Virus record (IMG/VR): IMGVR_UViG_3300043399_000562
Location: 1-61,311 of that record
DNA length: 61,311 nucleotides
Source of the DNA: a virus
Taxonomy: Duplodnaviria; Caudoviricetes
Reading direction: 5' to 3' (one strand)
Below, piece by piece: positions 1 through 61,311 of this stretch; position 1 is the stretch's first letter, and every line of letters starts with the position of its first letter. A model generated the notes under the pieces. The model saw only the letters and a program-made list of their open reading frames with translations. It was not told the origin of the DNA and did not search any database. The translations under genes and the position numbers were made by a program.

Positions 1-127
1 CACCGCGACATCGTTTGCGCCAGTGATCAGGTGCTCCAGCACGTCAATGGGCGCGGGCGACTTCTACGAGCTGGCATCAATCACCGTCCAAGAAGTCATC
101 TACGACTGGTCCTGGCTCGGGGCCAAT
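1..127. repeat. 127-bp terminal direct repeat (identical to 61185-61311); circular assembly overlap
   Basis: caccgcgaca...ggccaat occurs at both ends and lies inside a continuous ORF; 127 is a common assembler k-mer length. Confidence 0.95.
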
Positions 128-1714
128 CTGGTCACGAACGGGGATTTCAGCAACGGCACGACGGGGTGGGCATCTTCATCCGGGTCTCCTGGCACTATCG
201 CTAATGTCAACAACGAGTGCCAGTACACCAAGACGGTTGCCACTGGAGCCGGTATCGTTGTCAGTATCGCCACTTCCACTACGGTTGGTAAGACCTACCG
301 ACTGACGGCGTCGTACCGTAAAGGCACAACTGCTGCAGATGGGTTTCTTTTCGCCAGCAACAATTCGGATGGCGGATCGGCTCACGTCAGCAGCCCAACG
401 ACCACTGGTGGAACTGTCTCTGTGGTGTTTTCCGCTACCGCGTCGACAACCTACGTCGGCGTGCGCGCAAATGGCATGCTTGTCGGGGATACGTATTTTA
501 CTGACAACATCACCTTTCAAGAAATCCCCGCGTACCCACTGGTAGCGCCGACCGCGGGCGGCGTGCGGCCGAGCGGGCGGTATAACCTGCTGCAGCGGAC
601 GGAGGAATTTGGAAATGCTTACTGGGCCAAAAACCGCGGCAGCATCACAAGCACCACGGAAGCCGATCCCCTCGGCGGATCTCGCGGCTGCACATATACC
701 GCAGACGGTACAAGCGGCAGCAAGTATGTCCTGAACAATTCGGCTCTGACCGCTCTAGGCGGGGCTTCCACGTTCAGGGTTTGGGTCCATGCTGGAACAA
801 GTTCGTTCTTCCAGATATTTTGGACTGGTGACGCAACTTCATACGTTAACTTCAATGCGTCTACGGGCGCAATCACGGCTCAAGCCGGCACTGTGTTGTC
901 GCCCGCCTGCGTAAGTGCTGGCGGCGGATGGTGGCTGATAACTGTCGGTAATACCTCAACTGCTGTGACTGGCGCAGGAGTTGGAATCATCGCCACGGGT
1001 GCAGATAGCCGCATCTTCAGCAACACGCTTGCGACTACCATAAAGCTGTTTGGCGCCGACCTCCGCCTCTCGATCTACACCGGCCCTGCTTACCCGGCAT
1101 ACCAGCGCGTCGGCGACGGCACCGGGGGCGTGTTCGACTATGACCATGTCGGCTTCCCGGTGTGGTGCGCGGCAGCGGCCAGCAACGCGGGTCTTCACAC
1201 GGTCGGGACGCTGGATCTGTCGGCAACAAACTCGGCCCGCCTTGGATGCGTCACGGCGAAGCTGAGTAATGATTTGTCGATTCTTGCCGAAATGTCGTCG
1301 GATTCTGACGCAAACAGCGGCACCCTTCAGATGCTAGCGCGCTCGGTCGATACGTATCGCTTCCGGTCGCGCGGTACGGGATCGGCAGCAAACGGCATCG
1401 CATCGGCGTCCACACTTTTCCCCGCGCCAGTCATCAACGCGATAACGGGCATTGGCAACATACCTGCCGACGTGTCACAGTTGCGCGTAAACGGCGCCCT
1501 TGTCGGGTTCGATACATCTGACCAAGGGGCTGGAAATCTCGGCAATTACCGCTATTACGCGTTCGGCCGCAACCTCGACGGCACCGCCAGCCTGCTCTAC
1601 ACGGGCCGCCTCGCCACTTGGGTGCCGCACATCGTCGATGCCAACAGCGTCGGCGAGTCGCAATTCGCTGACCTCATCCGCGAAGACGCGGCGGCTGTCG
1701 GCCTGATCTATTGA
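1..1714 (+). CDS. 3' part of a 768-aa virion spike/fibre-like protein (starts at 60592, wraps the origin)
   Basis: In frame with ATG at 60592 across the overlap; T/S/G-rich beta modules (LGANxVTNxxF twice; RYNLLQRTEEFGNAYW). Confidence 0.7.
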   Translation, partial: TATSFAPVIRCSSTSMGAGDFYELASITVQEVIYDWSWLGANLVTNGDFSNGTTGWASSSGSPGTIANVNNECQYTKTVATGAGIVVSIATSTTVGKTYRLTASYRKGTTAADGFLFASNNSDGGSAHVSSPTTTGGTVSVVFSATASTTYVGVRANGMLVGDTYFTDNITFQEIPAYPLVAPTAGGVRPSGRYNLLQRTEEFGNAYWAKNRGSITSTTEADPLGGSRGCTYTADGTSGSKYVLNNSALTALGGASTFRVWVHAGTSSFFQIFWTGDATSYVNFNASTGAITAQAGTVLSPACVSAGGGWWLITVGNTSTAVTGAGVGIIATGADSRIFSNTLATTIKLFGADLRLSIYTGPAYPAYQRVGDGTGGVFDYDHVGFPVWCAAAASNAGLHTVGTLDLSATNSARLGCVTAKLSNDLSILAEMSSDSDANSGTLQMLARSVDTYRFRSRGTGSAANGIASASTLFPAPVINAITGIGNIPADVSQLRVNGALVGFDTSDQGAGNLGNYRYYAFGRNLDGTASLLYTGRLATWVPHIVDANSVGESQFADLIREDAAAVGLIY

Positions 1715-1737
1715 TTCACCACCACGGGAGGTATCCC

Positions 1738-2139
1738 ATGAGCAATCAAGTCACCCCCATTCAGAACATCGCGTGGCAGTACGCGCCGGCAAAGCGTGCC
1801 GGCCGTTTCAGCGAGGGGTCGTGGACCTACCCGCGCCCTGGCTACGGTCGCATCAACATGCGGCTGCAGGAGGTCGTCGTTGACGAGCACGGAAACCCCA
1901 TCGTCATCGGCGATGTATCGCCTGTTCCGCTGTCGATGGACTTCACGCCTGCTGATCTGGGCGGCCCCAACCCGCTCGTGATCGTGTGGCACGACTATCT
2001 GACCGGATTGCCCGACCCGTCGCGCACCATGACCGCTGGTGAGTTCATGGGCTGGCAGTATTCGGCCGGACGCAGCCTCGTCGCGCGAACGCTCGATGCG
2101 ATGGTGCCGCCAGCGCAGGCCGAACAACAGCCCGAGTGA
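1738..2139 (+). CDS. Hypothetical protein in the head-module insertion
   Basis: ATG with GGGAGG SD. Confidence 0.7.
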   Translation: MSNQVTPIQNIAWQYAPAKRAGRFSEGSWTYPRPGYGRINMRLQEVVVDEHGNPIVIGDVSPVPLSMDFTPADLGGPNPLVIVWHDYLTGLPDPSRTMTAGEFMGWQYSAGRSLVARTLDAMVPPAQAEQQPE

Positions 2140-2143
2140 TCCT

Positions 2144-2605
2144 GTGCTGATTGCGAGCTACACGGCGATCAGGCCCGGTGCTCAGGGTCTGTTCAACCGC
2201 GCTGTCAAGTTGGGGCTGCGCATTCCGTACAGCCACAACGAACTTGTTTTCAGCGACGGAATGAGCGGCTCGTGCTCTTTCATCGACCAGGGCATTCGAC
2301 TCAAGCGGATCGAGTTTCAGGACGACAAGTGGCATTTCAGGAAGGTCGATCCGCGTTTCAGTGAAGATGCCGCCCGTGAGTTCTTCGAGCGTCAGGCTTT
2401 GCTGCCGACAAGTGAGCGAATCAAGTACAGCATCCCGCTGCTCTTCACGTTCGTCTTTCCATACCTGCCAATCAACGCGTCGGACGATCGCGAAGTCTGC
2501 TGTACCTGTATCGGCCGGGCGTTGGGTATCGAAGACCACCGTCGCTACGACCCGTATGAACTGCCGCTGCATGTGGCCGCGCAGTCACCGAGTCACTTTG
2601 TTTGA
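2144..2605 (+). CDS. Permuted papain-like (NlpC/P60-type) amidase-like protein
   Basis: His motif YSHNELVF precedes Cys motif EVCCTCIGRALG; GTG start uncertain. Confidence 0.55.
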   Translation: MLIASYTAIRPGAQGLFNRAVKLGLRIPYSHNELVFSDGMSGSCSFIDQGIRLKRIEFQDDKWHFRKVDPRFSEDAAREFFERQALLPTSERIKYSIPLLFTFVFPYLPINASDDREVCCTCIGRALGIEDHRRYDPYELPLHVAAQSPSHFV

Positions 2606-2679
2606 ACCGCGGTTCAACGGATTGGTGATAGTTCACCGAGTTGGAATACACTCGCGATCGTCGATACGCAAGGCAGAAC

Positions 2680-3987
2680 ATGAGTGAATACGCAGCGCGA
2701 GAAGCACTGAGCCGCATGAACATGCGGGAGGTGGCCATTGCTCCGTCGTACACGGGCCTGGTTGCCGATCTGCAGTCGTTGGCTTCGGTGAGCCAGAAAG
2801 ACGGACACGAGCAGTTCATGTCCCGTCGAGCCGAACTCTGCGCTGCGATGGGTTTTGACGCTCCGGTCCAGCGAAAGCCGTTCGCTTTTGCTGAAGGTCT
2901 GGCCATCATCCCGGTCAGCGGGACGCTGATCAACCGCTTCAATGGCAGCTACGGCAGCGTCACCGGCTACAACTTCATTCGCAGTCAGGTGATGGCTGCG
3001 ATGGCCGACAGCGAAGTCGCCGGCATCGTGTTCGATGTGAACTCCTACGGTGGCGAGGCGGCCGGCTGCTTCGAATGCTCGGACTGGCTCTACGGTCTGC
3101 GCGGCCAGAAGCCCATGCTCTCGATCGTCGACTCGAACGCCTACAGCGCGGCCTATGCGATCCCCAGCGCGACCGATCGCATGGTCGTCACGCCCACGGG
3201 CGGCGCCGGATCGATCGGCGTCGTGGCGATGCACGTCAACATGGCCGGCATGCTCGACAAGTGGGGCATCGAGGTCAGCTACATCTTCAGCGGCAAGCAC
3301 AAGGTCGATGGCAACCCCTACGAGGCTCTGCCCGACAGCGTGCGGGCGAACATCCAGGCCGGTGTGGACAAGGGGCGCGAGCAATTCGCGTCGCTGGTCG
3401 ATCGCAACCGGAACCTGAAGGGTGGCACTGCGAAATCAACCGAGGCAGCAACCTTCCGTGCCGACGAGGCCCTCTCGCTCGGACTCATCGATGCCGTCAT
3501 GTCGCCGAACGAAGCGGCGGTGGCATTTCTCCGCGAGCTTTCCGGCTCGAAGTCTCAACCATCTCGAAAGGGATCATCCATGTCGAAAGAAGACACCGGG
3601 CCGGCCACGACGGACAATGCCGCTGCCGCCCAGAACGAGGTCCGTCAGGCCGAGCGTGCCCGCATCGCGGGCATCACCGGCTGCGACGAGGCCAAGGGTC
3701 GCGAGAAGCTGGCGAACCATCTGGCCCTGAACACCGACCTGTCGGTGGACGCGGCCAAGTCGATCCTCGCCGCCGCCTCGGTCGAGAAGGTCGAGCAGCC
3801 CGCCCCCGCGGCGGCGCCGAAGGCCGGCGTCAACCCGTTCCAGCAAGTGATGGACGCCAGCAAGCACCCGAACGTGGGTGCGGATGCGGGTGGCGCCGAT
3901 CAGGGTGACGGCATGACCGCCGCCCAGCGCATCCTGGCCGATCACGCGGCCATGACCGGCACCAAGTACGACAAGGCCAAGGCGTAA
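2680..3987 (+). CDS. Prohead protease S49 (lambda gpC-like)
   Basis: DVNSYGGE, AYSAAYAI, GSIGV motifs; directly upstream of decoration and capsid genes. Confidence 0.92.
   Translation: MSEYAAREALSRMNMREVAIAPSYTGLVADLQSLASVSQKDGHEQFMSRRAELCAAMGFDAPVQRKPFAFAEGLAIIPVSGTLINRFNGSYGSVTGYNFIRSQVMAAMADSEVAGIVFDVNSYGGEAAGCFECSDWLYGLRGQKPMLSIVDSNAYSAAYAIPSATDRMVVTPTGGAGSIGVVAMHVNMAGMLDKWGIEVSYIFSGKHKVDGNPYEALPDSVRANIQAGVDKGREQFASLVDRNRNLKGGTAKSTEAATFRADEALSLGLIDAVMSPNEAAVAFLRELSGSKSQPSRKGSSMSKEDTGPATTDNAAAAQNEVRQAERARIAGITGCDEAKGREKLANHLALNTDLSVDAAKSILAAASVEKVEQPAPAAAPKAGVNPFQQVMDASKHPNVGADAGGADQGDGMTAAQRILADHAAMTGTKYDKAKA
3580..3987 (+). CDS. Nested in-frame scaffold protein (Nu3-like)
   Basis: Internal ATG with AAAGGGA SD; AERARIAGI...LANHLA scaffold-type sequence. 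Confidence 0.6.
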   Translation: MSKEDTGPATTDNAAAAQNEVRQAERARIAGITGCDEAKGREKLANHLALNTDLSVDAAKSILAAASVEKVEQPAPAAAPKAGVNPFQQVMDASKHPNVGADAGGADQGDGMTAAQRILADHAAMTGTKYDKAKA

Positions 3988-4032
3988 GCGGGCAGTCGAG
4001 TCACACCACTCTTCTTCAAGGAGATCCTCACC

Positions 4033-4389
4033 ATGACAGTGAACGACATCGCCGGCTACGACCTCGCCGGCACCTACACCCCCGAACTCATCTTCGCGGG
4101 TGACGAGCCGCCGAAGAGCGACGCGGCCCCGGCCCTGGCGAACCTGGCCAAGTACGAGGTGGCAGCCCTGACCGCCACGGGCGTCACCACCTTTGTCGTC
4201 GGCACGCACACCGCGGCGCAGTTGGTCATCGTGGCGCAGGCCACCACCACCGGCAAGCAGTGCCCGTACTTCAACGCCGGCAAGTTCAACCACGCAGCCC
4301 TGATCTGGCCGAACAACGCGGCCCTGGACACCTACGCAGAGCGTCGGGCGTTCTGCACGGGCACGGTCAAGGTCGGCCGCATCGCCTGA
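4033..4389 (+). CDS. Head decoration protein (lambda gpD-like)
   Basis: 118 aa between protease and capsid; GKFNHAALIWP. Confidence 0.85.
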   Translation: MTVNDIAGYDLAGTYTPELIFAGDEPPKSDAAPALANLAKYEVAALTATGVTTFVVGTHTAAQLVIVAQATTTGKQCPYFNAGKFNHAALIWPNNAALDTYAERRAFCTGTVKVGRIA

Positions 4390-4431
4390 CCGTCCGAACG
4401 CTCAACGTACACCGAGAGAGGAACCACCATC

Positions 4432-5487
4432 ATGGCTGGCAACATCTACGACACCACCACTCTGCTGGAAGTGCTCCGCGTCACGAAGACGCCCTCGCGC
4501 TTCTGGTTGCAGTTCTTCAACCGCCAGATCAACTTCGACACCGAGGACGTCGCCTTCGACAAGGTGTTCGTGGACGATCGCAAGCTGGCCCCGTTCGTCG
4601 TGCCCAACGTGCAGGGCCGCGTGATGGGCATGGAAGGCTACGAGACGTACTCGTTCAAGCCGGCCTACGTCAAGCCCAAGCACGTCGTCGATCCGAACAT
4701 GGTCATCCCGCGCATGGCCGGCGAGACGCTGGGCAGCGGCTCGATGTCGCCCGAGCAGCGCCGCAATGCGGTCATCGCCGAACTCCTGCGCCGCCATCGG
4801 GTGATGCACGAGAACCGCTGGGAGTGGATGGCCGCGCAGGCGATCATCACCGGCAAGGTCGTCGTCAAGGGCGAGGACTACCCCGAGGTGACCGTGGACT
4901 TCCGTCGTCACGCGTCGCTGACCGGCACCCTGTCCGGCGCCGCCAAGTGGGACCAGTCCACCGCCAACCCGCTGAACGATCTGAAGATCATGCGGGTCAA
5001 CGCGCACAACCGCAGCGGTGCGCGCGTGCAGCGTCACATCTTCGGCGCCGACGCCTGGGACATGCTGACCCAGCGCGTGAACCTGAAGGACATGATGGAC
5101 GTCAACTACCGCGGCGGCTACGGGACCAACGTCAGCCTGATGCTGGATGGCCTCGAAGGCATCGAGTACGTGGGCACCATCGTCGGCTCGAACGGCGGCG
5201 GCCGGCTGGAGTGCTACGTCAACACGGCGAAGTACATCGATCCGGACACGGGCAACGAGGAATTCTTCCTCGACCAGAAGACCGTGGTCGGCGTCAGCGA
5301 AGCCGTGCAGGGTGTCCGCTGCTTCGGCGCCATCAAGGACCGCAGCGCGGGCTACCGGCCGCTGCCGCTGTTCCCGAAGAACTGGGAGAACGAGGACCCG
5401 TCCGTCGAGTACCTCATGACCCAGGGCGCTCCGCTGATGGTGCCCGGCCAGCCGGACGCCACCTACAGCATCAAGGTCGCGACCTGA
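4432..5487 (+). CDS. Major capsid protein (lambda gpE family)
   Basis: LAPFVVP, FKPAYVKPK, C-terminal TQGAPLMVP; 351 aa. Confidence 0.95.
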   Translation: MAGNIYDTTTLLEVLRVTKTPSRFWLQFFNRQINFDTEDVAFDKVFVDDRKLAPFVVPNVQGRVMGMEGYETYSFKPAYVKPKHVVDPNMVIPRMAGETLGSGSMSPEQRRNAVIAELLRRHRVMHENRWEWMAAQAIITGKVVVKGEDYPEVTVDFRRHASLTGTLSGAAKWDQSTANPLNDLKIMRVNAHNRSGARVQRHIFGADAWDMLTQRVNLKDMMDVNYRGGYGTNVSLMLDGLEGIEYVGTIVGSNGGGRLECYVNTAKYIDPDTGNEEFFLDQKTVVGVSEAVQGVRCFGAIKDRSAGYRPLPLFPKNWENEDPSVEYLMTQGAPLMVPGQPDATYSIKVAT

Positions 5488-5493
5488 CCTGAT

Positions 5494-5515
5494 AGGGGTG
5501 GCTGCGGCCACCCCT
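5494..5515 (+). terminator. Hairpin after the capsid gene
   Basis: AGGGGTGGC-TGCG-GCCACCCCT; weak U tract. Confidence 0.45.
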
Positions 5516-5549
5516 TCGCCACTTCCATCACCTCGAACTGGAGATCCAC

Positions 5550-5771
5550 ATGCCCCAGATGATCCCCCTCCAAACCATCGTGCTGCACCGTGACGGCAAG
5601 CCCGTCGTGCCGACGATCGGCAAGCCGTTCCCCTTCACCGACGACGAGGTCGCCGAACTCGGGTCGGCGCTGCGTGCGCCCGTGAACGAGACGCCGGCCC
5701 CGGCTGCGGCCCCGGCCTCGGCGCCGGCCGCCAAGGTTGGCAAGGGCGGCAAGGGCGAAGAGTCGCTCTGA
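5550..5771 (+). CDS. Small head-associated protein
   Basis: GGAG SD; follows the capsid gene. Confidence 0.7.
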   Translation: MPQMIPLQTIVLHRDGKPVVPTIGKPFPFTDDEVAELGSALRAPVNETPAPAAAPASAPAAKVGKGGKGEESL

Positions 5772-5773
5772 CC

Positions 5774-6121
5774 ATGGCCGGCCTGTTTGCCGACGCTCGT
5801 GCGATGTCCCGTCGCGTGGTGCATGACACCATGTCCGTCGAGGCGAGCTACATCGCGCCTGGCGCGAGCGTCGGCACGCTGCTGAATGTTCGCCAGCCTC
5901 ACAAGATGGGGCTGGCGGGCGACATGTCGAATGACGGCTATCCGGAGGTGATGGTCGGCATCGACACCGTGATCTTTGATCGTGAAGAACTGGTTTCGAA
6001 GAGCGTCGTTCCCGTTCGACTCGGACGAGTCGTGCTGGGTGACGGCACTGTTCTAAGCCTGGAATCCCGTCATCCCTACGACGGACCCATCAAGGAAGTC
6101 TGGTCAGTGAGGTCGCTGTGA
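5774..6121 (+). CDS. Head-tail joining protein (gpFII-like)
   Basis: Position and size; RRVVHDTM. Confidence 0.65.
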   Translation: MAGLFADARAMSRRVVHDTMSVEASYIAPGASVGTLLNVRQPHKMGLAGDMSNDGYPEVMVGIDTVIFDREELVSKSVVPVRLGRVVLGDGTVLSLESRHPYDGPIKEVWSVRSL

Positions 6122-6732
6122 CCACGCTTGTCGAGATCGAGGGTCTGTCGGACGCGGCGCTCTACTTCAAGACGGTGCCCGAGATATCCGCGAAGGCGGC
6201 GTCCTTGGCCATCAACCAGACGCTTCAGCGTGGCGGCCTGAACCTCGCCCGCAAGACGATCGAGGAAGAGATCGCCTTCCCCAAGGGCTACCTGACCGGC
6301 GATCGTCTTGCACCGAAGAAGTTCGCGAAGCCGAACAACCTCGAAGGCTCGATCGTTGCACGCAAGCGGGCCACCAGCCTTGCCCGGTTCGCACAGGGCC
6401 AGCCGCTGAACAAGCCGGGAATCTCGGTGCGCGTCGGTCGCGACGCAGGCACCACCGTGCTTCGTGGTGCTTGGCTGGTGCGGCTGCGTCAGGGCGCTTC
6501 GCTGACGCAGGATCAGTACAACGTCGGCCTTGCCGTTCGCGTGAAGCCTGGCGACAAGCTGCGCAACAAGAAGATGGAGCACAAGAGTTGGCTTGTGCCC
6601 GGACGCGTTGCGCTGCTTTATGGTCCATCCGTCGATCAGGTCTTCCGTCAGGTGGCCGACGAGATCTCGATGCCAGTGGCAGACCTCGTTGCCGCTGAGT
6701 TCTTCCGTCAGTTCGAGCGACTGAGCAGATGA
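6118..6732 (+). CDS. Neck / minor tail protein (gpZ-like)
   Basis: AINQT and LYGPSVDQVF motifs; position. Confidence 0.7.
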   Translation: MTTLVEIEGLSDAALYFKTVPEISAKAASLAINQTLQRGGLNLARKTIEEEIAFPKGYLTGDRLAPKKFAKPNNLEGSIVARKRATSLARFAQGQPLNKPGISVRVGRDAGTTVLRGAWLVRLRQGASLTQDQYNVGLAVRVKPGDKLRNKKMEHKSWLVPGRVALLYGPSVDQVFRQVADEISMPVADLVAAEFFRQFERLSR

Positions 6733-7265
6733 CCACCACTGTACCGATCCGCCTGCTGATCCTGCAGCGTCTGCAGAACCTGATCGCCTCGATCGTCCCG
6801 ATCACGGGCGTCCATGCGTTCACGTTGGCCGGCAAGGTGCGCCGTGGCGTCATGCTGATCGGCGCCGACGCAATCGAGGACGCACCCCTCGTCTCGATCG
6901 TGGAGGCACCGCAGACCGACATCAACGCTGTCTTCACGCGCGACGATGCCATCGGTCGCACGGACATGTGGAACTTGTTCGTGCAAGGCGTCGTTCAGGA
7001 CGATCCCCTACATCCGACTGACTCCGCATACGCCCTGTGTGCCGCAGTCGAGTCGCAACTGTCTCTGGTGCTCGGCGCGGTCGATTCGGCCGGCCGGGAT
7101 CTCTACCCAGAACATCACATGCTCGGGGGCCTGATCGATCGGTTCGAGATCATGGCCCCCGTCGTGCGGCCACCGGAGACAGGGGTGTCATCGGTGGCCT
7201 TCTTCTACCTGCCCTTGCGGGTGGGCGTCTCAATGCCTGTCGGGCAGCCGTACACTACGGTTTGA
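6729..7265 (+). CDS. Tail terminator / completion protein
   Basis: Position before the tail tube gene. Confidence 0.6.
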   Translation: MTTTVPIRLLILQRLQNLIASIVPITGVHAFTLAGKVRRGVMLIGADAIEDAPLVSIVEAPQTDINAVFTRDDAIGRTDMWNLFVQGVVQDDPLHPTDSAYALCAAVESQLSLVLGAVDSAGRDLYPEHHMLGGLIDRFEIMAPVVRPPETGVSSVAFFYLPLRVGVSMPVGQPYTTV

Positions 7266-7313
7266 CTTTCCACAGGCGGCTATTCCGTCAACCTATCGGC
7301 AAGGAGATCCATC

Positions 7314-8102
7314 ATGGCTGGTCGCAACCAGAACATCACCAAGGGCAAGGGCAAGGTCTTCATCGAGGTCTACGACCCGGGCACGACCACCGGCCATGGC
7401 GAGCAGTATTTCGCCCAGACGACCGAGTTCAACCTCACCGTCGCGTCCGAGACGCAGGACGCGTACGACGCCGACGAGGGCATCAACACCCTGATCGAGC
7501 AGGCACTGACCCAGGTGGACGCCTCGGGCAGCCTGATCACGCAAGACATGAACATGGACAAGTGGAACCTGTTCGTGCTCGGTCTGGGGGCGCAGACCGT
7601 CAACACCGCTTCGGCCACCGGCAGCACGCAGACGCTGACCGACGTGCGTCGCGGTCGCTACTTCCAGTTGGGCGTGAGCGCCGGCACGCCGACCGGCGTG
7701 CGCAAGGCCACCGTCACCAGCGTCACCAAGGGCGGCACCCCGGTCACCGCTTCGGGCAACTGGACGCAGACCGCGCAGGACATCGAACTCGGCCGCATCT
7801 ACATCGAGTTGGCTGCCCCCGGCATCGCCGACGATGACGATCTGGTCGTCACCTACAACGTCGCGGCCAGCACCCGCACGTCGGTGGTGTCGAAGGACCG
7901 TCAGGTCCGCTGCGCGCTGCGCTTCGTCTCGGCCAACACCACGGGCGACCAGACCGACTTCTACATGCCGCTGGTCAACCTGATCCCCGATGGCGACGCT
8001 GCCCTCAAGGGTGCCGACTGGCAGACGCTGGGCTTCCGCTTCACCTGCCTGAAGCGTGACCAGAACACCGAGCGCGTCTACATCGACGGTCGCGCGGCCT
8101 GA
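7314..8102 (+). CDS. Major tail tube protein
   Basis: AAGGAG SD; KGKGKVF, LRFVSAN, PDGDAALKG; position. Confidence 0.85.
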   Translation: MAGRNQNITKGKGKVFIEVYDPGTTTGHGEQYFAQTTEFNLTVASETQDAYDADEGINTLIEQALTQVDASGSLITQDMNMDKWNLFVLGLGAQTVNTASATGSTQTLTDVRRGRYFQLGVSAGTPTGVRKATVTSVTKGGTPVTASGNWTQTAQDIELGRIYIELAAPGIADDDDLVVTYNVAASTRTSVVSKDRQVRCALRFVSANTTGDQTDFYMPLVNLIPDGDAALKGADWQTLGFRFTCLKRDQNTERVYIDGRAA

Positions 8103-8115
8103 CGAGGTGATCTGA

Positions 8116-8553
8116 ATGGGCCTCGCGGACTACACACCGCTGACCAGATCCGTCGCGTTTCGGCGTGGCGGATCGGTCGAAGTTCGCGGCTTGTCGCTCG
8201 ACGACATTGCCGTGCTCATGAACCTTTACCTCAAGGACATCGACGCGCTGTTTGGCCTGTACGACGAGAGTCGTGCGGCCGACGAGCGGGTGGCCGAGAT
8301 GGCGAGGTTCGCGGTGGTGCTGGTTCGTGAGGCCCCCGCGTTGGTTGGTCATGCGATTGCGCTGGCCGCCGACGAGCCCGACCAGATCGACAAGGCTCGG
8401 AAGATGCCGCTGCCGGTCCAGGTCGAGGTCGTGAAGAGCATCCTCGAACTCACCTTCGAAGAAGCCGGTGGCGCACGAAAGTTCTTCGAGAGTCTGGGCA
8501 GCCTTCTTCAGACGCTGGTCCCGGCGATGAAGAAGACGGACTCTCCCACCTGA
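8116..8553 (+). CDS. Tail assembly chaperone (gpG-like)
   Basis: VRGLSLDDI; between tail tube and tape measure genes. Confidence 0.85.
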   Translation: MGLADYTPLTRSVAFRRGGSVEVRGLSLDDIAVLMNLYLKDIDALFGLYDESRAADERVAEMARFAVVLVREAPALVGHAIALAADEPDQIDKARKMPLPVQVEVVKSILELTFEEAGGARKFFESLGSLLQTLVPAMKKTDSPT

Positions 8554-8807
8554 CAAGGGCACAGCGGGTCTACAGGACGCTGCGCAGCGATGCCAGCTTC
8601 CTACTCGCGGAAGGCCACGCACACGCAAGACGATACCCGCTCGTCGTGTTGTGGCAGGAAGCGCAGATCGCGCGGGAGCGGGTGAATCAGCGGCTGGCCA
8701 CAGAGACACTGCTGCTGGATGCTGTTGTCACGAAGGCCCTCTCAAGCGATCGATCTGGGTTCGAGAACCTCCAATCGATACTGAAGGGCCTGCGCAATGG
8801 CTGCTGA
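8478..8807 (+). CDS. -1 frameshift extension of the tail chaperone (gpGT-like)
   Basis: -1 frame is open from CGA AAG (8476-8481) to TGA at 8807, encoding ...LRSDASFLLAEGHAHARRYPL...; no ATG in this frame. Confidence 0.65.
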   Translation, partial: KVLRESGQPSSDAGPGDEEDGLSHLTRAQRVYRTLRSDASFLLAEGHAHARRYPLVVLWQEAQIARERVNQRLATETLLLDAVVTKALSSDRSGFENLQSILKGLRNGC

Positions 8808-11800
8808 CACCAAAGACGTCGAACTCAGAATCAGGGCGCGGGACTACTCCCAGAAGACCCTTGATGAAGTCGTCACTGCGCTGAACGCGCTCGCGAAGGC
8901 GCAGGACGATCAACTCGAAGCGGCGAAGCGTGGCGAGAGCAGCGCGAAGGCACTGGAGGACGCCTACCGTCGCATCGAGGATGCTGCGAAATCCCTCGCG
9001 CGCCAAGGTGCGCTGATCAAGACCTACGAGCAGCAGTCGAAGGCGCTCGAAGAGGTTGGCCGCCAACTGGAGAAGGCCCGGGAAGCGCAGAAGGCGTTCG
9101 TCACCCAACTCGGCGACACGCAGCCATCCAAGGAACAGGCGCGTCAACTCAACGAACTGTCGCGGTCTATCGCGCAGTATGAGCGTGCTCAACAGCGCGC
9201 ACAGGATCGCGTCAATACGACGACCGATCGGCTTGCCGAGTACGGCATCGCTGTCTCCGAGGTCGGTGCAGCGCAACAGCGCATTGTCTCCGCTATCGGT
9301 CAAGCCAACGCGGCGCTTGAGCGGCAAGACGCTGCGATCACGTCGCTCGACAACGATGTGCGTGCCCATCGCGCGTCGGTGGCAGAAGCGGCTCGCCAAG
9401 AAGCCGAGTTCGCGGCATCCATCAAGTCGGTTGCCGATGCACAGGCAGCCGCGGCGAAGAAGGCGCGTGAGTTTGATGAAGAGCGTGCCGCAATCGCCTC
9501 GCGCAACAAGCAGATCGAATACGAGCGGGTCTGGCTCGGTCTGTTGGAGCAGGAAGACCGGAAGAATCAGGAACTGGCGAAGTCGCAGGCCGACCTGATC
9601 GCGTTTCAGAAGGCCATGGCCGCGCAGAAAGAGCGCGAGACAGCCGAGCGGCTGCAGGCCATCGAGACGGCCGACAAGGAACGCCAGGCGATGCGTGCGC
9701 TGGCGGATCAGCTTGCGCAGACCGCTCGTGGCTACCGGGCGGTCGCTATGGCCAGCGGAAGCCCGGCCAGACAATCGAATCTTGCGCAGAGCCTGAAGGA
9801 CATCGCCGACCCGGCCGCTGCCGCCTTGAAGAGCATCCAGGGCGTCGAGCAGGCCGTCGAGCAGTTCGGTCAACGTGTCTCCGCGATTCGCGGGCCGGTG
9901 AAGGAGGCACAGACGCTGCTGCGCGGCCTGTCGGACGCTCAGAAGGCCGCGATTCAGATCGCTGGTCAGGTGGATGCGTACCAACGCCAGATTGCCGCCC
10001 TGCGGTCTGCTCGGGCCGAGTACGTGGCCGCTCGACAGACGGTCGCGCAACTGACCGAGCAACTTCGCGCAGGCACCGGCAGCAACGACGTCGTGCAGCG
10101 TCTTGCTGGGGCTCAGGGCCAGTTGCGCTCGGCCGCCGAAGCGATGGCGCGCACGACGGACAAGGCTCGTGAACTGCGCGAGGCGCTGCGCACTGCGGGC
10201 ATCCAGACCAACGACATCGCAGGCACCCAGAAGCGGCTGGTCGCAGCCGTGCAGGCAAGTGGTGATGCGCTGAACCGTGCGACCGGAGCAGTCAAGCAGT
10301 TCGGTGCCGCACACGAAGAGGCCGGGAGCAAGATCGACCGGATCAACAAGGGCGAGCGGACAACGCTGTCCTACATGCAGCGACTGCGCGGTGAGGTGCT
10401 GGCCCTCGCGACGTCTTACATCGGTCTGAATGCGACGTTGGATCTGGTGCGCAGCACGCTCTCGACCGTGCGCGATGACGCGAAGATTCAGAACCGTCTG
10501 ACAGAAGCGTTCAACGGCGACCAGGCTCGTGCCGCGCAGGAACTGCAGTACCTGCGGGAGCAGGCCGACCGAGTTGGCTTCAGCTTCAAAGACGCTGCGC
10601 TTGAGTATTCGAAGTTCTTGATGGCCGCACGCGAGGCCAACTTCACGGTCGAGGAATCACGCTACATCTTTGAGCAGTTCTCGCAAGCTGCAGTTCGAAC
10701 CGGACAGACTCAGGACGAATTCCGCGGGATCATGCTTGCGCTGACACAGATGATCAGCAAGGGCAAGATTGGTGCCGAAGAGCTTACGCAGCAGTTGGCC
10801 GAGCGCCTACCCGGTGCGGCGGCAAAGCTGGCGAAGTCGCTCAACATCGAAGTTGCCGAGTTGGCAAAGCGAATGGAGCAGGGGGCCGTAAGTTCACGCG
10901 CTCTGATCAACCTCGCCTCTGAGATGGCGAAGGGCAACGCCACCGCAGTCGAGTCGGCGGCAACTGGCCTGGTGCAGGCAAGCAATCGCTTCGAGACTGC
11001 CAAGTACGACTTCATGAAGGCTTTGGCGGATGCCGGCTTCACCGAGGCATTCACGAACTTCCTGAATCGCCTGTCGGCTCTTCTGAACAGTCCGGCCGGA
11101 AAGCAACTTGCGCAAGATCTCGGCACCGCTCTGAGTTTGATCATTGATCTGCTCACGCTCATGGCCGACAACTTCCAGACCGTGAAGACGGTCTTCGGCG
11201 CGATCATCTCGCTGAAGTTGGCTTCCTACTTCATGACGTTGGCAGGCGCTGCGGCTGCAGTCGTGACTTCTGTCCGTGCGATGGTCGCTCCGACTACTGC
11301 AGCAGCGGCAGCGATCGGTACCGCGGGGGCGGCCAGTTCTACGGCTGCCGGTGGCGTCGGTCTTCTCACGCTTGCGGTGAAAACGCTCAGTCGTGCCGTT
11401 CCCTTGCTCGCAGCGGCCTGGGCGATCTGGGAAGTCGGCTCCTATGTGCTCGACCAGTTCTCGAATAGTGCCAAGCGGGCGCGTGAAGAGAAGGCGAAGT
11501 TGGCCGGTGGAAAGTCGGGCGGACAAGGGGACTGGGAGATGCCGCCCGCACAGGGCACGCCCAACCCTGGCACCGGGATTAATGCCGACCAGCAAGCCGT
11601 CGAGGAACTGAACAAGTATCTGGAGAAGAACCAGAAGAAGCTGGAAGAGGCCGGGCGTGCCGCTCGGCTGAAGGGCGCCAAGGCTGAACTTGAAGAGCGG
11701 CAACGCATCGCCACGGAAGAGCTACGTGCCAAGCGTGACGCGATCAACGAGAACGTCAAGGACGAAAAGATGCGTTCCGAGGCGATCAAGAAGATCGACG

Positions 11801-13386
11801 CTCAGATCACGCAGGTTCGCCTCATCGAGCAACAAAAGTTCAACAACCAGCAGGCCGGTGCTGCCGAGTCGCGCGCACAGAAGACCAAGCGACTGATCGA
11901 GGAAGTGGCACGCGACCTGTCCGCGGTCGAGGACAGGCTCGCTGATCGCGAGGCTCGGATCGATCCCATGGCTTCGTTCGCGACTCGGATGCAGGCGAGG
12001 CTCGATGCCGTCTCGCACGAGTACGACAAGCTGCGCAAGAAGATCGATGAACTGGCTGATCTCAATCCGGGCCAAGGGGCAGAGGCGACTGCGAGGTTGG
12101 ACGCATTCGTCAGGCAGCGGCAGGAAGTCGAGCGCATCAAGGTCCAGACCGAAGAACTGCAGCGTCTGGAGAAGAACCTTGCCGACGTGCAGGGTCTGCG
12201 TGCTCAGAAGCTGGAAGAGATTCAGGCTCTCTACGAGAACGGCCAGATCACGCAGGAGCAGTTCCGACAGCGGGTCATCGACACCAACGAGGTCTTCGGC
12301 ATCGGCGTCGAGAAGGCTGCCAGCGATCTCAAGGCGTTTGCCGAGTCGATCAAGTCGATTCTCGATCCTGCGGCTTACGAGGCTCTCATCTCACGCATCA
12401 ACACGGTGCTGACGCAAAACCGGCCTGACCGAACGAACGCTCAGGCGAACATGAAGTCTGCGGAGGATGCGCTGAACATCTCGATCGAGCGGAGGAAGAT
12501 CCTGCTCGACGAGGTGCAGAAGAAACTCGAACTCAACCTGATCACTAGCGAAGAGGCGGCGGCACAGATCAATCAGATCAATGGCCAGTACAAACAGCAG
12601 ATCATTGATCAGACGACTGCGCTGTTGGCATACATCGAGACGCTGCGCACTCTGACGAACGATCCGGCTGTGCTGCTGCAACTCGATCAGTTGGCCGCCA
12701 AGGTGCGCGGTATCAAGATGGAGACGGAGAACACGAAGCAGGCGTTCTCCGGTCTTGCACAGACGATCATCGGCTCGGCTGCACAAGCCTTGTCGAACTC
12801 GTTGGATGGCATCGTCAACACGCTCGGGGAGATCATCACCGGCCAGAAGTCGGTGAGCGACGGCTTCAAGTCCATGGCGCGCGAAGCGGCCCTCGGGTTC
12901 GCGAAGATGCTGAGGGACGCTGCGCTCTACATCATCAAGCTGCAGATCATCAAGGCACTGGAGGGCAGCGGCAATCCGTACCTAGCTGCGATCGGGACTG
13001 CCATGCGTGGCGGCTTGCCGGGTGGCGTATCGGCCGGTACGAAGCACAGTGGGGGCATGGCCGGATCGCCTTCTGGTGGCGCCCGCTCGTTCGTGCTGCC
13101 GCCTGTCATCCCGAAGATGCACACGGGCGGGATCGGGGCGTTGCCGGGCCTCTCGAACAGCGAAGTCGTGCGCGTGCTGCAGAAGAACGAAGAGGTGGTC
13201 ACGCGGAACGACCCGAGGCACATGTTGAATGGCGGTGTGGCGGCGAGCGGCCGGGCAGTGAGGAACATCCTGGTGGACGATCGGGCGAAAGTGCCCGAGG
13301 CCATGGCAAGCGCAGAAGGTGACGACGTTATGCTCACGTTCCTGCGCAGAAACAAGGCCAGCGTAAAGCAACTGCTGGACAACTGA
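8797..13386 (+). CDS. Tape measure protein
   Basis: 1529 aa, helical and A/Q/E-rich; QMISKGKIGAEELTQQLAERLPGA; C-terminal HTGG. Confidence 0.95.
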   Translation: MAADTKDVELRIRARDYSQKTLDEVVTALNALAKAQDDQLEAAKRGESSAKALEDAYRRIEDAAKSLARQGALIKTYEQQSKALEEVGRQLEKAREAQKAFVTQLGDTQPSKEQARQLNELSRSIAQYERAQQRAQDRVNTTTDRLAEYGIAVSEVGAAQQRIVSAIGQANAALERQDAAITSLDNDVRAHRASVAEAARQEAEFAASIKSVADAQAAAAKKAREFDEERAAIASRNKQIEYERVWLGLLEQEDRKNQELAKSQADLIAFQKAMAAQKERETAERLQAIETADKERQAMRALADQLAQTARGYRAVAMASGSPARQSNLAQSLKDIADPAAAALKSIQGVEQAVEQFGQRVSAIRGPVKEAQTLLRGLSDAQKAAIQIAGQVDAYQRQIAALRSARAEYVAARQTVAQLTEQLRAGTGSNDVVQRLAGAQGQLRSAAEAMARTTDKARELREALRTAGIQTNDIAGTQKRLVAAVQASGDALNRATGAVKQFGAAHEEAGSKIDRINKGERTTLSYMQRLRGEVLALATSYIGLNATLDLVRSTLSTVRDDAKIQNRLTEAFNGDQARAAQELQYLREQADRVGFSFKDAALEYSKFLMAAREANFTVEESRYIFEQFSQAAVRTGQTQDEFRGIMLALTQMISKGKIGAEELTQQLAERLPGAAAKLAKSLNIEVAELAKRMEQGAVSSRALINLASEMAKGNATAVESAATGLVQASNRFETAKYDFMKALADAGFTEAFTNFLNRLSALLNSPAGKQLAQDLGTALSLIIDLLTLMADNFQTVKTVFGAIISLKLASYFMTLAGAAAAVVTSVRAMVAPTTAAAAAIGTAGAASSTAAGGVGLLTLAVKTLSRAVPLLAAAWAIWEVGSYVLDQFSNSAKRAREEKAKLAGGKSGGQGDWEMPPAQGTPNPGTGINADQQAVEELNKYLEKNQKKLEEAGRAARLKGAKAELEERQRIATEELRAKRDAINENVKDEKMRSEAIKKIDAQITQVRLIEQQKFNNQQAGAAESRAQKTKRLIEEVARDLSAVEDRLADREARIDPMASFATRMQARLDAVSHEYDKLRKKIDELADLNPGQGAEATARLDAFVRQRQEVERIKVQTEELQRLEKNLADVQGLRAQKLEEIQALYENGQITQEQFRQRVIDTNEVFGIGVEKAASDLKAFAESIKSILDPAAYEALISRINTVLTQNRPDRTNAQANMKSAEDALNISIERRKILLDEVQKKLELNLITSEEAAAQINQINGQYKQQIIDQTTALLAYIETLRTLTNDPAVLLQLDQLAAKVRGIKMETENTKQAFSGLAQTIIGSAAQALSNSLDGIVNTLGEIITGQKSVSDGFKSMAREAALGFAKMLRDAALYIIKLQIIKALEGSGNPYLAAIGTAMRGGLPGGVSAGTKHSGGMAGSPSGGARSFVLPPVIPKMHTGGIGALPGLSNSEVVRVLQKNEEVVTRNDPRHMLNGGVAASGRAVRNILVDDRAKVPEAMASAEGDDVMLTFLRRNKASVKQLLDN

Positions 13387-13387
13387 C

Positions 13388-15421
13388 ATGGCAGCCTCGA
13401 TCGTCAACCAGATCACCATCCCAGACAGTGCGGTGGCCGCTCAGTTCACGAGCGGTGAATTCGCGCTGCCGGTCCATTCACCGCATAGCAGCACGCCAGC
13501 GGGCACGTACTACCTCGCCAAGAACCTGCTGCTGAAGGGCGGGACCTACACGCTGAAGATGTGCGCTGTCGGGTCGGCTTCTGCATGGATTGGCGACGAG
13601 TTGATCAGCAGTCGGCGAATCGTTTCGTCGCAAGCCAGCGGACAGGTCATCGAGGCCGACTTCTTCGTCCGTGAGGGGGCCCATCGCTTCGACGTGGTGC
13701 TCTCTACGCTGGGCGGATCGTGCTACGTCGTGTTCTCGATCTGGAAGGCTGGTCGAGCCGTCTACACGTCGGCAGGCGCCGGCTGGTTGTGGGACACGCA
13801 GTACGTGGCTGACAGCCTCGTGCCAAGTGCGGGGGATCGTCGCCTCGCACTGCCGGTGTGGTCGTTCACTCCGAACTGGAAGTCCGGCGTGACAGAGCGG
13901 CTGTCGTGGAAGTCAGAGATCCTCGACGGCGAAGGAAGCACAGAGCAGCGGCGGTCGCTTCGCAGGAACCCGCGGAGATCCTGGGAGGCTCAGTTCCTGC
14001 GCACGGGCAGTCAGCGGATGCGGATGAATGACTTCATCACCGGCATCGGCAACCGCTCATTCATTGCGCCTTTCTGGCCTGAGCAGTTGAAGCTGCAGAA
14101 CCCACTATCGAGCGGCACCATCAGCGCAGCATTCTCGGCCGGCACGCTCGACTTTCGAGAGTTCGTGCCCGGTCAACTCGTGCTGCTGTACGGCTTCGAC
14201 CCCGTCGAGTACGAACTGCTGATCGTTGATTCGGTGAACGCAACAACGATCACCTTCACGTCTCAGGTGATCAAGTCGTGGGGGCCTGGCACGAGGATCT
14301 GTCCGGCCTACGAGGTTCGCTTCGACACGATCCCGGGGCTGGTCAGCGTTACCGATCGGCTGGCCACCAGCAGCATCCGTTTCGAGCAAGTCAACACGAT
14401 CGCGCACATCGAGCCGTCTTGGGGCTACTGCGCACCTCTGTGGCAGTTCATCCTAGATCGGAAGGAGTCGCTGCAGATCGGCTTCGAGCGTTCGGCGTTC
14501 ATGCTCGACAACGATACGTCGCCGGCCGATGTTGTCGACTTCGCCGAACGGACACGGAACTCGGTTCGCGGCAGTGGCGTTCTATTCGGCAAGCAGGCCG
14601 CTTCGATCTACAGGTCGTTCCTTGCGCAAGCCCGTGGCCGCACGGCTCGGTTCTGGTTTCCGAGTGGGACGCACGACGTCGAGCCGACCGGCTCTATTGG
14701 CGGCCTGACGCTCGATGTGGTCAACACCGGCAATGAAGAGTTCATCGGCGCACCGCAAGAATCCCGGCAGATGCTGGGCTTCTACTTCAACAACGGCACG
14801 CCGACCTTCTATCGCAAGGTCATCAGCGTCGAGCGGATCAGCAATTCGGTTCAGCGGTTTACGTTCGAGGTTCCCGTGCCTCCGATCGATCGGTCGAAGG
14901 TTCTGCGCGTTGGCTACGTGATGCCAGTGCGGTTCGACCAGGACACGTTCGAACTGCACCATGTGAGCGACTCGGCGACAGCCGTGAAATACGCTGCAGT
15001 GGTGAAGTCGGCAGAGATCGATGGCATGCCGCCGATCGAGTGCTTCGTCACATCGTGGACGTACCCGCTTGAACAAATCGACGAGATGCTGCTGACCACG
15101 TCGATTCAGTCTGTTCAGTTCTTCGAGTTGCAGCCTTACTTGGATACGCTAGACCTGTCGAACATCGTCGTCAACGCGGAACTTGTTTCTGTCCTGCAGA
15201 GCTACACGCTTGAGAACGAAGACCGGCTAGACCTGTCTAGCAGCGTCCTAAGTGGCGAGATCATCTCCACGCTTCAGAGCTACACCCTTGAGAACGAAGA
15301 TAGGATTGATCTATCGAACAGCCTCTTGTCCGGCACTCTGGAAAATGCGCTGATCTCGACGACAATGGACACGGACAGCGTTGATCTCAGTAACTCAATC
15401 ATCTCTGCGGAACTCGTATGA
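13388..15421 (+). CDS. Distal tail / baseplate protein with acidic C-terminal repeats
   Basis: PNWKSGVTERLSW, EQRRSLR..PRR, VRFDQD; LQSYTLENEDR(L/I)DLS occurs twice. Confidence 0.75.
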   Translation: MAASIVNQITIPDSAVAAQFTSGEFALPVHSPHSSTPAGTYYLAKNLLLKGGTYTLKMCAVGSASAWIGDELISSRRIVSSQASGQVIEADFFVREGAHRFDVVLSTLGGSCYVVFSIWKAGRAVYTSAGAGWLWDTQYVADSLVPSAGDRRLALPVWSFTPNWKSGVTERLSWKSEILDGEGSTEQRRSLRRNPRRSWEAQFLRTGSQRMRMNDFITGIGNRSFIAPFWPEQLKLQNPLSSGTISAAFSAGTLDFREFVPGQLVLLYGFDPVEYELLIVDSVNATTITFTSQVIKSWGPGTRICPAYEVRFDTIPGLVSVTDRLATSSIRFEQVNTIAHIEPSWGYCAPLWQFILDRKESLQIGFERSAFMLDNDTSPADVVDFAERTRNSVRGSGVLFGKQAASIYRSFLAQARGRTARFWFPSGTHDVEPTGSIGGLTLDVVNTGNEEFIGAPQESRQMLGFYFNNGTPTFYRKVISVERISNSVQRFTFEVPVPPIDRSKVLRVGYVMPVRFDQDTFELHHVSDSATAVKYAAVVKSAEIDGMPPIECFVTSWTYPLEQIDEMLLTTSIQSVQFFELQPYLDTLDLSNIVVNAELVSVLQSYTLENEDRLDLSSSVLSGEIISTLQSYTLENEDRIDLSNSLLSGTLENALISTTMDTDSVDLSNSIISAELV

Positions 15422-16323
15422 CTACCAACATGCAACTCAATACCCAACTGGCCGGTCGCTACAAGATCGAAGCATTTGACGTAGTCACTGGACAGCATCG
15501 GGTGGTGGCGGACTGGTTCGACAATGTCATCACGGACATCGGCCTAGAGTCCATGGCTACCGGAGGGCCGATCCAAGCGTGCAGAGTCGGATCAGGTTCC
15601 GCAGCACCTCTCGCTACGGATACTCAGTTGCAGTCGCAGATCGCATCGACGTCCAGCGTTAACAGTTTTGCCGATGGATCAACGAGCAGTAGTCCGTATT
15701 ACCGCTGGTTTCGTCGAACCTACCGCTTTGCAATTGGCGCGGCTGCGGGAAACATCACCGAGGTAGGAGTAGGTTGGGGCTCATCTGGTGCCACGTTGTT
15801 CTCGCGAGCCTTGATCAAGGACGGCAACGGAACGCCAACAAGCATCACCGTGTTGTCCACAGAAGTGCTGGACGTCACCTATGAGTTGAGAGTCTACGTC
15901 AGCGAAGCGGACACGGTTCAGACGATCAACATCTCCGGTACGAACTACACGTTCACTTTGCGTGAGATGTATATCGCGCAGGCGTATTCCATCGCAAGTT
16001 TTCCAAATGCGGGAATGGCCTATCTTCAGAATTACATTCTCACAAGAGCCTACAACGGTCCGCTTGGCACCTTGATCGGCGGACCATCAGGGGCATTCTC
16101 AGAGGCCGATAGGATTACGGTAGATAACTATTCCGCAAATAGCAAACGTCGAGAAATAACTTTGGAATGGGGGCTGAACAGCGGCAACCTAGCGAACTTC
16201 ATTCAGTCTTTTAGCATAGCGCTAACCTACAGCGGTGTTCAGATAGGGGTATCGCCGGTCATCCAGAAAACGGCTTCAAAGATCTTCCGCTTGAAGATTG
16301 CCTACTCCTGGGCGCGTCGCTGA
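15418..16323 (+). CDS. Minor tail protein
   Basis: WFDNVITDIGL, GNITEVGVG, LFSRALIKD. Confidence 0.7.
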   Translation: MTTNMQLNTQLAGRYKIEAFDVVTGQHRVVADWFDNVITDIGLESMATGGPIQACRVGSGSAAPLATDTQLQSQIASTSSVNSFADGSTSSSPYYRWFRRTYRFAIGAAAGNITEVGVGWGSSGATLFSRALIKDGNGTPTSITVLSTEVLDVTYELRVYVSEADTVQTINISGTNYTFTLREMYIAQAYSIASFPNAGMAYLQNYILTRAYNGPLGTLIGGPSGAFSEADRITVDNYSANSKRREITLEWGLNSGNLANFIQSFSIALTYSGVQIGVSPVIQKTASKIFRLKIAYSWARR

Positions 16324-16324
16324 C

Positions 16325-16906
16325 ATGTTCCCGAGCAACGCAATCTCGGCGTTCCCTGTCTCGGCGCTCCTGTTGTCGCCGGACATCCAGCGCACATCCG
16401 ACATCGAAGACTTCGAGATGGGCGGCGTCGATATTCTCGACGCGTCTCAGGGGATGAATCTCTACCGCTGGAGATGCTGGACTGACAACACGGGCGCCAT
16501 CTATCTGCAGCGGGACGGCGGACCTGTCATCAACTACATGACTGTTGCAGGTGCCAACGAGCTTGCCTTCGCGTTCGACCAGAACATGCGGCCGGCACTT
16601 GCTTTTCGCATGGGGTCGAACCGAATCGATCTGCGCTGGTACGACTCGTCGGTCGGTCAGTACGTCATGAGCACAGGTCTGACCACTGGCCGCAATCCGC
16701 GTCTGAGCCTTGATGACAAGCGTGCTTCGCAGACGCAGAACTCGGACATCATCCTCGCCTATTTGCGCGGCACGTCGCTGCACTACCGGATTCAGCGTGA
16801 TCGATACCTCGTCGAATACACTGCCGCGTCAAACCTGCTGCCAACCACGAAGCTGAGGAATATCGGCATGGCGACGAACTACCGATTTCTATTCGATCTC
16901 GCATGA
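16325..16906 (+). CDS. Minor tail protein
   Basis: LAFDQNMRP, LDDKR, YRIQRDRY; in the tail operon. Confidence 0.7.
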   Translation: MFPSNAISAFPVSALLLSPDIQRTSDIEDFEMGGVDILDASQGMNLYRWRCWTDNTGAIYLQRDGGPVINYMTVAGANELAFAFDQNMRPALAFRMGSNRIDLRWYDSSVGQYVMSTGLTTGRNPRLSLDDKRASQTQNSDIILAYLRGTSLHYRIQRDRYLVEYTAASNLLPTTKLRNIGMATNYRFLFDLA

Positions 16907-17721
16907 GCTACGACGCCTACGAATCATCGCTGGACTCGGCTCGTCCGATCCGCTTCTACCGCTTCACCCTCGGGTCAGCGGTGTGGCGGTACACGAACGC
17001 CGATGAGAACCTGACCATCGGAGGTGTGACGTGGAAGGCTTGTGCGATCAGCGATGACGGCATTCGTCAGAGTGGCGAAGCAACTTCGGACTCGATGACG
17101 ATCTCGGCGCCGAACAACATCGGCCCTGCGGCCGTATTCGCAGTCTCGGCGCCGGCTTCTGAGATCTCCGCAGAGATCCTCATGCTGCATGAAGGCATGA
17201 CGGTGCCGAACGTGGCCTATGTCGGCGACGTCGTCCAGGTGAACTTCAGCACGCCGAACGGATGCCGGATCACTTGCCAGACGATCAGTGCATCGATGCG
17301 GCGCCAGGGCCTGCGCCTCGGCTGGCAGCGAACCTGCCCGTACATGCACTACGACCCGCTGACGTGCAAGGTGCCGAAGGCGAGCCATGCGGTTCAATGC
17401 ACGGTCCAGTCGGTGTCTGGATTTCAGGTGACCGTGGACATCAGCGGCTATGGCAATCAGGTCTTCGCTGGCGGGTTCGCTGAATGGGTGCATCCGGTTC
17501 GCGGCCTTCACGCAATCACGATCGAAGCGCAGACCGGCAACCTGCTGGTGATGTTCGATGACACGTCGGACATGTATCCGGGTCTGCAGATCACGATCTA
17601 CAAGGGATGCGCTCGAACCGAGGACGCCTGCAAGACGTTCAACAACATCCTTCGCTATGGCGGCTTCTCCAAGATGCCAGGCAAGAGCCCGTATGACGGG
17701 CTGAACACTCCGTTCTTCTGA
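16903..17721 (+). CDS. Tail protein, BR0599/DUF2163 family
   Basis: QRTCPYMHYD..CKV and GCARTEDACKTFNNILRYGGF cysteine motifs. Confidence 0.85.
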   Translation: MSYDAYESSLDSARPIRFYRFTLGSAVWRYTNADENLTIGGVTWKACAISDDGIRQSGEATSDSMTISAPNNIGPAAVFAVSAPASEISAEILMLHEGMTVPNVAYVGDVVQVNFSTPNGCRITCQTISASMRRQGLRLGWQRTCPYMHYDPLTCKVPKASHAVQCTVQSVSGFQVTVDISGYGNQVFAGGFAEWVHPVRGLHAITIEAQTGNLLVMFDDTSDMYPGLQITIYKGCARTEDACKTFNNILRYGGFSKMPGKSPYDGLNTPFF

Positions 17722-17734
17722 GAAAGGCACAGCC

Positions 17735-17965
17735 ATGTGGGAAGCTGTCGCAATGCTGGTCATCAGCGCAATCATCAGCTACGCACTGATGCCGAAGATG
17801 CCAGTGACACCACCGGAGTCGTTCACTGACATCGAGTTTCCGCAGACGGATGAAGGCACCGCGCAAGCGGTGATCTTCGGTGACGTCTGGTCGGGCGACT
17901 GGGTTGTGCTGAACGTCGGCAACTACAGGACCACTGCGATCGAGAAAGACGGTGGTGGCAAATGA
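17735..17965 (+). CDS. Small tail assembly protein
   Basis: FPQTDEGTAQAVIFGD. Confidence 0.75.
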   Translation: MWEAVAMLVISAIISYALMPKMPVTPPESFTDIEFPQTDEGTAQAVIFGDVWSGDWVVLNVGNYRTTAIEKDGGGK

Positions 17966-18186
17966 CCCTCTCTGACGAGTTTCGAGTCACGGTCGGGCAT
18001 CTTCAGCAAGCCCGGGATCTTGGCATGCCCATGTGCGTGCGCTCGCTGAAGCAGTGGTTCGCGCTGCACGGGATCAGCTTCGACGGCTTCCTGCGAGAAG
18101 GGATCGATGTCGGCACTCTGCGGTCGCTGAATGACGCGTTGGCTGACCGAGTGATCGAGTTGATCGAGAAGGGTGAGATCCAATGA
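17962..18186 (+). CDS. Small tail assembly protein
   Basis: MCVRSLKQWFALHGISFDGFLREGI. Confidence 0.7.
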   Translation: MTLSDEFRVTVGHLQQARDLGMPMCVRSLKQWFALHGISFDGFLREGIDVGTLRSLNDALADRVIELIEKGEIQ

Positions 18187-18929
18187 GCGGCGGCAGCAGT
18201 TCCTACGTTGCAGGCTACAGGTACTTCTTCGGCATTCACATGGGGGTCTGCCGCTCCGGGGACGATGGTGTCGATGAACTGGTCGAGGCCCGTGTCGGCG
18301 ACCGAACAGCATGGGCCGGCTCAGTCACGTCGAATCAGACCGTCGCTGTCGACGCCTACAACCTGTTCGGCGGTGAAGACGGCGAGGGTGGTGTGCAGGG
18401 GAACATGTGGGTGCTGATGGGCGGCAGTGCCCAACTCGCTCCGGACGAACTGGCCGAGATGACCAGCGGGGATGTGACTCAGGTCGGCAATGTTCCAGCC
18501 GAGCCTTCGTTGTACGACGTCACCGCGCAAGTCGAGAACCTCTATGGCTCGATCAGTCAGACTGCGGCAAGCGTGGTCCTGCGCTTTGCTGTCGACGGGA
18601 CGCTTCAGGTAGTGCTCAACGGCACCAATGGCGCTCGTACTGACTCGCTCACCGACCAGTGGGTCAACCGGTACGGTGAGTCTGTGCAGGTATCCCTGAC
18701 ACCGAGCGACTTCGAAGTGCGAGTGGCCACCGTGTCCGGTCCGACGCCCAATATCGGCGACACGCTGAACACATGGCTGTCGCTCAGTACGCAGCGGGAG
18801 TTCGGCATCTCTGGCATCGGCAGCGTAACCGTCGTCTCGGCTGAGGTGCGGCAGATCAGCACCGGGGCGAGCGCGTTTGCGCAGTACACGCTGGTCATCA
18901 GCGACATCTCGAATCCTGGCGGCGCCTGA
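18183..18929 (+). CDS. Tail tip protein, N-terminal part plus an extra domain
   Basis: GYRYFFGIHMGVCR, NLFGGEDGEGGVQG. Confidence 0.7.
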   Translation: MSGGSSSYVAGYRYFFGIHMGVCRSGDDGVDELVEARVGDRTAWAGSVTSNQTVAVDAYNLFGGEDGEGGVQGNMWVLMGGSAQLAPDELAEMTSGDVTQVGNVPAEPSLYDVTAQVENLYGSISQTAASVVLRFAVDGTLQVVLNGTNGARTDSLTDQWVNRYGESVQVSLTPSDFEVRVATVSGPTPNIGDTLNTWLSLSTQREFGISGIGSVTVVSAEVRQISTGASAFAQYTLVISDISNPGGA

Positions 18930-18934
18930 TCATC

Positions 18935-20173
18935 ATGCCAAGCACCACGACACCGGCCTTCAGAGGCGTCCTGACGATCTTCTTCGATGGCATCGTCTCG
19001 ATGATGAACCCGTATCCGAAGCCCTGGAAGTTCCGGGTTCGGCGAATCCTCAAGGGTTGGGACGGCCCAGTCTGGCAGCCCTCGCTCGCGGTCGTAACGC
19101 TCGACGCGTCAGGTCAAACGGCAAGCGAGGTGTATCCGGACACCAGCCGAGTCATCAAGGCGATGAACCCGGCGCACATCATCTACGAATGCCTGACCAA
19201 TCGCATATGGGGCAGAGGGCTCCCGCGCAACCGGATCGACGATGCGTCTTTCACCGCAGCGGCACAGACGCTGTTCGCCGAAGGCTTCGGCCTTTGCCTC
19301 AAGTGGAACCGGCAGGACACCATCGAGTCGTTCGTGCAGAGCGTGATCGATACGATCGGCGCTGCGATGTATGTCCATCGTGAGACTGGACTTGTCACTC
19401 TGAAGCTGATTCGCGGCGACTACTCGTTCGCTTCGCTGCCCGTGTTCGATTCGACGAATGGGCTGCTGGAGATCTCCGAGGCGACTGTGGTTGCACCGTC
19501 GAACCTGCTGTCCGAGTTCATCGTCACCTACAAAGATCCGGTGACGGACAAGCCGCGCAAGGTGAGGGCGCAGAACATTGCTGCGCTGCAGGCTAACGGC
19601 GGTGTGGCCAACACACAATCGCGCGAGTACATCGGCGTGCCCACTGCATCGCTTGCGCAGCGCATCGCACAGCGCGATCTGCGAGCAGCCTCAAGCCGCC
19701 TCAGACGGTTCAGCCTGACGCTTGATCGCAGGGCATGGGACCTGTATCCGGGCGACGTGATCCGCATCCGTGATGTGGCAAGAAACATCCCCGACATGGC
19801 AGTGCGCATCGGCCGATTCGAGGATGGCACGTTCGATTCGTCGAAGATCAAGATCGCGGCAGTGCAGGACGTATTTAATTTGCCCGCGTCCTCGTTCACT
19901 GGAACGCAACCGCCTGGCTGGATGCCGCCGAACTCTGACCCCTGCATCGGCCGGCACACGGTGTTCGAGCTTCCCTACGCACTGGCCATGCGAGTGATGT
20001 CGGCGGCCGAGTTCTCCGCTCTGACCGGCTCGGGCGCATTGTTCGGAGCCTTGTGCGAAGAGGGCAAGCCGCTCAACACCACGTTCAGCATCGCTCGCAA
20101 GTCCGGTGCCCCGTCGTCCGGTGAAAACCCCCCAGACGGTTCCTACTACTGCCCAACCCTACCGTTCAACTGA
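18935..20173 (+). CDS. Tail tip (hub) protein, central part
   Basis: PAFRG, NPYPKPWKF, MNPAHIIYECLTN, AQRDLR, LYPGDVI. Confidence 0.85.
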   Translation: MPSTTTPAFRGVLTIFFDGIVSMMNPYPKPWKFRVRRILKGWDGPVWQPSLAVVTLDASGQTASEVYPDTSRVIKAMNPAHIIYECLTNRIWGRGLPRNRIDDASFTAAAQTLFAEGFGLCLKWNRQDTIESFVQSVIDTIGAAMYVHRETGLVTLKLIRGDYSFASLPVFDSTNGLLEISEATVVAPSNLLSEFIVTYKDPVTDKPRKVRAQNIAALQANGGVANTQSREYIGVPTASLAQRIAQRDLRAASSRLRRFSLTLDRRAWDLYPGDVIRIRDVARNIPDMAVRIGRFEDGTFDSSKIKIAAVQDVFNLPASSFTGTQPPGWMPPNSDPCIGRHTVFELPYALAMRVMSAAEFSALTGSGALFGALCEEGKPLNTTFSIARKSGAPSSGENPPDGSYYCPTLPFN

Positions 20174-20174
20174 C

Positions 20175-22577
20175 ATGGCAAACGCCGACTATCAAACCGT
20201 CGCCACAGGCAACTTCTCGCAGATCGCGAGGGTCACCTCGTTCATCAGCAGGACGGCCACCTCGATCTCGATCACCGACGTGCGTGACATCGAGGGTGAT
20301 GGGCCGGCACAGGGCGACCTCGTGCTGCTGAACGACGAGTTCATGCAGATCACCTCGGTCGGAGTGACGTCGTGGGGTGTCAAGCGTGGATGCCTCGATA
20401 CGATCCCCCAAGAGCACGCCATCGGATCGAACGCGTTCATCGTCCGCACGGGGTCGATTGGCACGGACAGGCGCGAGTACCTCGGTACGGAGACGATCTC
20501 GCTCAAGGTGCTGCCGAAGACGCCTGGCGGTGCCACGCCAATCGAATACGCGCCTCCGAATCAGTTGACGTTCGGGCAGCGGTTCGCTCGTCCATATCCG
20601 CCCGCACAGGTCAAGGCGAACTACAACCATTGGGGTCTGCCGACAATCATCAGTTCCAGCGTCCCGCTGATCCTGACGTGGGTCGATCGCAATCGCGTGC
20701 TGCAGGCCGACTCCGTTCTCGGCCACAACGATGCCGGTGTGACGCCCGAGGATGGCGTCGAGTACGTCATTCGTCTTTACACGGCCGGTGGCACTCTGGT
20801 GAAGACCGTCACGGTCATCAACGAAAACAGGTGGACCTATTCATGGCAGGAAATGGGCACCGACTTCAACCTCGGGGCGATCGGTGGCGGCGGGATCTAT
20901 GAAGCCTATCTGACACTGCACGCAAAGCGTGACGGGTTCGAATCGAGGCAGTTCTATAGGGTGAACTTCGCGCGCTATCTGAACGAGATCCCGAACGTCG
21001 ATTCGACGCCTTCGGTACTACTTATCAGATTCACAGGAAACGAAGGATCGACGTCGGCTACCGATGAGAGCGGGCAATCAACGCCAATTCAGTTCGTCGG
21101 CGACGCGAAGATAACGAAGCAAGTCGCTTCGTTCCAGAACGGCAGTCTGGTGATACCGAATCCGGCAAGTTTCGTTCGGCTAGGCAACGTCGGACAAGTG
21201 CCTGCAAATATCTACAACGCGCTGCAGTCGAATTCTTGGACCATCGAGGGCTTCGCGACAGTCGATGCTCCGGACGCAGGAGGGGTTCTATTCTCAGTGG
21301 AACTTGACCCGGTCGTTGGTCCGCCGGACTTCGCGATCTATGTCAACATCCAGACCGGAAACATCTTGATGTACAGGGCAGGATCGCTTTTCTTGCCCAA
21401 CACCACGACACGGGATAGAGCACCTGCTCCCGGTCAAAGATTTCACTGGGCAGTGGTGTGCGAAAGCATTAGCCCGGGCGTCAATAAGATGCGCTGGTTC
21501 ATCAATGGCCAAAGCATGATGACGCGACGGGATGGGCTGACCTACTTCGACTGGGATTACTGGAGCAACTCGGCACCTTCGATCGGTCATGTGCGTATTG
21601 GTAGAGCGTCAAACGGTACATGGGCGAACGGCTCATTTTCTGCCATCGGAAGCATCAAGATCTCGAACACGGCGAAGTACACGGGTCCCTACACTGCGAT
21701 CAATTCTGGCGGCACATCGTTCGTGTTTCCGGCAGATTTCACCCCTCCGAGCGACTTCGCGCCAAATACCCCATCGATTCCAAACGTCGACACGACGCCT
21801 TCAGTGCTTCTCTTGCGTTTTCAAGGTACTGAGGGATCTACGGCAACCGTCGATGAAAGCGGGAACAGCATTCCGGTAGCTTTCTTCAATAACGCCATCG
21901 TTACGCGCACGCTACCTGTCTTTCCAAACGGCTCGCTCGTTCTGCCATCACCTCCCCCACCTTCACCTAAGAGTTATTTGAAGATCGGTTCGGGCTCTCA
22001 AGTGCCGAGCCAGATCAGCAGTGCGTTCGCATCAGGTTCATGGACCATAGAAGGCTTTGCAAGCGTCGGATCTTCCGAAAACACCTACATGACGGTGTTT
22101 GCACTTCAAGATCTATCTGGAGGTGTTACCGGAAAGCCCGAATTTGCGATTGCTGTTGGGGCGCAGAACAGTAACCCGAACATTGTCATCTACTTCTATG
22201 GTTCTCTCTACTTGCCGAGAACTGTGACTCGATTGCCTGCGCCTAATCGCAATAAGCGATTCCATTGGGCGGTGGTCTGCGACGAAGGAAAGATGCGCTG
22301 GTTCATTGATGGCAAGAGCCTAATTGCGAGACTGGACGGACTTAACGCTTACGATTGGGACTACATGGGAGCACCGGGGCTGACAACCGGAGAGTTGCTC
22401 ATCGGAGCTTCGGCAACCGGCATCTGGTCCGAAACATCCCAGTCAGGAATCGGGGCTGTGAAGATTTCAAACTCGGCGAAATACACCGGGTCGTACGTGA
22501 AGATCAATCCAGACGGACAAACTTACACTTACAACGCGGACTTCACACCACCAGACGATTTCGCGCCTGCTCCATGA
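20175..22577 (+). CDS. Tail tip C-terminal part / receptor-binding protein with two tandem LamG/ConA-like domains
   Basis: VKRGCLDTIPQEH, RPYPP, WVDRNR; then two copies of IPNVDxTPSVLLxRF...WTIEGF...ADFTPP. Confidence 0.8.
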   Translation: MANADYQTVATGNFSQIARVTSFISRTATSISITDVRDIEGDGPAQGDLVLLNDEFMQITSVGVTSWGVKRGCLDTIPQEHAIGSNAFIVRTGSIGTDRREYLGTETISLKVLPKTPGGATPIEYAPPNQLTFGQRFARPYPPAQVKANYNHWGLPTIISSSVPLILTWVDRNRVLQADSVLGHNDAGVTPEDGVEYVIRLYTAGGTLVKTVTVINENRWTYSWQEMGTDFNLGAIGGGGIYEAYLTLHAKRDGFESRQFYRVNFARYLNEIPNVDSTPSVLLIRFTGNEGSTSATDESGQSTPIQFVGDAKITKQVASFQNGSLVIPNPASFVRLGNVGQVPANIYNALQSNSWTIEGFATVDAPDAGGVLFSVELDPVVGPPDFAIYVNIQTGNILMYRAGSLFLPNTTTRDRAPAPGQRFHWAVVCESISPGVNKMRWFINGQSMMTRRDGLTYFDWDYWSNSAPSIGHVRIGRASNGTWANGSFSAIGSIKISNTAKYTGPYTAINSGGTSFVFPADFTPPSDFAPNTPSIPNVDTTPSVLLLRFQGTEGSTATVDESGNSIPVAFFNNAIVTRTLPVFPNGSLVLPSPPPPSPKSYLKIGSGSQVPSQISSAFASGSWTIEGFASVGSSENTYMTVFALQDLSGGVTGKPEFAIAVGAQNSNPNIVIYFYGSLYLPRTVTRLPAPNRNKRFHWAVVCDEGKMRWFIDGKSLIARLDGLNAYDWDYMGAPGLTTGELLIGASATGIWSETSQSGIGAVKISNSAKYTGSYVKINPDGQTYTYNADFTPPDDFAPAP

Positions 22578-22651
22578 GGCCAAGACTGGCTACCAAGTTG
22601 TAACGTACACTTACGCGCGCTGTATGCCCGAACGGTACAAAGGAGAACCAG

Positions 22652-22774
22652 ATGTGGACTCATGTCATGAACGCAGTGGCCGATGCGATCGACTGGATGG
22701 GCTGGCGTCTGGTCAAGTTGGCCGACAGTGTCCGTCCTGCGGGTGGCGGTGGGCCGGGTGGCGTGATCCGCTGA
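22652..22774 (+). CDS. 40-aa small protein at the start of the lysis block
   Basis: AAGGAG SD; MWTHVMNAVADAIDWMGWRLVKLADSVRPAGGGGPGGVIR (hand translation). Confidence 0.6.
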   Translation: MWTHVMNAVADAIDWMGWRLVKLADSVRPAGGGGPGGVIR

Positions 22775-22778
22775 AGTC

Positions 22779-23141
22779 GTGTGGCGCGACTGCGTGACCG
22801 TCGCTCTGGCCGCGTTCGCGTACCTCGGCTACTACAGGTGGTCAGATCCGATCGAGCGGGCTTGGGTCAGCTACATCGGGTGTGCGGTCCTGACGGTGTG
22901 GCTCGTGTGGCAGCAGACGGGTCGCAGGACTTGGGTGGGTTTGTTCGGGATCTTCTACATCACGTTCGAGGGGGCACAGCAGGCAACTTGCGGCTACTTC
23001 GAGTTTGGGACCGTACCTGACGGTCAAGACATCTGCGTGCGGCTTGTCGGTGAAGAGGTGTACCGGGCAGCCATGTCCATCATCCTCGCAGTCATCTTCA
23101 CCGGAGCGATCAAATGGCAGAACCGACAGTCGGAAAAGTGA
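22779..23141 (+). CDS. Membrane protein
   Basis: Several hydrophobic segments. Confidence 0.6.
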   Translation: MWRDCVTVALAAFAYLGYYRWSDPIERAWVSYIGCAVLTVWLVWQQTGRRTWVGLFGIFYITFEGAQQATCGYFEFGTVPDGQDICVRLVGEEVYRAAMSIILAVIFTGAIKWQNRQSEK

Positions 23142-23485
23142 GTGCGCTGGCACTGCTGGCCGCAACACTCGGGCCGGTCTGGGGCGAGTACGCATTCATC
23201 CTTGCGGGCGCCTTCATCGGCGGGTATGCCGGACTCTCGCTGTACCCGGAACGCAAGGACGGGTTCACCAAGCCACTCGTCCACGTCCTGACGGGCATCG
23301 GGCTCGCCTTGATGCTCACCCCAGCAGGCGCAGTCATCGCGTCCAACGCATTGCCCCAGGCGTGGAAGTTCACGGCAGACCTCGCACTACCCGTGATCGC
23401 AGTCGCCATCGGAGCCTTCTGGCATCCGGCCCTCACCCGGTGGATTCCGGCCTTGTTCAACAGGACGACGGGGACTGGCAAATGA
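23114..23485 (+). CDS. Putative holin-like membrane protein
   Basis: 3-4 hydrophobic segments; GGAG SD; upstream of the endolysin. Confidence 0.6.
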   Translation: MAEPTVGKVSALALLAATLGPVWGEYAFILAGAFIGGYAGLSLYPERKDGFTKPLVHVLTGIGLALMLTPAGAVIASNALPQAWKFTADLALPVIAVAIGAFWHPALTRWIPALFNRTTGTGK

Positions 23486-23904
23486 TCGGTGAAGTCGCGC
23501 AGTTGGCAGTCGGGGCGATAGGCGCCTATGTCGCGGGCCGTGCGGCAAACAACCATGTACGGGGCACGCCACTGTCACACAGGCTGCTCGCATCAACGCT
23601 CGGATCGGCATCGTTGATGATCTTCATCGCAGTGCCGATTCAGCATTTGACGGAGACACACGATGCAACTCTCGGCCAACTTCAGTCTGGACGAGTTCTG
23701 TCGCAGCAGCACGGCAACTCGGTTGGGGATCACGAACTACCTACCTGCCGACCTGCTTGGGAACGCGAAGCAGACCGCCGAGATGCTCGAACGGATTCGT
23801 GCCCACCTGAGCAAGCTGGCGGGAAAGCCGATCCCGATGATCATCACCTCGGGCTACCGCTGCTTCGCCCTGAATCGCCGTCTGGGCAGCAGCGACAGCA
23901 GTGA
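23482..23904 (+). CDS. Small membrane protein overlapping the endolysin 5' end
   Basis: ATGA overlap with the previous stop; two hydrophobic segments; long 3' overlap is doubtful. Confidence 0.45.
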   Translation: MIGEVAQLAVGAIGAYVAGRAANNHVRGTPLSHRLLASTLGSASLMIFIAVPIQHLTETHDATLGQLQSGRVLSQQHGNSVGDHELPTCRPAWEREADRRDARTDSCPPEQAGGKADPDDHHLGLPLLRPESPSGQQRQQ

Positions 23905-24136
23905 TCACGTCCAGGCCCTCGCTGCGGACTGGGAAGCGCCGGCCTTCGGCAGTCCGACCGACGTATGCCGAGCCCTTCAGCCGATGGTCGAGTTCCTCAA
24001 GATCGGACAACTGATCAACGAGTACCCCGACCGCGACGGTTGGGTGCACACCAGCGTCAAGCTGCCCGCCAAGACCATCAATCGGGTGATCACGATCACC
24101 GGACGTGGCACCAACGTCGGAATCATGGGGGCATGA
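23663..24136 (+). CDS. Endolysin, peptidase M15A family
   Basis: LSANFSLDEF, ITSGYRC..LN, SDH..ALAAD, WVH. Confidence 0.9.
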   Translation: MQLSANFSLDEFCRSSTATRLGITNYLPADLLGNAKQTAEMLERIRAHLSKLAGKPIPMIITSGYRCFALNRRLGSSDSSDHVQALAADWEAPAFGSPTDVCRALQPMVEFLKIGQLINEYPDRDGWVHTSVKLPAKTINRVITITGRGTNVGIMGA

Positions 24137-24137
24137 G

Positions 24138-24668
24138 ATGAACTGGAAGGACGCTGCTCAGACCCTCGCCAAGATCGGCCTTCCGTTGCTGGGCGCCGCG
24201 TTGCCGCTGCCAGGCGGCATGGCCCTCGGAGCCTCGCTTGCCGCTCACATCGGCGCCAAGGAAACGACTGTCGATGGGGTCGTAAACGCCCTCATCGGCA
24301 ACGAAGAAGCTCGTCAGAAGGCAGTCGAGTTTCAGGCGATGCACAACGAGCGCATGACCAACATGGTCATGAAGCACGAACTCGACATGTACCAGTCTGC
24401 GAATCAGGACCGTGCGAGCGCCCGGTCTGGAAACGTGGCCTCGGGCATGAACGAGAAGTTGTTCTGGCTGACATGCGTGCTGTTGATCATCACGCTGGGC
24501 TGCGAGGCGGCAGTGCTGTTCATGGGAATCCCGAGCGGAGCAAACGAGTTCGTGATCGGTCGCGTACTCGGTCTGCTCGACTCGATCACCCTTAGTCTGC
24601 TGGCCTACTGGTTCGGCTCGTCGCTCGGCTCGTCGATGAAGAACGACTGGAAGCCGACGAAGGTTTGA
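24138..24668 (+). CDS. Holin-like protein
   Basis: DRASAR, two hydrophobic segments, YWFGSSLGS. Confidence 0.75.
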   Translation: MNWKDAAQTLAKIGLPLLGAALPLPGGMALGASLAAHIGAKETTVDGVVNALIGNEEARQKAVEFQAMHNERMTNMVMKHELDMYQSANQDRASARSGNVASGMNEKLFWLTCVLLIITLGCEAAVLFMGIPSGANEFVIGRVLGLLDSITLSLLAYWFGSSLGSSMKNDWKPTKV

Positions 24669-24770
24669 TGGGGCTGTTTACCGCACTACCTTTCATGCCG
24701 ACTTCAAGTTGGCGCGGCCAAACGCATTCCAAAAGCGGTTCTGTTTCGGTCTAGGCTTCGGCCCTAAAAG

Positions 24771-24857
24771 GATGCCACGTATGGCAGTTGGTGGTTACAG
24801 GTGGCAAGGAGTTGCCATAGATGGCAAGGCGGGCGTTCTGCCTATATGGCGTTAGGC
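24771..24857 (+). mobile_element. attI-like integron site
   Basis: GCCTATA-TGGC-GTTAGGC simple site with no R'' partner; several TGGCA/TGCCA repeats upstream. Confidence 0.4.
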
Positions 24858-25070
24858 CCCATCTCGCAAGCCTCGCAAAAGCTCGATGCACTCTGCTTTT
24901 GTCAGGTTGTACGGGCTTGAGTTCAAGTGCTGAATTGCGAGCGTCAGCCCGTACTGCGCTTCCACATGGCCGGGGCGTTGTGCTGCTGGTTTCCTTGCTT
25001 CGCGCTCTGCCTTTGTCGGCACAAGGCTGCCCCAACCGGCGCCGTCTTCTATCTCTCCGCGCCAGCTCAT
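24852..25070 (-). CDS. Hypothetical cassette-borne protein
   Basis: Stop TAA lies within the complement of GTTAGGC; ATGA-coupled to the upstream gene. Confidence 0.65.
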   Translation of the reverse strand: MSWRGEIEDGAGWGSLVPTKAEREARKPAAQRPGHVEAQYGLTLAIQHLNSSPYNLTKAECIELLRGLRDGA

Positions 25071-25255
25071 GCGGCACCTCGCAGCAGGCCCATCGCTTCC
25101 CAGATCTTCCGGCAGGCGTACTGCGCGGGCACGGCCTCGGCCTCTTCTTGCTCGTCCTCGAACGTGTCAAGGTAGCTGTCGGCCGTGGCTTCGAGCGCAT
25201 CGAACGCCTGTTGCAGCAGGCTCAGGGCTTGTTGGGTTTGTGCGTCAGCTTTCAT
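25067..25255 (-). CDS. Hypothetical acidic cassette-borne protein
   Basis: MKADAQ... with GAGGA SD. Confidence 0.6.
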   Translation of the reverse strand: MKADAQTQQALSLLQQAFDALEATADSYLDTFEDEQEEAEAVPAQYACRKIWEAMGLLRGAA

Positions 25256-25388
25256 CGTCTTCCTCTGCGTGGTCATCAAGGTCAAACACTTCTCCGCAGG
25301 CTGCGCAGCGTTGCAGCCGGTCGTCCTGCGGGTCGTCTTCATCGTCGTACTGGTACACGGTCTTGCAACCGCACTTTGGGCATGCCAT
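25245..25388 (-). CDS. 47-aa zinc-ribbon protein (CxxC...CxxC), cassette-borne
   Basis: MACPKCGCKTVYQYDDEDDPQDDRLQRCAACGEVFDLDDHAEEDDES; GGAG SD (hand translation). Confidence 0.65.
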   Translation of the reverse strand: MACPKCGCKTVYQYDDEDDPQDDRLQRCAACGEVFDLDDHAEEDDES

Positions 25389-25413
25389 CGTCTGCGCGCT
25401 CCGGGTAAGTGGG

Positions 25414-25471
25414 GCCTAACACTTCGCTCAAGCCGACAGCCTACGGCTGCGGCTGAATCCCGACGTTAGGC
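25414..25471 (+). mobile_element. Integron attC site (58 bp)
   Basis: R'' GCCTAAC - 5 nt - L'' GCTCAAGC - stem-loop - L' GCTGAAT - 6 nt - R' GTTAGGC. Confidence 0.85.
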
Positions 25472-25729
25472 CCCTCGAATCGCATCACGTACTTCGCGCA
25501 GTGCATCCATCGTCCATTCGGCGGCCAGTTCGCCGGCTGCGCTGTTGCCGACCGGAACTCGATGCGCTTCCACAATCCGCGCGCACCGCTCACGCTCTGC
25601 AGCCTCTACAGCGGCAAGCCCTGCCAGCACTTCGCGCGAGATATTTGTCCGCAGTTGCTGGGTGTTCCCGTACTCCAGTGCAATCCACGCCAGCCGGCTT
25701 ACAAGCTCTCGCTTCTCGTGATCTTTCAT
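25466..25729 (-). CDS. Hypothetical cassette-borne protein
   Basis: AERERCARIVE phage-type motif; GGAG SD; stop within R'. Confidence 0.75.
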   Translation of the reverse strand: MKDHEKRELVSRLAWIALEYGNTQQLRTNISREVLAGLAAVEAAERERCARIVEAHRVPVGNSAAGELAAEWTMDALREVRDAIRGA

Positions 25730-25750
25730 TTCGTGCTCCGTTCACCAATG

Positions 25751-25841
25751 GCCTAACGTCAGCAGTAAGCCGAAAGCGCCGGCAGGCGTGCTCAGTGTGG
25801 CTTCCTACTCGGGGCGCTTCGGCTTACTGCTGACGTTAGGC
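25751..25841 (+). mobile_element. attC-like site (91 bp) with symmetric arms
   Basis: GCCTAACGTCAGCAGTAAGCCGAA...TTCGGCTTACTGCTGACGTTAGGC. Confidence 0.7.
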
Positions 25842-26099
25842 GCCAGGTGGCGTCGGCAGTGGCATCCAATGCGTCGGCGGTACTGGGTCGGGATCAGCAT
25901 CCGAAAGCAACTCGTCGGCCCACACCCAAAGGGCGTATCCATCGCCTTCAACCCACTTCATGCGGGCCTGTTCGCCGTTGTAGGCCCAAACCTCAGAACC
26001 GTCTTGCGGCGCAGTCTCGATTGGCTGCCAAGCGCAGATCGTCTCAAACCCTGCTTGCGCCACAGCGGCCAATGGCGGGTATGTCTTCTGCCATTCCAT
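25836..26099 (-). CDS. DUF551-like phage protein
   Basis: WQPIETAPQDG...PTHWMPLP; stop within R'. Confidence 0.8.
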   Translation of the reverse strand: MEWQKTYPPLAAVAQAGFETICAWQPIETAPQDGSEVWAYNGEQARMKWVEGDGYALWVWADELLSDADPDPVPPTHWMPLPTPPGA

Positions 26100-26115
26100 A
26101 TTCACACCTCTGACT

Positions 26116-26247
26116 TCAGAAGGGCGCATCGACCCACTCTCGTTTAGGTTTACGCCTTGTCCGAGGCTTGGGCAGCGGCTGACCTTTCCAAGTGGGAAAC
26201 GGCCATTCCTTCGGAGGGCTCGGTTCCTGTTTAGTCGGACTCGCCAT
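26116..26247 (-). CDS. Small basic protein
   Basis: GGAGG SD; WPFPTWKG. Confidence 0.55.
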   Translation of the reverse strand: MASPTKQEPSPPKEWPFPTWKGQPLPKPRTRRKPKREWVDAPF

Positions 26248-26774
26248 CACAACCACCTCCCAAGTAGTTGAAAGAAGCGATAGCGATACTTCGTTCGGTT
26301 CCACGAAGCCACACCGGCCCTGTCCATCGCTTCGGCTGTGCTATTGCCAGCAAGCAACCCTTCGATGAACGTCTGGCCGTTCGGCTTCAGCTTCGACGCC
26401 ACGTACTGCAAGGCCCGCAGTATGTGGGAGTAGGTAGATGCGTCGCCAACATCAGGACGATCGGCGAGATCGAACTCGATGCCTTCGACTAGAGCGTATG
26501 TCGTGGCTGATCGACCATTGCGGGACAGGCCAATGTGCTCGTGCCACTCTTTGCGGATGTAGTCCTGCATGGCACCGAGTGCTCGACGCGAAATGTAGTT
26601 CGCACGGTGTGCGGGATCTTCCGGTACTCGATCTTCAGCGAACGCTTCGACGATCGCCAGTCGTCCGACCTGTCGCAGTTCTTCGATGTCGTAGGCGGGA
26701 TGGCGCCGTGTGAACTGCAGCGCAATTCGGGCGCTGCGTACTATCAGCAACTCCGTTTCAGCGTCGAAGACCAC
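26247..26774 (-). CDS. Sigma-70-like (region 2 plus C-terminal helical domain) transcription factor
   Basis: DIEELRQVGRLAIVEA...YISRRALGAMQDYIRK; start uncertain. Confidence 0.6.
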   Translation of the reverse strand: MVFDAETELLIVRSARIALQFTRRHPAYDIEELRQVGRLAIVEAFAEDRVPEDPAHRANYISRRALGAMQDYIRKEWHEHIGLSRNGRSATTYALVEGIEFDLADRPDVGDASTYSHILRALQYVASKLKPNGQTFIEGLLAGNSTAEAMDRAGVASWNRTKYRYRFFQLLGRWL

Positions 26775-27351
26775 AGCCAACCCCACAGGCCGCAGCCACG
26801 GCGGCAAAGGACAACAGAAGCCCATCCGGCTCGTTCACGGTGCGCATTGCCAAGTCGGGTGCTACCTCGAACTGAGGAACGGCTTCGATTCGGCGCTCGG
26901 CCGAGAAGATGTTGTTGCAGACGTAAGGTGACCCGACGCAGTTCGCCTTGACGCACCAGACCCGTGTTGCCTCGGTGTGATTCTCGGGCCAGTCCACTCG
27001 GGATACACATGCGGCCTTCGAGCCGCGACCAAAGTGCATGCCTTGAACATCGGTAACGAACACCGACGTGCCGCTGGACATGATTCCGCGTTTCGTGATC
27101 TCGGTGATGAAGTCCGGTGGCGTGAATAGGACGCGGGCCTGCAGTGCGACTCGCGTCGTCAAGTCGATGTGCTTGTAAGACCAGATGGCCATCAACGTCG
27201 AGCCGGTAAACCTGTTCTGGCCCGGGTTGTTCCACGAGGCGCACTCGCGTTCATCCTTGGCAAAGGCCGACAGCGTCAGAAGGCCGGCAGACAGCAGCAC
27301 GATCGTGTAGAGGGCCGCACGTACGGCCAGCCTGCGAATCACAGGATGCAT
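26758..27351 (-). CDS. MHFG-family PEP-CTERM protein
   Basis: Signal peptide, CASWNNPG, MHFG, PYVCNN, C-terminal VNEP + hydrophobic stretch + RR. Confidence 0.7.
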   Translation of the reverse strand: MHPVIRRLAVRAALYTIVLLSAGLLTLSAFAKDERECASWNNPGQNRFTGSTLMAIWSYKHIDLTTRVALQARVLFTPPDFITEITKRGIMSSGTSVFVTDVQGMHFGRGSKAACVSRVDWPENHTEATRVWCVKANCVGSPYVCNNIFSAERRIEAVPQFEVAPDLAMRTVNEPDGLLLSFAAVAAACGVGCGLRR

Positions 27352-27560
27352 AGCAGCTTCTCCTTGGCCTTGTCCCGCTTGGGTAGTGGCGCCCATGCGA
27401 TCAGGCCAGCATCGTCTTTCCAGCGACCCCGCACGCAGATGCCGCCGATTGTCAGAAGATGAACGTCGGCACCACCGGGCGGCTTCGGATCGCCCGCACC
27501 TGGGTAGAGGTACGTGCTGCCGCCAGCGACATAATCGACGAGCCTTACGGGTGTCGTCAT
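27339..27560 (-). CDS. Hypothetical protein
   Basis: LLTIGGICVRGRW...AWAPLPKR phage-type sequence. Confidence 0.65.
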   Translation of the reverse strand: MTTPVRLVDYVAGGSTYLYPGAGDPKPPGGADVHLLTIGGICVRGRWKDDAGLIAWAPLPKRDKAKEKLLCIL

Positions 27561-27784
27561 TGGCTTTGCCCTTGGTCGATGCGACTCGACCACCAGATCA
27601 AGATGGCCGAGACGAGAAGCCAGCACATCGTGCTGAAGATCAACATGCCCAGTGCCTCGGAGACACTGAGGGTCGCGAAAGACTTGGCCGCGATGCACCC
27701 AAGGATGGCCATGCCGATCACGTCGAAGTACGAGAACTTCGTCTCGACGACGAATCGGTAGACGCTGCTGCGAATGCTGCTCAC
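27557..27784 (-). CDS. Small membrane protein
   Basis: Two hydrophobic segments; overlap-coupled. Confidence 0.6.
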   Translation of the reverse strand: MSSIRSSVYRFVVETKFSYFDVIGMAILGCIAAKSFATLSVSEALGMLIFSTMCWLLVSAILIWWSSRIDQGQSQ

Positions 27785-28077
27785 TTGCTGGTTCCTTCCT
27801 GCAGACGGGCTTCAGCCTTCAGGGCCGCGTACGCAACGCAGTCCTCCAAGCTGTCTCGATGCGGCTCGACCCGCTGACGATCGCGCACGTCCTTGAGGAT
27901 CTGCAGAAGCAGCCAGCCCTCGGACTCGGACAGGTCACGGCCGGTGATGACGTTGAACGCCTGGACCGTCTTGCCCATTGATCGCTCGCCCTCGGGGCGG
28001 TCGTACGTGGATGCCCGATCGCGCATGTGCTTGGCAGCGGCTTCGAGAATTGTCGGTGCGTACGGAGCGGCGTTCAT
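27781..28077 (-). CDS. DUF6378-like protein
   Basis: RASTYD..GERSM...GWLL...LK..R...HRDSLEDCVAYAAL. Confidence 0.7.
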   Translation of the reverse strand: MNAAPYAPTILEAAAKHMRDRASTYDRPEGERSMGKTVQAFNVITGRDLSESEGWLLLQILKDVRDRQRVEPHRDSLEDCVAYAALKAEARLQEGTSK

Positions 28078-28238
28078 AGCTCAGAGTCCTCTCGGGCCTT
28101 CTGGTGAGTGGCAAAGATCCACCCGTTCATCCAGACGACCCACTTGTAGATGTCAGGTGGGTACGGGCAAGCGTCTGGCGGCTTGCCCGATCGGGCAGCA
28201 TCTGCGCCTTGCTGCCAGACGCTGCTGCCGTGGCTCAC
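28074..28238 (-). CDS. 54-aa Rmf/CrpP-like small protein
   Basis: WQQGADAARSGKPPDACPY...WMNGW; GTGA and ATGA overlaps (hand translation). Confidence 0.65.
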   Translation of the reverse strand: MSHGSSVWQQGADAARSGKPPDACPYPPDIYKWVVWMNGWIFATHQKAREDSEL

Positions 28239-28516
28239 AGTTCGTCGTCATCGTCCAGGTCGGACGACGCTGCAGCCTTCTTGGCAGGCACCGCCTTCTT
28301 CTCGGGCGCGGCCTTCTTCGGCGGTGCCGACACGAGGCGGCTTCGCTCGATGTGGGCACACAGCGCAGCCTTGATATCGTCGAACTGCGACTCTTCCCAG
28401 AACATCGCACGCTTGTCGCGCTCGATCGGCTCGATGCCGAGATCTTCGGAGATGAACTTCGCCGAGATGTTCAGGCCAATGGAGGACTGAATTTGGGGGA
28501 GGGTGATGTTGGGCAT
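28235..28516 (-). CDS. Small protein with K/A-rich tail
   Basis: Has its own sigma70 promoter; ends DDDDEL. Confidence 0.75.
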   Translation of the reverse strand: MPNITLPQIQSSIGLNISAKFISEDLGIEPIERDKRAMFWEESQFDDIKAALCAHIERSRLVSAPPKKAAPEKKAVPAKKAAASSDLDDDDEL

Positions 28517-28556
28517 GGGGGCCTTTCGTTGCTGTCAGACGCTGCTGACGGTGTGG

Positions 28557-28585
28557 ATGATAGGTCGCGACAGGTGACGAGTCAA
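28557..28585 (-). promoter_or_regulatory. Sigma70 promoter
   Basis: TTGACT-17-TATCAT on the minus strand. Confidence 0.7.
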
Positions 28586-28597
28586 CAGAATGTGGAA

Positions 28598-29290
28598 TCA
28601 AAGTTCGTCGTCATCGTCCTGAACTGCCGGCTTTTTCGGCGGTTCATTTTGCACTTTCGATGCTGATTTTTTCACCAGATCAGCGGGTTTTTTGCCACCC
28701 GTGGCATCGCGGATGGCAGACCAGGCTGCAATCATCACCTTGGCCTGATGCATCGCATCGTCCAGCGCGTTGTGGTGCGTACCCTCGCGCTTCACGCTGT
28801 CCATGTTGAAGTCCACGAGCGACTCGGCTGCATCGATGAGCGTGCGCATGTCGCGGATCTTCCAGTAGGCCCCGGACCAAGGGGGCTCAAGGCCAACGCT
28901 GCCCACGTCGATCGAGTGCTCGATCAGCGTGATGTCGAACGTCGCCCCGTTGCCCCATGGGCGCGGGCAACCAAGGCTGCGGACGAACGTGACGAAGTTC
29001 AGCATTGCGCTCGGCAAGGCCATCTTTCGTTCCCGAGCGGCATCACCAGTCTCGAAGATCCGCTGTGCCCCCTTCGCCTGCGTGATCCACCAGGCGATCG
29101 TGCTTGCGCTCGGCTTGCAATGCTTGATGGCTGAGTCCGGGTCGATCTCCTGATAGAAGGTCGGGCCGACCTTGCCGGTGTCGCGGTTGAAGGCTACGGC
29201 TCCCACGCTCAGGATCGGGGCGTTGTACTTCGTGCCGAGTGTCTCTAGGTCGATCGACACATCGGTCCACGGGAACGGATTGGTGCTCAT
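28598..29290 (-). CDS. 3'-5' exonuclease (DEDDh, exonuclease VIII-associated type)
   Basis: IDLETLG, WGNGATFD, RDMRT, HNALDDA. Confidence 0.85.
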   Translation of the reverse strand: MSTNPFPWTDVSIDLETLGTKYNAPILSVGAVAFNRDTGKVGPTFYQEIDPDSAIKHCKPSASTIAWWITQAKGAQRIFETGDAARERKMALPSAMLNFVTFVRSLGCPRPWGNGATFDITLIEHSIDVGSVGLEPPWSGAYWKIRDMRTLIDAAESLVDFNMDSVKREGTHHNALDDAMHQAKVMIAAWSAIRDATGGKKPADLVKKSASKVQNEPPKKPAVQDDDDEL

Positions 29291-29371
29291 GATGGTGAGT
29301 AAGTTCGTGCCAACCCCAACCGCTTGCAGCGGCGCAGAGCATGGCGATGTAGAAGTAGGCTGTCTCGCGCA

Positions 29372-29473
29372 CTACGGGATCAGAGCCACGCCGAGCGCAC
29401 ATACAGCCATGACGATGGAGACGACGAAAGTCGGCAGCCAACGGCCAACTGTCTCAAGGATGATGTCTTTCAT
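29372..29473 (-). CDS. Small hydrophobic peptide
   Basis: ATGA-coupled; MKDIILETVGRWLPTFVVSIVMAVCALGVALIP. Confidence 0.45.
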   Translation of the reverse strand: MKDIILETVGRWLPTFVVSIVMAVCALGVALIP

Positions 29474-29628
29474 CGCTGCAGAGTTGCGGGAACGCCGATG
29501 CTCATCAGTGTCGTGATCAGGTCGATCGGCACCCCAAGGTGATCGGCCACCTCGGACAGTCCGGCGATCAGCAGGCCGATGAGGATGACGCACAGGGCCA
29601 CGATCAACATCAGGACAACTGGCCTCAC
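29470..29628 (-). CDS. 52-aa membrane peptide
   Basis: GTGA-coupled; hydrophobic N-terminus (hand translation). Confidence 0.45.
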   Translation of the reverse strand: MRPVVLMLIVALCVILIGLLIAGLSEVADHLGVPIDLITTLMSIGVPATLQR

Positions 29629-29867
29629 AGTTCATCGTCCTCTTCTTCCGTGTAGCTCGCAGTGACCTCGATCGAGCCGTCGGCCAGGAAGCTGTACGTG
29701 ATCGAGCCATCGAGCCCCGGCCGGAACCACGGCACGATGCCGCCCATCACAGGCACGTCGCGCCGTCTGAGGGCAGACGTGACGTGGTTGCCCAGCGCGA
29801 TGCTGTTCTCGCACAGCCGCAGACGATCGACGTCGTTCTTGATGACCTTGATCTTGACGGTCGTCAC
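29625..29867 (-). CDS. Hypothetical protein
   Basis: GTGA-coupled with SD; ends EEEDDEL. Confidence 0.7.
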   Translation of the reverse strand: MTTVKIKVIKNDVDRLRLCENSIALGNHVTSALRRRDVPVMGGIVPWFRPGLDGSITYSFLADGSIEVTASYTEEEDDEL

Positions 29868-30844
29868 AGCGCATCGTCTCCTTCAGCGATGGCCGACAGC
29901 GCCATGGCTGCAGTCATGATGTGCTTGCGCCGCAACCACAAAGACGCTTCCCAAGCCCGCGCCCGGTCGTCCTTGTCGCCAGCGTCGTCGCTCGACTCGA
30001 TGACGTTGATCCGCTTGAACGTGAAGGAGTCGGTCAAGGTGAACTCGACCGTCTCGTCCTGGTCGGTGATGTGGAGTTCGCGGATCTCGTAGCCGTCGTC
30101 CAGCAGGCGCAGCGCGTTGTCGCTGATCATGCTGACGTTCTTCATCCGAACGACCCGGGCCGACTCTTCCGCATCGTCCTTGAAGAGCACACCGCTGTAG
30201 CTCGGCACGTAATCGTGCTCGTCGTTGCGCACGAGCGGCAACAGGATCTCCGAACCGACGCGCACCTCCGGATCGACGTAGGAGGCAATCGAGGGTGAGG
30301 CGCCAGTGACAACGTCCAGCAGCGACATCACCTGATCAATCATCTGGTCGCACCGACGCGCACTCGAAGACCAGATGATGAAGGTCGAGTTCGGCATGAA
30401 CGTGACGAGGCAGTAGCTGCGCCGAATGAATGCCCTCGGAAGAAGATCGACCTCGACCTCGTCGCGCAGTTCTCGGTACTCCTTCTTGCTGACCTTCCGA
30501 TGCTCGCGACCCTCGATGTCGGCCACGCGCTTCTGCAGATGCTCGTCGCGCACCTTCGACGGCAGCACGCGATCAGCGATCTGCACGCACCACGTCACCG
30601 AGTTCGCCTGGTCGAGCGGGTAGTCCACGCCGGACAGACTGTCGATGAAGCCGATCGACTGCCATTGCGTCGGCGACGGGTCCCGAAACAGCAGCTTCTC
30701 GACCGGCTTGTCGGACCAGCCTTGTGAGCGCATCTCGATGGCCAGTTGCTCGATCTTGCGATAGGCCGCGGTGGACTTGCCGTCCACGTCCACCAGCTTG
30801 AAGATTGTCGCCGCGTTGAACGGCGGGAACTGAGGCTTGCTCAT
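29864..30844 (-). CDS. rdgC: RdgC-like recombination-associated protein
   Basis: QSIGF, RVLPSKV, VSKKEYRELRDEVEVDLLPRAF, SSARRCD. Confidence 0.75.
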   Translation of the reverse strand: MSKPQFPPFNAATIFKLVDVDGKSTAAYRKIEQLAIEMRSQGWSDKPVEKLLFRDPSPTQWQSIGFIDSLSGVDYPLDQANSVTWCVQIADRVLPSKVRDEHLQKRVADIEGREHRKVSKKEYRELRDEVEVDLLPRAFIRRSYCLVTFMPNSTFIIWSSSARRCDQMIDQVMSLLDVVTGASPSIASYVDPEVRVGSEILLPLVRNDEHDYVPSYSGVLFKDDAEESARVVRMKNVSMISDNALRLLDDGYEIRELHITDQDETVEFTLTDSFTFKRINVIESSDDAGDKDDRARAWEASLWLRRKHIMTAAMALSAIAEGDDAL

Positions 30845-31047
30845 TGTTTCACTTTCTCGGCGGCCTTCCTGCCTGCCGGTGTCAGTTTGTCTGAATGGTC
30901 GATGTACCCTCGGTGCCTGAGCGACTTCGCCACTGCAGGGATGCCGCCACCACCGTTGATGGTCGGCACCCCGTCCCACATCGGACGACCGGCTGCAAGG
31001 TTCAGAAGAACCCGCCGCATGGTCGAAGTAAGGGGCTTGGTGGACAT
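30841..31047 (-). CDS. Small winged-helix-like protein
   Basis: LRHRGYI...LTPAGR. Confidence 0.55.
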   Translation of the reverse strand: MSTKPLTSTMRRVLLNLAAGRPMWDGVPTINGGGGIPAVAKSLRHRGYIDHSDKLTPAGRKAAEKVKQ

Positions 31048-31421
31048 CACTTGGCGCGGATGCTGTACGTGATGCCGTTGGGTGTGTACTTCTTCGTGCA
31101 CTCGTAGAGTTCGAGCACCTTGGCGATGTGGTCCGGAAACACGGTCACCGACACGGCCGACTCGTCCGGCATGCTCGCTAGGCACGAGAAGATGGCCGCG
31201 TCGGCGATCGAGTCGATCTGCCGCTGCGCGACCGTCTCGACTGCCTCGCAGACCATGTCGTTCTCGGCTAGGCTTTCAGCGTGCCCCAGTTCGTAGGCTG
31301 CGAGCATGGCCTTGTTGAACCAGAAGATCGCCGTCGCCGGATCGTTGATCGCATCGGCCGACTGCCAGTGCTTGCCGATCAACTCGACGAGGGCCAGCGG
31401 CAGTTGAATGGGGGAGTTCAT
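31047..31421 (-). CDS. Hypothetical protein
   Basis: Overlap-coupled ORF within the operon. Confidence 0.65.
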   Translation of the reverse strand: MNSPIQLPLALVELIGKHWQSADAINDPATAIFWFNKAMLAAYELGHAESLAENDMVCEAVETVAQRQIDSIADAAIFSCLASMPDESAVSVTVFPDHIAKVLELYECTKKYTPNGITYSIRAK

Positions 31422-31660
31422 GTGTCCTTGTCCTTCCGAGGTGGTGAGGGGCGTTCCAGTTGTGGAATCGACGGGCCGGGAGTGTAGGCCGAGCAGTAGA
31501 AGACCTTCTCGTTGATGACTGCGATCCCGGCCATCATGCAGTCGGCCATGACCTCCAGCTTGTGATACGTGGCGTCCCGGTGGTTGACCAGGACGATCGA
31601 GCCGGCCACCACGACCGCACAGACGGCTGCCATCAACAGACTGACCAGACGGGCGCTCAC
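31418..31660 (-). CDS. Small membrane-anchored protein
   Basis: GTGA-coupled; N-terminal hydrophobic segment. Confidence 0.55.
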   Translation of the reverse strand: MSARLVSLLMAAVCAVVVAGSIVLVNHRDATYHKLEVMADCMMAGIAVINEKVFYCSAYTPGPSIPQLERPSPPRKDKDT

Positions 31661-32604
31661 AGCGAATCGTCCCCGTCTTCCTTGCCGATCAGCGCATCGG
31701 CCTCGTCCAGCACGTCCTGCATGTCGTTGCCAACCCGCATCGTGCGGATGTAGTCGGCCATCTTCTTGATCACCGACTTCGCTGCAGGCGTCCAGGGATC
31801 TGCTGCGGTGGCAACCGCTGCCGGTGCCGAATCGGAAGGTGCAGCTTCTTCGACAGCCTTCTTCTTCGGTGCGGCCTTCTTGACGTGCTTGCCGGTGATC
31901 TTCGTCTTGCCCTTGGCCTCGGCTTCCTTGGCGCCGGCCTTCAGCACCGTCGCGGCTTCCTTTCCGTGCTTCTTGATCGTCTGCACCGCGAGCGTCGCAC
32001 TCACCTTGCCGCTCGTCACCATGTCGCGCACAGCCTTCGGAGCCGCCAGCAGTTCGAACAGGTTCGAGACGTAAGCCGTCGTGTAACCCAGCTTCTGCGC
32101 GATCGTCTTGTTGTCGTAGCCGTAGCCCTGCAGCCGCTTGCAGACGGTCGCGATCTCGAAGGGCTGCAGGGGCTTGCCGCTGTTCGACGTGACTAGGGCG
32201 ACGGTCAGGTCCTCGGCACTGGTGCCGGGCGGGTGGACGATCACGGGGATCAGTTCGATCGCAGCGCCGGCATCGCGGGCCTTGGCGACCGCGGCGTGGC
32301 GGCTGTGGCCGTCCGTGACGTATACGAAGTTCTTGCCGTCCTCCTTGACCACGTAGCCGGCCATCGGCTTCGTCTTGTCGTAGCCCCGCTCGACCATCTG
32401 CGAGGCGAGCCACTCGATGTGCTCGTCGTAGGTCTTGTCGTGGACCCGGACGTTGAAGCCCGGGGCGATCCGGATCTCGTCGTAGGGGACCATCCACAGG
32501 TCGGTGCTCTTGGCGCCTGCGTCCTTGGCCATGCCCTTGACGCTGCCCTCGTTGGCGGCATCGAAGAAGGTGATCGCGTCGGCCTGGTTAGTTTCTTCGG
32601 TCAT
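31657..32604 (-). CDS. ParB-like protein (ParB/Srx domain + HTH)
   Basis: GFNVR, VTDGHSRH, SNSGKPL.PFE, IAQKLG. Confidence 0.8.
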   Translation of the reverse strand: MTEETNQADAITFFDAANEGSVKGMAKDAGAKSTDLWMVPYDEIRIAPGFNVRVHDKTYDEHIEWLASQMVERGYDKTKPMAGYVVKEDGKNFVYVTDGHSRHAAVAKARDAGAAIELIPVIVHPPGTSAEDLTVALVTSNSGKPLQPFEIATVCKRLQGYGYDNKTIAQKLGYTTAYVSNLFELLAAPKAVRDMVTSGKVSATLAVQTIKKHGKEAATVLKAGAKEAEAKGKTKITGKHVKKAAPKKKAVEEAAPSDSAPAAVATAADPWTPAAKSVIKKMADYIRTMRVGNDMQDVLDEADALIGKEDGDDSL

Positions 32605-32635
32605 GATGGGTTCTCCTTATGAGGTGAGGTGGGGG

Positions 32636-33496
32636 TCAGAACATCTTGACGATGCCTTCGACGTGGCATCGGTACTGCTGCCAGCCGCGGAAGTTCTTGC
32701 TGAACTCGTCCCGACTGAGCGTTCGAGCCTGATGCTCCGTGGGGCTGGCATGGATGGGACGCGAACCGACGAGCCTGTCATGCAGCGCGATGTCGGCCGC
32801 AGGATCGGGCTTGTTGCCGTCGTGCGTCAGATAACTCACTCGGGCACACCGGGCGGCCGACATCGCGACCAACTGCTCGATGGGGAACTGGGTGCGTTCG
32901 GTCTGACTCACGTAGGGCAGATGCCACGCCGAAGCGTTCGCATCCGACAGCCCTCGATAGATCGGGACCGAGTCGATGATCGCCTCGTGCATCATCTGAG
33001 CAAGGAAACGGATCTCGGGCTGTGCATCCTCGTGATCACGCAACTCGAAGAAGTTGTCCCACTCGGTTGCTGTGACGACAACGCTGATCCACTGGAACGG
33101 CTCCAGCAGACGGTTGACGATCTGCTTGTGGGCGCCCAACTCCATCAGTTCCTCGGCGTAAAAGGCAGCCGAATAGGCAGCGTTGAACCACAGGCGCCTA
33201 ACCGTCTTAACGTGCTTGGCATCAAGTTCCTCACGAGCCTGCATGCCGGGCTGGTTCTTGCCCCAGTGGATCGGCATGGCTGGTTCCTTGCACACTTGCT
33301 CGATCGTCTTGGCCACCGGGATCGCCCGGCTGCTGCTGGCGTTCCTGCTGAACATCCGGTGAGTCATGAACTCGCTGTGGATGAATCGCGGATAGCGAAG
33401 CTGGAGAGTGACGATCTCTCGCTTGTTGTGCAGACAGGCGTTTGCACTGTGGGCGATCACCTTGGCCTGGAAGCCATCTCTCGGGTCATAGGTCAT
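32636..33496 (-). CDS. thyX: Flavin-dependent thymidylate synthase
   Basis: HSEFMTHRMFSRNASSSRAIP, HKQIVNRLLEP, AQPEIR. Confidence 0.9.
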   Translation of the reverse strand: MTYDPRDGFQAKVIAHSANACLHNKREIVTLQLRYPRFIHSEFMTHRMFSRNASSSRAIPVAKTIEQVCKEPAMPIHWGKNQPGMQAREELDAKHVKTVRRLWFNAAYSAAFYAEELMELGAHKQIVNRLLEPFQWISVVVTATEWDNFFELRDHEDAQPEIRFLAQMMHEAIIDSVPIYRGLSDANASAWHLPYVSQTERTQFPIEQLVAMSAARCARVSYLTHDGNKPDPAADIALHDRLVGSRPIHASPTEHQARTLSRDEFSKNFRGWQQYRCHVEGIVKMF

Positions 33497-33553
33497 GTGG
33501 TAGGGCGGTGCTGCGGGTGGAGGGATCAACAGAATGTGGAATCGACTGTAGAC

Positions 33554-33730
33554 CTATTCGGTCATCCGTGCAACCCCTTTGTCGGTTTGATCGTTTGCCT
33601 TGGGAAGATGCCACATACCGCATTGCTTGCAGCGGTAGGGCTTCGGAGCGACGGTCTGAGCGTCCTGCCGGCTGCCGTAGCAGGGCCGGCCGGCGCACTT
33701 GCCATAGGTCTTGACGGTCTGAGTGTTCAT
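33554..33730 (-). CDS. 58-aa Zn-finger-like protein
   Basis: PYRCKQCGMWHL; ATGA-coupled (hand translation). Confidence 0.6.
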   Translation of the reverse strand: MNTQTVKTYGKCAGRPCYGSRQDAQTVAPKPYRCKQCGMWHLPKANDQTDKGVARMTE

Positions 33731-34080
33731 GCTTGCTCGGTGGTGTTGGTGGACGAATTGCGCACGATGCTGATGCTGTAGGTGACCTTGACCGGCAGGG
33801 CGTTGTGCGCAGGGTCGGACTCGAAGTCGGGCGGGGCCAACGGCTCAGTCTGCATGCCGAAGAACTCGACCTGACACATGCCGCCATCGATCTCCTTGGC
33901 CAGCCTTTCGAGGAACTTCGTCCCGCCGCGGTTCAGTTCGGACTCGACGTGCGGCAGGCTGTGCGAGGGGCGGTTCGTCTTGACCATCACCACGGTTGGT
34001 TCAAATTGATAGGCACGCTTCTGAGCAAGCTGGACGATCTCGTCGGGATCATCGATCCATTCATCGAGGCGACGGTTCAT
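33727..34080 (-). CDS. Hypothetical protein
   Basis: ATGA-coupled ORF with AAGGA SD. Confidence 0.6.
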   Translation of the reverse strand: MNRRLDEWIDDPDEIVQLAQKRAYQFEPTVVMVKTNRPSHSLPHVESELNRGGTKFLERLAKEIDGGMCQVEFFGMQTEPLAPPDFESDPAHNALPVKVTYSISIVRNSSTNTTEQA

Positions 34081-34328
34081 GTCGGCGTCCTTTTCGAGAG
34101 GCACAGTGCATAGGTTCTCGTGTCACTGTGATTCACCTCGAACGTGTGATGCATCTGCCGGCTGTTGAGCTTCAGATCTTTTTTGTTGCGCTGCAGCCAA
34201 AGAGCGAGCCCCTGCTTCTGCGAGTAAGTCAGATCGATCAGATACCAAGAGCCGACCGCCATAGACTCAATCCATGCGTCGTGGTCAATCATGGTCACGG
34301 TCTTCGTGGGTACCTTTATGCGGAACAT
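34077..34328 (-). CDS. Hypothetical protein
   Basis: GAGGA SD. Confidence 0.6.
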   Translation of the reverse strand: MFRIKVPTKTVTMIDHDAWIESMAVGSWYLIDLTYSQKQGLALWLQRNKKDLKLNSRQMHHTFEVNHSDTRTYALCLSKRTPT

Positions 34329-34335
34329 CTCGTCC

Positions 34336-34638
34336 TCACTCGGTCCTGGTGACGATGGTAATCAAGTACCAGTTGCGGCCGACCGTCATGAAGTCGGTGA
34401 CCTCGACCGTGTACTTGTTGCCGGTGCGCTCGGCGGCACGGCGCACGGCAGGCATGGTGTTGTTGCGTAAGGTGTCACGCATGTTCTGCAGTGCTTCTTG
34501 AATCGCCTGAAAGTTCTGGTCAGTGTCGATGCGCTTGAGGCGACTCGTGCTCTCGCCGATGCTGAGACCTTGCACGGCTGCGGTGAAGTTGATGCTTCGG
34601 GTGGCCTCGCCGTCTGCGGGTTGGATGAACATGTTCAT
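34336..34638 (-). CDS. Hypothetical protein
   Basis: Overlap-coupled ORF. Confidence 0.7.
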   Translation of the reverse strand: MNMFIQPADGEATRSINFTAAVQGLSIGESTSRLKRIDTDQNFQAIQEALQNMRDTLRNNTMPAVRRAAERTGNKYTVEVTDFMTVGRNWYLITIVTRTE

Positions 34639-35021
34639 GCTGATGCTTTCAGGTTGTTGCGGGGATGACGTTGAGCAGTGTTGCCGCTCGGGAAGATGTA
34701 GGTGCAGCGCGAGTCACCCTTGTTGCGCTTGATGGTCAGGACGGTCGGCGGCGTCTTGATGCCTGGAAAGAAGCGCGCACTGCTTGCCATCCTCCAATCG
34801 GGTGGGTCGTCCACCTCGATCCGATGCAGCGTGTAGTAAGCACCTCGGTCTGTCTCGTTGTCGAAGTAGCCCTCGGCCGCCACGCAGGCCCTGACCATGT
34901 TGCTGTAGACCCCAGCGAACTCGAAGGTGCTTTCGAAGTCACTGGTGTGCCGTATCAAGAGGATCACTTTGCTCTCCGTGCCGTGTGTTCGATGAACACG
35001 ATGGCTGGACTGTAGTGACAA
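34635..35021 (-). CDS. Hypothetical protein (start uncertain)
   Basis: First ORF of the leftward operon; true start probably lies downstream of the promoter. Confidence 0.5.
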   Translation of the reverse strand: MSLQSSHRVHRTHGTESKVILLIRHTSDFESTFEFAGVYSNMVRACVAAEGYFDNETDRGAYYTLHRIEVDDPPDWRMASSARFFPGIKTPPTVLTIKRNKGDSRCTYIFPSGNTAQRHPRNNLKASA

Positions 35022-35037
35022 GGCACGAACGTGTCAA
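35009..35037 (-). promoter_or_regulatory. Leftward sigma70 promoter with TGACA-N11-TGTCA dyad
   Basis: TTGACA-17-TACAGT. Confidence 0.65.
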
Positions 35038-35063
35038 ATGTTGACTAGATTGTGGGGTCTTGG

Positions 35064-35309
35064 GTTCAAATCCGAATTTCAAATTTGGAACGGGCGGGGT
35101 TGTTCAAGTAAGCCGGAAGGAGGGTGTCAACGACGCTCAGACCAGGCACGACCAGGGCCTGCAGATCGAATCGATTCTGAACCAGGCAGCCAGCCATCGA
35201 TCACTTCAGATTTGGGGGATGACCAGGCAAGGGCCGGCCTTGATCTGAAGGATCGAGTTCAAATCCGAATTTCAAATTTGGAACGGGCGGGGTTGTTTAA
35301 GTAAGCCGG
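35064..35309. repeat. 53-bp direct repeat, two copies (35064-35116, 35257-35309)
   Basis: GTTCAAATCCGAATTTCAAATTTGGAACGGGCGGGGTTGTTYAAGTAAGCCGG; one mismatch. Confidence 0.9.
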
Positions 35310-35426
35310 GAGGAAGGTTGAAAAACCAGGCCGACGATCCACCAGACCAGGCGGCGGCCGGCCCGGTTTTCCAACCCGCACGCGCGCTCGCGCGTATGGC
35401 GGTCAACGCGGAGAAAGCTGCCTAGA

Positions 35427-35494
35427 CAACGATTGACCAGTCAACGATTGACCAGTCAACGATTGACCAGTCAACGATTGACCAGTCAACGATT
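35427..35494. repeat. 15-bp tandem repeat, 4.5 copies
   Basis: CAACGATTGACCAGT, perfect copies. Confidence 0.95.
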
Positions 35495-35578
35495 TCTCCC
35501 TGGTGGCGGGGACACTGGCAGGGCATGGCATGCAGGGTGATCGGTGCGGCAGACAATGCCCTAGTGCTCTGCAGGGGC

Positions 35579-35609
35579 TTGACAAGCCCGGACAGTGTCA
35601 GGGTATGAT
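35579..35609 (+). promoter_or_regulatory. Rightward promoter with 19-bp spacer and dyad
   Basis: TTGACA-19-TATGAT. Confidence 0.55.
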
Positions 35610-35634
35610 CGACGCATCCCCACTCAGGACCCCG

Positions 35635-35841
35635 ATGATGAACAAGCCCGATCGATCCCTTCGAAGCGAGTTCGATGCGCATGCGCGCATGGATGACGTG
35701 CACGCATGGGCAGCTTTAGACATGCGTAACGCGGGGTGGAAGGTAGGGCGCCATGCCCTGCATCCCATGCCCCGCGCGCCCCGTCAACCCGTCCGGCCGG
35801 CCGGCCTTCTCGGCTGGCTGGCATCCGTGCTTGCCCGTTGA
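35635..35841 (+). CDS. Hypothetical protein (cos-proximal island)
   Basis: AGGA SD downstream of the promoter. Confidence 0.55.
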   Translation: MMNKPDRSLRSEFDAHARMDDVHAWAALDMRNAGWKVGRHALHPMPRAPRQPVRPAGLLGWLASVLAR

Positions 35842-35891
35842 GTCCACATACGGGCAATACTTCAACCCCTGAGACACAGGAGCTACACACC

Positions 35892-36377
35892 ATGGCAACA
35901 CGCAAAGCCCCCACCATCCGCGCCACCATCGGCAAGGCCAACCCGCGCGCCGAAGCACAGCAGCCGACTACCCCCATGGTCGGGGCCGGTTCTCTCGTTG
36001 CCATGCGTGACGGTCAGATGGTGGAAGTGATAACGGTTCGAACCTATTTCTCTGCCAAGGGAACCGGCATGCAACCCGTCCGGGCTTGTGTCTGGGTCAA
36101 GCCAGCCACCCCGGGGGGCGAGTGGTTCACAGGCCGCGGGTCGGCTGGCGGATGCGGGTATCACAAGGAATCCGCAGCTATTGCCGATGCTGTCTCGGCT
36201 GCAGGATTCGAATTGTGGGGAAACCCCTATTCGTCAGGCAGGGATGAAAACCCAGATATGAAAAAGCGTTTCCATTTCGGTGGTACGGGTTCATCCGCAT
36301 ATGAGGAGATTTTCAAGGCGATCGGCCGGGCTGTCGGATACAAGGGCCGGATGGTCTGGGTTTCCCATGGTCTGTAA
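35892..36377 (+). CDS. Hypothetical protein
   Basis: AGGAG SD; GSAGGCGYHKESAAIADA. Confidence 0.75.
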   Translation: MATRKAPTIRATIGKANPRAEAQQPTTPMVGAGSLVAMRDGQMVEVITVRTYFSAKGTGMQPVRACVWVKPATPGGEWFTGRGSAGGCGYHKESAAIADAVSAAGFELWGNPYSSGRDENPDMKKRFHFGGTGSSAYEEIFKAIGRAVGYKGRMVWVSHGL

Positions 36378-36396
36378 TTCCACAAACGGGCAATAG

Positions 36397-36957
36397 GTGA
36401 ACAACATGGCATTTTGGTCTGTCATCGTCGGTAATATCGGCGAAGTGTGGAAGGGGACGAATGGCGCGGAAGCTATGCGTCAATTCGGACAATGGAAGGG
36501 TGAAAGTCTGGCCGATACTGGCCGGGCAGCGGGTGAACCCGTTACCCTGACGCGAGGCGATTACCCCGTTCGCGAACACCTAGGGCATCGATGGTTTTTC
36601 TATCGTTTCGGCGACGGAAACGAAGGGAACTATCCGCGTTTTTACGTCCGGGTAATGAATGATACATGCCCCTATCGATACTTGGCTGCATGTGTGGCGA
36701 ATCGCTACATCGTGGGTTCTCGCACGCGTCGCTACATCGTCAAAAACATGCAAACCGATGGTGAACCGGACTACGGTATCCATGCCACGGTTTACGATGG
36801 TCCGGACGGCGAGCAAGCATTCGGGGCAGCCTGGATTACCGCAGAGTTCGAACCCGCGGAATACTCCGACGTTGCGCGAACAAACATGCCCGTGTTTGTC
36901 GATCCGCGTGATCACTTGGATCGATCGGCCATGCGCATGCTCAAGGGAGGGAAGTAA
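36397..36957 (+). CDS. Hypothetical protein
   Basis: Co-oriented island ORF. Confidence 0.65.
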   Translation: MNNMAFWSVIVGNIGEVWKGTNGAEAMRQFGQWKGESLADTGRAAGEPVTLTRGDYPVREHLGHRWFFYRFGDGNEGNYPRFYVRVMNDTCPYRYLAACVANRYIVGSRTRRYIVKNMQTDGEPDYGIHATVYDGPDGEQAFGAAWITAEFEPAEYSDVARTNMPVFVDPRDHLDRSAMRMLKGGK

Positions 36958-36959
36958 TC

Positions 36960-37403
36960 ATGCGGGTTTTTAACACCTATGCCGAATTGCAGGATGCCAT
37001 GGAATCGGGTTCTTTCCTTTTCCTGCCTGAATTCATGCCGGCCGGGTTTGTCTGCCAAACCTGCAAGAAAACGATTCAGTTTCCTATGCAAGGGGCTGGC
37101 ACGGGTTACGGGTTGGACTATGCCAATCGAATGCACTGCTATGCATGTTGCGAACAAAATGAACGCAACTACATGGAAAGGGAGACTGTATTTACGGGCT
37201 ACCTGTCATCCGATGGTAAACATTTCACTACTTGGACGGGTGGAGTTCTCGGCGCGGTAACCCGTGAAACCGAAAGCCGCACGGGCTGGCATGGGTCAAC
37301 CCTTACCCATGTTCGCATTCGCGATTGGATAGGCCGAGAGTGGCACGGTAAGGGGTCCGGTCGGGGTATGGTTCTTCGCGTTCATCGTTGCAAGGGGAAA
37401 TGA
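36960..37403 (+). CDS. Cys-rich hypothetical protein
   Basis: CxxC...GTGYG...CYAC; GGAGG SD. Confidence 0.75.
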   Translation: MRVFNTYAELQDAMESGSFLFLPEFMPAGFVCQTCKKTIQFPMQGAGTGYGLDYANRMHCYACCEQNERNYMERETVFTGYLSSDGKHFTTWTGGVLGAVTRETESRTGWHGSTLTHVRIRDWIGREWHGKGSGRGMVLRVHRCKGK

Positions 37404-37406
37404 GAA

Positions 37407-37823
37407 ATGATGAGCCCAACAGAGTTGGACATTACCCGTTTCGTCAACGAAGCCGCGCCGATGGATTACTCGGCATCCGTGGCAGAAATTGGCCAGAATG
37501 CAGGGCCGGATACTTGGCGCGCAGCATGCGACGATTCCGACGATTGGCCACTACTGCAAACCGATGAACAGCGCGAGGCATTCCGGGCTTTCGTCAGGGA
37601 TTCGGGCGGATGGTCTCGCGAGGAAATAGCAGCATGGTCTGATGCCGAATTGAATGCGCTATGCATTCAATGGGTGGCAGGTGATATTCGGGAATGCGGA
37701 ATCCGGCCCGGAATGACCGATGGGGAATGGGGGGAGATTCAATCACAGATGGAAGATGGGCTAATCCCCTCCAGAATCGGTCAATCAATCGATGGCGGGT
37801 GGCTTTTCTACATTGGGAGCTAA
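37407..37823 (+). CDS. Acidic hypothetical protein
   Basis: YSASVAEIG...GGWSREEI. Confidence 0.75.
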   Translation: MMSPTELDITRFVNEAAPMDYSASVAEIGQNAGPDTWRAACDDSDDWPLLQTDEQREAFRAFVRDSGGWSREEIAAWSDAELNALCIQWVAGDIRECGIRPGMTDGEWGEIQSQMEDGLIPSRIGQSIDGGWLFYIGS

Positions 37824-37829
37824 TCAATC

Positions 37830-38258
37830 GTGAAAACACTAAAACAAATTGGGATGGCCCCTAGTGGTGCGCATTTCACAAGAGAAACCATTCGGCATTT
37901 CATGGCCCGGGCATTCTTTGCGAGTGCTTGGGCAGACCAATGCGAGGAAACTGGAAATGCCCGCATTCTGTCGGGCCGGGAAATACTGAACCTAATCCCG
38001 TCCGAATTCGACCCCGCAGCATGGCATGCTGCCGACACTCTGATTTTCGACCTTGAGAGTTCCAACAATGGCAAGCCGGTCGAAACGCTTTATGCGGATG
38101 CCCTGAAGCAAAACCCGATAGCGGTTTCCGAATTCGGACATTATTGCGCCATGGAATCCATGGGGCACGGGGTGGGGCTTTTTGACTACGGCATCGATTG
38201 TGTGAATGTCCCGTATGTCGAATTCGGTTCGCACAGTCTGCAAAAGGATTACTTTTAA
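37830..38258 (+). CDS. Hypothetical protein
   Basis: FGHYCAMESMGHGVG. Confidence 0.7.
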   Translation: MKTLKQIGMAPSGAHFTRETIRHFMARAFFASAWADQCEETGNARILSGREILNLIPSEFDPAAWHAADTLIFDLESSNNGKPVETLYADALKQNPIAVSEFGHYCAMESMGHGVGLFDYGIDCVNVPYVEFGSHSLQKDYF

Positions 38259-38614
38259 TGCGCACGCCCAGCATCAAAACCCTATCGGATGTTTTCTCCA
38301 ATCCGAGGGAGGCTAAAAGAATCATTTCTATGGGGTGGGCCGAATTGAGCGTTCATCCGGTGGCAGTAGCCAGAATTCGAGAATGCTATAACCCACCGAA
38401 AAAGTACGATGTCAGGCTTACCGTGCTGAATTCAATCGAACCCGGTTTGCATGGCGTGGAAGGTGCGGAATCGACCGATGGAGAGTGGGCTACCTATTTG
38501 AACGCGGGCGATACATACGCACCCACTGTCATTTACTGGCGCGGATCTTACCGGGTGCAGTCTCTAGGGGATTTTGTCGAAACCATGGAACGCCAACGGG
38601 TGCATTTCAAATGA
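38258..38614 (+). CDS. Hypothetical protein
   Basis: TAATG overlap; HGVE...YLNAGDTYAPT. Confidence 0.75.
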   Translation: MRTPSIKTLSDVFSNPREAKRIISMGWAELSVHPVAVARIRECYNPPKKYDVRLTVLNSIEPGLHGVEGAESTDGEWATYLNAGDTYAPTVIYWRGSYRVQSLGDFVETMERQRVHFK

Positions 38615-38823
38615 CCCGCTTTACGGTCTTCCTGCTCCGCCTAGGGGCATGCGTGCTTGTCATGGTCGGGGCGATCGTGGCATGCGCCCTGCGCCTATGG
38701 TCTGGCATGCCACCCGCCGACGTGCTCAAGGGGCTAGGTGTTGGGATCATCCTCGCGTGGGTGGTGGGGCCGGACCATGCCGAGATGCGGGCAATCGTGG
38801 GCGTGCTCACCGATCGCGATTGA
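38611..38823 (+). CDS. Small membrane protein
   Basis: ATGA overlap; two hydrophobic segments. Confidence 0.55.
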   Translation: MTRFTVFLLRLGACVLVMVGAIVACALRLWSGMPPADVLKGLGVGIILAWVVGPDHAEMRAIVGVLTDRD

Positions 38824-38876
38824 CGTGCCCAGGGCGCCAAGCGTGCACGGATGCAAACATCCGATTGCGTTTTTGC

Positions 38877-38907
38877 ATGACACTGGGGCGCAGTGTCGGA
38901 GTAGGAT
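38877..38907 (+). promoter_or_regulatory. Promoter with 19-bp spacer and GACACTG-N5-CAGTGTC dyad
   Basis: ATGACA-19-TAGGAT; same layout as the site at 35579. Confidence 0.5.
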
Positions 38908-38940
38908 TGCACCATCGCAACCTGAACCGGAGCACGCAAC

Positions 38941-39168
38941 ATGCCCACCATCGATCACAAGCAATTCATTTCGGAAGAATCCGCGTACTTCATGAATGAT
39001 TGCATTTACCCCGCAATCGACGATATGCGGGAAGGGTTTGACGTACTTTCCATGGGTGGGTGCATCGATGCGCCGGAATGGCTCCCCGCCGGATCGGTCC
39101 GAAACGCTGCAATCAATCCTAGTGGCATCTGTATTGCTGCTCGCGGGTTTCATCGCGTCTTCAACTGA
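38941..39168 (+). CDS. Hypothetical protein
   Basis: GGAG SD. Confidence 0.65.
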   Translation: MPTIDHKQFISEESAYFMNDCIYPAIDDMREGFDVLSMGGCIDAPEWLPAGSVRNAAINPSGICIAARGFHRVFN

Positions 39169-39192
39169 CCCCCATACGATAGGTATCAACCC

Positions 39193-39384
39193 ATGACACT
39201 TATCCAAGCACAACAGCGCTATATCGATCGCGTTAACGGGTGCCACCGTGGGCACGCTCGTCGGGTTGCCCGTGCAGCATGGCGTGAATTGTTCGAATGG
39301 GCACAAGCCCGGGGGATGAATGCCCGCGCTGTCTGCCAAGATGCTGCCGACATCGCCCGGCTTGAAATGGGGGCCGACGAATGA
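39193..39384 (+). CDS. Hypothetical protein
   Basis: AGGT SD; coupled to the next gene. Confidence 0.6.
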   Translation: MTLIQAQQRYIDRVNGCHRGHARRVARAAWRELFEWAQARGMNARAVCQDAADIARLEMGADE

Positions 39385-39827
39385 CACTCGAACAAATCAA
39401 GGCAGCCGTGAAAGCCGGATATCGTGTCTGCCATGAGAACCCGGGTTATGTCGTCTCATGTGACAGCCTCGGACAATGGCATATCACCTACACCCCGAAT
39501 GGCTATTGCATCGGATTGACCCATCGAGATGGCGTGACGATGAATGGCCAGCCGGATCGGTTCTTTATCGATCGGTCGACCCCGGGGGCAGAGATTCGTG
39601 CCATGCGCGCCGAGCTTGCATCCGCACAAACACTGGCCGAGCTTGACCGGCTGTATTCCGAATGGATCGGATATAGCCGGGTTGACGATGATCGGGAAGC
39701 CGGTATCGATACCGACGAATCGGACCTTCGCGACACACTGACTGGATATATCGAAGAACTCCGGGCTTCTTATTCATGGCGGGTTACTTGGGGAAGTCTA
39801 CAGTCTGACTATCGTTTCGACGGTTGA
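39381..39827 (+). CDS. Hypothetical protein
   Basis: MTLEQIKAAVKAG...IGLTHRDG. Confidence 0.7.
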   Translation: MTLEQIKAAVKAGYRVCHENPGYVVSCDSLGQWHITYTPNGYCIGLTHRDGVTMNGQPDRFFIDRSTPGAEIRAMRAELASAQTLAELDRLYSEWIGYSRVDDDREAGIDTDESDLRDTLTGYIEELRASYSWRVTWGSLQSDYRFDG

Positions 39828-39849
39828 CCCGATAAGCCACTAGACAACT

Positions 39850-39957
39850 CAGGCCCCCGCATGGGGGCTTTGTCGTTTCTAGGCTGCCCGTGCATTAGTT
39901 CGCATGGGTTGACCCACTACAGCCAGCAGGCCCCCGCATGGGGGCTTTGTCGTTTCT
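39850..39957 (+). terminator. Duplicated intrinsic terminator (31 bp, two copies)
   Basis: CAGGCCCCCGCATGGGGGCTTTGTCGTTTCT at 39850-39880 and 39927-39957. Confidence 0.8.
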
Positions 39958-39960
39958 GGG

Positions 39961-40049
39961 GCTGGCGGGCTGGCGGGGTGGCGGGCTGGCGGGCTGGCGG
40001 GCTGGCGGGCTGGCGGGCTGGCGGGCTGGCATGGCTAGCGGGCTGGCGG
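39961..40049 (+). repeat. GCTGGCGG octamer array (8 perfect + 3 variant units)
   Basis: Read directly from the sequence. Confidence 0.95.
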
Positions 40050-40240
40050 GCTGAACTAATTCGCCATGGGCAGGGGATGGCAGGGGTCGACCGATTAAAA
40101 CAGCCTAGGATCGATCGGGCAACATGGCATGTAGGGCACCCTCACCTAGCCCGATTGCGTGGCCTAGCGATTGATCTAGCGATTCCTATGACTATCGATC
40201 ACATGGCATGGGTCCCTCTCCGGTCAGGCCGCCGATCGGG

Positions 40241-40252
40241 GGTGCGCAGAGC
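40241..40252. other. cos site (12-nt cohesive end GGTGCGCAGAGC)
   Basis: Matches the 12-nt cos I recall for phage Chi; flanked by the inverted repeat CGATCGGG/CCCGATCG; genome has a lambda-type terminase. Confidence 0.8.
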
Positions 40253-40845
40253 CCCGATCGCCTGAAATTTTCTATCAAAATTCATCATTTTATGAAAAAT
40301 TGAATCAAAAGTTGCAACGCGACCATTCCGATGGCCCGCCACATGGTGTTCGACGCGCGATTCGAGTCCGATGGTGCCCGAGCCGGGTGTCGGTCTGGCG
40401 GATGCAGACGCGCATCCAGTCCAACGGATTGGCCGCTAAACGCACGGATTGACATTCAGTCCAATGGATTCGACTGATCTCGGGTACTGTGCTTCTGACG
40501 ATTTCTACCCCCTCCCCTGGGGGTATAAAGGAAATTAGGTTTTTAGTTGTAACTTTGTAACAAAGTTGTGTTCAATGAACACTACAGTTTGTTGAATGCT
40601 GCAAAATTAAGCAGCAATTCTCTCTTAACCCCCCATCCCCCCCTAGAAACAGTCAGCTAGTAAGCATGAAAAGTACGTGAATCCAAACCATCGGATCAAA
40701 ATGCGACTTTTGTTGCGAGATGATCGAGTCGATGATTGAGGGATGATCATGTGTAACGGCGGGGGTAAGGGGTGCTAATTTTGTTGCGCAAATTCGTCAT
40801 TTGTCGCAACACTTCGGCCCAACGGCAGCAACGTCGAGCAGACGT

Positions 40846-40867
40846 AAAAAAGCCGCCCGAAGGCGGC
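40846..40867 (-). terminator. Intrinsic terminator of the primase/MTase operon
   Basis: GCCGCC-TTCG-GGCGGC-TTTTTT on the minus strand. Confidence 0.85.
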
Positions 40868-40902
40868 CGTTTGATTCATTGGATTGAACTTGATTCTGTG
40901 GA

Positions 40903-41748
40903 TTAGAGTTCGTCTTCAGAGTTCGTCCGGCCCATCCCGCACTTCCCTGTAAGCGAGAATGAACTGTGCCGCGACTTCCGCGACGATCGCGTTTCCGTAG
41001 GCGCGCAGTCGTCCCACTCGGGCGGCAGCCCCATGAGCCAGCGGGAATGCTCCGGATTCAACTGGCCGCCACTTTCCATCCCGGCAGGCAAGCCAGTCAA
41101 CATCTCTCCAGAAGCCGTTAGTCGCGCCTTCTGCAAAAGAACCACTGCGTGATTGAGTGTGATGTTCTTTGTTGTGAAAGTCTGCGAAGGGTGGCGAATA
41201 GAGTCGTTCGTTGTTGGAGTCGGCCAGCCCGCCAGGTTGGCCACCCGAGGCAACTGATCGAACCGCTGGCGCCCGTTGTCCGAACGCGGAGTGATGTCGC
41301 AACCGCTGTCTTTCCAGTCGCGAGACGCTGGAGTCGGCCACCCAGTACAGCCGCTGTCTGATGTGCGGAGCACCGACGCCCGCAGCGCAGAGATCGAATT
41401 GCCCGAAGGCGTATTTCTCGGCTTCCATGTCAGCGCGTACAAGGTCGATCCACGCGAGGCCATCCTTGCTTGCAACCTGCTCTCCAAGCACCGTGTCAGG
41501 TCGCAACTCGCAGATGAGGTGAAAGAGGGCTGGCCAAAGATGCCGCTCATCAGCAAACCCATCTCCTTTGCCTGCCGCGGAGAAAGGTTGACACGGGCAG
41601 CTTGCTGTCCAGACCTTGCGATCATCGCGCCAGCCGGCCCGTCGCAGTGCGTGGCTCCAGACGCCGATTCCGGCGAAGAAGTGGCACTGATCGTATCCTC
41701 GAAGGTCATCTGGTCTGACATCTTCAATGCTTCTTTCGTCAACATCAC
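40903..41748 (-). CDS. Out-of-frame nested C5-MTase partner (beta-like) polypeptide
   Basis: 281-codon open frame; WPTP repeats and [16 protein letters not shown]; start uncertain. Confidence 0.6.
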
Positions 41749-41833
41749 CGGGAGCGATCAACCCCTTGCGGATGAGGCGGCGCAACCACTCGGCCGTGTA
41801 CTCGTCGATCTCGTTGTAGTACGCGCCGCTCAC
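40916..41833 (-). CDS. DNA cytosine-5 methyltransferase (alpha-like)
   Basis: [29 protein letters not shown]. Confidence 0.9.
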
Positions 41834-44454
41834 AACTCGTCATCCTCTTCCTTGAAGCCATCGACTTCACCGGCAAACACCATCGACCGCAGGGCAACCC
41901 CTCGAATCAGCACGACGCCTCCGCTCTTGATCGCAAAGCGCACTCCGATGGACCGGACGATCTCCGACTCCATCTCGTCGTACAGCTTCTGCTTGCCCAG
42001 CGGCTTGCGGTTCGACTCACGGCACCACGATGCGTAGGCCACGTAGAACGCGGCCCGGTGCAGATCCACACCAGGGAACTCACCGATCACGCAGACGTCA
42101 CGGTCGTAGATGAACTCCATGAGCGTGCTGCTGCGATGGCGCCACTGGCTCATCAGCTTGTGATGCGGGCCGGTCAGTACGAAGTGGCCACGTTCGAGCA
42201 GACGCTTCGCGCCAGTCATGAACTTGGCAGCCACGCCGGGCAACTCGTTGGCGATGATCTTCTCGGCTAGGTCAGGGTCAATGTCATCGTCCCGGCCGAT
42301 CAGCGAGTTCCTGAACTCCATCAGCAGCCATCGCGTATAGAACGCCTCGGTGTGATCGCGAGTGAAGATGAAGTTGTTGGCGTTGAAGATGTGCCCAGCA
42401 GATGACCGGAACTGGAAGGGCATGTGATTCGGTCGCCGAGCCGTGAGCGGATCGCGTCCGGTGACGCGCTTGAATGCGGCAGCGTCGATCGGCACCTCGT
42501 CGCTCAGTTCGCCGACGACGTTGATGCGCTTGGCGGCCAGGTCAGCAAGGTAATACTCCCTCGACCACACGTCCGGTGAGATCGAGCCGATCGCATTGGC
42601 AGGAAGCATCGCGCAGATGATCTTCATGATCGTGCCCTTGCCGGCACGCCCCTTGCCCTTCATGAACAGCACCTTCTCGTACTTGCAGGCGACGCCGAGA
42701 AGGCAGGCGCCTCCATACTCTTCGAGCAGATGTTCCTGTTCCTGTCCTGCATCGCCGTCGAACGCTGCGGCCATCAGCTTGTCCCACAGTGGCGTGGGCA
42801 TAACACGAGGCACGACCTGACTGAGAACACGTTGCCGATGATGGGCACCGAGTTCTTCCTTCAGGACAACGCCACCCTCGATCTTGTAGAACCGCTTCTC
42901 GCAGGCCATGCCGACAGGAGCCTGCTCGAAGAACTCTTCGTTCCCTTCGGCAGCAATCGAGTAGGCGTGATTGGCGATCGCCAGGTAGTCGGTGCGACGG
43001 TTGCAGTTGTCCATGCCATCGAACTCACGGGCAACCTCAACCTCGAATTCGTTCGGCGCCTTGCCGACCCACACACGATCTCGCTTGTCGTAGACCCACA
43101 GCTTGCCTTCGACGCCAACAGCATCGACGCCAGACTTCTCTTCGATGATCTGCAGCAAGCGCCGAGCGTAGTTCGCGTGAGTGGGCTCCCCATGCTCGCG
43201 ACTCTTCTTGCGCGCCATCGCTATCGAGCGTCGGACATCGGCGATTCCGATCTTGCACTTGCGTGCCAGTTCGCGCGCCAGCACGGCTTCGTCCATGGGC
43301 TCAAGCTGGGCTTCGGCGATACGCTCGATCAAGACCTTGCGGTCGTCCCGCGTGGCATCAGACGTGGCGATAGCGGCCGAGATGTCCTCATAGGCTTGAC
43401 GCTCTGCCTCTTCGTCTCGCACGGGTGTGCGCGAAGCGTCCCATCCAGCTTCCTTGGCCAGGTGGAACAGCGACCCGAGCGTGACGGTCTTCGTGCCTTT
43501 CTCACGCTTGAGCGATCTCCAGTCGCGAGCGAAGTCGCGAGAGTCGTACTTGCCTTCTTCTGACTTCTCTGCCCACTGCTGGGCCAACTCTTCTGCGCAG
43601 ATCCATCCGGTCCACTTCAGACCCGCGAGAACGTCGAGGTATTCCTCGCGCGAGCAGTCCGGGCTGATGTGTTGCAGGGCCTCACACACCCGCTCGACCT
43701 CGGCATCTGACTCTTCTGGCGGCATCTGCAGCGCCAGCACGTCACCCGCCCCACTGCTAGAGCCATCGTCTGCATCGCCGACCTTCGTCCAGCCCCGCTC
43801 CAAGCAGATGCGCTCGAACTCGCGGCAGACACCCCGGGCCTGATCGGCATCGATCGTGGGTAACTCGCTGACATCCATGCACAGCGGCTCTTCGAAGTCG
43901 CCGGGCCAGGTGTAAGGCTTCAGCGTCTCCGGATGGATGTGATAAGCGACGAACTGCTGACCCTCTCCGAGCACTTCGACGCGCTGCTTGAGCGGCTTGC
44001 CGTCCTTGCGACGCGGGTTCTGAGGGTCGATGAACGACGCTGAGACGATCTTCGTGAATGGCTGGTCGGTGCGGAAGACCAGCAGCCGCTTTGGTGCCTT
44101 GCCGATGCGCAGCGGAGCATCGTCGAGGTTGTCACGGATGAAGCGTTCCATCTCATCGCAGATGCGCTCGTCCAGGCAATCGATGTCGATGGCCGGTGTG
44201 TGCTTCGTGAGGATGCCGATGCCGTCGCCATTGGAGACGTTCGGCAGCGTCACCGATCGACCGTTGTGCTCGACCTTGTGCGTGCCGTGCAGGAAGGATT
44301 GGTACTGGACCGGCGAGGACGGGGCGACTTCCTGCCAGTTGGTGACCTTCGGGCCTTTGCCGCCCTGTGGGATTGGGACGATGGACCATCCGAGGATGAC
44401 CAGCTTTGCCCCGACTGTTGCGAAGGGGCCTTTCATGCTGCGTCTCCTGGCCAT
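41830..44454 (-). CDS. Primase-polymerase / PriCT / D5-like SF3 helicase
   Basis: AIDID, QFVAYHIHP, TLGSLFHLAKEAGW, GKGRAGKGT. Confidence 0.9.
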   Translation of the reverse strand: MARRRSMKGPFATVGAKLVILGWSIVPIPQGGKGPKVTNWQEVAPSSPVQYQSFLHGTHKVEHNGRSVTLPNVSNGDGIGILTKHTPAIDIDCLDERICDEMERFIRDNLDDAPLRIGKAPKRLLVFRTDQPFTKIVSASFIDPQNPRRKDGKPLKQRVEVLGEGQQFVAYHIHPETLKPYTWPGDFEEPLCMDVSELPTIDADQARGVCREFERICLERGWTKVGDADDGSSSGAGDVLALQMPPEESDAEVERVCEALQHISPDCSREEYLDVLAGLKWTGWICAEELAQQWAEKSEEGKYDSRDFARDWRSLKREKGTKTVTLGSLFHLAKEAGWDASRTPVRDEEAERQAYEDISAAIATSDATRDDRKVLIERIAEAQLEPMDEAVLARELARKCKIGIADVRRSIAMARKKSREHGEPTHANYARRLLQIIEEKSGVDAVGVEGKLWVYDKRDRVWVGKAPNEFEVEVAREFDGMDNCNRRTDYLAIANHAYSIAAEGNEEFFEQAPVGMACEKRFYKIEGGVVLKEELGAHHRQRVLSQVVPRVMPTPLWDKLMAAAFDGDAGQEQEHLLEEYGGACLLGVACKYEKVLFMKGKGRAGKGTIMKIICAMLPANAIGSISPDVWSREYYLADLAAKRINVVGELSDEVPIDAAAFKRVTGRDPLTARRPNHMPFQFRSSAGHIFNANNFIFTRDHTEAFYTRWLLMEFRNSLIGRDDDIDPDLAEKIIANELPGVAAKFMTGAKRLLERGHFVLTGPHHKLMSQWRHRSSTLMEFIYDRDVCVIGEFPGVDLHRAAFYVAYASWCRESNRKPLGKQKLYDEMESEIVRSIGVRFAIKSGGVVLIRGVALRSMVFAGEVDGFKEEDDEL

Positions 44455-44479
44455 CTCCCAACGAAGGAGATGATGTAGG

Positions 44480-44770
44480 TCATTGTTGGTCGGCTTCGAT
44501 GCTCAGGGGTTCGGTGAGTGCGTTGTGCGGGAGTACGTGTTCCCCGACATAGGCTGAGATCTTCATCGCGGTTGGCAGCGAGAACGTGCCCCGCTTGATG
44601 TACTTGTAGATGAGCGTGCGGTCCACGCCGACCAGCTTCGCGAAGACGGATAGACTCCCGCCCTTCGCGGTCTGCAGAGCAGCCATGTGGATCAGGTACT
44701 GCAGCCGCGCCTCGGCCTGTTTCTGCGGCCCTTTGGCGAGCCGGACCCATGGTGGGAATCGCATCGTCAA
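44480..44770 (-). CDS. HTH (Cro-like) protein
   Basis: LSVFAKLVGVDRTLIYKYI. Confidence 0.7.
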   Translation of the reverse strand: MTMRFPPWVRLAKGPQKQAEARLQYLIHMAALQTAKGGSLSVFAKLVGVDRTLIYKYIKRGTFSLPTAMKISAYVGEHVLPHNALTEPLSIEADQQ

Positions 44771-44882
44771 CCTCTCACTCGTTGTCCTGAGTCGTCGGCC
44801 AGTGTATGCGAAAAATGTTGACGTTTTGCACCTTTTGTGGAACAGTCCACCGCACCGACACCCCTCATCAACGGAGATTCCG

Positions 44883-45386
44883 ATGATCGATCATCACAGG
44901 CTGCCGCCCATGCAAGTCGTGCAGGAATTCATGCGTATCGGCGGGCAGAAGACCAACATCTTCGATGCTCAACAAGCCACGTTGTACGTGGGCCTGGTGC
45001 TCGAAGAGGTGGCCGAGATGCTGCGCACGCTGCAGGCCGGCTCGGTTGATACGCTGGGGCGCTCGCGCTACACGATCCTGATCTCGGATCTGAAGGCTCT
45101 GTCCAGCGAGATGAAGCAGGGCTTCCACATGGGCGATGTCCTGCGCTGCACCCACACCAATCTGCTGGACGATGCGTTCGACGTGAGTTGGGTCGCGATG
45201 GGACTCATGCTTTCCGTCTCGATCAGCGCAAGTGCGGCATGGCGCGAAGGTGCACGATCCAACCTGGCGAAGTTCCCGAATGGCGTCGCAAAGCGCGATG
45301 CGAACGGCAAGATTCAGAAGCCCGAGGGTTGGAAGCCGCCCAACTTCCTTCCCTACGTTCAGCAGATGAACGACGAGCGTACCTGA
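44883..45386 (+). CDS. MazG-like NTP pyrophosphatase
   Basis: LEEVAE, SNLAK, RDANGKIQKPEGWKPP. Confidence 0.75.
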   Translation: MIDHHRLPPMQVVQEFMRIGGQKTNIFDAQQATLYVGLVLEEVAEMLRTLQAGSVDTLGRSRYTILISDLKALSSEMKQGFHMGDVLRCTHTNLLDDAFDVSWVAMGLMLSVSISASAAWREGARSNLAKFPNGVAKRDANGKIQKPEGWKPPNFLPYVQQMNDERT

Positions 45387-45485
45387 CCACCATTCATCGC
45401 GTATCATCGCGATTCCACTGTCGGGTGACGCGCCCACCATTCGGCAGTGTTCATCACGAGGGCATCACCTAGTACGGAGCAATCC

Positions 45486-45833
45486 ATGAGCATCACCCTG
45501 ACCTACACCTTCGCCAACGAAGCCGAACTGCAGCAGCACCTCACCTCGCGCGGCGCCGCGGCCCCCGCCGAGAAGACCGCGCCGGCCCCGGCACCGGAGA
45601 AGAAGGCGGCTGCGCCGGCCGTCGAGAAGAAGGCCGCCCCCAAGAGCGAGCGCAGCCGCGAAGAGATGGTGGCGGCACTGAACGAGGTCAAGGAGGCCAA
45701 GGGCGCCGACGCGGCCAAGGGCATCATCCGCGACACGGGCGGCGTGGCAAAGATGGCCGAGATCCCCGACAACAAGATCGATGCCGTCTACGAGGCGGCG
45801 AAGAAGGCTATGGAAGCGGACGAAGGGATCTGA
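45486..45833 (+). CDS. Hypothetical protein with A/P/K-rich linker
   Basis: GGAG SD; precedes DUF2800 as in Chi-like phages. Confidence 0.75.
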   Translation: MSITLTYTFANEAELQQHLTSRGAAAPAEKTAPAPAPEKKAAAPAVEKKAAPKSERSREEMVAALNEVKEAKGADAAKGIIRDTGGVAKMAEIPDNKIDAVYEAAKKAMEADEGI

Positions 45834-45935
45834 TCACTCCATGCGTCTGAAGTGTTCCCCGCTGCCCCGGGGCACTTCGCTGGCCGTGTGATCACACTTC
45901 ACTGTGGATGATATGACCCCGGCACTGCCAGCAAA

Positions 45936-47246
45936 GTGAACTTCGATCTCAATGCCATCGCGGCGGCCTACAACAACGGCGGCCACTCAATTTTTGGGCC
46001 ATCCTCCAGCAGCATGTGGCTGGTGTGCTCGGGCTCGCTGATACCGAACATCCTGGCGCAAGACGACGGGACGATCGAGGCGGCTTACGGGACCGTCGCA
46101 CATGAAGTCGCAGAGGCGTGGCTGACGTTGCGACGCAAGCCGAAGCACATGATCGGCAAGACCTACATCGTCTATTCGGGCACATGGGGTTACGCCATAA
46201 CGGTCGATCATCAGATGATCGACTACGTTCAGGAGTCAGTTGATCGCTGCATCCTGCTGCCTGGCCTGCAGATGACCGAGCAGCGCGTGGACTTCTCCCG
46301 ACTGACCCCGATACCGAATCAGGGCGGAACACTCGATTTCGCGTCGATCGACGGCGACTACGTCAACGTCATCGACCACAAGTTCGGAAAAGGGGTCATG
46401 GTCTATGCGCAGAACAACACTCAGGCCATGTTGTATGCGCTTGGCCTTGTCTACAAGCACGACAAGGCGTTTGGCGGCAAGTACGACATGCGTCGCTTCC
46501 GCCTTGCGATCCACCAGCCGCGCCTCGACCACTTCGACGAATGGGAGTGCTCGCGAGACGACCTGATGGAGTTTGCGGGCTATGTCCGCGAACGTGCAAA
46601 GGCCGCCTGGAAGCTGGATGCGCCGAGAACACCCGATCCGAAGGCATGCCAGTTCTGCAAGGTGAAGCAGACGTGTGCTGCGAATGCACGCATGCAGTTG
46701 CGCCTGGTTGCCGATCAGACCGATGCAGCGTTTGCCGAATCGACGGCAGAAGAGATTCGCGAGTTCAAGCAGGAGTTGGCGGCTGATCTTCTCAGTGTCA
46801 GTCCCGTCGATCCTCTCTCGCTGACAACCGAAGAACTCGAACGACTGCGTCCATACAAGCGGATGGTCGAGGGCTTCTGGAAGACCGCGGATCACGAACT
46901 GCTGAGGCGTGCTCTGAGCGGTGTCCCGATGACTCGCTACAAGGCTGTCGAGGGTCGCTCGAATCGTGTGTTCAAGAACCGCGATGAAGCCGCCACGCAT
47001 CTGATCAAGCACGGCTGTGATGAGAAGGATGTGATGGTCACACAGGTCGTCTCGCCGGCAGAGGCTGAGGCACTGTTGATCAAGGCTGGCCACCGTCGCA
47101 AAGATCTCCCCGAATTGCTGGATGGGCTCGTTCGCAAGCCTCCCGGCAAACCGACGCTCGCTCCGCTTCACGACAAGCGGCCGGCGTTGGAAGACCAATC
47201 GGCGATTGCGTTCGCCGATTCAACCGATGACTACGAGGAATCGTGA
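45936..47246 (+). CDS. DUF2800 Cas4-like PD-(D/E)xK exonuclease
   Basis: HS..GPSS..WLVCSGS, GTLD, IDHKFGKG, IHQPR, CQFC, VEGRSNR. Confidence 0.85.
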   Translation: MNFDLNAIAAAYNNGGHSIFGPSSSSMWLVCSGSLIPNILAQDDGTIEAAYGTVAHEVAEAWLTLRRKPKHMIGKTYIVYSGTWGYAITVDHQMIDYVQESVDRCILLPGLQMTEQRVDFSRLTPIPNQGGTLDFASIDGDYVNVIDHKFGKGVMVYAQNNTQAMLYALGLVYKHDKAFGGKYDMRRFRLAIHQPRLDHFDEWECSRDDLMEFAGYVRERAKAAWKLDAPRTPDPKACQFCKVKQTCAANARMQLRLVADQTDAAFAESTAEEIREFKQELAADLLSVSPVDPLSLTTEELERLRPYKRMVEGFWKTADHELLRRALSGVPMTRYKAVEGRSNRVFKNRDEAATHLIKHGCDEKDVMVTQVVSPAEAEALLIKAGHRRKDLPELLDGLVRKPPGKPTLAPLHDKRPALEDQSAIAFADSTDDYEES

Positions 47247-47247
47247 T

Positions 47248-47940
47248 ATGGCACTCAAGAGCGTCAAGAAGGGCAAGAACTTCGAGGTATTCGAGGACGA
47301 CCGTGGTGAGAAGCTGATCCGCATCGACAAGGTGCGCGTCAGCTACCCGGCATTCGGTCGGCAGAAGGAACAGGAAGACGACAACGGCGGTACGAGCAAG
47401 TCGTGGGGCGGCGTCGCCATGCTCCCGAAGGCCACGCATGTCGAGGCGAAAGATGCGTTCATGTCGATCCTGAACGCGATCATGGACAAGGAGAAGGTCA
47501 AGATCCCTCCCGAGTTCCGGTGCATCAAGAACGGTGATGACAAGGACAAGGAGGAATACAACGGCCATTGGCTGATCAACTTCTCGGACAAGAAGCGGCG
47601 GCCTGCCGTACGCGACGAGCACGGTCGGCTGATTATCGATCCGGAGCGTGCGCACGATCACGAGTACATCGAGGGCGCTCTGGACGCGATCGACGAGATG
47701 TTCTTCGGTGGCGTGTGGATCTCGGTGCTGCTGCGCCCCTGGTATTTCAACGGCAAGTCGCGTGCGTCGGCGAAGACGTATCCGAAGCGTCTGTGCTGCG
47801 GATTCAATGGCGTCAAGTTTGACCGGACCGACAAGCCGTTTGGCAATGGCCGCATCGACGACAGCGACGCATGGGGTGAAGCCGATCAAGATGGCTCGTC
47901 TCACGCCGGGAACGATCGGGACGAAGACGATGGGCTGTGA
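47248..47940 (+). CDS. DUF2815 ssDNA-binding protein
   Basis: VRVSYP, PFG, acidic tail; follows DUF2800. Confidence 0.8.
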   Translation: MALKSVKKGKNFEVFEDDRGEKLIRIDKVRVSYPAFGRQKEQEDDNGGTSKSWGGVAMLPKATHVEAKDAFMSILNAIMDKEKVKIPPEFRCIKNGDDKDKEEYNGHWLINFSDKKRRPAVRDEHGRLIIDPERAHDHEYIEGALDAIDEMFFGGVWISVLLRPWYFNGKSRASAKTYPKRLCCGFNGVKFDRTDKPFGNGRIDDSDAWGEADQDGSSHAGNDRDEDDGL

Positions 47941-48077
47941 CGCAACGGCGGTGTCGCACTTCCTCGCATTCTGTGCCGGTCTAATCGTCGCGTACAACAT
48001 CATTTGCAAGTCACGATGACCGGTCATCCGGAGCCGCTGCGGTACAGCGGCGTTCACCAACCCTGAAGGGAAACATC

Positions 48078-48275
48078 ATGGAAATGGAAAAGTGCAAGCA
48101 GGGCACGAAGGTCATGGTCGATATGCGCAACGGCGGCAGGGAGAAGGCGGTGCTGCTCGGCCCGCCCGAGATCCGAGGGAAGGGCCACTACGTCCAGGTG
48201 GGCTACGTGGACGACAAGGGCAAGGCCACCGGCAAGACTGGCTGGAAGCGCCCGAGCGAACTCACCAAGCGGTGA
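48078..48275 (+). CDS. Small SH3-like protein
   Basis: AAGGGA SD; RPSEL. Confidence 0.6.
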   Translation: MEMEKCKQGTKVMVDMRNGGREKAVLLGPPEIRGKGHYVQVGYVDDKGKATGKTGWKRPSELTKR

Positions 48276-48389
48276 TGGCAGCGCACTGGCCGAACGGCTA
48301 GTGTGCTTCGGCGGGTGTCCGATTGGGATCTCCACCGAAGCAACAGAGAGCGGGCTAGGCCGAGAGCCGCGCGAAGCCCGGCATACAGC

Positions 48390-50432
48390 ATGACCCCTCA
48401 TTACGCATCGAATCGGCCTCGGGCCGTATGCGATACCGAGTGCTTTTCGAACTACTGGTCGATCGGCTTTCAGTCAGTAGAAGATGAGCGCCGGAAGGTG
48501 TTCGAGTTCTACCCGGGTCATCCACTCGATCGCGCGGGCATCGCGAAGGTTCTGCGGAACTGGTGCATCGTTGGCTTCAACATCATCAAGTACGACATTC
48601 CGATGATCGTTGTGGCGATGCAGCCCGCGGTCACGAATCAGTTCCTGAAGCGATGCAGCGATGAATTGATCCTGACGGGTGTGCCGCATTGGAAGTGGCT
48701 TCGGAACATGGACCTAGAGGTCCCGTCATTCATCGATGCCATCGACCTGATGGATGTCAACCCGGGCGCTGCTGCGAAGCCTTCTCTCAAGATCTGCGGA
48801 GGACGCCTCCACAGCAAGCGGATGCAGGATCTGCCATTCGAGCACGACCATGTGCTGACGGACGACGACCGTGCTGTCATTCGTTCGTATCACGGCAACG
48901 ACCTTGAACTGACGCTGGACCTGCACTCCGAGTTGCAGCCTCAGATCGAGCTACGCATCGCCATGAGTAAGCAGTACGGCGTTGATCTGCGAAGCAAGTC
49001 GGACGCACAGATTGCCGAGGCTGTCATTCGCAAGGAGATCGAGCGTTTGACCAAGACTCCCGTCTACAGGCCTGAGATCAATGCTGGTGTCTTCTACTAC
49101 GAGCCGCCGAAGTGGTTGGGCTTCGACACTCAGTCGATGAGGCAAGTGTTGCATGAGGTGCGGAAGACACCTTTCGTCGTTGATCAGACCGGCGTCGTGC
49201 AGATGCCGAAGTACCTAGCAGACAAGAAGATCGAGATCGGCAGCAGTGTCTACCGCATGGGCATCGGCGGCTTGCATAGCAGCGAAGAGAGCGTTGCCTA
49301 CCGCTCCGATGATGAGTTTGTCCTGACAGGTCCTGATGTCACCAGCTACTACCCGAACATCATCATCAAGAACCGCTTGATCCCTGAGCACCTCGGGCAG
49401 CCGTTCCTCGATGTCTACAGCAGCATCTATCAGCGACGTGTAGCAGCGAAGCGCAAGGGCGACAAGACCACTAGTGAGTCGCTCAAGATCGTGCTTAACG
49501 GTTCGTTCGGAAAGCTGGGCTCGCCTTACTCGGTGCTGTATTCGCCCAACTTGATGATCCAGACCACGGTTACGGGGCAACTTGCTCTGCTGATGCTGAT
49601 CGAGCGGCTTGAGCAGAGTGGTGTGAAGGTCGTCAGTGCCAACACCGATGGCATCGTTAACCTCGTGCGCCGCAAGCATCTTGATGTCTACACTGATGTT
49701 ATTTGGGACTGGGAGGAACGCACGGGCTTCAACATGGAGGACTCTCAGTTCTCCGCACTCTATTGCCGCGACGTGAATGCATACATCGCCGTTGACACAA
49801 AGGGCAAGGCCAAGACCAAGGGTGCGTTTGCAACCGGAGGGCCTGGGATGCCTGCAGCAATGGGGCTGAAGAAGAATCCGGCTTCTGACATCTGCTCAGA
49901 CGCAGCGGTTCTGTTCTTGTCGAAAGGCATTCCCATCGAAACGACGATCAACTCGTGCAACGACATTCGTAAGTTCGTCACAGTTCGGCGCGTGAACGGC
50001 GGCGCACACATTGACGGTGTGCCGATCGGGAAGGCTGTTCGCTGGTACATGTCCACGCAGCGTTCTGATGCGCTGCAGTATCTGAAGGACAACAAGAAAG
50101 TTCCGAGGTCCGAAGGCGCGATGCCGATCATGGAGTTGCCCGAAGGGTATATCTGCCCGCCCGACCTCGATCGGGCCTGGTACATCCGTGAGAGTTACGC
50201 AATCCTTCAAGACGTTGGCTACGGGTCCATTGATCCTAAGCTGCGTGGACGGTCAGGTGTCTTCTTTGGGACGCTGCCGAAGCAAAAGACCGTGCATAAG
50301 GTCGTTGCTTCTACGGGAGTTGCGCTTTGCGGCAGGACGCGGGAAAGCATCCGCATCGAATGGGAAGAGTTGAACTCTGTTCCAATCGGTCAGCGGCTCT
50401 GTAGCAACTGCAGGAAAGTGAGTGATCTGTGA
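48390..50432 (+). CDS. DNA polymerase, family B-type
   Basis: Exonuclease motifs DTE and GFN..YD; DVTSYYP, KIVLNGSFGK, NTDG. Confidence 0.9.
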   Translation: MTPHYASNRPRAVCDTECFSNYWSIGFQSVEDERRKVFEFYPGHPLDRAGIAKVLRNWCIVGFNIIKYDIPMIVVAMQPAVTNQFLKRCSDELILTGVPHWKWLRNMDLEVPSFIDAIDLMDVNPGAAAKPSLKICGGRLHSKRMQDLPFEHDHVLTDDDRAVIRSYHGNDLELTLDLHSELQPQIELRIAMSKQYGVDLRSKSDAQIAEAVIRKEIERLTKTPVYRPEINAGVFYYEPPKWLGFDTQSMRQVLHEVRKTPFVVDQTGVVQMPKYLADKKIEIGSSVYRMGIGGLHSSEESVAYRSDDEFVLTGPDVTSYYPNIIIKNRLIPEHLGQPFLDVYSSIYQRRVAAKRKGDKTTSESLKIVLNGSFGKLGSPYSVLYSPNLMIQTTVTGQLALLMLIERLEQSGVKVVSANTDGIVNLVRRKHLDVYTDVIWDWEERTGFNMEDSQFSALYCRDVNAYIAVDTKGKAKTKGAFATGGPGMPAAMGLKKNPASDICSDAAVLFLSKGIPIETTINSCNDIRKFVTVRRVNGGAHIDGVPIGKAVRWYMSTQRSDALQYLKDNKKVPRSEGAMPIMELPEGYICPPDLDRAWYIRESYAILQDVGYGSIDPKLRGRSGVFFGTLPKQKTVHKVVASTGVALCGRTRESIRIEWEELNSVPIGQRLCSNCRKVSDL

Positions 50433-50707
50433 GAGAGAAGAACGAGCTAGAAAGCAACATCGAGAGTGAAATCATCGACTTCGCTCAGGTGCGCGGATGG
50501 TGGGAGGCGAAGTTTGTCTCTCCGGGTCTGCGCGGCGTATGCGATCGCATCATGCTGCGCCGAGGCAGAACCGTCTTTATCGAGGTGAAGAGGCCGGGTG
50601 AAGAACCAACTCCGCAACAGAAGAGGCGAATGATGGAGATCCGTGCGCAGGGCGCCGAGGTCTACTGGGTCACGAGTCTGGAGCAGGCCCGTGGAATCCT
50701 TCGATGA
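50429..50707 (+). CDS. VRR-NUC nuclease
   Basis: ESNIE, FVSPG..GVCDR, FIEVKRPG..PTPQQ. Confidence 0.9.
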   Translation: MREKNELESNIESEIIDFAQVRGWWEAKFVSPGLRGVCDRIMLRRGRTVFIEVKRPGEEPTPQQKRRMMEIRAQGAEVYWVTSLEQARGILR

Positions 50708-52286
50708 TCGCATCCGTCGCAAGTTCGAACTGGTCCAGTACGACCGTTCGGACATGCGCGACTATCAGGTCGAGGATGTAGAGACATTCAAGCGCATGCC
50801 GTATGGATTTGCCTACATCGGCATGGGCCTTGGCAAGACCGTTACGTTTGGAACGCTGATCTACGATCTGATCTGCGACGGCATGGATGACAAGGTGCTG
50901 ATCCTTGGTCCCATTCCCGTCATCGCTTCGTCCTGGCCGGATGAGTTTCGCAGTTGGCGCCACTTGGCAGCACTGAACTTCACGGTGCTTCGCGAAGACG
51001 ATGCCGATCCGCGATTGAAGGCTGCAAGGAAGGCAGCGAGGCTTCGCGGCGAGAAAGAGAGTGGCGCAGAGACAGCGATGCGGGTAAGCATTCGCCACGA
51101 ACTCGCCCGTTCGCGGGCTCAGATCCACCTTGCCAACTTCGAAGCGATCGAGTGGCTGGTTGAGTTCTGGGATCGGAAGTGGCCCTACCGTCTTGTCATC
51201 ATTGACGAGGCTTCTCTGTTCAAATCGCACAAGTCAACACGGTTCGATCTATTGAAGCGCATAAGGCTTGGGCAGGGGTACATCAAGCGTCTGTATTTGC
51301 TGACAGGAACACCGTTCAGTGAGGGTCTTGAGTCGTTGTTCTCACTGACCTTTCTCTTAGACTGCGGCCAACGCTTCGGCAAGCACGTTACGAAGTTTCA
51401 GAACGAATACTTCATCAGCAACAGGTACAGCTTCAAGCTGGAGCCTCGAAGCGACGCTGCGGTGCGGTTGCTGAATGCGATCTCGGACATTTCGGTCGTG
51501 AGGAAGAGAGAAGATCACTTCGATACGAAAGACCCTCAGATCATTCGCAGGAAGGTGCTGCTTCGTCAGTCCGAGATGGAGTTGTACCAGGCGCTGCAAG
51601 ATGACTATCTGGTGAAGCTGCCAGATGGCAATGAGATCGAAGCGGAGACTGCGGCAGCACTCAGTCAGAAGTTGTGTCAACTGGCAAGCGGGGTTCTTTA
51701 CGAGACGGTCCTTGAGGAACCCGAAGGGTACGACCCGGATGATGACGACCGGCCAGACCTAGTGCGAGTGCGCAGAGTTCATCACATCCACGATCACAAG
51801 ATCGAGATGCTCAGGCAGATCGTGGACGAACTGAACGGCAAGCCAATACTTGTCTCGTATCAACATAGGTCTTCCCTCGACAGACTGGTCAAAGCGTTCC
51901 CGAAGGCAGTCAAGTGGGACAAGTCTGGCAAGACAAAGGAGCCGTGGAACAAGGGCAAGATCAAGATGATGCTGATGCATCCGAAGTCTGGAGGGCACGG
52001 AAACAACCTTCAGGCTGGCGGCCACCACATCGTCTTCTTCGACATCCCATGGTCGCGCGATCAGTTTGCTCAACTGATAGGGCGCCTCGACCGACAGGGT
52101 CAGAGGAACGAGGTTGTGGTGTTCTTGCTCATAGCTGCAATGACGATTGACGAGACGATCGCTAAGGCTCAGGAGCAGAAGCGGGACGCTGAAGAGGCTG
52201 CATACAGGTTGCTCAAGTCGATGATTGCCAAACGTCGTCGCAAATCCCGCATAACTTGTGAGGAAGATTCCACCACCGGTAGATGA
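50691..52286 (+). CDS. SNF2-like helicase
   Basis: MGLGKT, IDEAS, LTGTP, GHGNNLQ, RLDRQGQ; start uncertain. Confidence 0.9.
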   Translation: MESFDDRIRRKFELVQYDRSDMRDYQVEDVETFKRMPYGFAYIGMGLGKTVTFGTLIYDLICDGMDDKVLILGPIPVIASSWPDEFRSWRHLAALNFTVLREDDADPRLKAARKAARLRGEKESGAETAMRVSIRHELARSRAQIHLANFEAIEWLVEFWDRKWPYRLVIIDEASLFKSHKSTRFDLLKRIRLGQGYIKRLYLLTGTPFSEGLESLFSLTFLLDCGQRFGKHVTKFQNEYFISNRYSFKLEPRSDAAVRLLNAISDISVVRKREDHFDTKDPQIIRRKVLLRQSEMELYQALQDDYLVKLPDGNEIEAETAAALSQKLCQLASGVLYETVLEEPEGYDPDDDDRPDLVRVRRVHHIHDHKIEMLRQIVDELNGKPILVSYQHRSSLDRLVKAFPKAVKWDKSGKTKEPWNKGKIKMMLMHPKSGGHGNNLQAGGHHIVFFDIPWSRDQFAQLIGRLDRQGQRNEVVVFLLIAAMTIDETIAKAQEQKRDAEEAAYRLLKSMIAKRRRKSRITCEEDSTTGR

Positions 52287-52331
52287 ATGCATGCTAGCTT
52301 TCGATGTTCCATCGTCATCGGAGGTTAGAAA

Positions 52332-53015
52332 TTGGGATCGACGGCAGAGTTTCGTCGAGCGTTCGTCGCTAGGTTGAAGGAAGCATGCGACGAATCGTCT
52401 TTGATTCCTGATCCCGGTAAGGGTCGCCAGCAGATGATTGCCGACAGGCTTGGCGTTGGCGCAGAAGCTGTCTCGAAATGGTTCAAGGGTGTGGCAATGC
52501 CGCGTCCTGACAAGATGGCCATGCTTGCGGACCTTCTGGAGACTGATCAGTCGTGGTTGACGTTCGGCATACAGCCTGAACTGGACCGTTCTGAACGCAG
52601 GCTGCACGCCCGCGAATCTGATGGTGCCGTTCACTACGTATGGGGCTTGCTGGCGCTTGCAGGGGGACATTGCGGCGAGCCAAGCCAGCGTGACCCACGC
52701 GCGGCCTATGTTGACTTCTACGCTACGCTGCGCGGATCGGTCTATCCATTGTCGGTGCGTCTGGCAACCGATAACGGACGAGATCAGTTCAACGTCACGG
52801 TGCCCGTCGAGTACAGGTCAACTCGGGTGATCGTTGTGATCCCTGTTGGTCCTGGTCGTTACGACTGCATCGATCTTCCGATCGAGATCATCGATGAATA
52901 CAAGGAGCGTAAGGGTGGAGAGTATCGTCTGACGTTCAGCAATGGTCAGGGTGGCCGGTATTTCTTCGGAAGCCAGCAGATTCAACGGATCAAGAACTTC
53001 GGTGAGTTGAAGTGA
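52332..53015 (+). CDS. XRE-family HTH regulator (repressor candidate)
   Basis: IADRLGVGAEAVSKWFKGVAMPR...WLTFG. Confidence 0.85.
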   Translation: MGSTAEFRRAFVARLKEACDESSLIPDPGKGRQQMIADRLGVGAEAVSKWFKGVAMPRPDKMAMLADLLETDQSWLTFGIQPELDRSERRLHARESDGAVHYVWGLLALAGGHCGEPSQRDPRAAYVDFYATLRGSVYPLSVRLATDNGRDQFNVTVPVEYRSTRVIVVIPVGPGRYDCIDLPIEIIDEYKERKGGEYRLTFSNGQGGRYFFGSQQIQRIKNFGELK

Positions 53016-53227
53016 AGCAAGATCTTCCTTGGATAGCTCTAAAGGATGTATGCCACATGTACGGTGTGACGTTCGAGACAGCGAAGAACAAGATCGCCAT
53101 GGGGACATTTCCAGTGCCAACGTACAAGGCTGGAAAGATTCTGGTCATCGACAAGGTCGTCCATGAAACCTACTTCGCGCGCCTGCGCACGGACGGTCTT
53201 CGGCGCCTGGATTCCACCCGGAGTTGA
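53012..53227 (+). CDS. Excisionase-like small DNA-binding protein
   Basis: LKDVCHMYG...FPVPTYK; next to the integrase. Confidence 0.65.
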   Translation: MKQDLPWIALKDVCHMYGVTFETAKNKIAMGTFPVPTYKAGKILVIDKVVHETYFARLRTDGLRRLDSTRS

Positions 53228-53303
53228 CGACTCCACCAAGAGGCTGTAGAGTTCGCACGCCTTCGGGCAGTTGCGTGATACGGGGTTTGGTAGGGTGTGG
53301 AAT

Positions 53304-53331
53304 GGGGCCGGCGGTTCGTGCTGCCGGCCCC
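53304..53331. terminator. Hairpin between convergent xis and int
   Basis: GGGGCCGGC...GCCGGCCCC. Confidence 0.5.
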
Positions 53332-53339
53332 CTCTTCCA

Positions 53340-54353
53340 TTACGCAGCAAGTAGCTGCCTTTCCCGCTCGATCAACGACTCGGGCCGCACATGCGTGTAG
53401 CGACGTAGCATCTTCCAGTCTCGGTGCCCGCTCACTAGCGCAACCTCGTGGATCTGAAACCCCGCCTCGAACATGCGGGTTATGCCTTCGTGGCGCAGAT
53501 CGTGAAGCACGACGTCCAGCACACCGGCCTTGACGGCAGAGTCGTGAAAGACCTTGCTCACATACATGGGATTGAGCGGCCAGATCCGCTTGTCTTGTCT
53601 TGGCAAGGTCAACAGCAGTTCGAACGAGCCCTGTAGCAGCGGTACATGCTGGTGGTTGCCGAACTTGCGCGTTGGGTGCTTCCTATCCCTGACAAGCACT
53701 GTCCTGTTCTCGATGTTCAGGTCGTCCCAGGTAATGCGGCAGACCTCACCGATCCGCATGCACGTCCATAGGCAGAAGTCTAGAAGTGCGGGGCCGTGGC
53801 CACGAAACCGCTTGGCCAGCTTCGACTTGATGGCTGTCAACTCCACATTGCTGACTCTGCGGTTTCGCTCGTTGGGACGACGTAGGTAGCCGCCGTCGAA
53901 GAGTTGTGCCTTAGACCGCTCGATGTCCTTCCATGGCACATCGATGCCCCAGTGGTACTCGGCCTGCTTCAGCACCCCGCACAGACGCGCTATGTGCCAG
54001 TAGGCAGTGCTGCCACTGACATCAGTCTGCTTGAGCACCCAGTCGATGAGGCCGCGTCCATGAAGGTCGGCTAGGGTTACTCCGTCGAACCTGTTCTTGA
54101 TTGAAGGGATGTCATGGGCGAGATGAGACGCGGCCATTTGGCGCTTCGGCCCGATCTCCGTCGCGTATCGATCGATGAGGTGTGTCAGCGACAAGCGACG
54201 ACTCGATACATCGATCGCTTCCAGATTCATTTCAACTTCGCGAATCCACTTCTTCGCCTCTTTGGCGGTTTCGAACGTCTTGCTCTGTTGGGGGTGGCCG
54301 GCCTTCCGAACCAGTGCTCTGAACTTCCCACCCCTGTTGACGATGGTTCCCAT
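53340..54353 (-). CDS. int: Tyrosine integrase
   Basis: MRIGE, HDLRHE, SGH..W..L.RY catalytic residues. Confidence 0.93.
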   Translation of the reverse strand: MGTIVNRGGKFRALVRKAGHPQQSKTFETAKEAKKWIREVEMNLEAIDVSSRRLSLTHLIDRYATEIGPKRQMAASHLAHDIPSIKNRFDGVTLADLHGRGLIDWVLKQTDVSGSTAYWHIARLCGVLKQAEYHWGIDVPWKDIERSKAQLFDGGYLRRPNERNRRVSNVELTAIKSKLAKRFRGHGPALLDFCLWTCMRIGEVCRITWDDLNIENRTVLVRDRKHPTRKFGNHQHVPLLQGSFELLLTLPRQDKRIWPLNPMYVSKVFHDSAVKAGVLDVVLHDLRHEGITRMFEAGFQIHEVALVSGHRDWKMLRRYTHVRPESLIERERQLLAA

Positions 54354-54389
54354 TTGGCTTCTCCGTTAAGGAGATACCAAGGTACATCG

Positions 54390-54648
54390 TGGCACAGCAC
54401 TGGCACAGTTCCACAAATGGTCGATGAACATTCATCGAAGAATCAAGTATTTAGGAATGCATGTGGATGACGGATGATGATGATCCGTGAAACGCAAAAG
54501 CAACGTAAATTCAAACACTTAGAGTTGCTGCAACAAACATCTCTTGGCATGACCGAGTACATGGGTTGTTCCGTAGCAACACATCAATCCTAAGAAGATC
54601 AGTCACTTAGCTTGTTTCGCGCAGATCATGGAACAACTTCTGGCACAG
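54390..54648. other. Putative attP region
   Basis: TGGCACAG arm-type repeats at 54390, 54401 and 54641; IHF consensus AATCAAGTATTTA at 54441. Confidence 0.6.
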
Positions 54649-54715
54649 CCGATGGGCAAATGTCCGGCAGCTTGGGGCACGAAGGACTTGTGATACTGTC
54701 GCTGGCAAATGTTCA

Positions 54716-54943
54716 GTGAACACCATGCGTGACGTCAACAAGACCCTGGTCGAGTTCGAACAGCTACTTGGCCTGGAGCCAGTGAGAGCGTGCCGAGTGC
54801 TGGGCGTCTCCTACGTCACGTATGCGCACTACCGCAACAACAGCAGGGAACTGCCGCCCTATCACCGTCGCCATATCCGTAACCTGGGATACATGACCCG
54901 GCGACAGTTAGACGCAATCATCACCGAGGTATGCAGTGGCTAA
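54716..54943 (+). CDS. Small HTH protein upstream of terS
   Basis: ACRVLGVSYVTYAHYR. Confidence 0.7.
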   Translation: MNTMRDVNKTLVEFEQLLGLEPVRACRVLGVSYVTYAHYRNNSRELPPYHRRHIRNLGYMTRRQLDAIITEVCSG

Positions 54944-55532
54944 GGCAAGCGAACACAACGACGTGGCGATGTCGCGATCTGAAGAAGACGCGATCGGGAT
55001 TCTCTGTGCCAAGGGCGCGACAATTGCACAGATAGCCCGACTGTTCGGCACGACGGCGTACCTTGCCGGGCAAGCACTGGCCGACCTCGCACCGATCGGA
55101 TCGCGGCGCGGCTCACCCGTCTATCTGATCAAGGACGCGGCACCGTACTTGATCAAGGCGCCCATCGACAAAGAAGAGATCGAGCGGGCAATCCTTGCCA
55201 TGAAGCCCGTCGATCTTCCGAAGCAGTTGCAGAAGGAGTTCTGGGGTGCGCTCCGGGCACGACAGGCGTATCGCCGAGAGGCCGGTGACCTATGGCCTAC
55301 GACCAAGGTTATCGAGCACGTCGGCGATCTCTACAAGCTGGTCGCTATGTCCGCTCGCCTTACCAGCGACGCAGTGGAGCGGCAGATCGAACTGACGGAG
55401 GCGCAGCGCAAGCTGATCAAGGATCAGATGAACGGGATGCTCAAGAACCTCGAACACAGCATCAAGGACAAGTTCAGTGCGCCGGAAGGCGACGTGGCCC
55501 CAGACGACGAAGACGATGACAAGACGATTTAA
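54936..55532 (+). CDS. terS: Terminase small subunit (DUF1441-like)
   Basis: IKDAAPYL, DLPKQLQKEFW, AGDLWPT; precedes TerL. Confidence 0.85.
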   Translation: MAKASEHNDVAMSRSEEDAIGILCAKGATIAQIARLFGTTAYLAGQALADLAPIGSRRGSPVYLIKDAAPYLIKAPIDKEEIERAILAMKPVDLPKQLQKEFWGALRARQAYRREAGDLWPTTKVIEHVGDLYKLVAMSARLTSDAVERQIELTEAQRKLIKDQMNGMLKNLEHSIKDKFSAPEGDVAPDDEDDDKTI

Positions 55533-57594
55533 GACGGTCGGCGAGATCTTCGTTGCCTTGGCAGAGATGCTGAGGCCGCCTGAGGAACTCTCGGTCGCAG
55601 ACTCCGCTTCCAAGTTCATCTACCTGAACAACGTCGGTGCTTACATTGGTCCGTTCAAGGTTTCTACGGTTCCGTACATGCGCGAGCCGATGAACACCTT
55701 CACGAGCCACGAGTACAGCGGAATGGTCTTCGTTGGAAGTGCTCAGGCCGGTAAGACGGAGTCACTCATCCTCGCACCGCTGACCTACAGCGTGATGGTC
55801 GAGCCGATGGACATGATGCTTGTGTGTCCGACGATGCTGGACGCTCGTGACTTTTCGATGCGCCGCGTCGATCGTCTGCACCACTACTCCGAGAAAGTCG
55901 GCGGCATGCTGATCCCAGGTGGCAGCAACGACAACACGTTCGACAAGCACTACCAGAACGGCATGCTGTTCACCCTCGGCTGGCCAACTCGGTCGCAACT
56001 TGCAGGCAAGCCGATCCCGCGCATGGTGCTGACCGACCGCGATCGAATGGACGATGACGTGGAAGGTGACGGTGAGCCGTTCGACCTAGCCAGCCAACGT
56101 ACGACCACGTTTGGTCGCTACGCAATGACTTTGGCCGAGTCGTCACCAAGTAGGGAAATCGAGAACCCGAAGTGGATACCGCGAACCGCCCATGAAGCAC
56201 CTCCTTGCAAGGGAATCGTCGGCCTATACAACCGCGGTGATCGTCGTCGTTGGTACTGGCCTTGCCCCTCGTGCTCTGAATACTTCGAGGGCGACTTCTC
56301 TATGCTCACTTGGGTGACGCTGACGGAAGCGCCGGAACTCACGAACCTCGAACGCGCAGAGACAGTTCGCATGCAGTGTCCACACTGCGATCACAAGATC
56401 CATCCCGACGAACGAGAGGAAATGCAGCAATGGGGCGTATGGGTGAAGGACGGGCAGGGAGTGGATAAGGCCGGTCGCGTGTTCGGTCCGAAGCCCCGTA
56501 CGCTCATCGCCTCGTTCTGGCTCAAGGGTGTGGCAGCCGCGTTCACCTCGTGGAAGAAGTTGGTCGCGCTGTACCTCGACGCCTGTGACGACTTCGAGCG
56601 CACCGGATCTGAAGAATCGCTCAGGAAGTTCTACAACAACAACCTCGGGATGCCATACATCCCGCGCAATCAAGCGGAAGCGCGGTTGCCTGAAGTGCTC
56701 AAGGCCCGTGCTGAAAAGGGTCTGGCCGAGCGTCGTGTGCCGGCTGAAGTGCGGTTCCTGATCGCTGCCGTGGACGTGCAGAAGAACATGTGGCGGGTCA
56801 ACATCTACGGGATCATTCCCGGGAAGCCGTTCGACTTGCTTGTCATTGATCGCTATGACGTTCGCAAGTCCAAACGTAGCGATGACCAAGGCGATCCGCT
56901 ATGGGTGAAGCCGCATGCCTATCTCGAAGATTGGGATGAACTAATCGAACACGTCATGGAGAAGGAATACGAACTCGCCGATGGAAGTGGTGCCCACATG
57001 GGCATCAGATTCACGGTCTGCGACTCGGGCGGTAAGGATGGCGTGACAACCATGGCCTACAACTTCTACCGGCGCCTGGTGGAAGAGAACAAGCACCGCC
57101 GCTTCATCCTCTACAAAGGCGACCCGAAGCCTGGCAATCCGCGAGCGCGAATCACTTACCCGGACAGCAGCCGCAAGGACAACAAGTCCGGTGCCCGTGG
57201 CGACATTCCAGTGCTGCTGCTGAACTCGAATCTGCTGAAGGACGACTTGAACGGCCGCCTCGACTGCATCGAGCCCGGGAAGGGCATGGTCCGGTTTCCG
57301 GACTGGCTGCCGGACTCGTTCTACTCTGAAATGTGCAGTGAGATCCGAACCGACAAGGGATGGGAGAACCCATCGAACAGCCGAAACGAAGACTGGGACT
57401 TGACCTACGTGACCATCGGTCTATGCGTGTCCGAACTGCTGCGGGTTGAACACTTGGATTGGAATAATCCGCCTGGGTGGGCTGCGGTACACGAGAAGAA
57501 CGATCTGGTGCGTCAACAAGAACAAGCCCCAAGATTCTCTGCGCAGGTACACTCGGCCTACAACTTCGCCGAGTTTGCGAAGTCTTTGGCTTGA
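55516..57594 (+). CDS. terL: Terminase large subunit (lambda gpA family)
   Basis: PYMREPM, AQAGKTE, ESSP, GDRRRWYWPCP.C, VDVQ, DSGG. Confidence 0.95.
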   Translation: MTRRFKTVGEIFVALAEMLRPPEELSVADSASKFIYLNNVGAYIGPFKVSTVPYMREPMNTFTSHEYSGMVFVGSAQAGKTESLILAPLTYSVMVEPMDMMLVCPTMLDARDFSMRRVDRLHHYSEKVGGMLIPGGSNDNTFDKHYQNGMLFTLGWPTRSQLAGKPIPRMVLTDRDRMDDDVEGDGEPFDLASQRTTTFGRYAMTLAESSPSREIENPKWIPRTAHEAPPCKGIVGLYNRGDRRRWYWPCPSCSEYFEGDFSMLTWVTLTEAPELTNLERAETVRMQCPHCDHKIHPDEREEMQQWGVWVKDGQGVDKAGRVFGPKPRTLIASFWLKGVAAAFTSWKKLVALYLDACDDFERTGSEESLRKFYNNNLGMPYIPRNQAEARLPEVLKARAEKGLAERRVPAEVRFLIAAVDVQKNMWRVNIYGIIPGKPFDLLVIDRYDVRKSKRSDDQGDPLWVKPHAYLEDWDELIEHVMEKEYELADGSGAHMGIRFTVCDSGGKDGVTTMAYNFYRRLVEENKHRRFILYKGDPKPGNPRARITYPDSSRKDNKSGARGDIPVLLLNSNLLKDDLNGRLDCIEPGKGMVRFPDWLPDSFYSEMCSEIRTDKGWENPSNSRNEDWDLTYVTIGLCVSELLRVEHLDWNNPPGWAAVHEKNDLVRQQEQAPRFSAQVHSAYNFAEFAKSLA

Positions 57595-57609
57595 CTGGAG
57601 TTCACCAAA

Positions 57610-57831
57610 ATGGCAACGATTCAACAACAACTGGACGAAGCCGTCGCGGCGTATCACAAGCTGCAGACCGGAACGATGCCGCGCGTTGTGGTCGATGTTG
57701 ACGGCAGCCGGGTCGAGTTCACTGCAGCGAATGCGTCGAGGCTGAACGCCTACATCCTGCAGTTGCAGGGGCAGATCGGCTTGACGAGCGGTGTTCCCAT
57801 CAACGTCGCCCCGGCATCGTTCTACTTCTGA
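57610..57831 (+). CDS. Head completion protein gpW
   Basis: AYHKLQTG...VEFTAAN...L.AYI. Confidence 0.9.
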   Translation: MATIQQQLDEAVAAYHKLQTGTMPRVVVDVDGSRVEFTAANASRLNAYILQLQGQIGLTSGVPINVAPASFYF

Positions 57832-57841
57832 CTCCTGCTCG

Positions 57842-58132
57842 ATGGGCCGCGCGTACTACTCGAACTGCCTGATCGAGACGTGGCGTGCTCGCCGCAGGCT
57901 CCGTCTCATGGGCGTCGAGTCGTACGTGTGGCGCAGGGCCAGCCGCTACAGCTTCAGCCCGTTCCATTCTGGTTGGGGCGTCATCGATCCGGATACCGGG
58001 CTGATGCGGATGTGGTCCTTCAAGCCCATCGACGGTGGTGAGGATGTCCCGCTCTACATGGCGTGGACTCGATTGATCTTCAAGGGGAGCGTTGTCGAAG
58101 GTGACGCCCCGGTGACGAAAGGGACTGTCTGA
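57842..58132 (+). CDS. Hypothetical protein between gpW and portal
   Basis: SNCLIE...RRASRY...FKGSVVEGD; stop overlaps the portal ATG. Confidence 0.55.
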   Translation: MGRAYYSNCLIETWRARRRLRLMGVESYVWRRASRYSFSPFHSGWGVIDPDTGLMRMWSFKPIDGGEDVPLYMAWTRLIFKGSVVEGDAPVTKGTV

Positions 58133-59733
58133 TGTCAACGCCGACTGTCGTTGAGGCCATGCCGGTGAGGCACAAGGCGATCGGGGGCGGCCTCGAAGGT
58201 GCCGAGCGCAACTCGCGCGAACTCTTCTCGTGGAACCCACAGGTCATCTCGCCGGATCAGCAATTGCATCCGGTCAAGGACATGGCCGATGCGCGTGCAC
58301 GGGACAGCATCCAGAACGACGGCTATGCGCTCGGTGCGGTGCAGACGCATCGGGACTCGATCGTCGGTGCACAGTACCGGCTGAACGCGCAGCCCGATTA
58401 CGAGTTGCTCGGCTTCGACGAGGCATGGGCAGAGGAATTCCAGCGCGTCGTGGAGAGCCGTTTCAACCTGCTCGCCAACAGTCATGAGTGCTGGTTCGAC
58501 GCTGCGCGGAACCTCGACTTCACTGGCCTGACGCGCCTGGCCGTGACCGGATTCGTGATCACTGGCGAGGTGCTCGGAACCGTCGAGTGGATTCGGCAGC
58601 AGATCCGCCCGTTCTCGACGGCTGTCCAGATGATCAGTCCGTCACGTCTGTCCAATCCCGATCTCGAAGCCGACTCTCGCTACCTGCGCAGGGGCAAGGT
58701 TCTGAACGAGTTCGGTGAGGCGATCGCCTTCTGGATTCGTTCGGCCCACCCGAGCGAGTTCTACGATGAGCGTGTGAGTTCGTGGCGCCGGATCGATGCG
58801 CGCAAGCCGTGGGGTCGTCTGCAAGTGCTGCACATCTACGAGCCACTGCAGCCTGGCCAATCGCGTGGCGTCAGCGACATGGTCGCGGTGCTGAAGCAGA
58901 TGCGCATGACGAAGAAGTTCCAAGACGTCGTTCTGCAGAACGCAGTCGTCAATGCCACCTATGCCGCCGCAGTCGAGTCGGAACTTCCCCGCGAGGTCGT
59001 GTTCGGTTCGATGGGTGCCGGTGGCCCCGGGTTCGAGGCGATGCTCGGCCAGTACATGACGGCTCTGCAGCAGTACGTCGGTGCGACGAACTCGATTGCG
59101 ATCGACGGCGTGAAGATGCCGCACCTGTTCCCGGGCACGAAGCTGTCGCTGAAGCCGATGGGCACGCCTGGCGGTGTCGGAACTGATTTCGAGCAATCAC
59201 TGCTTCGCCACGTCGCGGCGGCTCTTGGTCTGAGCTACGAGCAGTTCTCGCGTGACTACACGAAGACGAACTACTCGTCCGCTCGCGCGTCGATGGGTGA
59301 GACGTGGAAGTACATGCAGTCGCGGAAGAAGGTCGTCGCAGACCGCTTCGCATCGGCTGTGTATGCCCTGTGGCTTGAAGAAGAGATCAACGCCGGAAAC
59401 GTGCCGCTTCCCAGCGGCGTCGGCTCCGAGATCTTCTACGACCCCGTGATGCGTGAGGCGCTGCTCTCGTGTGATTGGATCGGCGCGTCGCGTGGCCAGA
59501 TCGACGAGTACAAGGAGACGCAGGCCGCTGTCATGCGAATCGACAACGGGCTTTCCACATACGAGAAAGAGGCGGCCCGACTTGGTGAGGACTACAGGCG
59601 GCTGTTCAAGCAGCGTTCGCGTGAAGAGCGCATGAAGGAAGAACTTGGTCTTGTGTTCGGCGCTGCCGCAAAGGCCACACAGCAGCAGAGTGATAATCCG
59701 CCCCCGAATGGGGCTGACCAGCAGCAGAACTGA
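58132..59733 (+). CDS. Portal protein (lambda gpB family)
   Basis: RARDSIQND, GQSRGVS, NYSSARAS, IDEYKE. Confidence 0.95.
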   Translation: MSTPTVVEAMPVRHKAIGGGLEGAERNSRELFSWNPQVISPDQQLHPVKDMADARARDSIQNDGYALGAVQTHRDSIVGAQYRLNAQPDYELLGFDEAWAEEFQRVVESRFNLLANSHECWFDAARNLDFTGLTRLAVTGFVITGEVLGTVEWIRQQIRPFSTAVQMISPSRLSNPDLEADSRYLRRGKVLNEFGEAIAFWIRSAHPSEFYDERVSSWRRIDARKPWGRLQVLHIYEPLQPGQSRGVSDMVAVLKQMRMTKKFQDVVLQNAVVNATYAAAVESELPREVVFGSMGAGGPGFEAMLGQYMTALQQYVGATNSIAIDGVKMPHLFPGTKLSLKPMGTPGGVGTDFEQSLLRHVAAALGLSYEQFSRDYTKTNYSSARASMGETWKYMQSRKKVVADRFASAVYALWLEEEINAGNVPLPSGVGSEIFYDPVMREALLSCDWIGASRGQIDEYKETQAAVMRIDNGLSTYEKEAARLGEDYRRLFKQRSREERMKEELGLVFGAAAKATQQQSDNPPPNGADQQQN

Positions 59734-59744
59734 CGAGGTGCATC

Positions 59745-60587
59745 GTGAGCAACATTTTCGACAAGACGATTGGTGCGTGGCGCGCACTGACCACTGACGA
59801 TCTGCCCGGTCAGACTGCTGGTGGCGGCGCTTCGGCGACGAACCAGACGACCCAGATCAATCTGGAGACGCAGATCCGCGACCGGATCGGCGCCACCGAC
59901 GCGGCAGCAGCGGGTACCGACACTGCCGACTCTTCGCTGATCGGTCTGATCAAGCGTCTGCTGCAGCGAATCACGTCGCTCGTCGATCGGCAGCCCGCTT
60001 CGCCACCACAACAGGGCGGCGGGGCAGTCACTTCCAGCACCACGCGCGTTACGTTGGCCACGGATGGCCCCGGTGTCACCTCGCTCAGTTCGATCGACGG
60101 CAAGTTGCCGGCAAGCCTTGGTGCGAAGCCGGCTGCGCAGTCTTTGGCGGTCACGCTTGCCAGCGATGGCACGTTTGCGCAGGCAATGGGTGTGCAGGGC
60201 GATTCGGTGGCCACGACTGACACCGGCTCGTTCAGCCTGATCGCGCTGATCAAGCGGGTGGCCTCGAACATCACTTCGCTGCTGACCGCGACGTCATCGT
60301 TTCGTCCGGTCGGATCGACCGTCACTGTCGCAGTGACTTCGAGCGGCACGGCTGCGACAGCACTGCCTTCGGGATCGTCTGTGATCCGCTTCACCAACTC
60401 GGGCAGCACTGTCTATGCGGTTGCCTTCGGTGACGGCAGCATGTCGATCAGTTTCGACACTGCGATGGACATCTTGCCCGGCACGTCCGAAGCGATCACT
60501 CCGACGTCTGGCGCCACGCATCTGCGCCTGATCACTGCCGCAAACGTGACTGCGACTGCCAAGTACACGGGCGGAACTGGGGCGTAA
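59745..60587 (+). CDS. T/S/A-rich virion accessory protein
   Basis: GAGGTG SD; SLI(G/A)LIKR motif twice. Confidence 0.7.
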   Translation: MSNIFDKTIGAWRALTTDDLPGQTAGGGASATNQTTQINLETQIRDRIGATDAAAAGTDTADSSLIGLIKRLLQRITSLVDRQPASPPQQGGGAVTSSTTRVTLATDGPGVTSLSSIDGKLPASLGAKPAAQSLAVTLASDGTFAQAMGVQGDSVATTDTGSFSLIALIKRVASNITSLLTATSSFRPVGSTVTVAVTSSGTAATALPSGSSVIRFTNSGSTVYAVAFGDGSMSISFDTAMDILPGTSEAITPTSGATHLRLITAANVTATAKYTGGTGA

Positions 60588-60591
60588 AACC

Positions 60592-61311
60592 ATGGCCAAC
60601 CGCTCGCGCGCACGCTTTCGCTCCGGGCAGGGTCGGCGCCTGACCGCGCAAGCCATTGCCATTGCCGCCCTGCGCACCACTGGCCGCGGCCTGATCTCCG
60701 GCAGGCCGACGCAGAACGGCTTTGCTTTCCGCGACCGGGCGATGACCCAGCCCTGGGTCTATCCGCAGGATCTGGAGCAGCCGGCGCTGGCGGTGATCCC
60801 GGTCAGCGCTGTGCCGCCTGGGGTTCTACCGTGGTCGCTGGGGGCAAACAGCGTCACGAACAGCAGCTTCGCATCGGGCCAGACAGGATTCATCGTCGCA
60901 ACAAGCGCTGCGTCGACAACCAACCAGCCAACCTATTTCTCTTCGGTCACTGGCGGCGCACGGATTACCAACGGATCAGGCGGCACGAGCGACGTGCGGA
61001 TCGGGCTGACCAGCGCGATTACGACGGTCGTCGGAAGAACCTATCGCGTCACCGTCAACGTGCTGCGCCCGCCCACCTCCATCACGCTCCGTCTTGGTTT
61101 CAACACGGTTGCTGGTGACGTAGGAACGAGCGGAACGCTGATTAACACCATGACGGCCGGTAGCAACACGGTCGACTGGGTCGCCACCGCGACATCGTTT
61201 GCGCCAGTGATCAGGTGCTCCAGCACGTCAATGGGCGCGGGCGACTTCTACGAGCTGGCATCAATCACCGTCCAAGAAGTCATCTACGACTGGTCCTGGC
61301 TCGGGGCCAAT
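60592..61311 (+). CDS. 5' part of the 768-aa spike/fibre-like protein continuing at 1-1714
   Basis: Frame is open from ATG 60592 to the window end and in frame with ORF 23..1714. Confidence 0.75.
   Translation, partial: MANRSRARFRSGQGRRLTAQAIAIAALRTTGRGLISGRPTQNGFAFRDRAMTQPWVYPQDLEQPALAVIPVSAVPPGVLPWSLGANSVTNSSFASGQTGFIVATSAASTTNQPTYFSSVTGGARITNGSGGTSDVRIGLTSAITTVVGRTYRVTVNVLRPPTSITLRLGFNTVAGDVGTSGTLINTMTAGSNTVDWVATATSFAPVIRCSSTSMGAGDFYELASITVQEVIYDWSWLGAN

What the first reader, a model, noticed from the sequence alone, without database searches (positions are those of the whole stretch)
24771..26099. Integron-type cassette array in a phage operon, genes reversed, no intI
Seen: a textbook attC at 25414-25471 with the same box/spacer layout as aadA-type sites, a second attC-like palindrome at 25751-25841, and a third GTTAGGC core at 24851. 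These delimit units 24852-25465 (three small genes) and 25466-25835 (one gene). All genes are on the minus strand, and three of them (ending at 24852, 25466, 25836) use the TAA in the complement of the GTTAGGC core as their stop, the mirror image of ordinary cassettes. The cargo is phage-type (DUF551, AERERCA protein, zinc ribbon). No IntI gene is recognisable. Inference: the phage could borrow a host IntI to shuffle accessory genes expressed from its own leftward promoters, or phages may act as a source or vehicle of cassettes.
Basis: partly seen in the sequence, partly recalled or inferred. Interest (0 to 1): 0.9.

Follow-up and report, generated by a model that had tools for sequence, protein, structure and literature searches.

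The report
Backwards integron cassette sites in phage
A complete temperate phage genome carries two genuine integron recombination sites (attC) between small accessory genes, pointing the opposite way to its genes, and the same backwards layout recurs in many other phage sequences.

Summary
25414-25471 and 25751-25841 are real attC sites. A covariance model built here from cassette arrays of IntI-bearing bacteria scores them 52.3 and 38.3 bits on the + strand. The next best match in the 61-kb genome scores 14.2 bits.

- **What it is:** two same-strand attC sites 280 bp apart with no IntI, which meets the published definition of a CALIN.
- **Third core:** the GTTAGGC at 24851 is a lone core, not an attC.
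- **Genes:** all are on the minus strand, and three stop in the TTA just after the G^TT cut.
- **Prior work:** phage CALINs are already published (Qi et al. 2023), so the basic claim is a new member of a known kind.
- **What is new:** the reversed orientation is a rule in the phage and phage-like sequences sampled. Family-supported genes beside attC sites were antisense in 20 of 21 (PHROG), 10 of 11 (Pfam), 12 of 12 and 5 of 5 cases. The bacterial control arrays gave 8 of 8 sense.
- **Related arrays:** one complete 42.5-kb phage has 14 attC sites in two divergent operons, each antisense. Cargo in related arrays includes Lar-like, Mom-like and DNA methyltransferase genes.
- **Not shown:** IntI-dependent recombination, the host, and breakpoints in close relatives could not be tested.

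The parts
24851..24857 (+). Lone R'-type core GTTAGGC with no partner hairpin. It is the left boundary of the array (G^TT between 24851 and 24852).
   Evidence: no model hit; the stretch to its left folds weakly, z -2.1
24852..25465 (+). Cassette-like unit 1: from the TTAGGC start through attC site 1 up to its G. It holds three translationally coupled minus-strand genes.
   Evidence: boundaries
24852..25070 (-). 72-aa gene of no known family. Its stop is the complement of TTA at 24852-24854.
   Evidence: no tblastn match in 408 held loci
25067..25255 (-). 62-aa acidic protein gene. It is the internal ATG start of the 91-aa ORF 25067-25342, and its start overlaps the end of the 47-aa gene.
   Evidence: for the ORF; start read from the sequence printed; no family
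25245..25388 (-). 47-aa zinc-ribbon protein gene with an acidic tail. Its start lies 25 nt from attC site 1.
   Evidence: Zn_ribbon_4, 23.1 bits, below the cut-off of 30.3; phrog_10675. Contigs in wastewater runs hold this gene at high depth beside a different attC-like start.
25414..25471 (+). attC site 1, 58 nt, top strand = + strand.
   Evidence: 52.3 bits, E 6e-11 on +, against 15.3 bits on -. It aligns to the sat2 attC top strand with score 26, against 11 for the other strand. The bottom strand folds with a paired R box, an unpaired spacer and two bulged T.
25466..25835 (+). Cassette-like unit 2: the TTAGGC start, the 87-aa gene (minus strand) and attC site 2 up to its G.
25466..25729 (-). 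87-aa gene (AERERCA protein). Its stop is the complement of TTA at 25466-25468.
   Evidence: 45 viral relatives and 158 metagenome relatives, of which the best 80 were kept
25751..25841 (+). attC site 2, 91 nt, with a long terminal loop, a fully paired stem without an unpaired central spacer, and one bulged base.
   Evidence: 38.3 bits, E 3e-7 on +, against 30.6 bits on -; fold
25836..26129 (-). DUF551 gene, 97 aa. Its stop is the complement of TTA at 25836-25838. No attC was detected on its start side.
   Evidence: In other phage records DUF551 homologues lie between antisense attC sites.
24773..24786 (-). Terminator-like hairpin followed by a T run, 65 nt downstream of the last gene of the leftward operon.
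53340..54353 (-). Ordinary phage tyrosine integrase, not an integron integrase.
   Evidence: PF00589 2.7e-19 and phrog_1; TIGR02249 only 23.5 bits against a cut-off of 265

Best explanation
The two hairpins are genuine integron attC recombination sites. They belong to the family found in chromosomal integrons of Lysobacterales/Xanthomonadales and Burkholderiales. They sit in the leftward accessory-gene operon of a complete temperate phage that has no IntI. Formally this is a two-site CALIN.

**Layout.** The sites divide the end of the operon into cassette-like units. Each unit begins with TTAGGC directly after a G^TT cut point. Each gene lies wholly inside its unit, stop codon included.

**Orientation.** The units are inverted relative to bacterial cassettes. 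The recombinogenic bottom strand of each attC is the coding (mRNA-sense) strand. The locus is a small member of a widespread class of phage-borne attC sites that lie at gene boundaries antisense to transcription.

**Most likely origin (inferred).**
- The units arrived, and can be exchanged, through a host integron integrase.
- A two-unit circle inserted at a G^TT secondary site, at or near the stop of the last gene of the operon, would leave a lone GTTAGGC on the left and a complete attC on the right. That is what is seen.
- attC x attC recombination would then swap or delete whole genes at gene-boundary precision.

**Shown:** attC identity, orientation, boundaries, absence of IntI, and generality of the antisense layout.

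**Inferred:** IntI dependence, the insertion route, and present-day activity. Site 2 lacks the unpaired spacer and may be a poor substrate.
For: **1. attC identity**
Many were arrays spaced 300-700 bp apart in Luteimonas, Arenimonas, Xanthomonas, Lysobacter and Burkholderiales genomes.
- 4 of 5 of those genomes tested hold IntI above the curated cut-off. In G006 it lies beside the array and diverges from it.
- Model R2 was built from 69 array sites, 29 of which carry the exact seed motif.
- R2 gives 52.3 and 38.3 bits for the two window sites, full length. Only 7 matches reach E 10 in the whole genome, and the next site scores 14.2 bits.

**2. Orientation**
- The + strand is favoured by 37 bits at site 1 and 7.7 bits at site 2.
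- The + strand of site 1 aligns with the coding-strand copy of the sat2 attC in a Tn7 class 2 integron.

**3. Boundaries**
- Three minus-strand ORFs end in the first three bases after G^TT.

**4. Generality**
- Among loci found through cargo homologues, attC hits lay on the strand opposite the gene in 18 of 20, 3 of 3 and 58 of 59 matches.
- A complete 42.5-kb phage (G001) has 10 attC on + in its minus-strand operon and 4 on - in its plus-strand operon.

**5. Gene strand by homology**

| Sample | Antisense ORFs with a family hit | Sense ORFs with a family hit |
|---|---|---|
| G001 | 5 of 15 | 0 of 13 |
| Viral loci chosen by an attC motif alone (PHROG) | 20 of 48 | 1 of 48 |
| Same viral loci (Pfam) | 10 of 48 | 1 of 48 |
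| Metagenome arrays | 12 of 75 | 0 of 71 |
| Bacterial control arrays (Pfam) | 0 of 69 | 8 of 74 |

- By ORF length, 125 bacterial cassettes split 105 forward, 6 reverse and 14 unclear.

**6. Homology-free check**
- I counted a Shine-Dalgarno-like motif plus start codon reading away from the R'' side, against one reading on after R'.
- The counts were 23 v 1 (34 viral sites), 36 v 0 (50 array sites) and 2 v 0 (window), against 9 v 20 for 94 bacterial sites.

**7. Published precedent**
- IntI1 recombined 5 of 6 phage-borne attC sites tested (PMC9892861, section 3.4 read).
- IntI inserts cassettes at GWT secondary sites in genomes (bioRxiv 2022.09.11.507474, passages read).
Against: - **No recombination shown.** No recombination event was observed. 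No close relative of this phage was found, so gain or loss bounded at G^TT could not be tested.
- **Read evidence is thin.** Public contigs of the source sample show no joint at the cores. Contigs drop rare variants. The one wastewater contig that aligns in pieces breaks at 24868, not at 24851.
- **Cargo looks phage-type.** The cargo consists of phage-type genes. It was not found in the 152 bacterial array loci held.
- **Site 2 is atypical.** It has no unpaired central spacer and only one bulge. Site 1 lacks the usual bulged G.
- **Same attC, different genes.** One near-identical attC core lies next to unrelated genes in 11 viral contigs. The gene plus attC is therefore not always the conserved unit.
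- **Model bias.** My model is not IntegronFinder's. Its seeds were fished with a motif copied from site 1, so part of site 1's score is by construction.
- **Host unknown.** The host, and so the presence of a host IntI, is not known.
Confidence: 0.65

Rival explanations
1. The hairpins descend from attC sites, but the phage now keeps them for a transcription-coupled role. Examples would be an intercistronic RNA structure that sets mRNA stability, processing or translational coupling. They would no longer be recombined by any integrase.
For: - Orientation follows the direction of transcription in both divergent operons of G001.
- Stop codons lie in the R' core. In other phages the ribosome-binding site and start codon of the next gene lie inside the attC terminal loop (sequences printed).
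- Site 2 is an almost perfect 30-bp stem.
Against: - The parts that stay conserved are those that matter for IntI. The AAC/GTT triplets, the L boxes and the bulges on one arm are kept, while the flanks diverge directly after GTT.
- The same attC families are arrayed in bacterial integrons of the likely host orders. The motif occurs in 47 of 401 genomes, with up to 22 copies in one array, against 1 match for the reversed control.
- Phage attC sites have been recombined by IntI1 in experiment (PMC9892861).
Confidence: 0.2
2. The hairpins act as short shared linker sequences at gene boundaries. General or phage-encoded homologous recombination exchanges modules between co-infecting phages there, without any integrase.
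For: One ~50-bp attC core is nearly identical in 11 distinct viral contigs, with unrelated genes on both sides. Phage genomes are mosaic at gene boundaries (established knowledge).
Against: - The two sites in this window are unlike each other. Site 2 has no look-alike in the 488 loci held.
- This model does not explain the strict strand asymmetry, or the conservation of the IntI-specific features.
Confidence: 0.1
3. The hairpins are plain intrinsic terminators or chance palindromes.
For: They are stable G+C-rich hairpins between genes.
Against: - The terminator scan flags neither site and neither has a T run. The operon's terminator-like hairpin lies elsewhere, at 24786-24773.
- No shuffle gives the core pair.
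- Model E-values are 6e-11 and 3e-7.
Confidence: 0.02

Closest known systems
[quoted passage not shown] 2023, PMC9892861
   Same: - Two or more attC sites in a phage with no IntI.
- Cargo includes DNA methyltransferases in related arrays.
- Their phage attC sites were recombined by IntI1.
   Different: - That paper reports 17 CALINs in 10,705 genomes. It does not discuss gene orientation relative to attC (term search of the text).
- Here the genes are antisense to the attC sites. That holds across the phage and metagenome loci I sampled, in which arrays of up to 16 sites occur.
Sedentary chromosomal integrons of Lysobacterales/Xanthomonadales and Burkholderiales
   Same: - Same attC sequence family: R'' GCCTAAC, an L'' of TCAAGCCGAC type, a 57-60 nt or long-loop form.
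- Cassettes begin with TTAGGC.
   Different: - Bacterial arrays lie next to IntI.
- Their genes are in the sense orientation and usually stop in the TAA of R''.
- Their cargo is immunity proteins, glyoxalase, beta-lactamase and the like, not phage genes.
Cassette insertion at secondary attG sites; SALINs and small CALINs (Loot et al., bioRxiv 2022.09.11.507474)
   Same: A small array without IntI or attI. One end is a bare G^TT junction and the other a full attC, as insertion of a cassette circle at a GWT site would give.
   Different: - That work was done in bacterial chromosomes and reports no bias of insertion relative to transcription or replication (passages read).
- The phage sites show a strong bias, so selection or another mechanism must add to it.
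Inverted superintegron strain of Vibrio cholerae (Richard et al. 2024, PMC13108822)
   Same: If phage genes run with the replication fork, an antisense attC puts its bottom strand on the lagging-strand template. That paper shows this orientation raises folding and cassette excision (passages read).
   Different: That is an engineered inversion in a bacterium. The direction of replication through this phage locus is unknown, so the parallel is an inference.

Membership tests
integron attC site | Inverted core sites R'' RYYYAAC and R' GTTRRRY | tested here: met
   GCCTAAC and GTTAGGC at both sites
integron attC site | Inner inverted repeats L''/L' at the canonical distance from the R boxes | tested here: met
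   Both sites align full length (model positions 1-60) to the model. There are no gaps between the R and L boxes except one inserted base at site 2.
integron attC site | Extrahelical bases on the R''/L'' arm of the folded bottom strand | tested here: inconclusive
   Site 1 has two bulged T on the 3' arm of the bottom strand, not the usual G and T. Site 2 has a single bulged T. The rule itself is recalled from the attC literature.
integron attC site | Unpaired central spacer between the R and L boxes | tested here: inconclusive
   Present at site 1. Absent at site 2, whose stem is fully paired.
integron attC site | Significant hit to an attC covariance model | tested here: met
   52.3 bits (E 6e-11) and 38.3 bits (E 3e-7) with model R2, built here from array sites of IntI-bearing genomes. 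IntegronFinder's own model could not be run.
integron attC site | Recombined by an integron integrase | not testable with these tools
   Needs an attC x attI conjugation assay.
CALIN | [quoted passage not shown] | tested here: met
   Two + strand sites 280 bp apart. There is no IntI in the whole 61-kb record.
complete integron | intI gene with its IntI-specific domain, next to attI and a cassette promoter | tested here: not met
   TIGR02249 scores 23.5 bits against a cut-off of 265.
canonical integron gene cassette | Gene on the attC top strand, followed by its attC | tested here: not met
   All five genes lie on the bottom strand. In the bacterial controls, 105 of 125 cassettes are forward by ORF length and 8 of 8 by Pfam.
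intrinsic terminator | G+C-rich hairpin followed by a T run | tested here: not met
   The scan flags neither site.

The most novel reading that the evidence does not exclude
Phages of integron-bearing bacteria keep their own pool of integron-type cassettes. In this reading:
- Accessory and counter-defence genes (Lar-like, Mom-like, methyltransferases, nucleotide pyrophosphohydrolases) are separated by host-type attC sites.
- The sites are always set so that the recombinogenic bottom strand is the coding, non-template strand.
- That would be the 'inverted', highly recombinogenic configuration. It would let a host IntI, switched on by the SOS response that infection provokes, shuffle or exchange phage genes at gene-boundary precision within one infection.

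The same attC core next to many unrelated phage genes would then mean that new cassettes are being made on phage DNA. That bears on the unsolved origin of cassettes.
Probability: 0.3. Interest if true: 0.9.

Novelty: new variant of a known kind. Interest (0 to 1): 0.75.

Why it matters
Integrons are known as bacterial gene-capture devices, and recent work shows that their cassettes store anti-phage defences. This locus and its relatives suggest a mirror image on the phage side.

- **The mirror image:** host-type attC sites punctuate phage accessory operons that carry anti-restriction and DNA-modification genes, and they do so in a fixed orientation opposite to that in bacteria.
- **If host IntI acts on them:** phages would have a site-specific way to swap counter-defence genes. 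They could also pass genes to and from bacterial integrons.
- **A concrete handle:** the fixed orientation can be used to ask how strand, transcription and replication control attC folding.
- **Origin of cassettes:** the recurrence of one attC core beside many unrelated phage genes bears on where new cassettes are made.
- **Practical note:** integron-finding pipelines that assume sense-oriented cassettes would mis-annotate the cargo of such arrays.

Tried and rejected
- **Rfam:** it has no attC family. Only chance-level matches appeared in 23500-27500.
- **Phage collection:** blastn of 22000-29000 against the phage records gave no match.
- **Neighbouring genes as probes:** the 192-aa and 187-aa proteins gave no relatives in viral contigs. 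The 192-aa protein gave none in metagenome contigs. A 30-nt stretch of the left intergenic region gave no exact match in viral contigs. No empty-site comparison was therefore possible.
- **First hairpin scan:** my scan of the 45 AERERCA loci required perfectly complementary cores and found only spurious pairs. The covariance model later found sites in 3 of them.
- **ORF-length calls on phage arrays:** confined to cassette limits, these were uninformative (3 forward, 7 reverse, 7 unclear), because reversed ORFs often run a few codons into the neighbouring attC. I replaced them with homology and start-site tests.
- **Host search:** the 563-aa first ORF (23-1714) found nothing in 301 genomes of each of two orders. 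The host remains unknown.
- **Cargo elsewhere:** the cargo proteins of 72, 91, 47 and 62 aa had no tblastn match in 408 held loci.
- **A same-length contig:** G611 proved unrelated to the L432 array.
- **Sequencing runs:** no RNA holder was listed. Laid contigs gave no joint at the G^TT cores, and parts without cover say nothing.
- Metagenome records could not be searched whole.
- **Decayed attC right of DUF551:** a possible remnant (26040-26130) was considered from sequence resemblance only. It has no model hit, so I dropped it.
- **attI-like reading of 24771-24851:** this could not be tested, because attI sites share no general model.
Full report
**What the window is.** The window is a whole IMG/VR virus record of 61,311 bases with direct terminal repeats, and CheckV rates it complete. 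G+C is 59.7%. It encodes an ordinary phage tyrosine integrase at 53340-54353 (PF00589 2.7e-19, phrog_1), so the phage is probably temperate. The finding lies where a plus-strand lysis module meets the end of a long minus-strand operon of small genes. The lysis module holds an M15 endolysin at 23663-24136 and a 187-aa protein that ends at 24668.

**The observation.**
- The pair GCCTAAC...GTTAGGC occurs at 25414-25471 and 25751-25841, and never in shuffled sequence.
- Both stretches fold as single-stranded DNA far better than shuffles, with z between -6 and -9.
- The third GTTAGGC at 24851 has no partner, and the DNA to its left does not fold like an attC.
- Minus-strand ORFs of 72, 87 and 97 aa end at 24852, 25466 and 25836. 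These are the three bases that follow the G of each core.
- No integron integrase is present. TIGR02249 scores 23.5 bits against a cut-off of 265.

**Are they attC sites?** Rfam has no attC family, so I built a model.
- A blastn of site 1 against plasmids weakly matched the attC at the end of sat2 in Tn7 class 2 integrons: 56 nt at 76% identity, E 7, so only a lead. The window's + strand aligned with the sat2 coding strand, with score 26 against 11 for the other strand.
- I scanned one genome per species for the R''-L'' motif of site 1. Many were arrays with 300-700 bp spacing in Luteimonas, Arenimonas, Xanthomonas, Lysobacter, Thermomonas and Burkholderiales genomes.
- These are real integrons. 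4 of 5 genomes tested have IntI above the cut-off. In G006 it lies next to the array and diverges from it, which also fixes the canonical orientation.
- From 54 short sites I made model R1 with a hand-written structure. I used it to collect 69 sites from 32 loci, of which 29 carry the exact seed motif and 40 do not. From these I built model R2.
- With filters off over the whole phage genome, R2 gives these scores:

| Site | + strand | - strand |
|---|---|---|
| Site 1 (25414-25471) | 52.3 bits, E 6e-11 | 15.3 bits |
| Site 2 (25751-25841) | 38.3 bits, E 3e-7 | 30.6 bits |
| Next best site in the genome | 14.2 bits, E 0.59 | |

- True sites in bacterial arrays scored about 28 to 93 bits with R1.
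- Caveats: the seeds were fished with a motif copied from site 1, so part of its score is by construction. Site 2 does not carry that motif. The model is mine, not IntegronFinder's.
- Two same-strand sites 280 bp apart without intI meet the published definition of a CALIN (definition read in bioRxiv 030866).
- Neither site looks like an intrinsic terminator. The operon's terminator-like hairpin is at 24786-24773.

**Anatomy.** With the + strand as the top strand, the cut points G^TT fall at 24851/24852, 25465/25466 and 25835/25836.
- Unit 1 (24852-25465) holds three overlapping, translationally coupled minus-strand genes of 72 aa, 62 aa and 47 aa. The 62-aa gene uses the internal start at 25255. 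The 47-aa protein is a zinc ribbon.
- Unit 2 (25466-25835) holds the 87-aa gene.
- The DUF551 gene begins the next stretch.
- Each gene, stop codon included, lies inside its unit.
- Site 1's bottom strand folds with a paired R box, an unpaired spacer and two bulged T. Site 2 is an almost perfect long stem with one bulge and no unpaired spacer. By the published rules, which I recall rather than tested, site 2 may be a weaker or less strand-selective substrate.
- A lone GTTAGGC on the left and a full attC on the right is what insertion of a two-unit circle at a G^TT secondary site would leave. Such insertions by IntI are documented in bacterial genomes, with a GWT consensus (bioRxiv 2022.09.11.507474, passages read).

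**The reversed orientation is a rule in the sequences I sampled.**
- In the bacterial control arrays the longest ORF is forward in 105 of 125 cassettes, reverse in 6 and unclear in 14. The forward stop usually lies in the TAA of R''. Pfam hits fall on 8 of 74 forward and 0 of 69 reverse ORFs.
- I then ran R2 over loci found through homologues of the window's cargo:

| Loci searched | Bases | attC matches | On the strand opposite the gene |
|---|---|---|---|
| 79 viral loci with DUF551 homologues | 545 kb | 20 | 18 |
| 45 viral loci with AERERCA homologues | 311 kb | 3 | 3 |
| 80 metagenome loci with AERERCA homologues | 255 kb | 59 | 58 |

- The one exception among the metagenome matches also matched on the opposite strand. 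Arrays there reach 16 sites in 6.2 kb (L416).
- The contig behind L237 (G001) is a complete 42,527-bp phage with terminal repeats and no IntI. Its minus-strand operon holds 10 attC on the + strand, and its plus-strand operon holds 4 on the - strand. PHROG hits fall on 5 of 15 antisense ORFs and 0 of 13 sense ORFs.
- To avoid choosing loci by cargo, I scanned viral contigs with an attC motif alone.
  - 39 of 142 motif matches passed a strict hairpin check, 35 of them unique.
  - Around the 24 of these with enough flank, I took the two longest ORFs on each strand, 96 in all.
  - PHROG hits at E 1e-5 or better were 20 antisense and 1 sense. Pfam hits were 10 antisense and 1 sense, and the sense hit was below its cut-off.
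  - The 103 motif matches that failed the strict check were not analysed.
- In four metagenome arrays the count was 12 of 75 antisense and 0 of 71 sense.
- I also ran a homology-free count of a ribosome-binding motif plus start codon. It compares genes reading away from the R'' side with genes reading on after R':

| Sites | Reading away from R'' | Reading on after R' |
|---|---|---|
| 34 viral motif sites | 23 | 1 |
| 50 phage and metagenome array sites | 36 | 0 |
| Window (2 sites) | 2 | 0 |
| 94 bacterial sites | 9 | 20 |

- The genes beside these phage sites include endolysin, head morphogenesis, RNase H and HNH genes. They also include many DNA-modification or anti-restriction types: N6_N4 methyltransferases, Mom-like, Lar-like, dATP/dGTP pyrophosphohydrolase, RNA ligase and radical SAM.

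**How the sites sit among phage genes.**
- In G001, L261, L215 and L248 the DUF551 gene's ribosome-binding site and ATG lie in the terminal loop of an attC. The complement of R'' is read as part of the protein's N-terminal stretch, just before the conserved WQPIETAP motif (sequences printed).
- In the window the DUF551 gene has no detectable attC on its start side. Its closest homologue (L204, 72% identity) has no attC at all and a longer C-terminal tail.
- One roughly 50-bp attC core is nearly identical in 11 distinct viral contigs, with unrelated genes on both sides. Similarity ends directly after GTT on one side and before CTAAC on the other. So the triplets that IntI needs are kept while the flanks are free. 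As in chromosomal integrons, one attC type accompanies many different genes.
- The same motif family occurs in 47 of 401 genomes of the order of G007, against 1 match for the reversed control. One chromosomal array holds up to 22 copies. The phage sites therefore resemble those of likely host clades.

**What could not be shown.**
- No close relative of this phage was found, so gain or loss bounded at G^TT is untested.
- The cargo was not found in the 152 bacterial array loci held.
- Two runs of a freshwater sample hold the stretch and may be its source. Four wastewater runs hold small parts.
- I laid contigs only:
  - They show no joint at the cores.
  - They do show the 47-aa gene (about 25255-25404) in several different contigs at high depth. 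One of these runs on into a different attC-like start at the place of site 1.
  - One 3.5-kb wastewater contig aligns in pieces (up to 24868, then 25269-25404, 25431-25475 and 25580-25757). This suggests a related array with other content, but the break is not at 24851.
- The host is unknown.

**Why antisense?** This is unexplained.
- Insertion at secondary sites shows no bias relative to transcription or replication in E. coli. Selection or a different origin must therefore act.
- Antisense placement puts the recombinogenic bottom strand on the non-template strand. If genes run with the fork, it also puts that strand on the lagging-strand template. That is the configuration shown to raise folding and excision in the inverted Vibrio superintegron (PMC13108822, passages read). 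This is inference only.
- An RNA-level role coupled to transcription is the main rival.

**Literature.**
- Phage CALINs and their recombination by IntI1 are published (PMC9892861: outline, sections 2.1 and 3.4 and a term search read; its supplements were not seen and may list gene orientations).
- My searches and a term search in bioRxiv 2024.07.02.601686 found nothing on a reversed orientation of phage cassettes. They also found nothing on DUF551 with attC.
- The library lacks most subscription journals, so this does not prove novelty.

**Verdict.** The locus is a real two-site CALIN in a complete temperate phage, with reversed cargo. As such it is a new member of a known kind. The general antisense rule, and the anti-restriction cargo of related arrays, make it a new variant worth following up.

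Noticed in passing
L283 (= G001:C1:26000-40000), attC at 1519-4681 (+) and 8415-12060 (-): A complete 42.5-kb phage genome with terminal repeats and no IntI. It carries 14 attC sites split between two divergent operons, each set antisense to its operon.
   Followed up: partly
L237, L028, L284, L285, L299, L311, L345, L352, L367, L391, L393 (attC positions printed): One nearly identical ~50-bp attC core lies between unrelated genes in 11 distinct viral contigs. Similarity stops directly after GTT. In three of these contigs a DNA methyltransferase gene lies close to the site.
   Followed up: partly
L237 3884-4006, L261 447-548, L215 1-89, L248 3918-4012: The start codon and ribosome-binding site of DUF551 genes lie inside the terminal loop of an attC. 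The attC arm is translated as the protein's N-terminal stretch.
   Followed up: partly
L416 (metagenome contig, 6.2 kb): 16 attC sites in 6.2 kb, all antisense to small genes. The cargo includes Lar-like restriction alleviation and Mom-like DNA modification proteins. Whether the contig is phage or bacterial could not be checked.
   Followed up: partly
window 24773-24830: A cluster of TGCCA/TGGCA inverted and direct repeats lies in the convergent intergenic region just left of the lone core. One of them doubles as the terminator-like hairpin. It might be a protein-binding site.
   Followed up: no
window 25255-25404, runs X3-X5: The 47-aa zinc-ribbon gene is present in several different contigs of wastewater runs, at summed contig depths of up to about 365. 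One of these contigs has a different attC-like sequence at the place of site 1.
   Followed up: partly
G581:C1:988495-997731: A bacterial genome of the order of G007 holds 22 copies of the phage-type attC motif on one strand, those listed lying within about 9 kb. It is presumably a chromosomal integron with the same attC family as the phage sites.
   Followed up: no
L361 1518-1787 (-): This is the only sense-oriented, family-supported gene next to a viral attC. It is an HTH repressor-like gene whose stop lies in the R'' TAA, convergent with the antisense gene on the other side.
   Followed up: no
L061 130-1269 (-): A class C-type beta-lactamase family gene (PF00144, 9e-54) sits as a sense cassette in a Lysobacteraceae chromosomal array used as a control.
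   Followed up: no

What the first reader, a model, noticed from the sequence alone, without database searches (positions are those of the whole stretch)
28074..47940. Shared acidic C-terminal 'DEL' tag on many unrelated early and replication proteins
Seen C-termini: EDSEL (28074), DDDDEL (28235), DDDDEL (exonuclease, 28598), EEEDDEL (29625), EGDDAL (RdgC), DGDDSL (ParB), SEDEL and GPDEL (both MTase frames), EEDDEL (primase-helicase), DEDDGL (SSB), plus GEESL (5771). Six cases could be a by-product of translational coupling (SD inside acidic codons plus a GTGA/ATGA overlap). The exonuclease, however, is followed by a promoter and the two MTase frames by a terminator, and there GACGAACTCT is duplicated so that both frames end in D-E-L. 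This points to selection on the peptide. Inference: a phage-wide docking, localisation or stability tag analogous to the SSB acidic tail.
Basis: partly seen in the sequence, partly recalled or inferred. Interest (0 to 1): 0.8.

Follow-up and report, generated by a model that had tools for sequence, protein, structure and literature searches.

The report
Shared acidic docking tail on phage proteins
About a dozen unrelated DNA-handling and DNA-packaging proteins of this phage end in the same short acidic peptide capped by a leucine, and in related phages the cap changes in all of them together, which points to one shared, still unidentified binding partner.

Summary

It is not a by-product of gene overlaps:
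- In the window and 15 related complete or partial phage records, tails occur in 132 of 1060 genes against 9 expected.
- They are equally frequent in coupled and uncoupled genes (p = 0.31).
- They use all three stop codons, and the terminal Leu uses all six Leu codons.
- They are conserved in whole orthologue groups: SSB 16/16, primase-helicase 15/15, RdgC 10/10, ParB 8/8, exonuclease 4/4, TerS 11/12.

The cap residue co-varies within genomes:
- Leu here
- Val in Chi and KPN N137
- Ile in Aeromonas phage BUCT551
- Phe in T7

The same exonuclease and methylase families lack the tail in unrelated phages.

Best reading: an enlarged version of the T7 gp2.5/gp4 acidic-tail docking system, read by one phage-encoded partner.
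- The partner is not identified.
- The polymerase is unlikely, because PolA and PolB are swapped among tail-bearing relatives.

My literature searches found no description of this system. Earlier agents of this scan reported the same phenomenon on other Chi-like genomes.

The parts
47248..47940 (+). T7 gp2.5-type SSB (DUF2815/Enc34 type), tail ...DRDEDDGL
   Evidence: - Family: PF10991, phrog_112.
- AF2 model: pLDDT above 85 for residues 1-200, then 62, 54 and 50 for the last three 10-residue blocks.
- Foldseek: Enc34 ORF6 5odj, E 6.8e-16; T7 gp2.5 1je5, E 1.9e-5.
- 117 of 120 listed homologues carry the tail.
41830..44436 (-). Prim-Pol/PriCT-2/DUF5906 primase-helicase, tail ...FKEEDDEL
   Evidence: - Pfam, phrog_1156.
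- 15 of 15 orthologues in the 16 genomes carry an acidic tail ending in L (clusters C27 and C53).
- Its stop overlaps the methylase GTG start.
28598..29290 (-). Rv2179c-like 3'-5' exonuclease, basic/Pro-rich linker plus tail ...QDDDDEL; not coupled
   Evidence: - PF16473, E 1e-43.
- 81-nt gap with a promoter-like site after the stop.
- AF2: core confident, last 30 residues pLDDT 62, 61, 56.
- 104 of 119 listed homologues carry the tail.
- 78 of 80 more distant IMG/VR homologues do not.
29864..30844 (-). RdgC-like protein, tail ...AEGDDAL
   Evidence: - PF04381.
- 10 of 10 orthologues in related genomes.
- All 13 other listed database homologues carry the tail: 12 end in L, 1 in F.
31657..32604 (-). 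ParB-like protein, tail ...EDGDDSL
   Evidence: - phrog_1033, E 1.4e-63.
- 8 of 8 orthologues end in L; 5 of 8 meet the acidic criterion.
28235..28516 (-). 93-aa protein of unknown function, Lys/Ala/Pro linker plus ...DLDDDDEL
   Evidence: - No Pfam or PHROG hit.
- 6 of 6 orthologues carry the tail (C41).
- Linker sequence shown.
28074..28238 (-). 54-aa RMF-like protein, tail ...AREDSEL
   Evidence: PF04957, E 1.2e-7. Tail. Conservation in relatives not examined.
29625..29867 (-). 80-aa protein of unknown function, tail ...TEEEDDEL
   Evidence: No family hit.
40916..41833 (-). C5 cytosine DNA methylase with an added tail ...[12 protein letters not shown], followed by a terminator-like hairpin
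   Evidence: - phrog_363, E 4.5e-83.
- Homologues in PVN06, ST13-OXA48phi12.5 and epsilon15 end ...AYMEAIK...AYMGVA and ...VVSYGR, without a tail.
- Terminator-like hairpin.
40903..41748 (-). Overlapping +1-frame ORF (281 aa) ending ...NSEDEL; status uncertain
   Evidence: - phrog_1008 and phrog_31772, E about 1e-32.
- Open in all 5 phages examined.
- The middle part evolves as if the +1 frame were coding.
- The 10-nt repeat 13 nt apart places D-E-L in this frame too.
45486..45833 (+). 115-aa protein upstream of DUF2800 (Chi gp4 position), tail ...MEADEGI
   Evidence: phrog_7721. 11 of 15 orthologues carry the tail (C19). Not coupled: 102-nt gap.
54936..55532 (+). Terminase small subunit, tail ...PDDEDDDKTI
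   Evidence: - Clusters with the phrog_141 TerS of a relative.
- 11 of 12 orthologues carry the tail (C25).
- TerS also carries the tail in Chi, N137, BUCT551, MA12, FoX4 and JS26 and in phiAxp-2, BUCT552 and phiWae15.
5550..5771 (+). 73-aa protein just after the major capsid gene (the position of lambda FI), Pro/Ala linker plus ...GKGEESL
   Evidence: - phrog_7559.
- 17 of 17 orthologues end in L; 13 of 17 meet the acidic criterion (C0).
- Ends in V in Chi and N137 and in I in BUCT551 (135-aa gene after the capsid gene).
48303..50432 (+). Family-B DNA polymerase, weak tail ...CRKVSDL (one acidic residue)
   Evidence: - phrog_1252, E 5.9e-189.
- Weak match to E. coli Pol II, E 3.5e-5.
- 7 of 16 orthologues meet the tail criterion and 12 of 16 end in L (C13).
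45936..47246 (+). DUF2800 nuclease; here an acidic end without the cap (...DDYEES). Carries the tail in relatives.
   Evidence: PF10926, E 4.8e-71. 10 of 16 orthologues carry the tail (C15).

Best explanation
The tail is a short linear docking motif: a flexible linker, two to five Asp/Glu residues, then one aliphatic residue carrying the free C-terminal carboxylate. It has been added to many unrelated proteins that act on the phage DNA:
- SSB, primase-helicase, polymerase and nucleases
- RdgC, ParB and the methylase
- the terminase small subunit
- a small head-module protein

All of them most likely plug, one at a time, into the same pocket of one phage-encoded reader. This concentrates replication, recombination, modification and packaging proteins at one place, and lets them exchange by competition.

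This is the logic of the T7 gp2.5 and gp4 tails, enlarged from two proteins to a dozen.

Shown here:
- selection acts on the peptide
- the tail is modular and can be gained
- it is predicted to be disordered
- the cap residue changes in concert within genomes

Inferred:
- that the tails bind a protein
- that there is a single reader

My ranking of reader candidates (inference):
1. the concave groove of the T7-type SSB
2. the primase-helicase
3. the large terminase or another conserved protein
4. a host protein

The polymerase ranks low.
For: 1. Enrichment.
- 132 of 1060 genes in 16 genomes carry the strict tail, against 9.1 expected. 169 carry the loose tail, against 21.9.
- Controls with the same pipeline: lambda 0 strict of 51 genes, T7 0 strict of 46.

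2. Not a coupling effect.
- The tail occurs in 82 of 553 genes with a gap of 15 nt or less and in 87 of 507 others (p = 0.31).
- Stop codons in tail genes: TAA 60, TAG 9, TGA 100.
- The terminal Leu uses all six codons.
- Acidic codon usage equals the genome-wide usage.
- After an acidic stretch the last residue is L in 150 of 227 genes, against 74 of 833 otherwise.

3. Conservation by orthologue group, with none in the other structural proteins, VRR-NUC (0 of 16) or the large terminase (0 of 16).

4. Concerted cap switches.
- Chi: 8 proteins end in V. KPN N137: 6 in V. BUCT551: 7 of 7 in I.
- MA12, FoX4 and JS26 and BUCT552 and phiWae15 are mostly L; in Carli all 6 acidic-tail genes end in L. 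T7 gp2.5 and gp4 end in F.
- Concordant non-L pairs: 47 observed, against a mean of 5.9 and a maximum of 20 in 20000 within-family permutations.
- Aeromonas phages include both an I type and L types. Enterobacterales phages include both V and L types. This argues against a conserved host reader.

5. Modularity.
- The methylase tail is absent from 3 homologues in unrelated phages.
- The exonuclease tail is absent from 78 of 80 more distant IMG/VR homologues.

6. Disorder. AF2 gives pLDDT 50-62 for the last 30 residues of the SSB and the exonuclease.

7. Published precedent.
- The acidic tails of T7 gp4 and gp2.5 bind basic patches of gp5 and compete with each other (passages read).
- In crystals of Enc34 ORF6, two other DUF2815 proteins and T7 gp2.5, the C-termini lie in the concave sheet of the neighbouring molecule (passages read).
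Against: - No binding was tested.
- No reader was identified. A scan for columns invariant in L-type genomes but changed in both the V and I types gave 0-2 columns per family. Apart from the tail caps themselves, no family stood out.
- The permutation test ignores phylogeny. The non-L signal rests on about three lineages (Chi plus N137, BUCT551, T7). Several genomes are mixed: PM87 has F, I, L and L; phiAxp-2 has L and M; the window itself has 2 tails ending in I.
It is family A in Chi, BUCT551, MA12 and Carli.
- Several client families lose the tail in some genomes: DUF2800 lacks it in 6 of 16, including the window, and SNF2 in 11 of 16. So the tail is not essential for each protein.
- The link between a tailed exonuclease and a T7-type SSB rests on one independent positive record (G017) and 14 of 15 negatives, all confounded by relatedness.
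Confidence: 0.7

Rival explanations
1. By-product of translational coupling. Purine-rich Shine-Dalgarno sequences for the next gene, read in frame, give Asp/Glu codons, and a GTGA or ATGA overlap forces a codon ending in G or A (often CTG, Leu) before the stop.
For: - In the window, 7 of the 12 tailed genes have a stop that overlaps or nearly abuts the next start: 28074, 28235, 29864, 31657, 41830, 54936, and 5550 with a 2-nt gap.
- GGAG lies inside the RdgC tail codons, 10 nt before the next GTG.
- The rare Leu codon CTA is over-used at the cap, 0.17 against 0.03 genome-wide. This fits CTATGA-type overlaps shaping codon choice.
Against: - Tail frequency does not differ between coupled and uncoupled genes (p = 0.31).
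- 87 of 507 uncoupled genes carry the tail, where about 10 are expected.
- Relatives G001 and G002 mostly use TAA after the tail.
- The cap is V or I in other lineages.
- The exonuclease, SSB, methylase and 45486-45833 in the window are followed by gaps of 81-137 nt or by a terminator.
Confidence: 0.02
2. Independent autoinhibitory DNA mimics. Each acidic tail folds back on the DNA-binding surface of its own protein, as proposed for T7 gp2.5, E. coli SSB and T4 gp32. There is no shared reader.
For: - Most tailed proteins with a recognisable family are DNA-binding or DNA-processing proteins.
- Truncating the Enc34 ORF6 tail changed its discrimination between dsDNA and ssDNA (passages read).
- The tails are predicted to be disordered and tethered by linkers.
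Against: - More than ten unrelated folds would have no reason to demand the same cap residue.
- They would have even less reason to change it together, to V (Chi, N137) or to I (BUCT551).
- Small proteins with no recognisable DNA-binding domain also carry the tail (28235-28516, 29625-29867, 5550-5771).
Confidence: 0.1
3. A stability or turnover tag. The acidic-aliphatic C-terminus is read by a protease or protects against one, timing the abundance of early and DNA-metabolism proteins.
For: - C-terminal residues are known degrons in bacteria (my own knowledge, not tested here).
- The tag sits on many early proteins.
- All these phages encode an S49/ClpP-like protease (annotations).
Against: - The cap differs between phages of the same host genus or order, so a conserved host protease is an unlikely reader.
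- The phage protease is annotated as the prohead maturation enzyme.
- The SSB and the primase-helicase carry the tail in every genome where they were found, and in T7 these tails are docking elements.
Confidence: 0.08
4. The tails dock on a host protein, for example a partner of the host SSB tip, the sliding clamp or a chaperone, and not on a phage protein.
For: - The tail resembles the acidic tip of bacterial SSB in charge and in its hydrophobic end (my own knowledge).
- Tailed exonuclease homologues are very common in metagenomes: 104 of the 119 listed. This shows that the tail is widespread.
Against: - V-type and L-type phages both infect Enterobacterales, and I-type and L-type phages both infect Aeromonas.
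- The same exonuclease family lacks the tail in 78 of 80 more distant IMG/VR homologues. Of the 15 tail-less records searched, 10 are classed as proviruses.
Confidence: 0.1

Closest known systems
Phage T7 acidic C-terminal tails of gp2.5 (SSB) and gp4 (primase-helicase), read by basic patches of gp5 DNA polymerase
   Same: - The SSB has the same fold (Foldseek hit to 1je5, E 1.9e-5).
- Both the SSB and the primase-helicase end in a disordered acidic tail with the same hydrophobic last residue: F in T7, L here.
- The T7 tails compete for one reader (passages).
   Different: - About a dozen proteins carry the tail here, against two in T7. They include RdgC, ParB, a methylase, the terminase small subunit and a head-module protein.
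- The cap is aliphatic, not aromatic.
- The polymerase here is family B without a thioredoxin-binding domain.
Enterobacter/Hafnia phage Enc34 ORF6 (DUF2815 SSB; PDB 5odj, 5odk, 5odl)
   Same: - Closest solved structure (E 6.8e-16, TM 0.86 normalised to the target).
- Acidic, unstructured C-terminus. In the crystal it lies in the concave sheet of a neighbouring molecule (passages).
   Different: - In the passages I read, the paper treats the tail as a feature of the SSB only. Those passages do not mention that other proteins of the phage share it.
- The last 11 residues, including the cap, were not visible in the crystal.
Bacterial SSB C-terminal tip (SSB-Ct) interaction hub
   Same: An acidic peptide with a hydrophobic end and a free carboxylate, on a flexible linker, used for protein docking (my own knowledge; one title seen in the listing).
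   Different: - The topology is inverted. In bacteria one protein (SSB) carries the tip and many partners carry pockets. Here many proteins carry the tip.
- Bacterial-type SSBs match the model only weakly (E above 0.01).
Phage T4 C-terminal clamp-binding peptides on the polymerase and late-transcription proteins
   Same: Several unrelated phage proteins share a short C-terminal peptide that docks on one hub.
   Different: - The T4 hub is a sliding clamp. I did not search for a clamp gene in this window.
- As I recall, the T4 motif is more hydrophobic.

Membership tests
T7-type acidic-tail docking system (gp2.5/gp4 to gp5) | SSB with the gp2.5 fold and a disordered acidic C-terminal tail ending in a hydrophobic residue | tested here: met
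   - PF10991.
- AF2 model with a low-confidence tail.
- Foldseek hits to Enc34 ORF6 and T7 gp2.5.
- Tail DEDDGL.
T7-type acidic-tail docking system (gp2.5/gp4 to gp5) | The replicative primase-helicase carries a tail of the same kind with the same last residue | tested here: met
   EEDDEL in the window. 15 of 15 orthologues carry it. The cap follows the SSB cap in Chi, N137 and BUCT551.
   The window polymerase has no Pfam family-A match. It matches phrog_1252 and, weakly, E. coli Pol II. Relatives with tails have either family A or family B.
No other tool tests binding.
Bacterial SSB-Ct hub | Bacterial-type homotetrameric OB-fold SSB carrying the tip, with pockets on the partners | tested here: not met
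   The fold is T7/Enc34-type; bacterial SSBs score E above 0.01. Here the tip sits on the would-be partners.
Casjensviridae-like (Chi, AH2, Enc34 group) siphoviruses | Shared gene order: primase-helicase, regulator, small protein, DUF2800, SSB, polymerase, VRR-NUC, SNF2 helicase, TerS, TerL, W-like adaptor, portal, protease, decorator, capsid | tested here: met
   - The window's order follows.
- The same order is annotated in Chi, PM87, FoX4 and BUCT551.
- HMM-defined orthologues are present in 25-29 of 29 genomes for most of these families.
Casjensviridae-like (Chi, AH2, Enc34 group) siphoviruses | Formal taxonomic placement (genome-wide similarity thresholds) | not tested
   - No genome-wide clustering was run.
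- Megablast found no close cultured relative.
- The best cultured SSB match was 42.8% identical.

The most novel reading that the evidence does not exclude
The tails form a lineage-specific address code.
- One phage-encoded hub reads 'acidic run plus cap-COOH'.
- Through it the hub assembles a single DNA factory that physically links replication, recombination, partition, methylation and genome packaging.
- Any newly captured gene joins simply by acquiring about 6 codons, as the methylase and the exonuclease appear to have done.
- The choice of cap (L, V, I, M, F) keeps the factories of co-infecting relatives orthogonal.
- The hub may be the SSB groove itself. The tail would then be a ticket into an SSB-based condensate and a lever to displace SSB from ssDNA.
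Probability: 0.3. Interest if true: 0.9.

Novelty: new variant of a known kind. Interest (0 to 1): 0.8.

Why it matters
- **Organisation.** It would show that a whole family of common siphoviruses, which includes Salmonella phage Chi, organises its DNA metabolism and packaging through one short peptide and one reader. That is a far larger use of the principle than the two-protein T7 case.
- **Annotation.** A tail marks a protein of unknown function as a member of the DNA factory. In this window that applies to 28235-28516, 29625-29867, 45486-45833 and 5550-5771.
- **Experimental handle.** It offers a simple way to find the hub: peptide pull-downs, or cap-swap suppressor genetics.
- **Portable tag.** It offers a small tag for recruiting cargo to phage replication sites.
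- **Gene capture.** It suggests how captured genes are wired into a phage, by adding about six codons.

Tried and rejected
- **Complex prediction.** I asked for PolB plus the SSB core plus the exonuclease tail.
- **Close relatives via RdgC.** Searches in viral and metagenome contigs found none.
- **Megablast of the region against cultured phages.** It found only methylase and ThyX fragments.
- **Rfam scan of the window.** It was made to look for the ncRNA reported upstream of DUF2815 genes. There were 0 matches.
- **Reader hunt by co-varying columns.** I looked for columns at least 90% conserved in 22 L-type genomes but changed in Chi, N137 and BUCT551. Apart from the caps themselves, only 0-2 columns per family qualified, and no family was enriched. 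Inconclusive.
- **My first guess that the methylase is frameshifted.** Rejected: phrog_363 covers the main frame end to end.
- **A nucleotide-level motif as the cause.** I considered this because 28235 and 28598 share 20 of 21 nt at their ends. Rejected because the other tails use different codons and relatives vary synonymously.
- **Gain of the RdgC tail.** This could not be tested because only tailed, phage-like homologues were retrieved.
- **Earlier notes of the scan.** A look-up for this genome returned nothing. A look-up by the SSB sequence also returned nothing.

Full report
**What the window is.**
The window is a complete virus record of 61311 bases with direct terminal repeats. My own gene call gives 77-78 genes.

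Gene content and order match the Chi/AH2/Enc34 group of siphoviruses (Casjensviridae):
- Prim-Pol/DUF5906 primase-helicase
- a small regulator
- DUF2800 nuclease
- DUF2815 SSB
- polymerase
- VRR-NUC nuclease
- SNF2 helicase
- small and large terminase
- a lambda-like head module

This rests, compared with the annotated records of Chi and AH2. No close cultured relative exists. Megablast found only methylase and ThyX fragments, and the best cultured SSB match is 42.8% identical.

**The observation.**
I add two: the 115-aa protein 45486-45833 (EADEGI) and the terminase small subunit 54936-55532 (DDDKTI).

In the window, 9 of 78 called genes match [DE][DE].?[LIMVF]-COOH, against 0.66 expected from internal positions of the same proteins. 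By a looser rule, 11 of 78 match, against 1.59 expected. The looser rule is: last residue L, I, M, V or F, and at least two acidic residues among the four before it.

The methylase was missed by my gene caller and is counted separately.

Several tails sit on Lys/Pro/Ala-rich linkers. AF2 models of the SSB and the exonuclease give confident cores and pLDDT 50-62 for the last 30 residues.

**Is it a coupling artefact?**
Within the window alone this cannot be excluded. Seven of the twelve tailed genes have stops that overlap or nearly abut the next start.

I therefore collected relatives:
- one contig through the primase-helicase
- 24 loci through an alignment of SSB homologues
- the whole records of 15 of them

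Over the 16 genomes:
- 132 of 1060 genes carry the strict tail against 9.1 expected. 169 carry the loose tail against 21.9.
- The tail is present in 82 of 553 genes whose downstream gap is 15 nt or less, and in 87 of 507 others (Fisher p = 0.31).
- Tail genes end in TAA 60, TAG 9 and TGA 100 times, like other genes.
- The terminal Leu uses all six codons, and acidic codon usage equals the genome average.
- The rare Leu codon CTA is raised (0.17 against 0.03). This is the only trace of overlap pressure, and it acts on the codon, not on the residue.
- After an acidic stretch the last residue is L in 150 of 227 genes, against 74 of 833 otherwise.
- Lambda and T7, run through the same pipeline, give 0 strict tails of 51 and 46 genes.

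The genomes are related, so the pooled p-values overstate independence. However, all but one genome (G005, 2 strict tails against 0.61 expected) show a clear excess on their own.

**Which proteins carry it.**

| Orthologue group | With the tail |
|---|---|
| SSB | all 16 end in L, I or M (14 by the strict script count) |
| Primase-helicase | 15 of 15 |
| RdgC | 10 of 10 |
| ParB | 8 of 8 end in L (5 meet the acidic rule) |
| Rv2179c-like exonuclease | 4 of 4 |
| Terminase small subunit | 11 of 12 |
| Small protein after the capsid gene | 17 of 17 end in L (13 meet the rule) |
| Family of 28235-28516 | 6 of 6 |
| Family of 45486-45833 | 11 of 15 |
| DUF2800 | 10 of 16 |
| Family-B polymerase | 7 of 16 (12 end in L) |
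| SNF2 helicase | 5 of 16 |
| Capsid, portal-like (1 of 16), tail, large terminase, VRR-NUC, MazG-like, integrase | absent |

In database searches:
- 117 of 120 listed SSB homologues carry it (95 L, 14 I, 7 M, 3 F among all 120).
- All 13 other RdgC homologues listed carry it.
- 104 of 119 listed exonuclease homologues carry it.

**Concerted change of the cap.**
In named phages the same set of proteins carries the tail, but the last residue differs by phage.
- Chi has V on the primase, gp4, the DUF2800 nuclease, the SSB, TerS, the protein after the capsid gene, gp42 and gp1.
- Klebsiella phage KPN N137 has V on six proteins.
- In Aeromonas phage BUCT551, all 7 acidic-tail genes in the 26.7-kb stretch examined end in I.
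- The other two Aeromonas phages examined, BUCT552 and phiWae15, have mostly L.
- MA12, FoX4 and JS26 have mostly L, and in Carli all 6 acidic-tail genes end in L.
- T7 has F on gp2.5 and gp4.
- Mixed cases exist: PM87, phiAxp-2, and two I caps in the window.

In a table of 29 genomes and 10 client families, concordant non-L pairs number 47. Shuffling caps within each family across genomes gave a mean of 5.9 and a maximum of 20, and 0 of 20000 shuffles reached 47.

This control ignores phylogeny. The signal comes from about three lineages, but in each of them six to eight unrelated proteins changed.

Both V and L types infect Enterobacterales, and both I and L types infect Aeromonas. A conserved host reader is therefore unlikely (inference).

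**The tail is a module that can be gained.**
- The window's methylase ends ...[12 protein letters not shown]. Its homologues in Edwardsiella phage PVN06, Klebsiella phage ST13-OXA48phi12.5 and epsilon15 stop at ...AYMEAIK...AYMGVA and ...VVSYGR.
- Of 80 more distant exonuclease homologues from IMG/VR, 78 are core-only and 2 carry linker plus tail.
- Among 17 of those records, the family PF10991 (T7-type SSB) was found in the one complete tail-bearing record (G017). Its SSB ends DDDDEM and its DUF2800 protein ends ETDDL.
- PF10991 was found in only 1 of the 15 tail-less records, and there both the weak DUF2815-like protein and the exonuclease lack a tail. The other tail-bearing record is a 43%-complete fragment with no match.
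- This association is suggestive only. It rests on one independent positive and is confounded by relatedness.

**What is known.**
- The SSB model matches Enc34 ORF6 (5odj, E 6.8e-16) and T7 gp2.5 (1je5, E 1.9e-5).
- The Enc34 paper (PMC5686142, passages read) describes an acidic unstructured C-terminus whose traceable part lies in the concave sheet of a neighbouring molecule. It says the same is seen in two other DUF2815 crystals and in gp2.5.
- A 2026 preprint on the T7 replisome (10.64898/2026.05.20.726333, passages read) summarises two points. The acidic tails of gp4 bind two basic patches of gp5. The gp2.5 tail competes with gp4 for gp5.
- A DRT4 preprint (10.64898/2026.10.21.760695, passages read) notes a disordered charged tail on another DUF2815 SSB.
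- Six searches found no paper describing a tail shared by many proteins of these phages. For these I saw listings and abstracts only, apart from the passages named above. Papers outside the held library were not searched.
- Earlier agents of this scan reported the same phenomenon on other Chi-like genomes. I reached my reading before seeing those notes, and I repeated the key tests here.

**Mechanism.**
The most economical reading is a docking peptide read by one phage-encoded pocket that recognises charge, cap and free carboxylate. The many clients exchange on it by competition.

- The T7 reader, the polymerase, is a poor candidate here. The window and 18 other genomes have a family-B enzyme. 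Chi, BUCT551, MA12 and Carli have a family-A enzyme at the same position. Tails persist in both groups.
- The SSB and the primase-helicase are present and tailed in every genome examined. The published crystal contacts make the SSB groove the leading candidate.
- The tails on the small terminase and on the protein at the lambda-FI position suggest a link to packaging, so the large terminase remains possible.
- A search for columns that change with the cap type singled out no family.

**The methylase locus.**
- It matches other PHROG families annotated as methyltransferase.
- It is open in all five phages examined.
- In its middle part it evolves as the coding frame. There the fastest-changing position is main-frame position 1, and +1-frame identity is 0.5-0.87 against 0.2-0.6 for the main frame.
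- Its C-terminal stretch is not conserved elsewhere.
- In the window, a 10-nt repeat displaced by 13 nt gives it D-E-L as well.
- This fits tail selection on both products, but it does not prove it.

**Verdict.**
The feature is real, selected at the peptide level and conserved across the family. It is a much enlarged variant of a known principle.

Noticed in passing
window 40903-41833 (-); also L095-L098: The C5 methylase gene holds a second ORF in the +1 frame over almost its whole length.
- Both frames are open in all five phages examined: the window, vB_PL1, PVN06, ST13-OXA48phi12.5 and epsilon15.
- Each frame matches its own PHROG 'methyltransferase' families.
- The substitution pattern switches from main-frame coding (first ~100 and last ~30 codons) to +1-frame coding in the middle.
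- This suggests an overprinted gene or a double frameshift.
   Followed up: partly
window 28582-28597 and 33526-33541 (-): An exact 16-nt repeat occurs twice, each time a short distance after a stop codon. It contains a -35-like TTGA(C/T). The first copy is part of a promoter-like site scoring 10 of 12. These may be phage early promoters with an operator.
   Followed up: partly
window 48303-50432 versus L082:6906-8942, L086:6761-8866, L083:20714-22795, L087:10213-12357: At the same position of an otherwise syntenic replication module, some relatives carry a family-B polymerase and others a family-A polymerase. The family-B group is the window, 15 metagenomic records, JS26, FoX4 and phiAxp-2. 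The family-A group includes Chi, BUCT551, MA12 and Carli. This is a non-orthologous replacement.
   Followed up: partly
SSB homologues P0003-P0122: 66 of 120 SSB tails hold a second, internal copy of the motif (acidic residues, optional G, then L, M or F) 6-30 residues before the end, for example ...DDGM....DDDGL. The SSB may therefore be bivalent.
   Followed up: no
exonuclease homologues P0157, P0164, P0211, P0221, P0227: Five of 119 listed exonuclease homologues end in an acidic run capped by Trp (...GEDW...AEDW...EEEQW...EDEQW). This may be a further cap type. Their genomes could not be inspected.
   Followed up: no
L090 (Xylella phage Sano) and L094 (Stenotrophomonas phage Suzuki): In this sub-group the SSB ends ...DDIGL. 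The small terminase holds (D/S)IGL followed by an acidic run (...DDIGLDEDE...SIGLDEDEDE). This looks like a different, partly internal version of the motif.
   Followed up: no
window, whole: 67 of 77 called genes end in TGA (8 TAA, 2 TAG). The related records G001 and G002, of similar G+C, mostly use TAA (42 of 72 and 37 of 70).
   Followed up: no
window 28074-28238 (-): A 54-aa early protein matches the ribosome modulation factor family (PF04957, E 1.2e-7, above the curated cut-off) and carries the tail.
   Followed up: no
window about 35000-40900: This stretch has lower G+C (0.54-0.58) and only weakly scoring, mostly TAA-terminated small ORFs without family hits. It lies between the leftward early operon and the methylase. 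It may be foreign or non-coding DNA.
   Followed up: no
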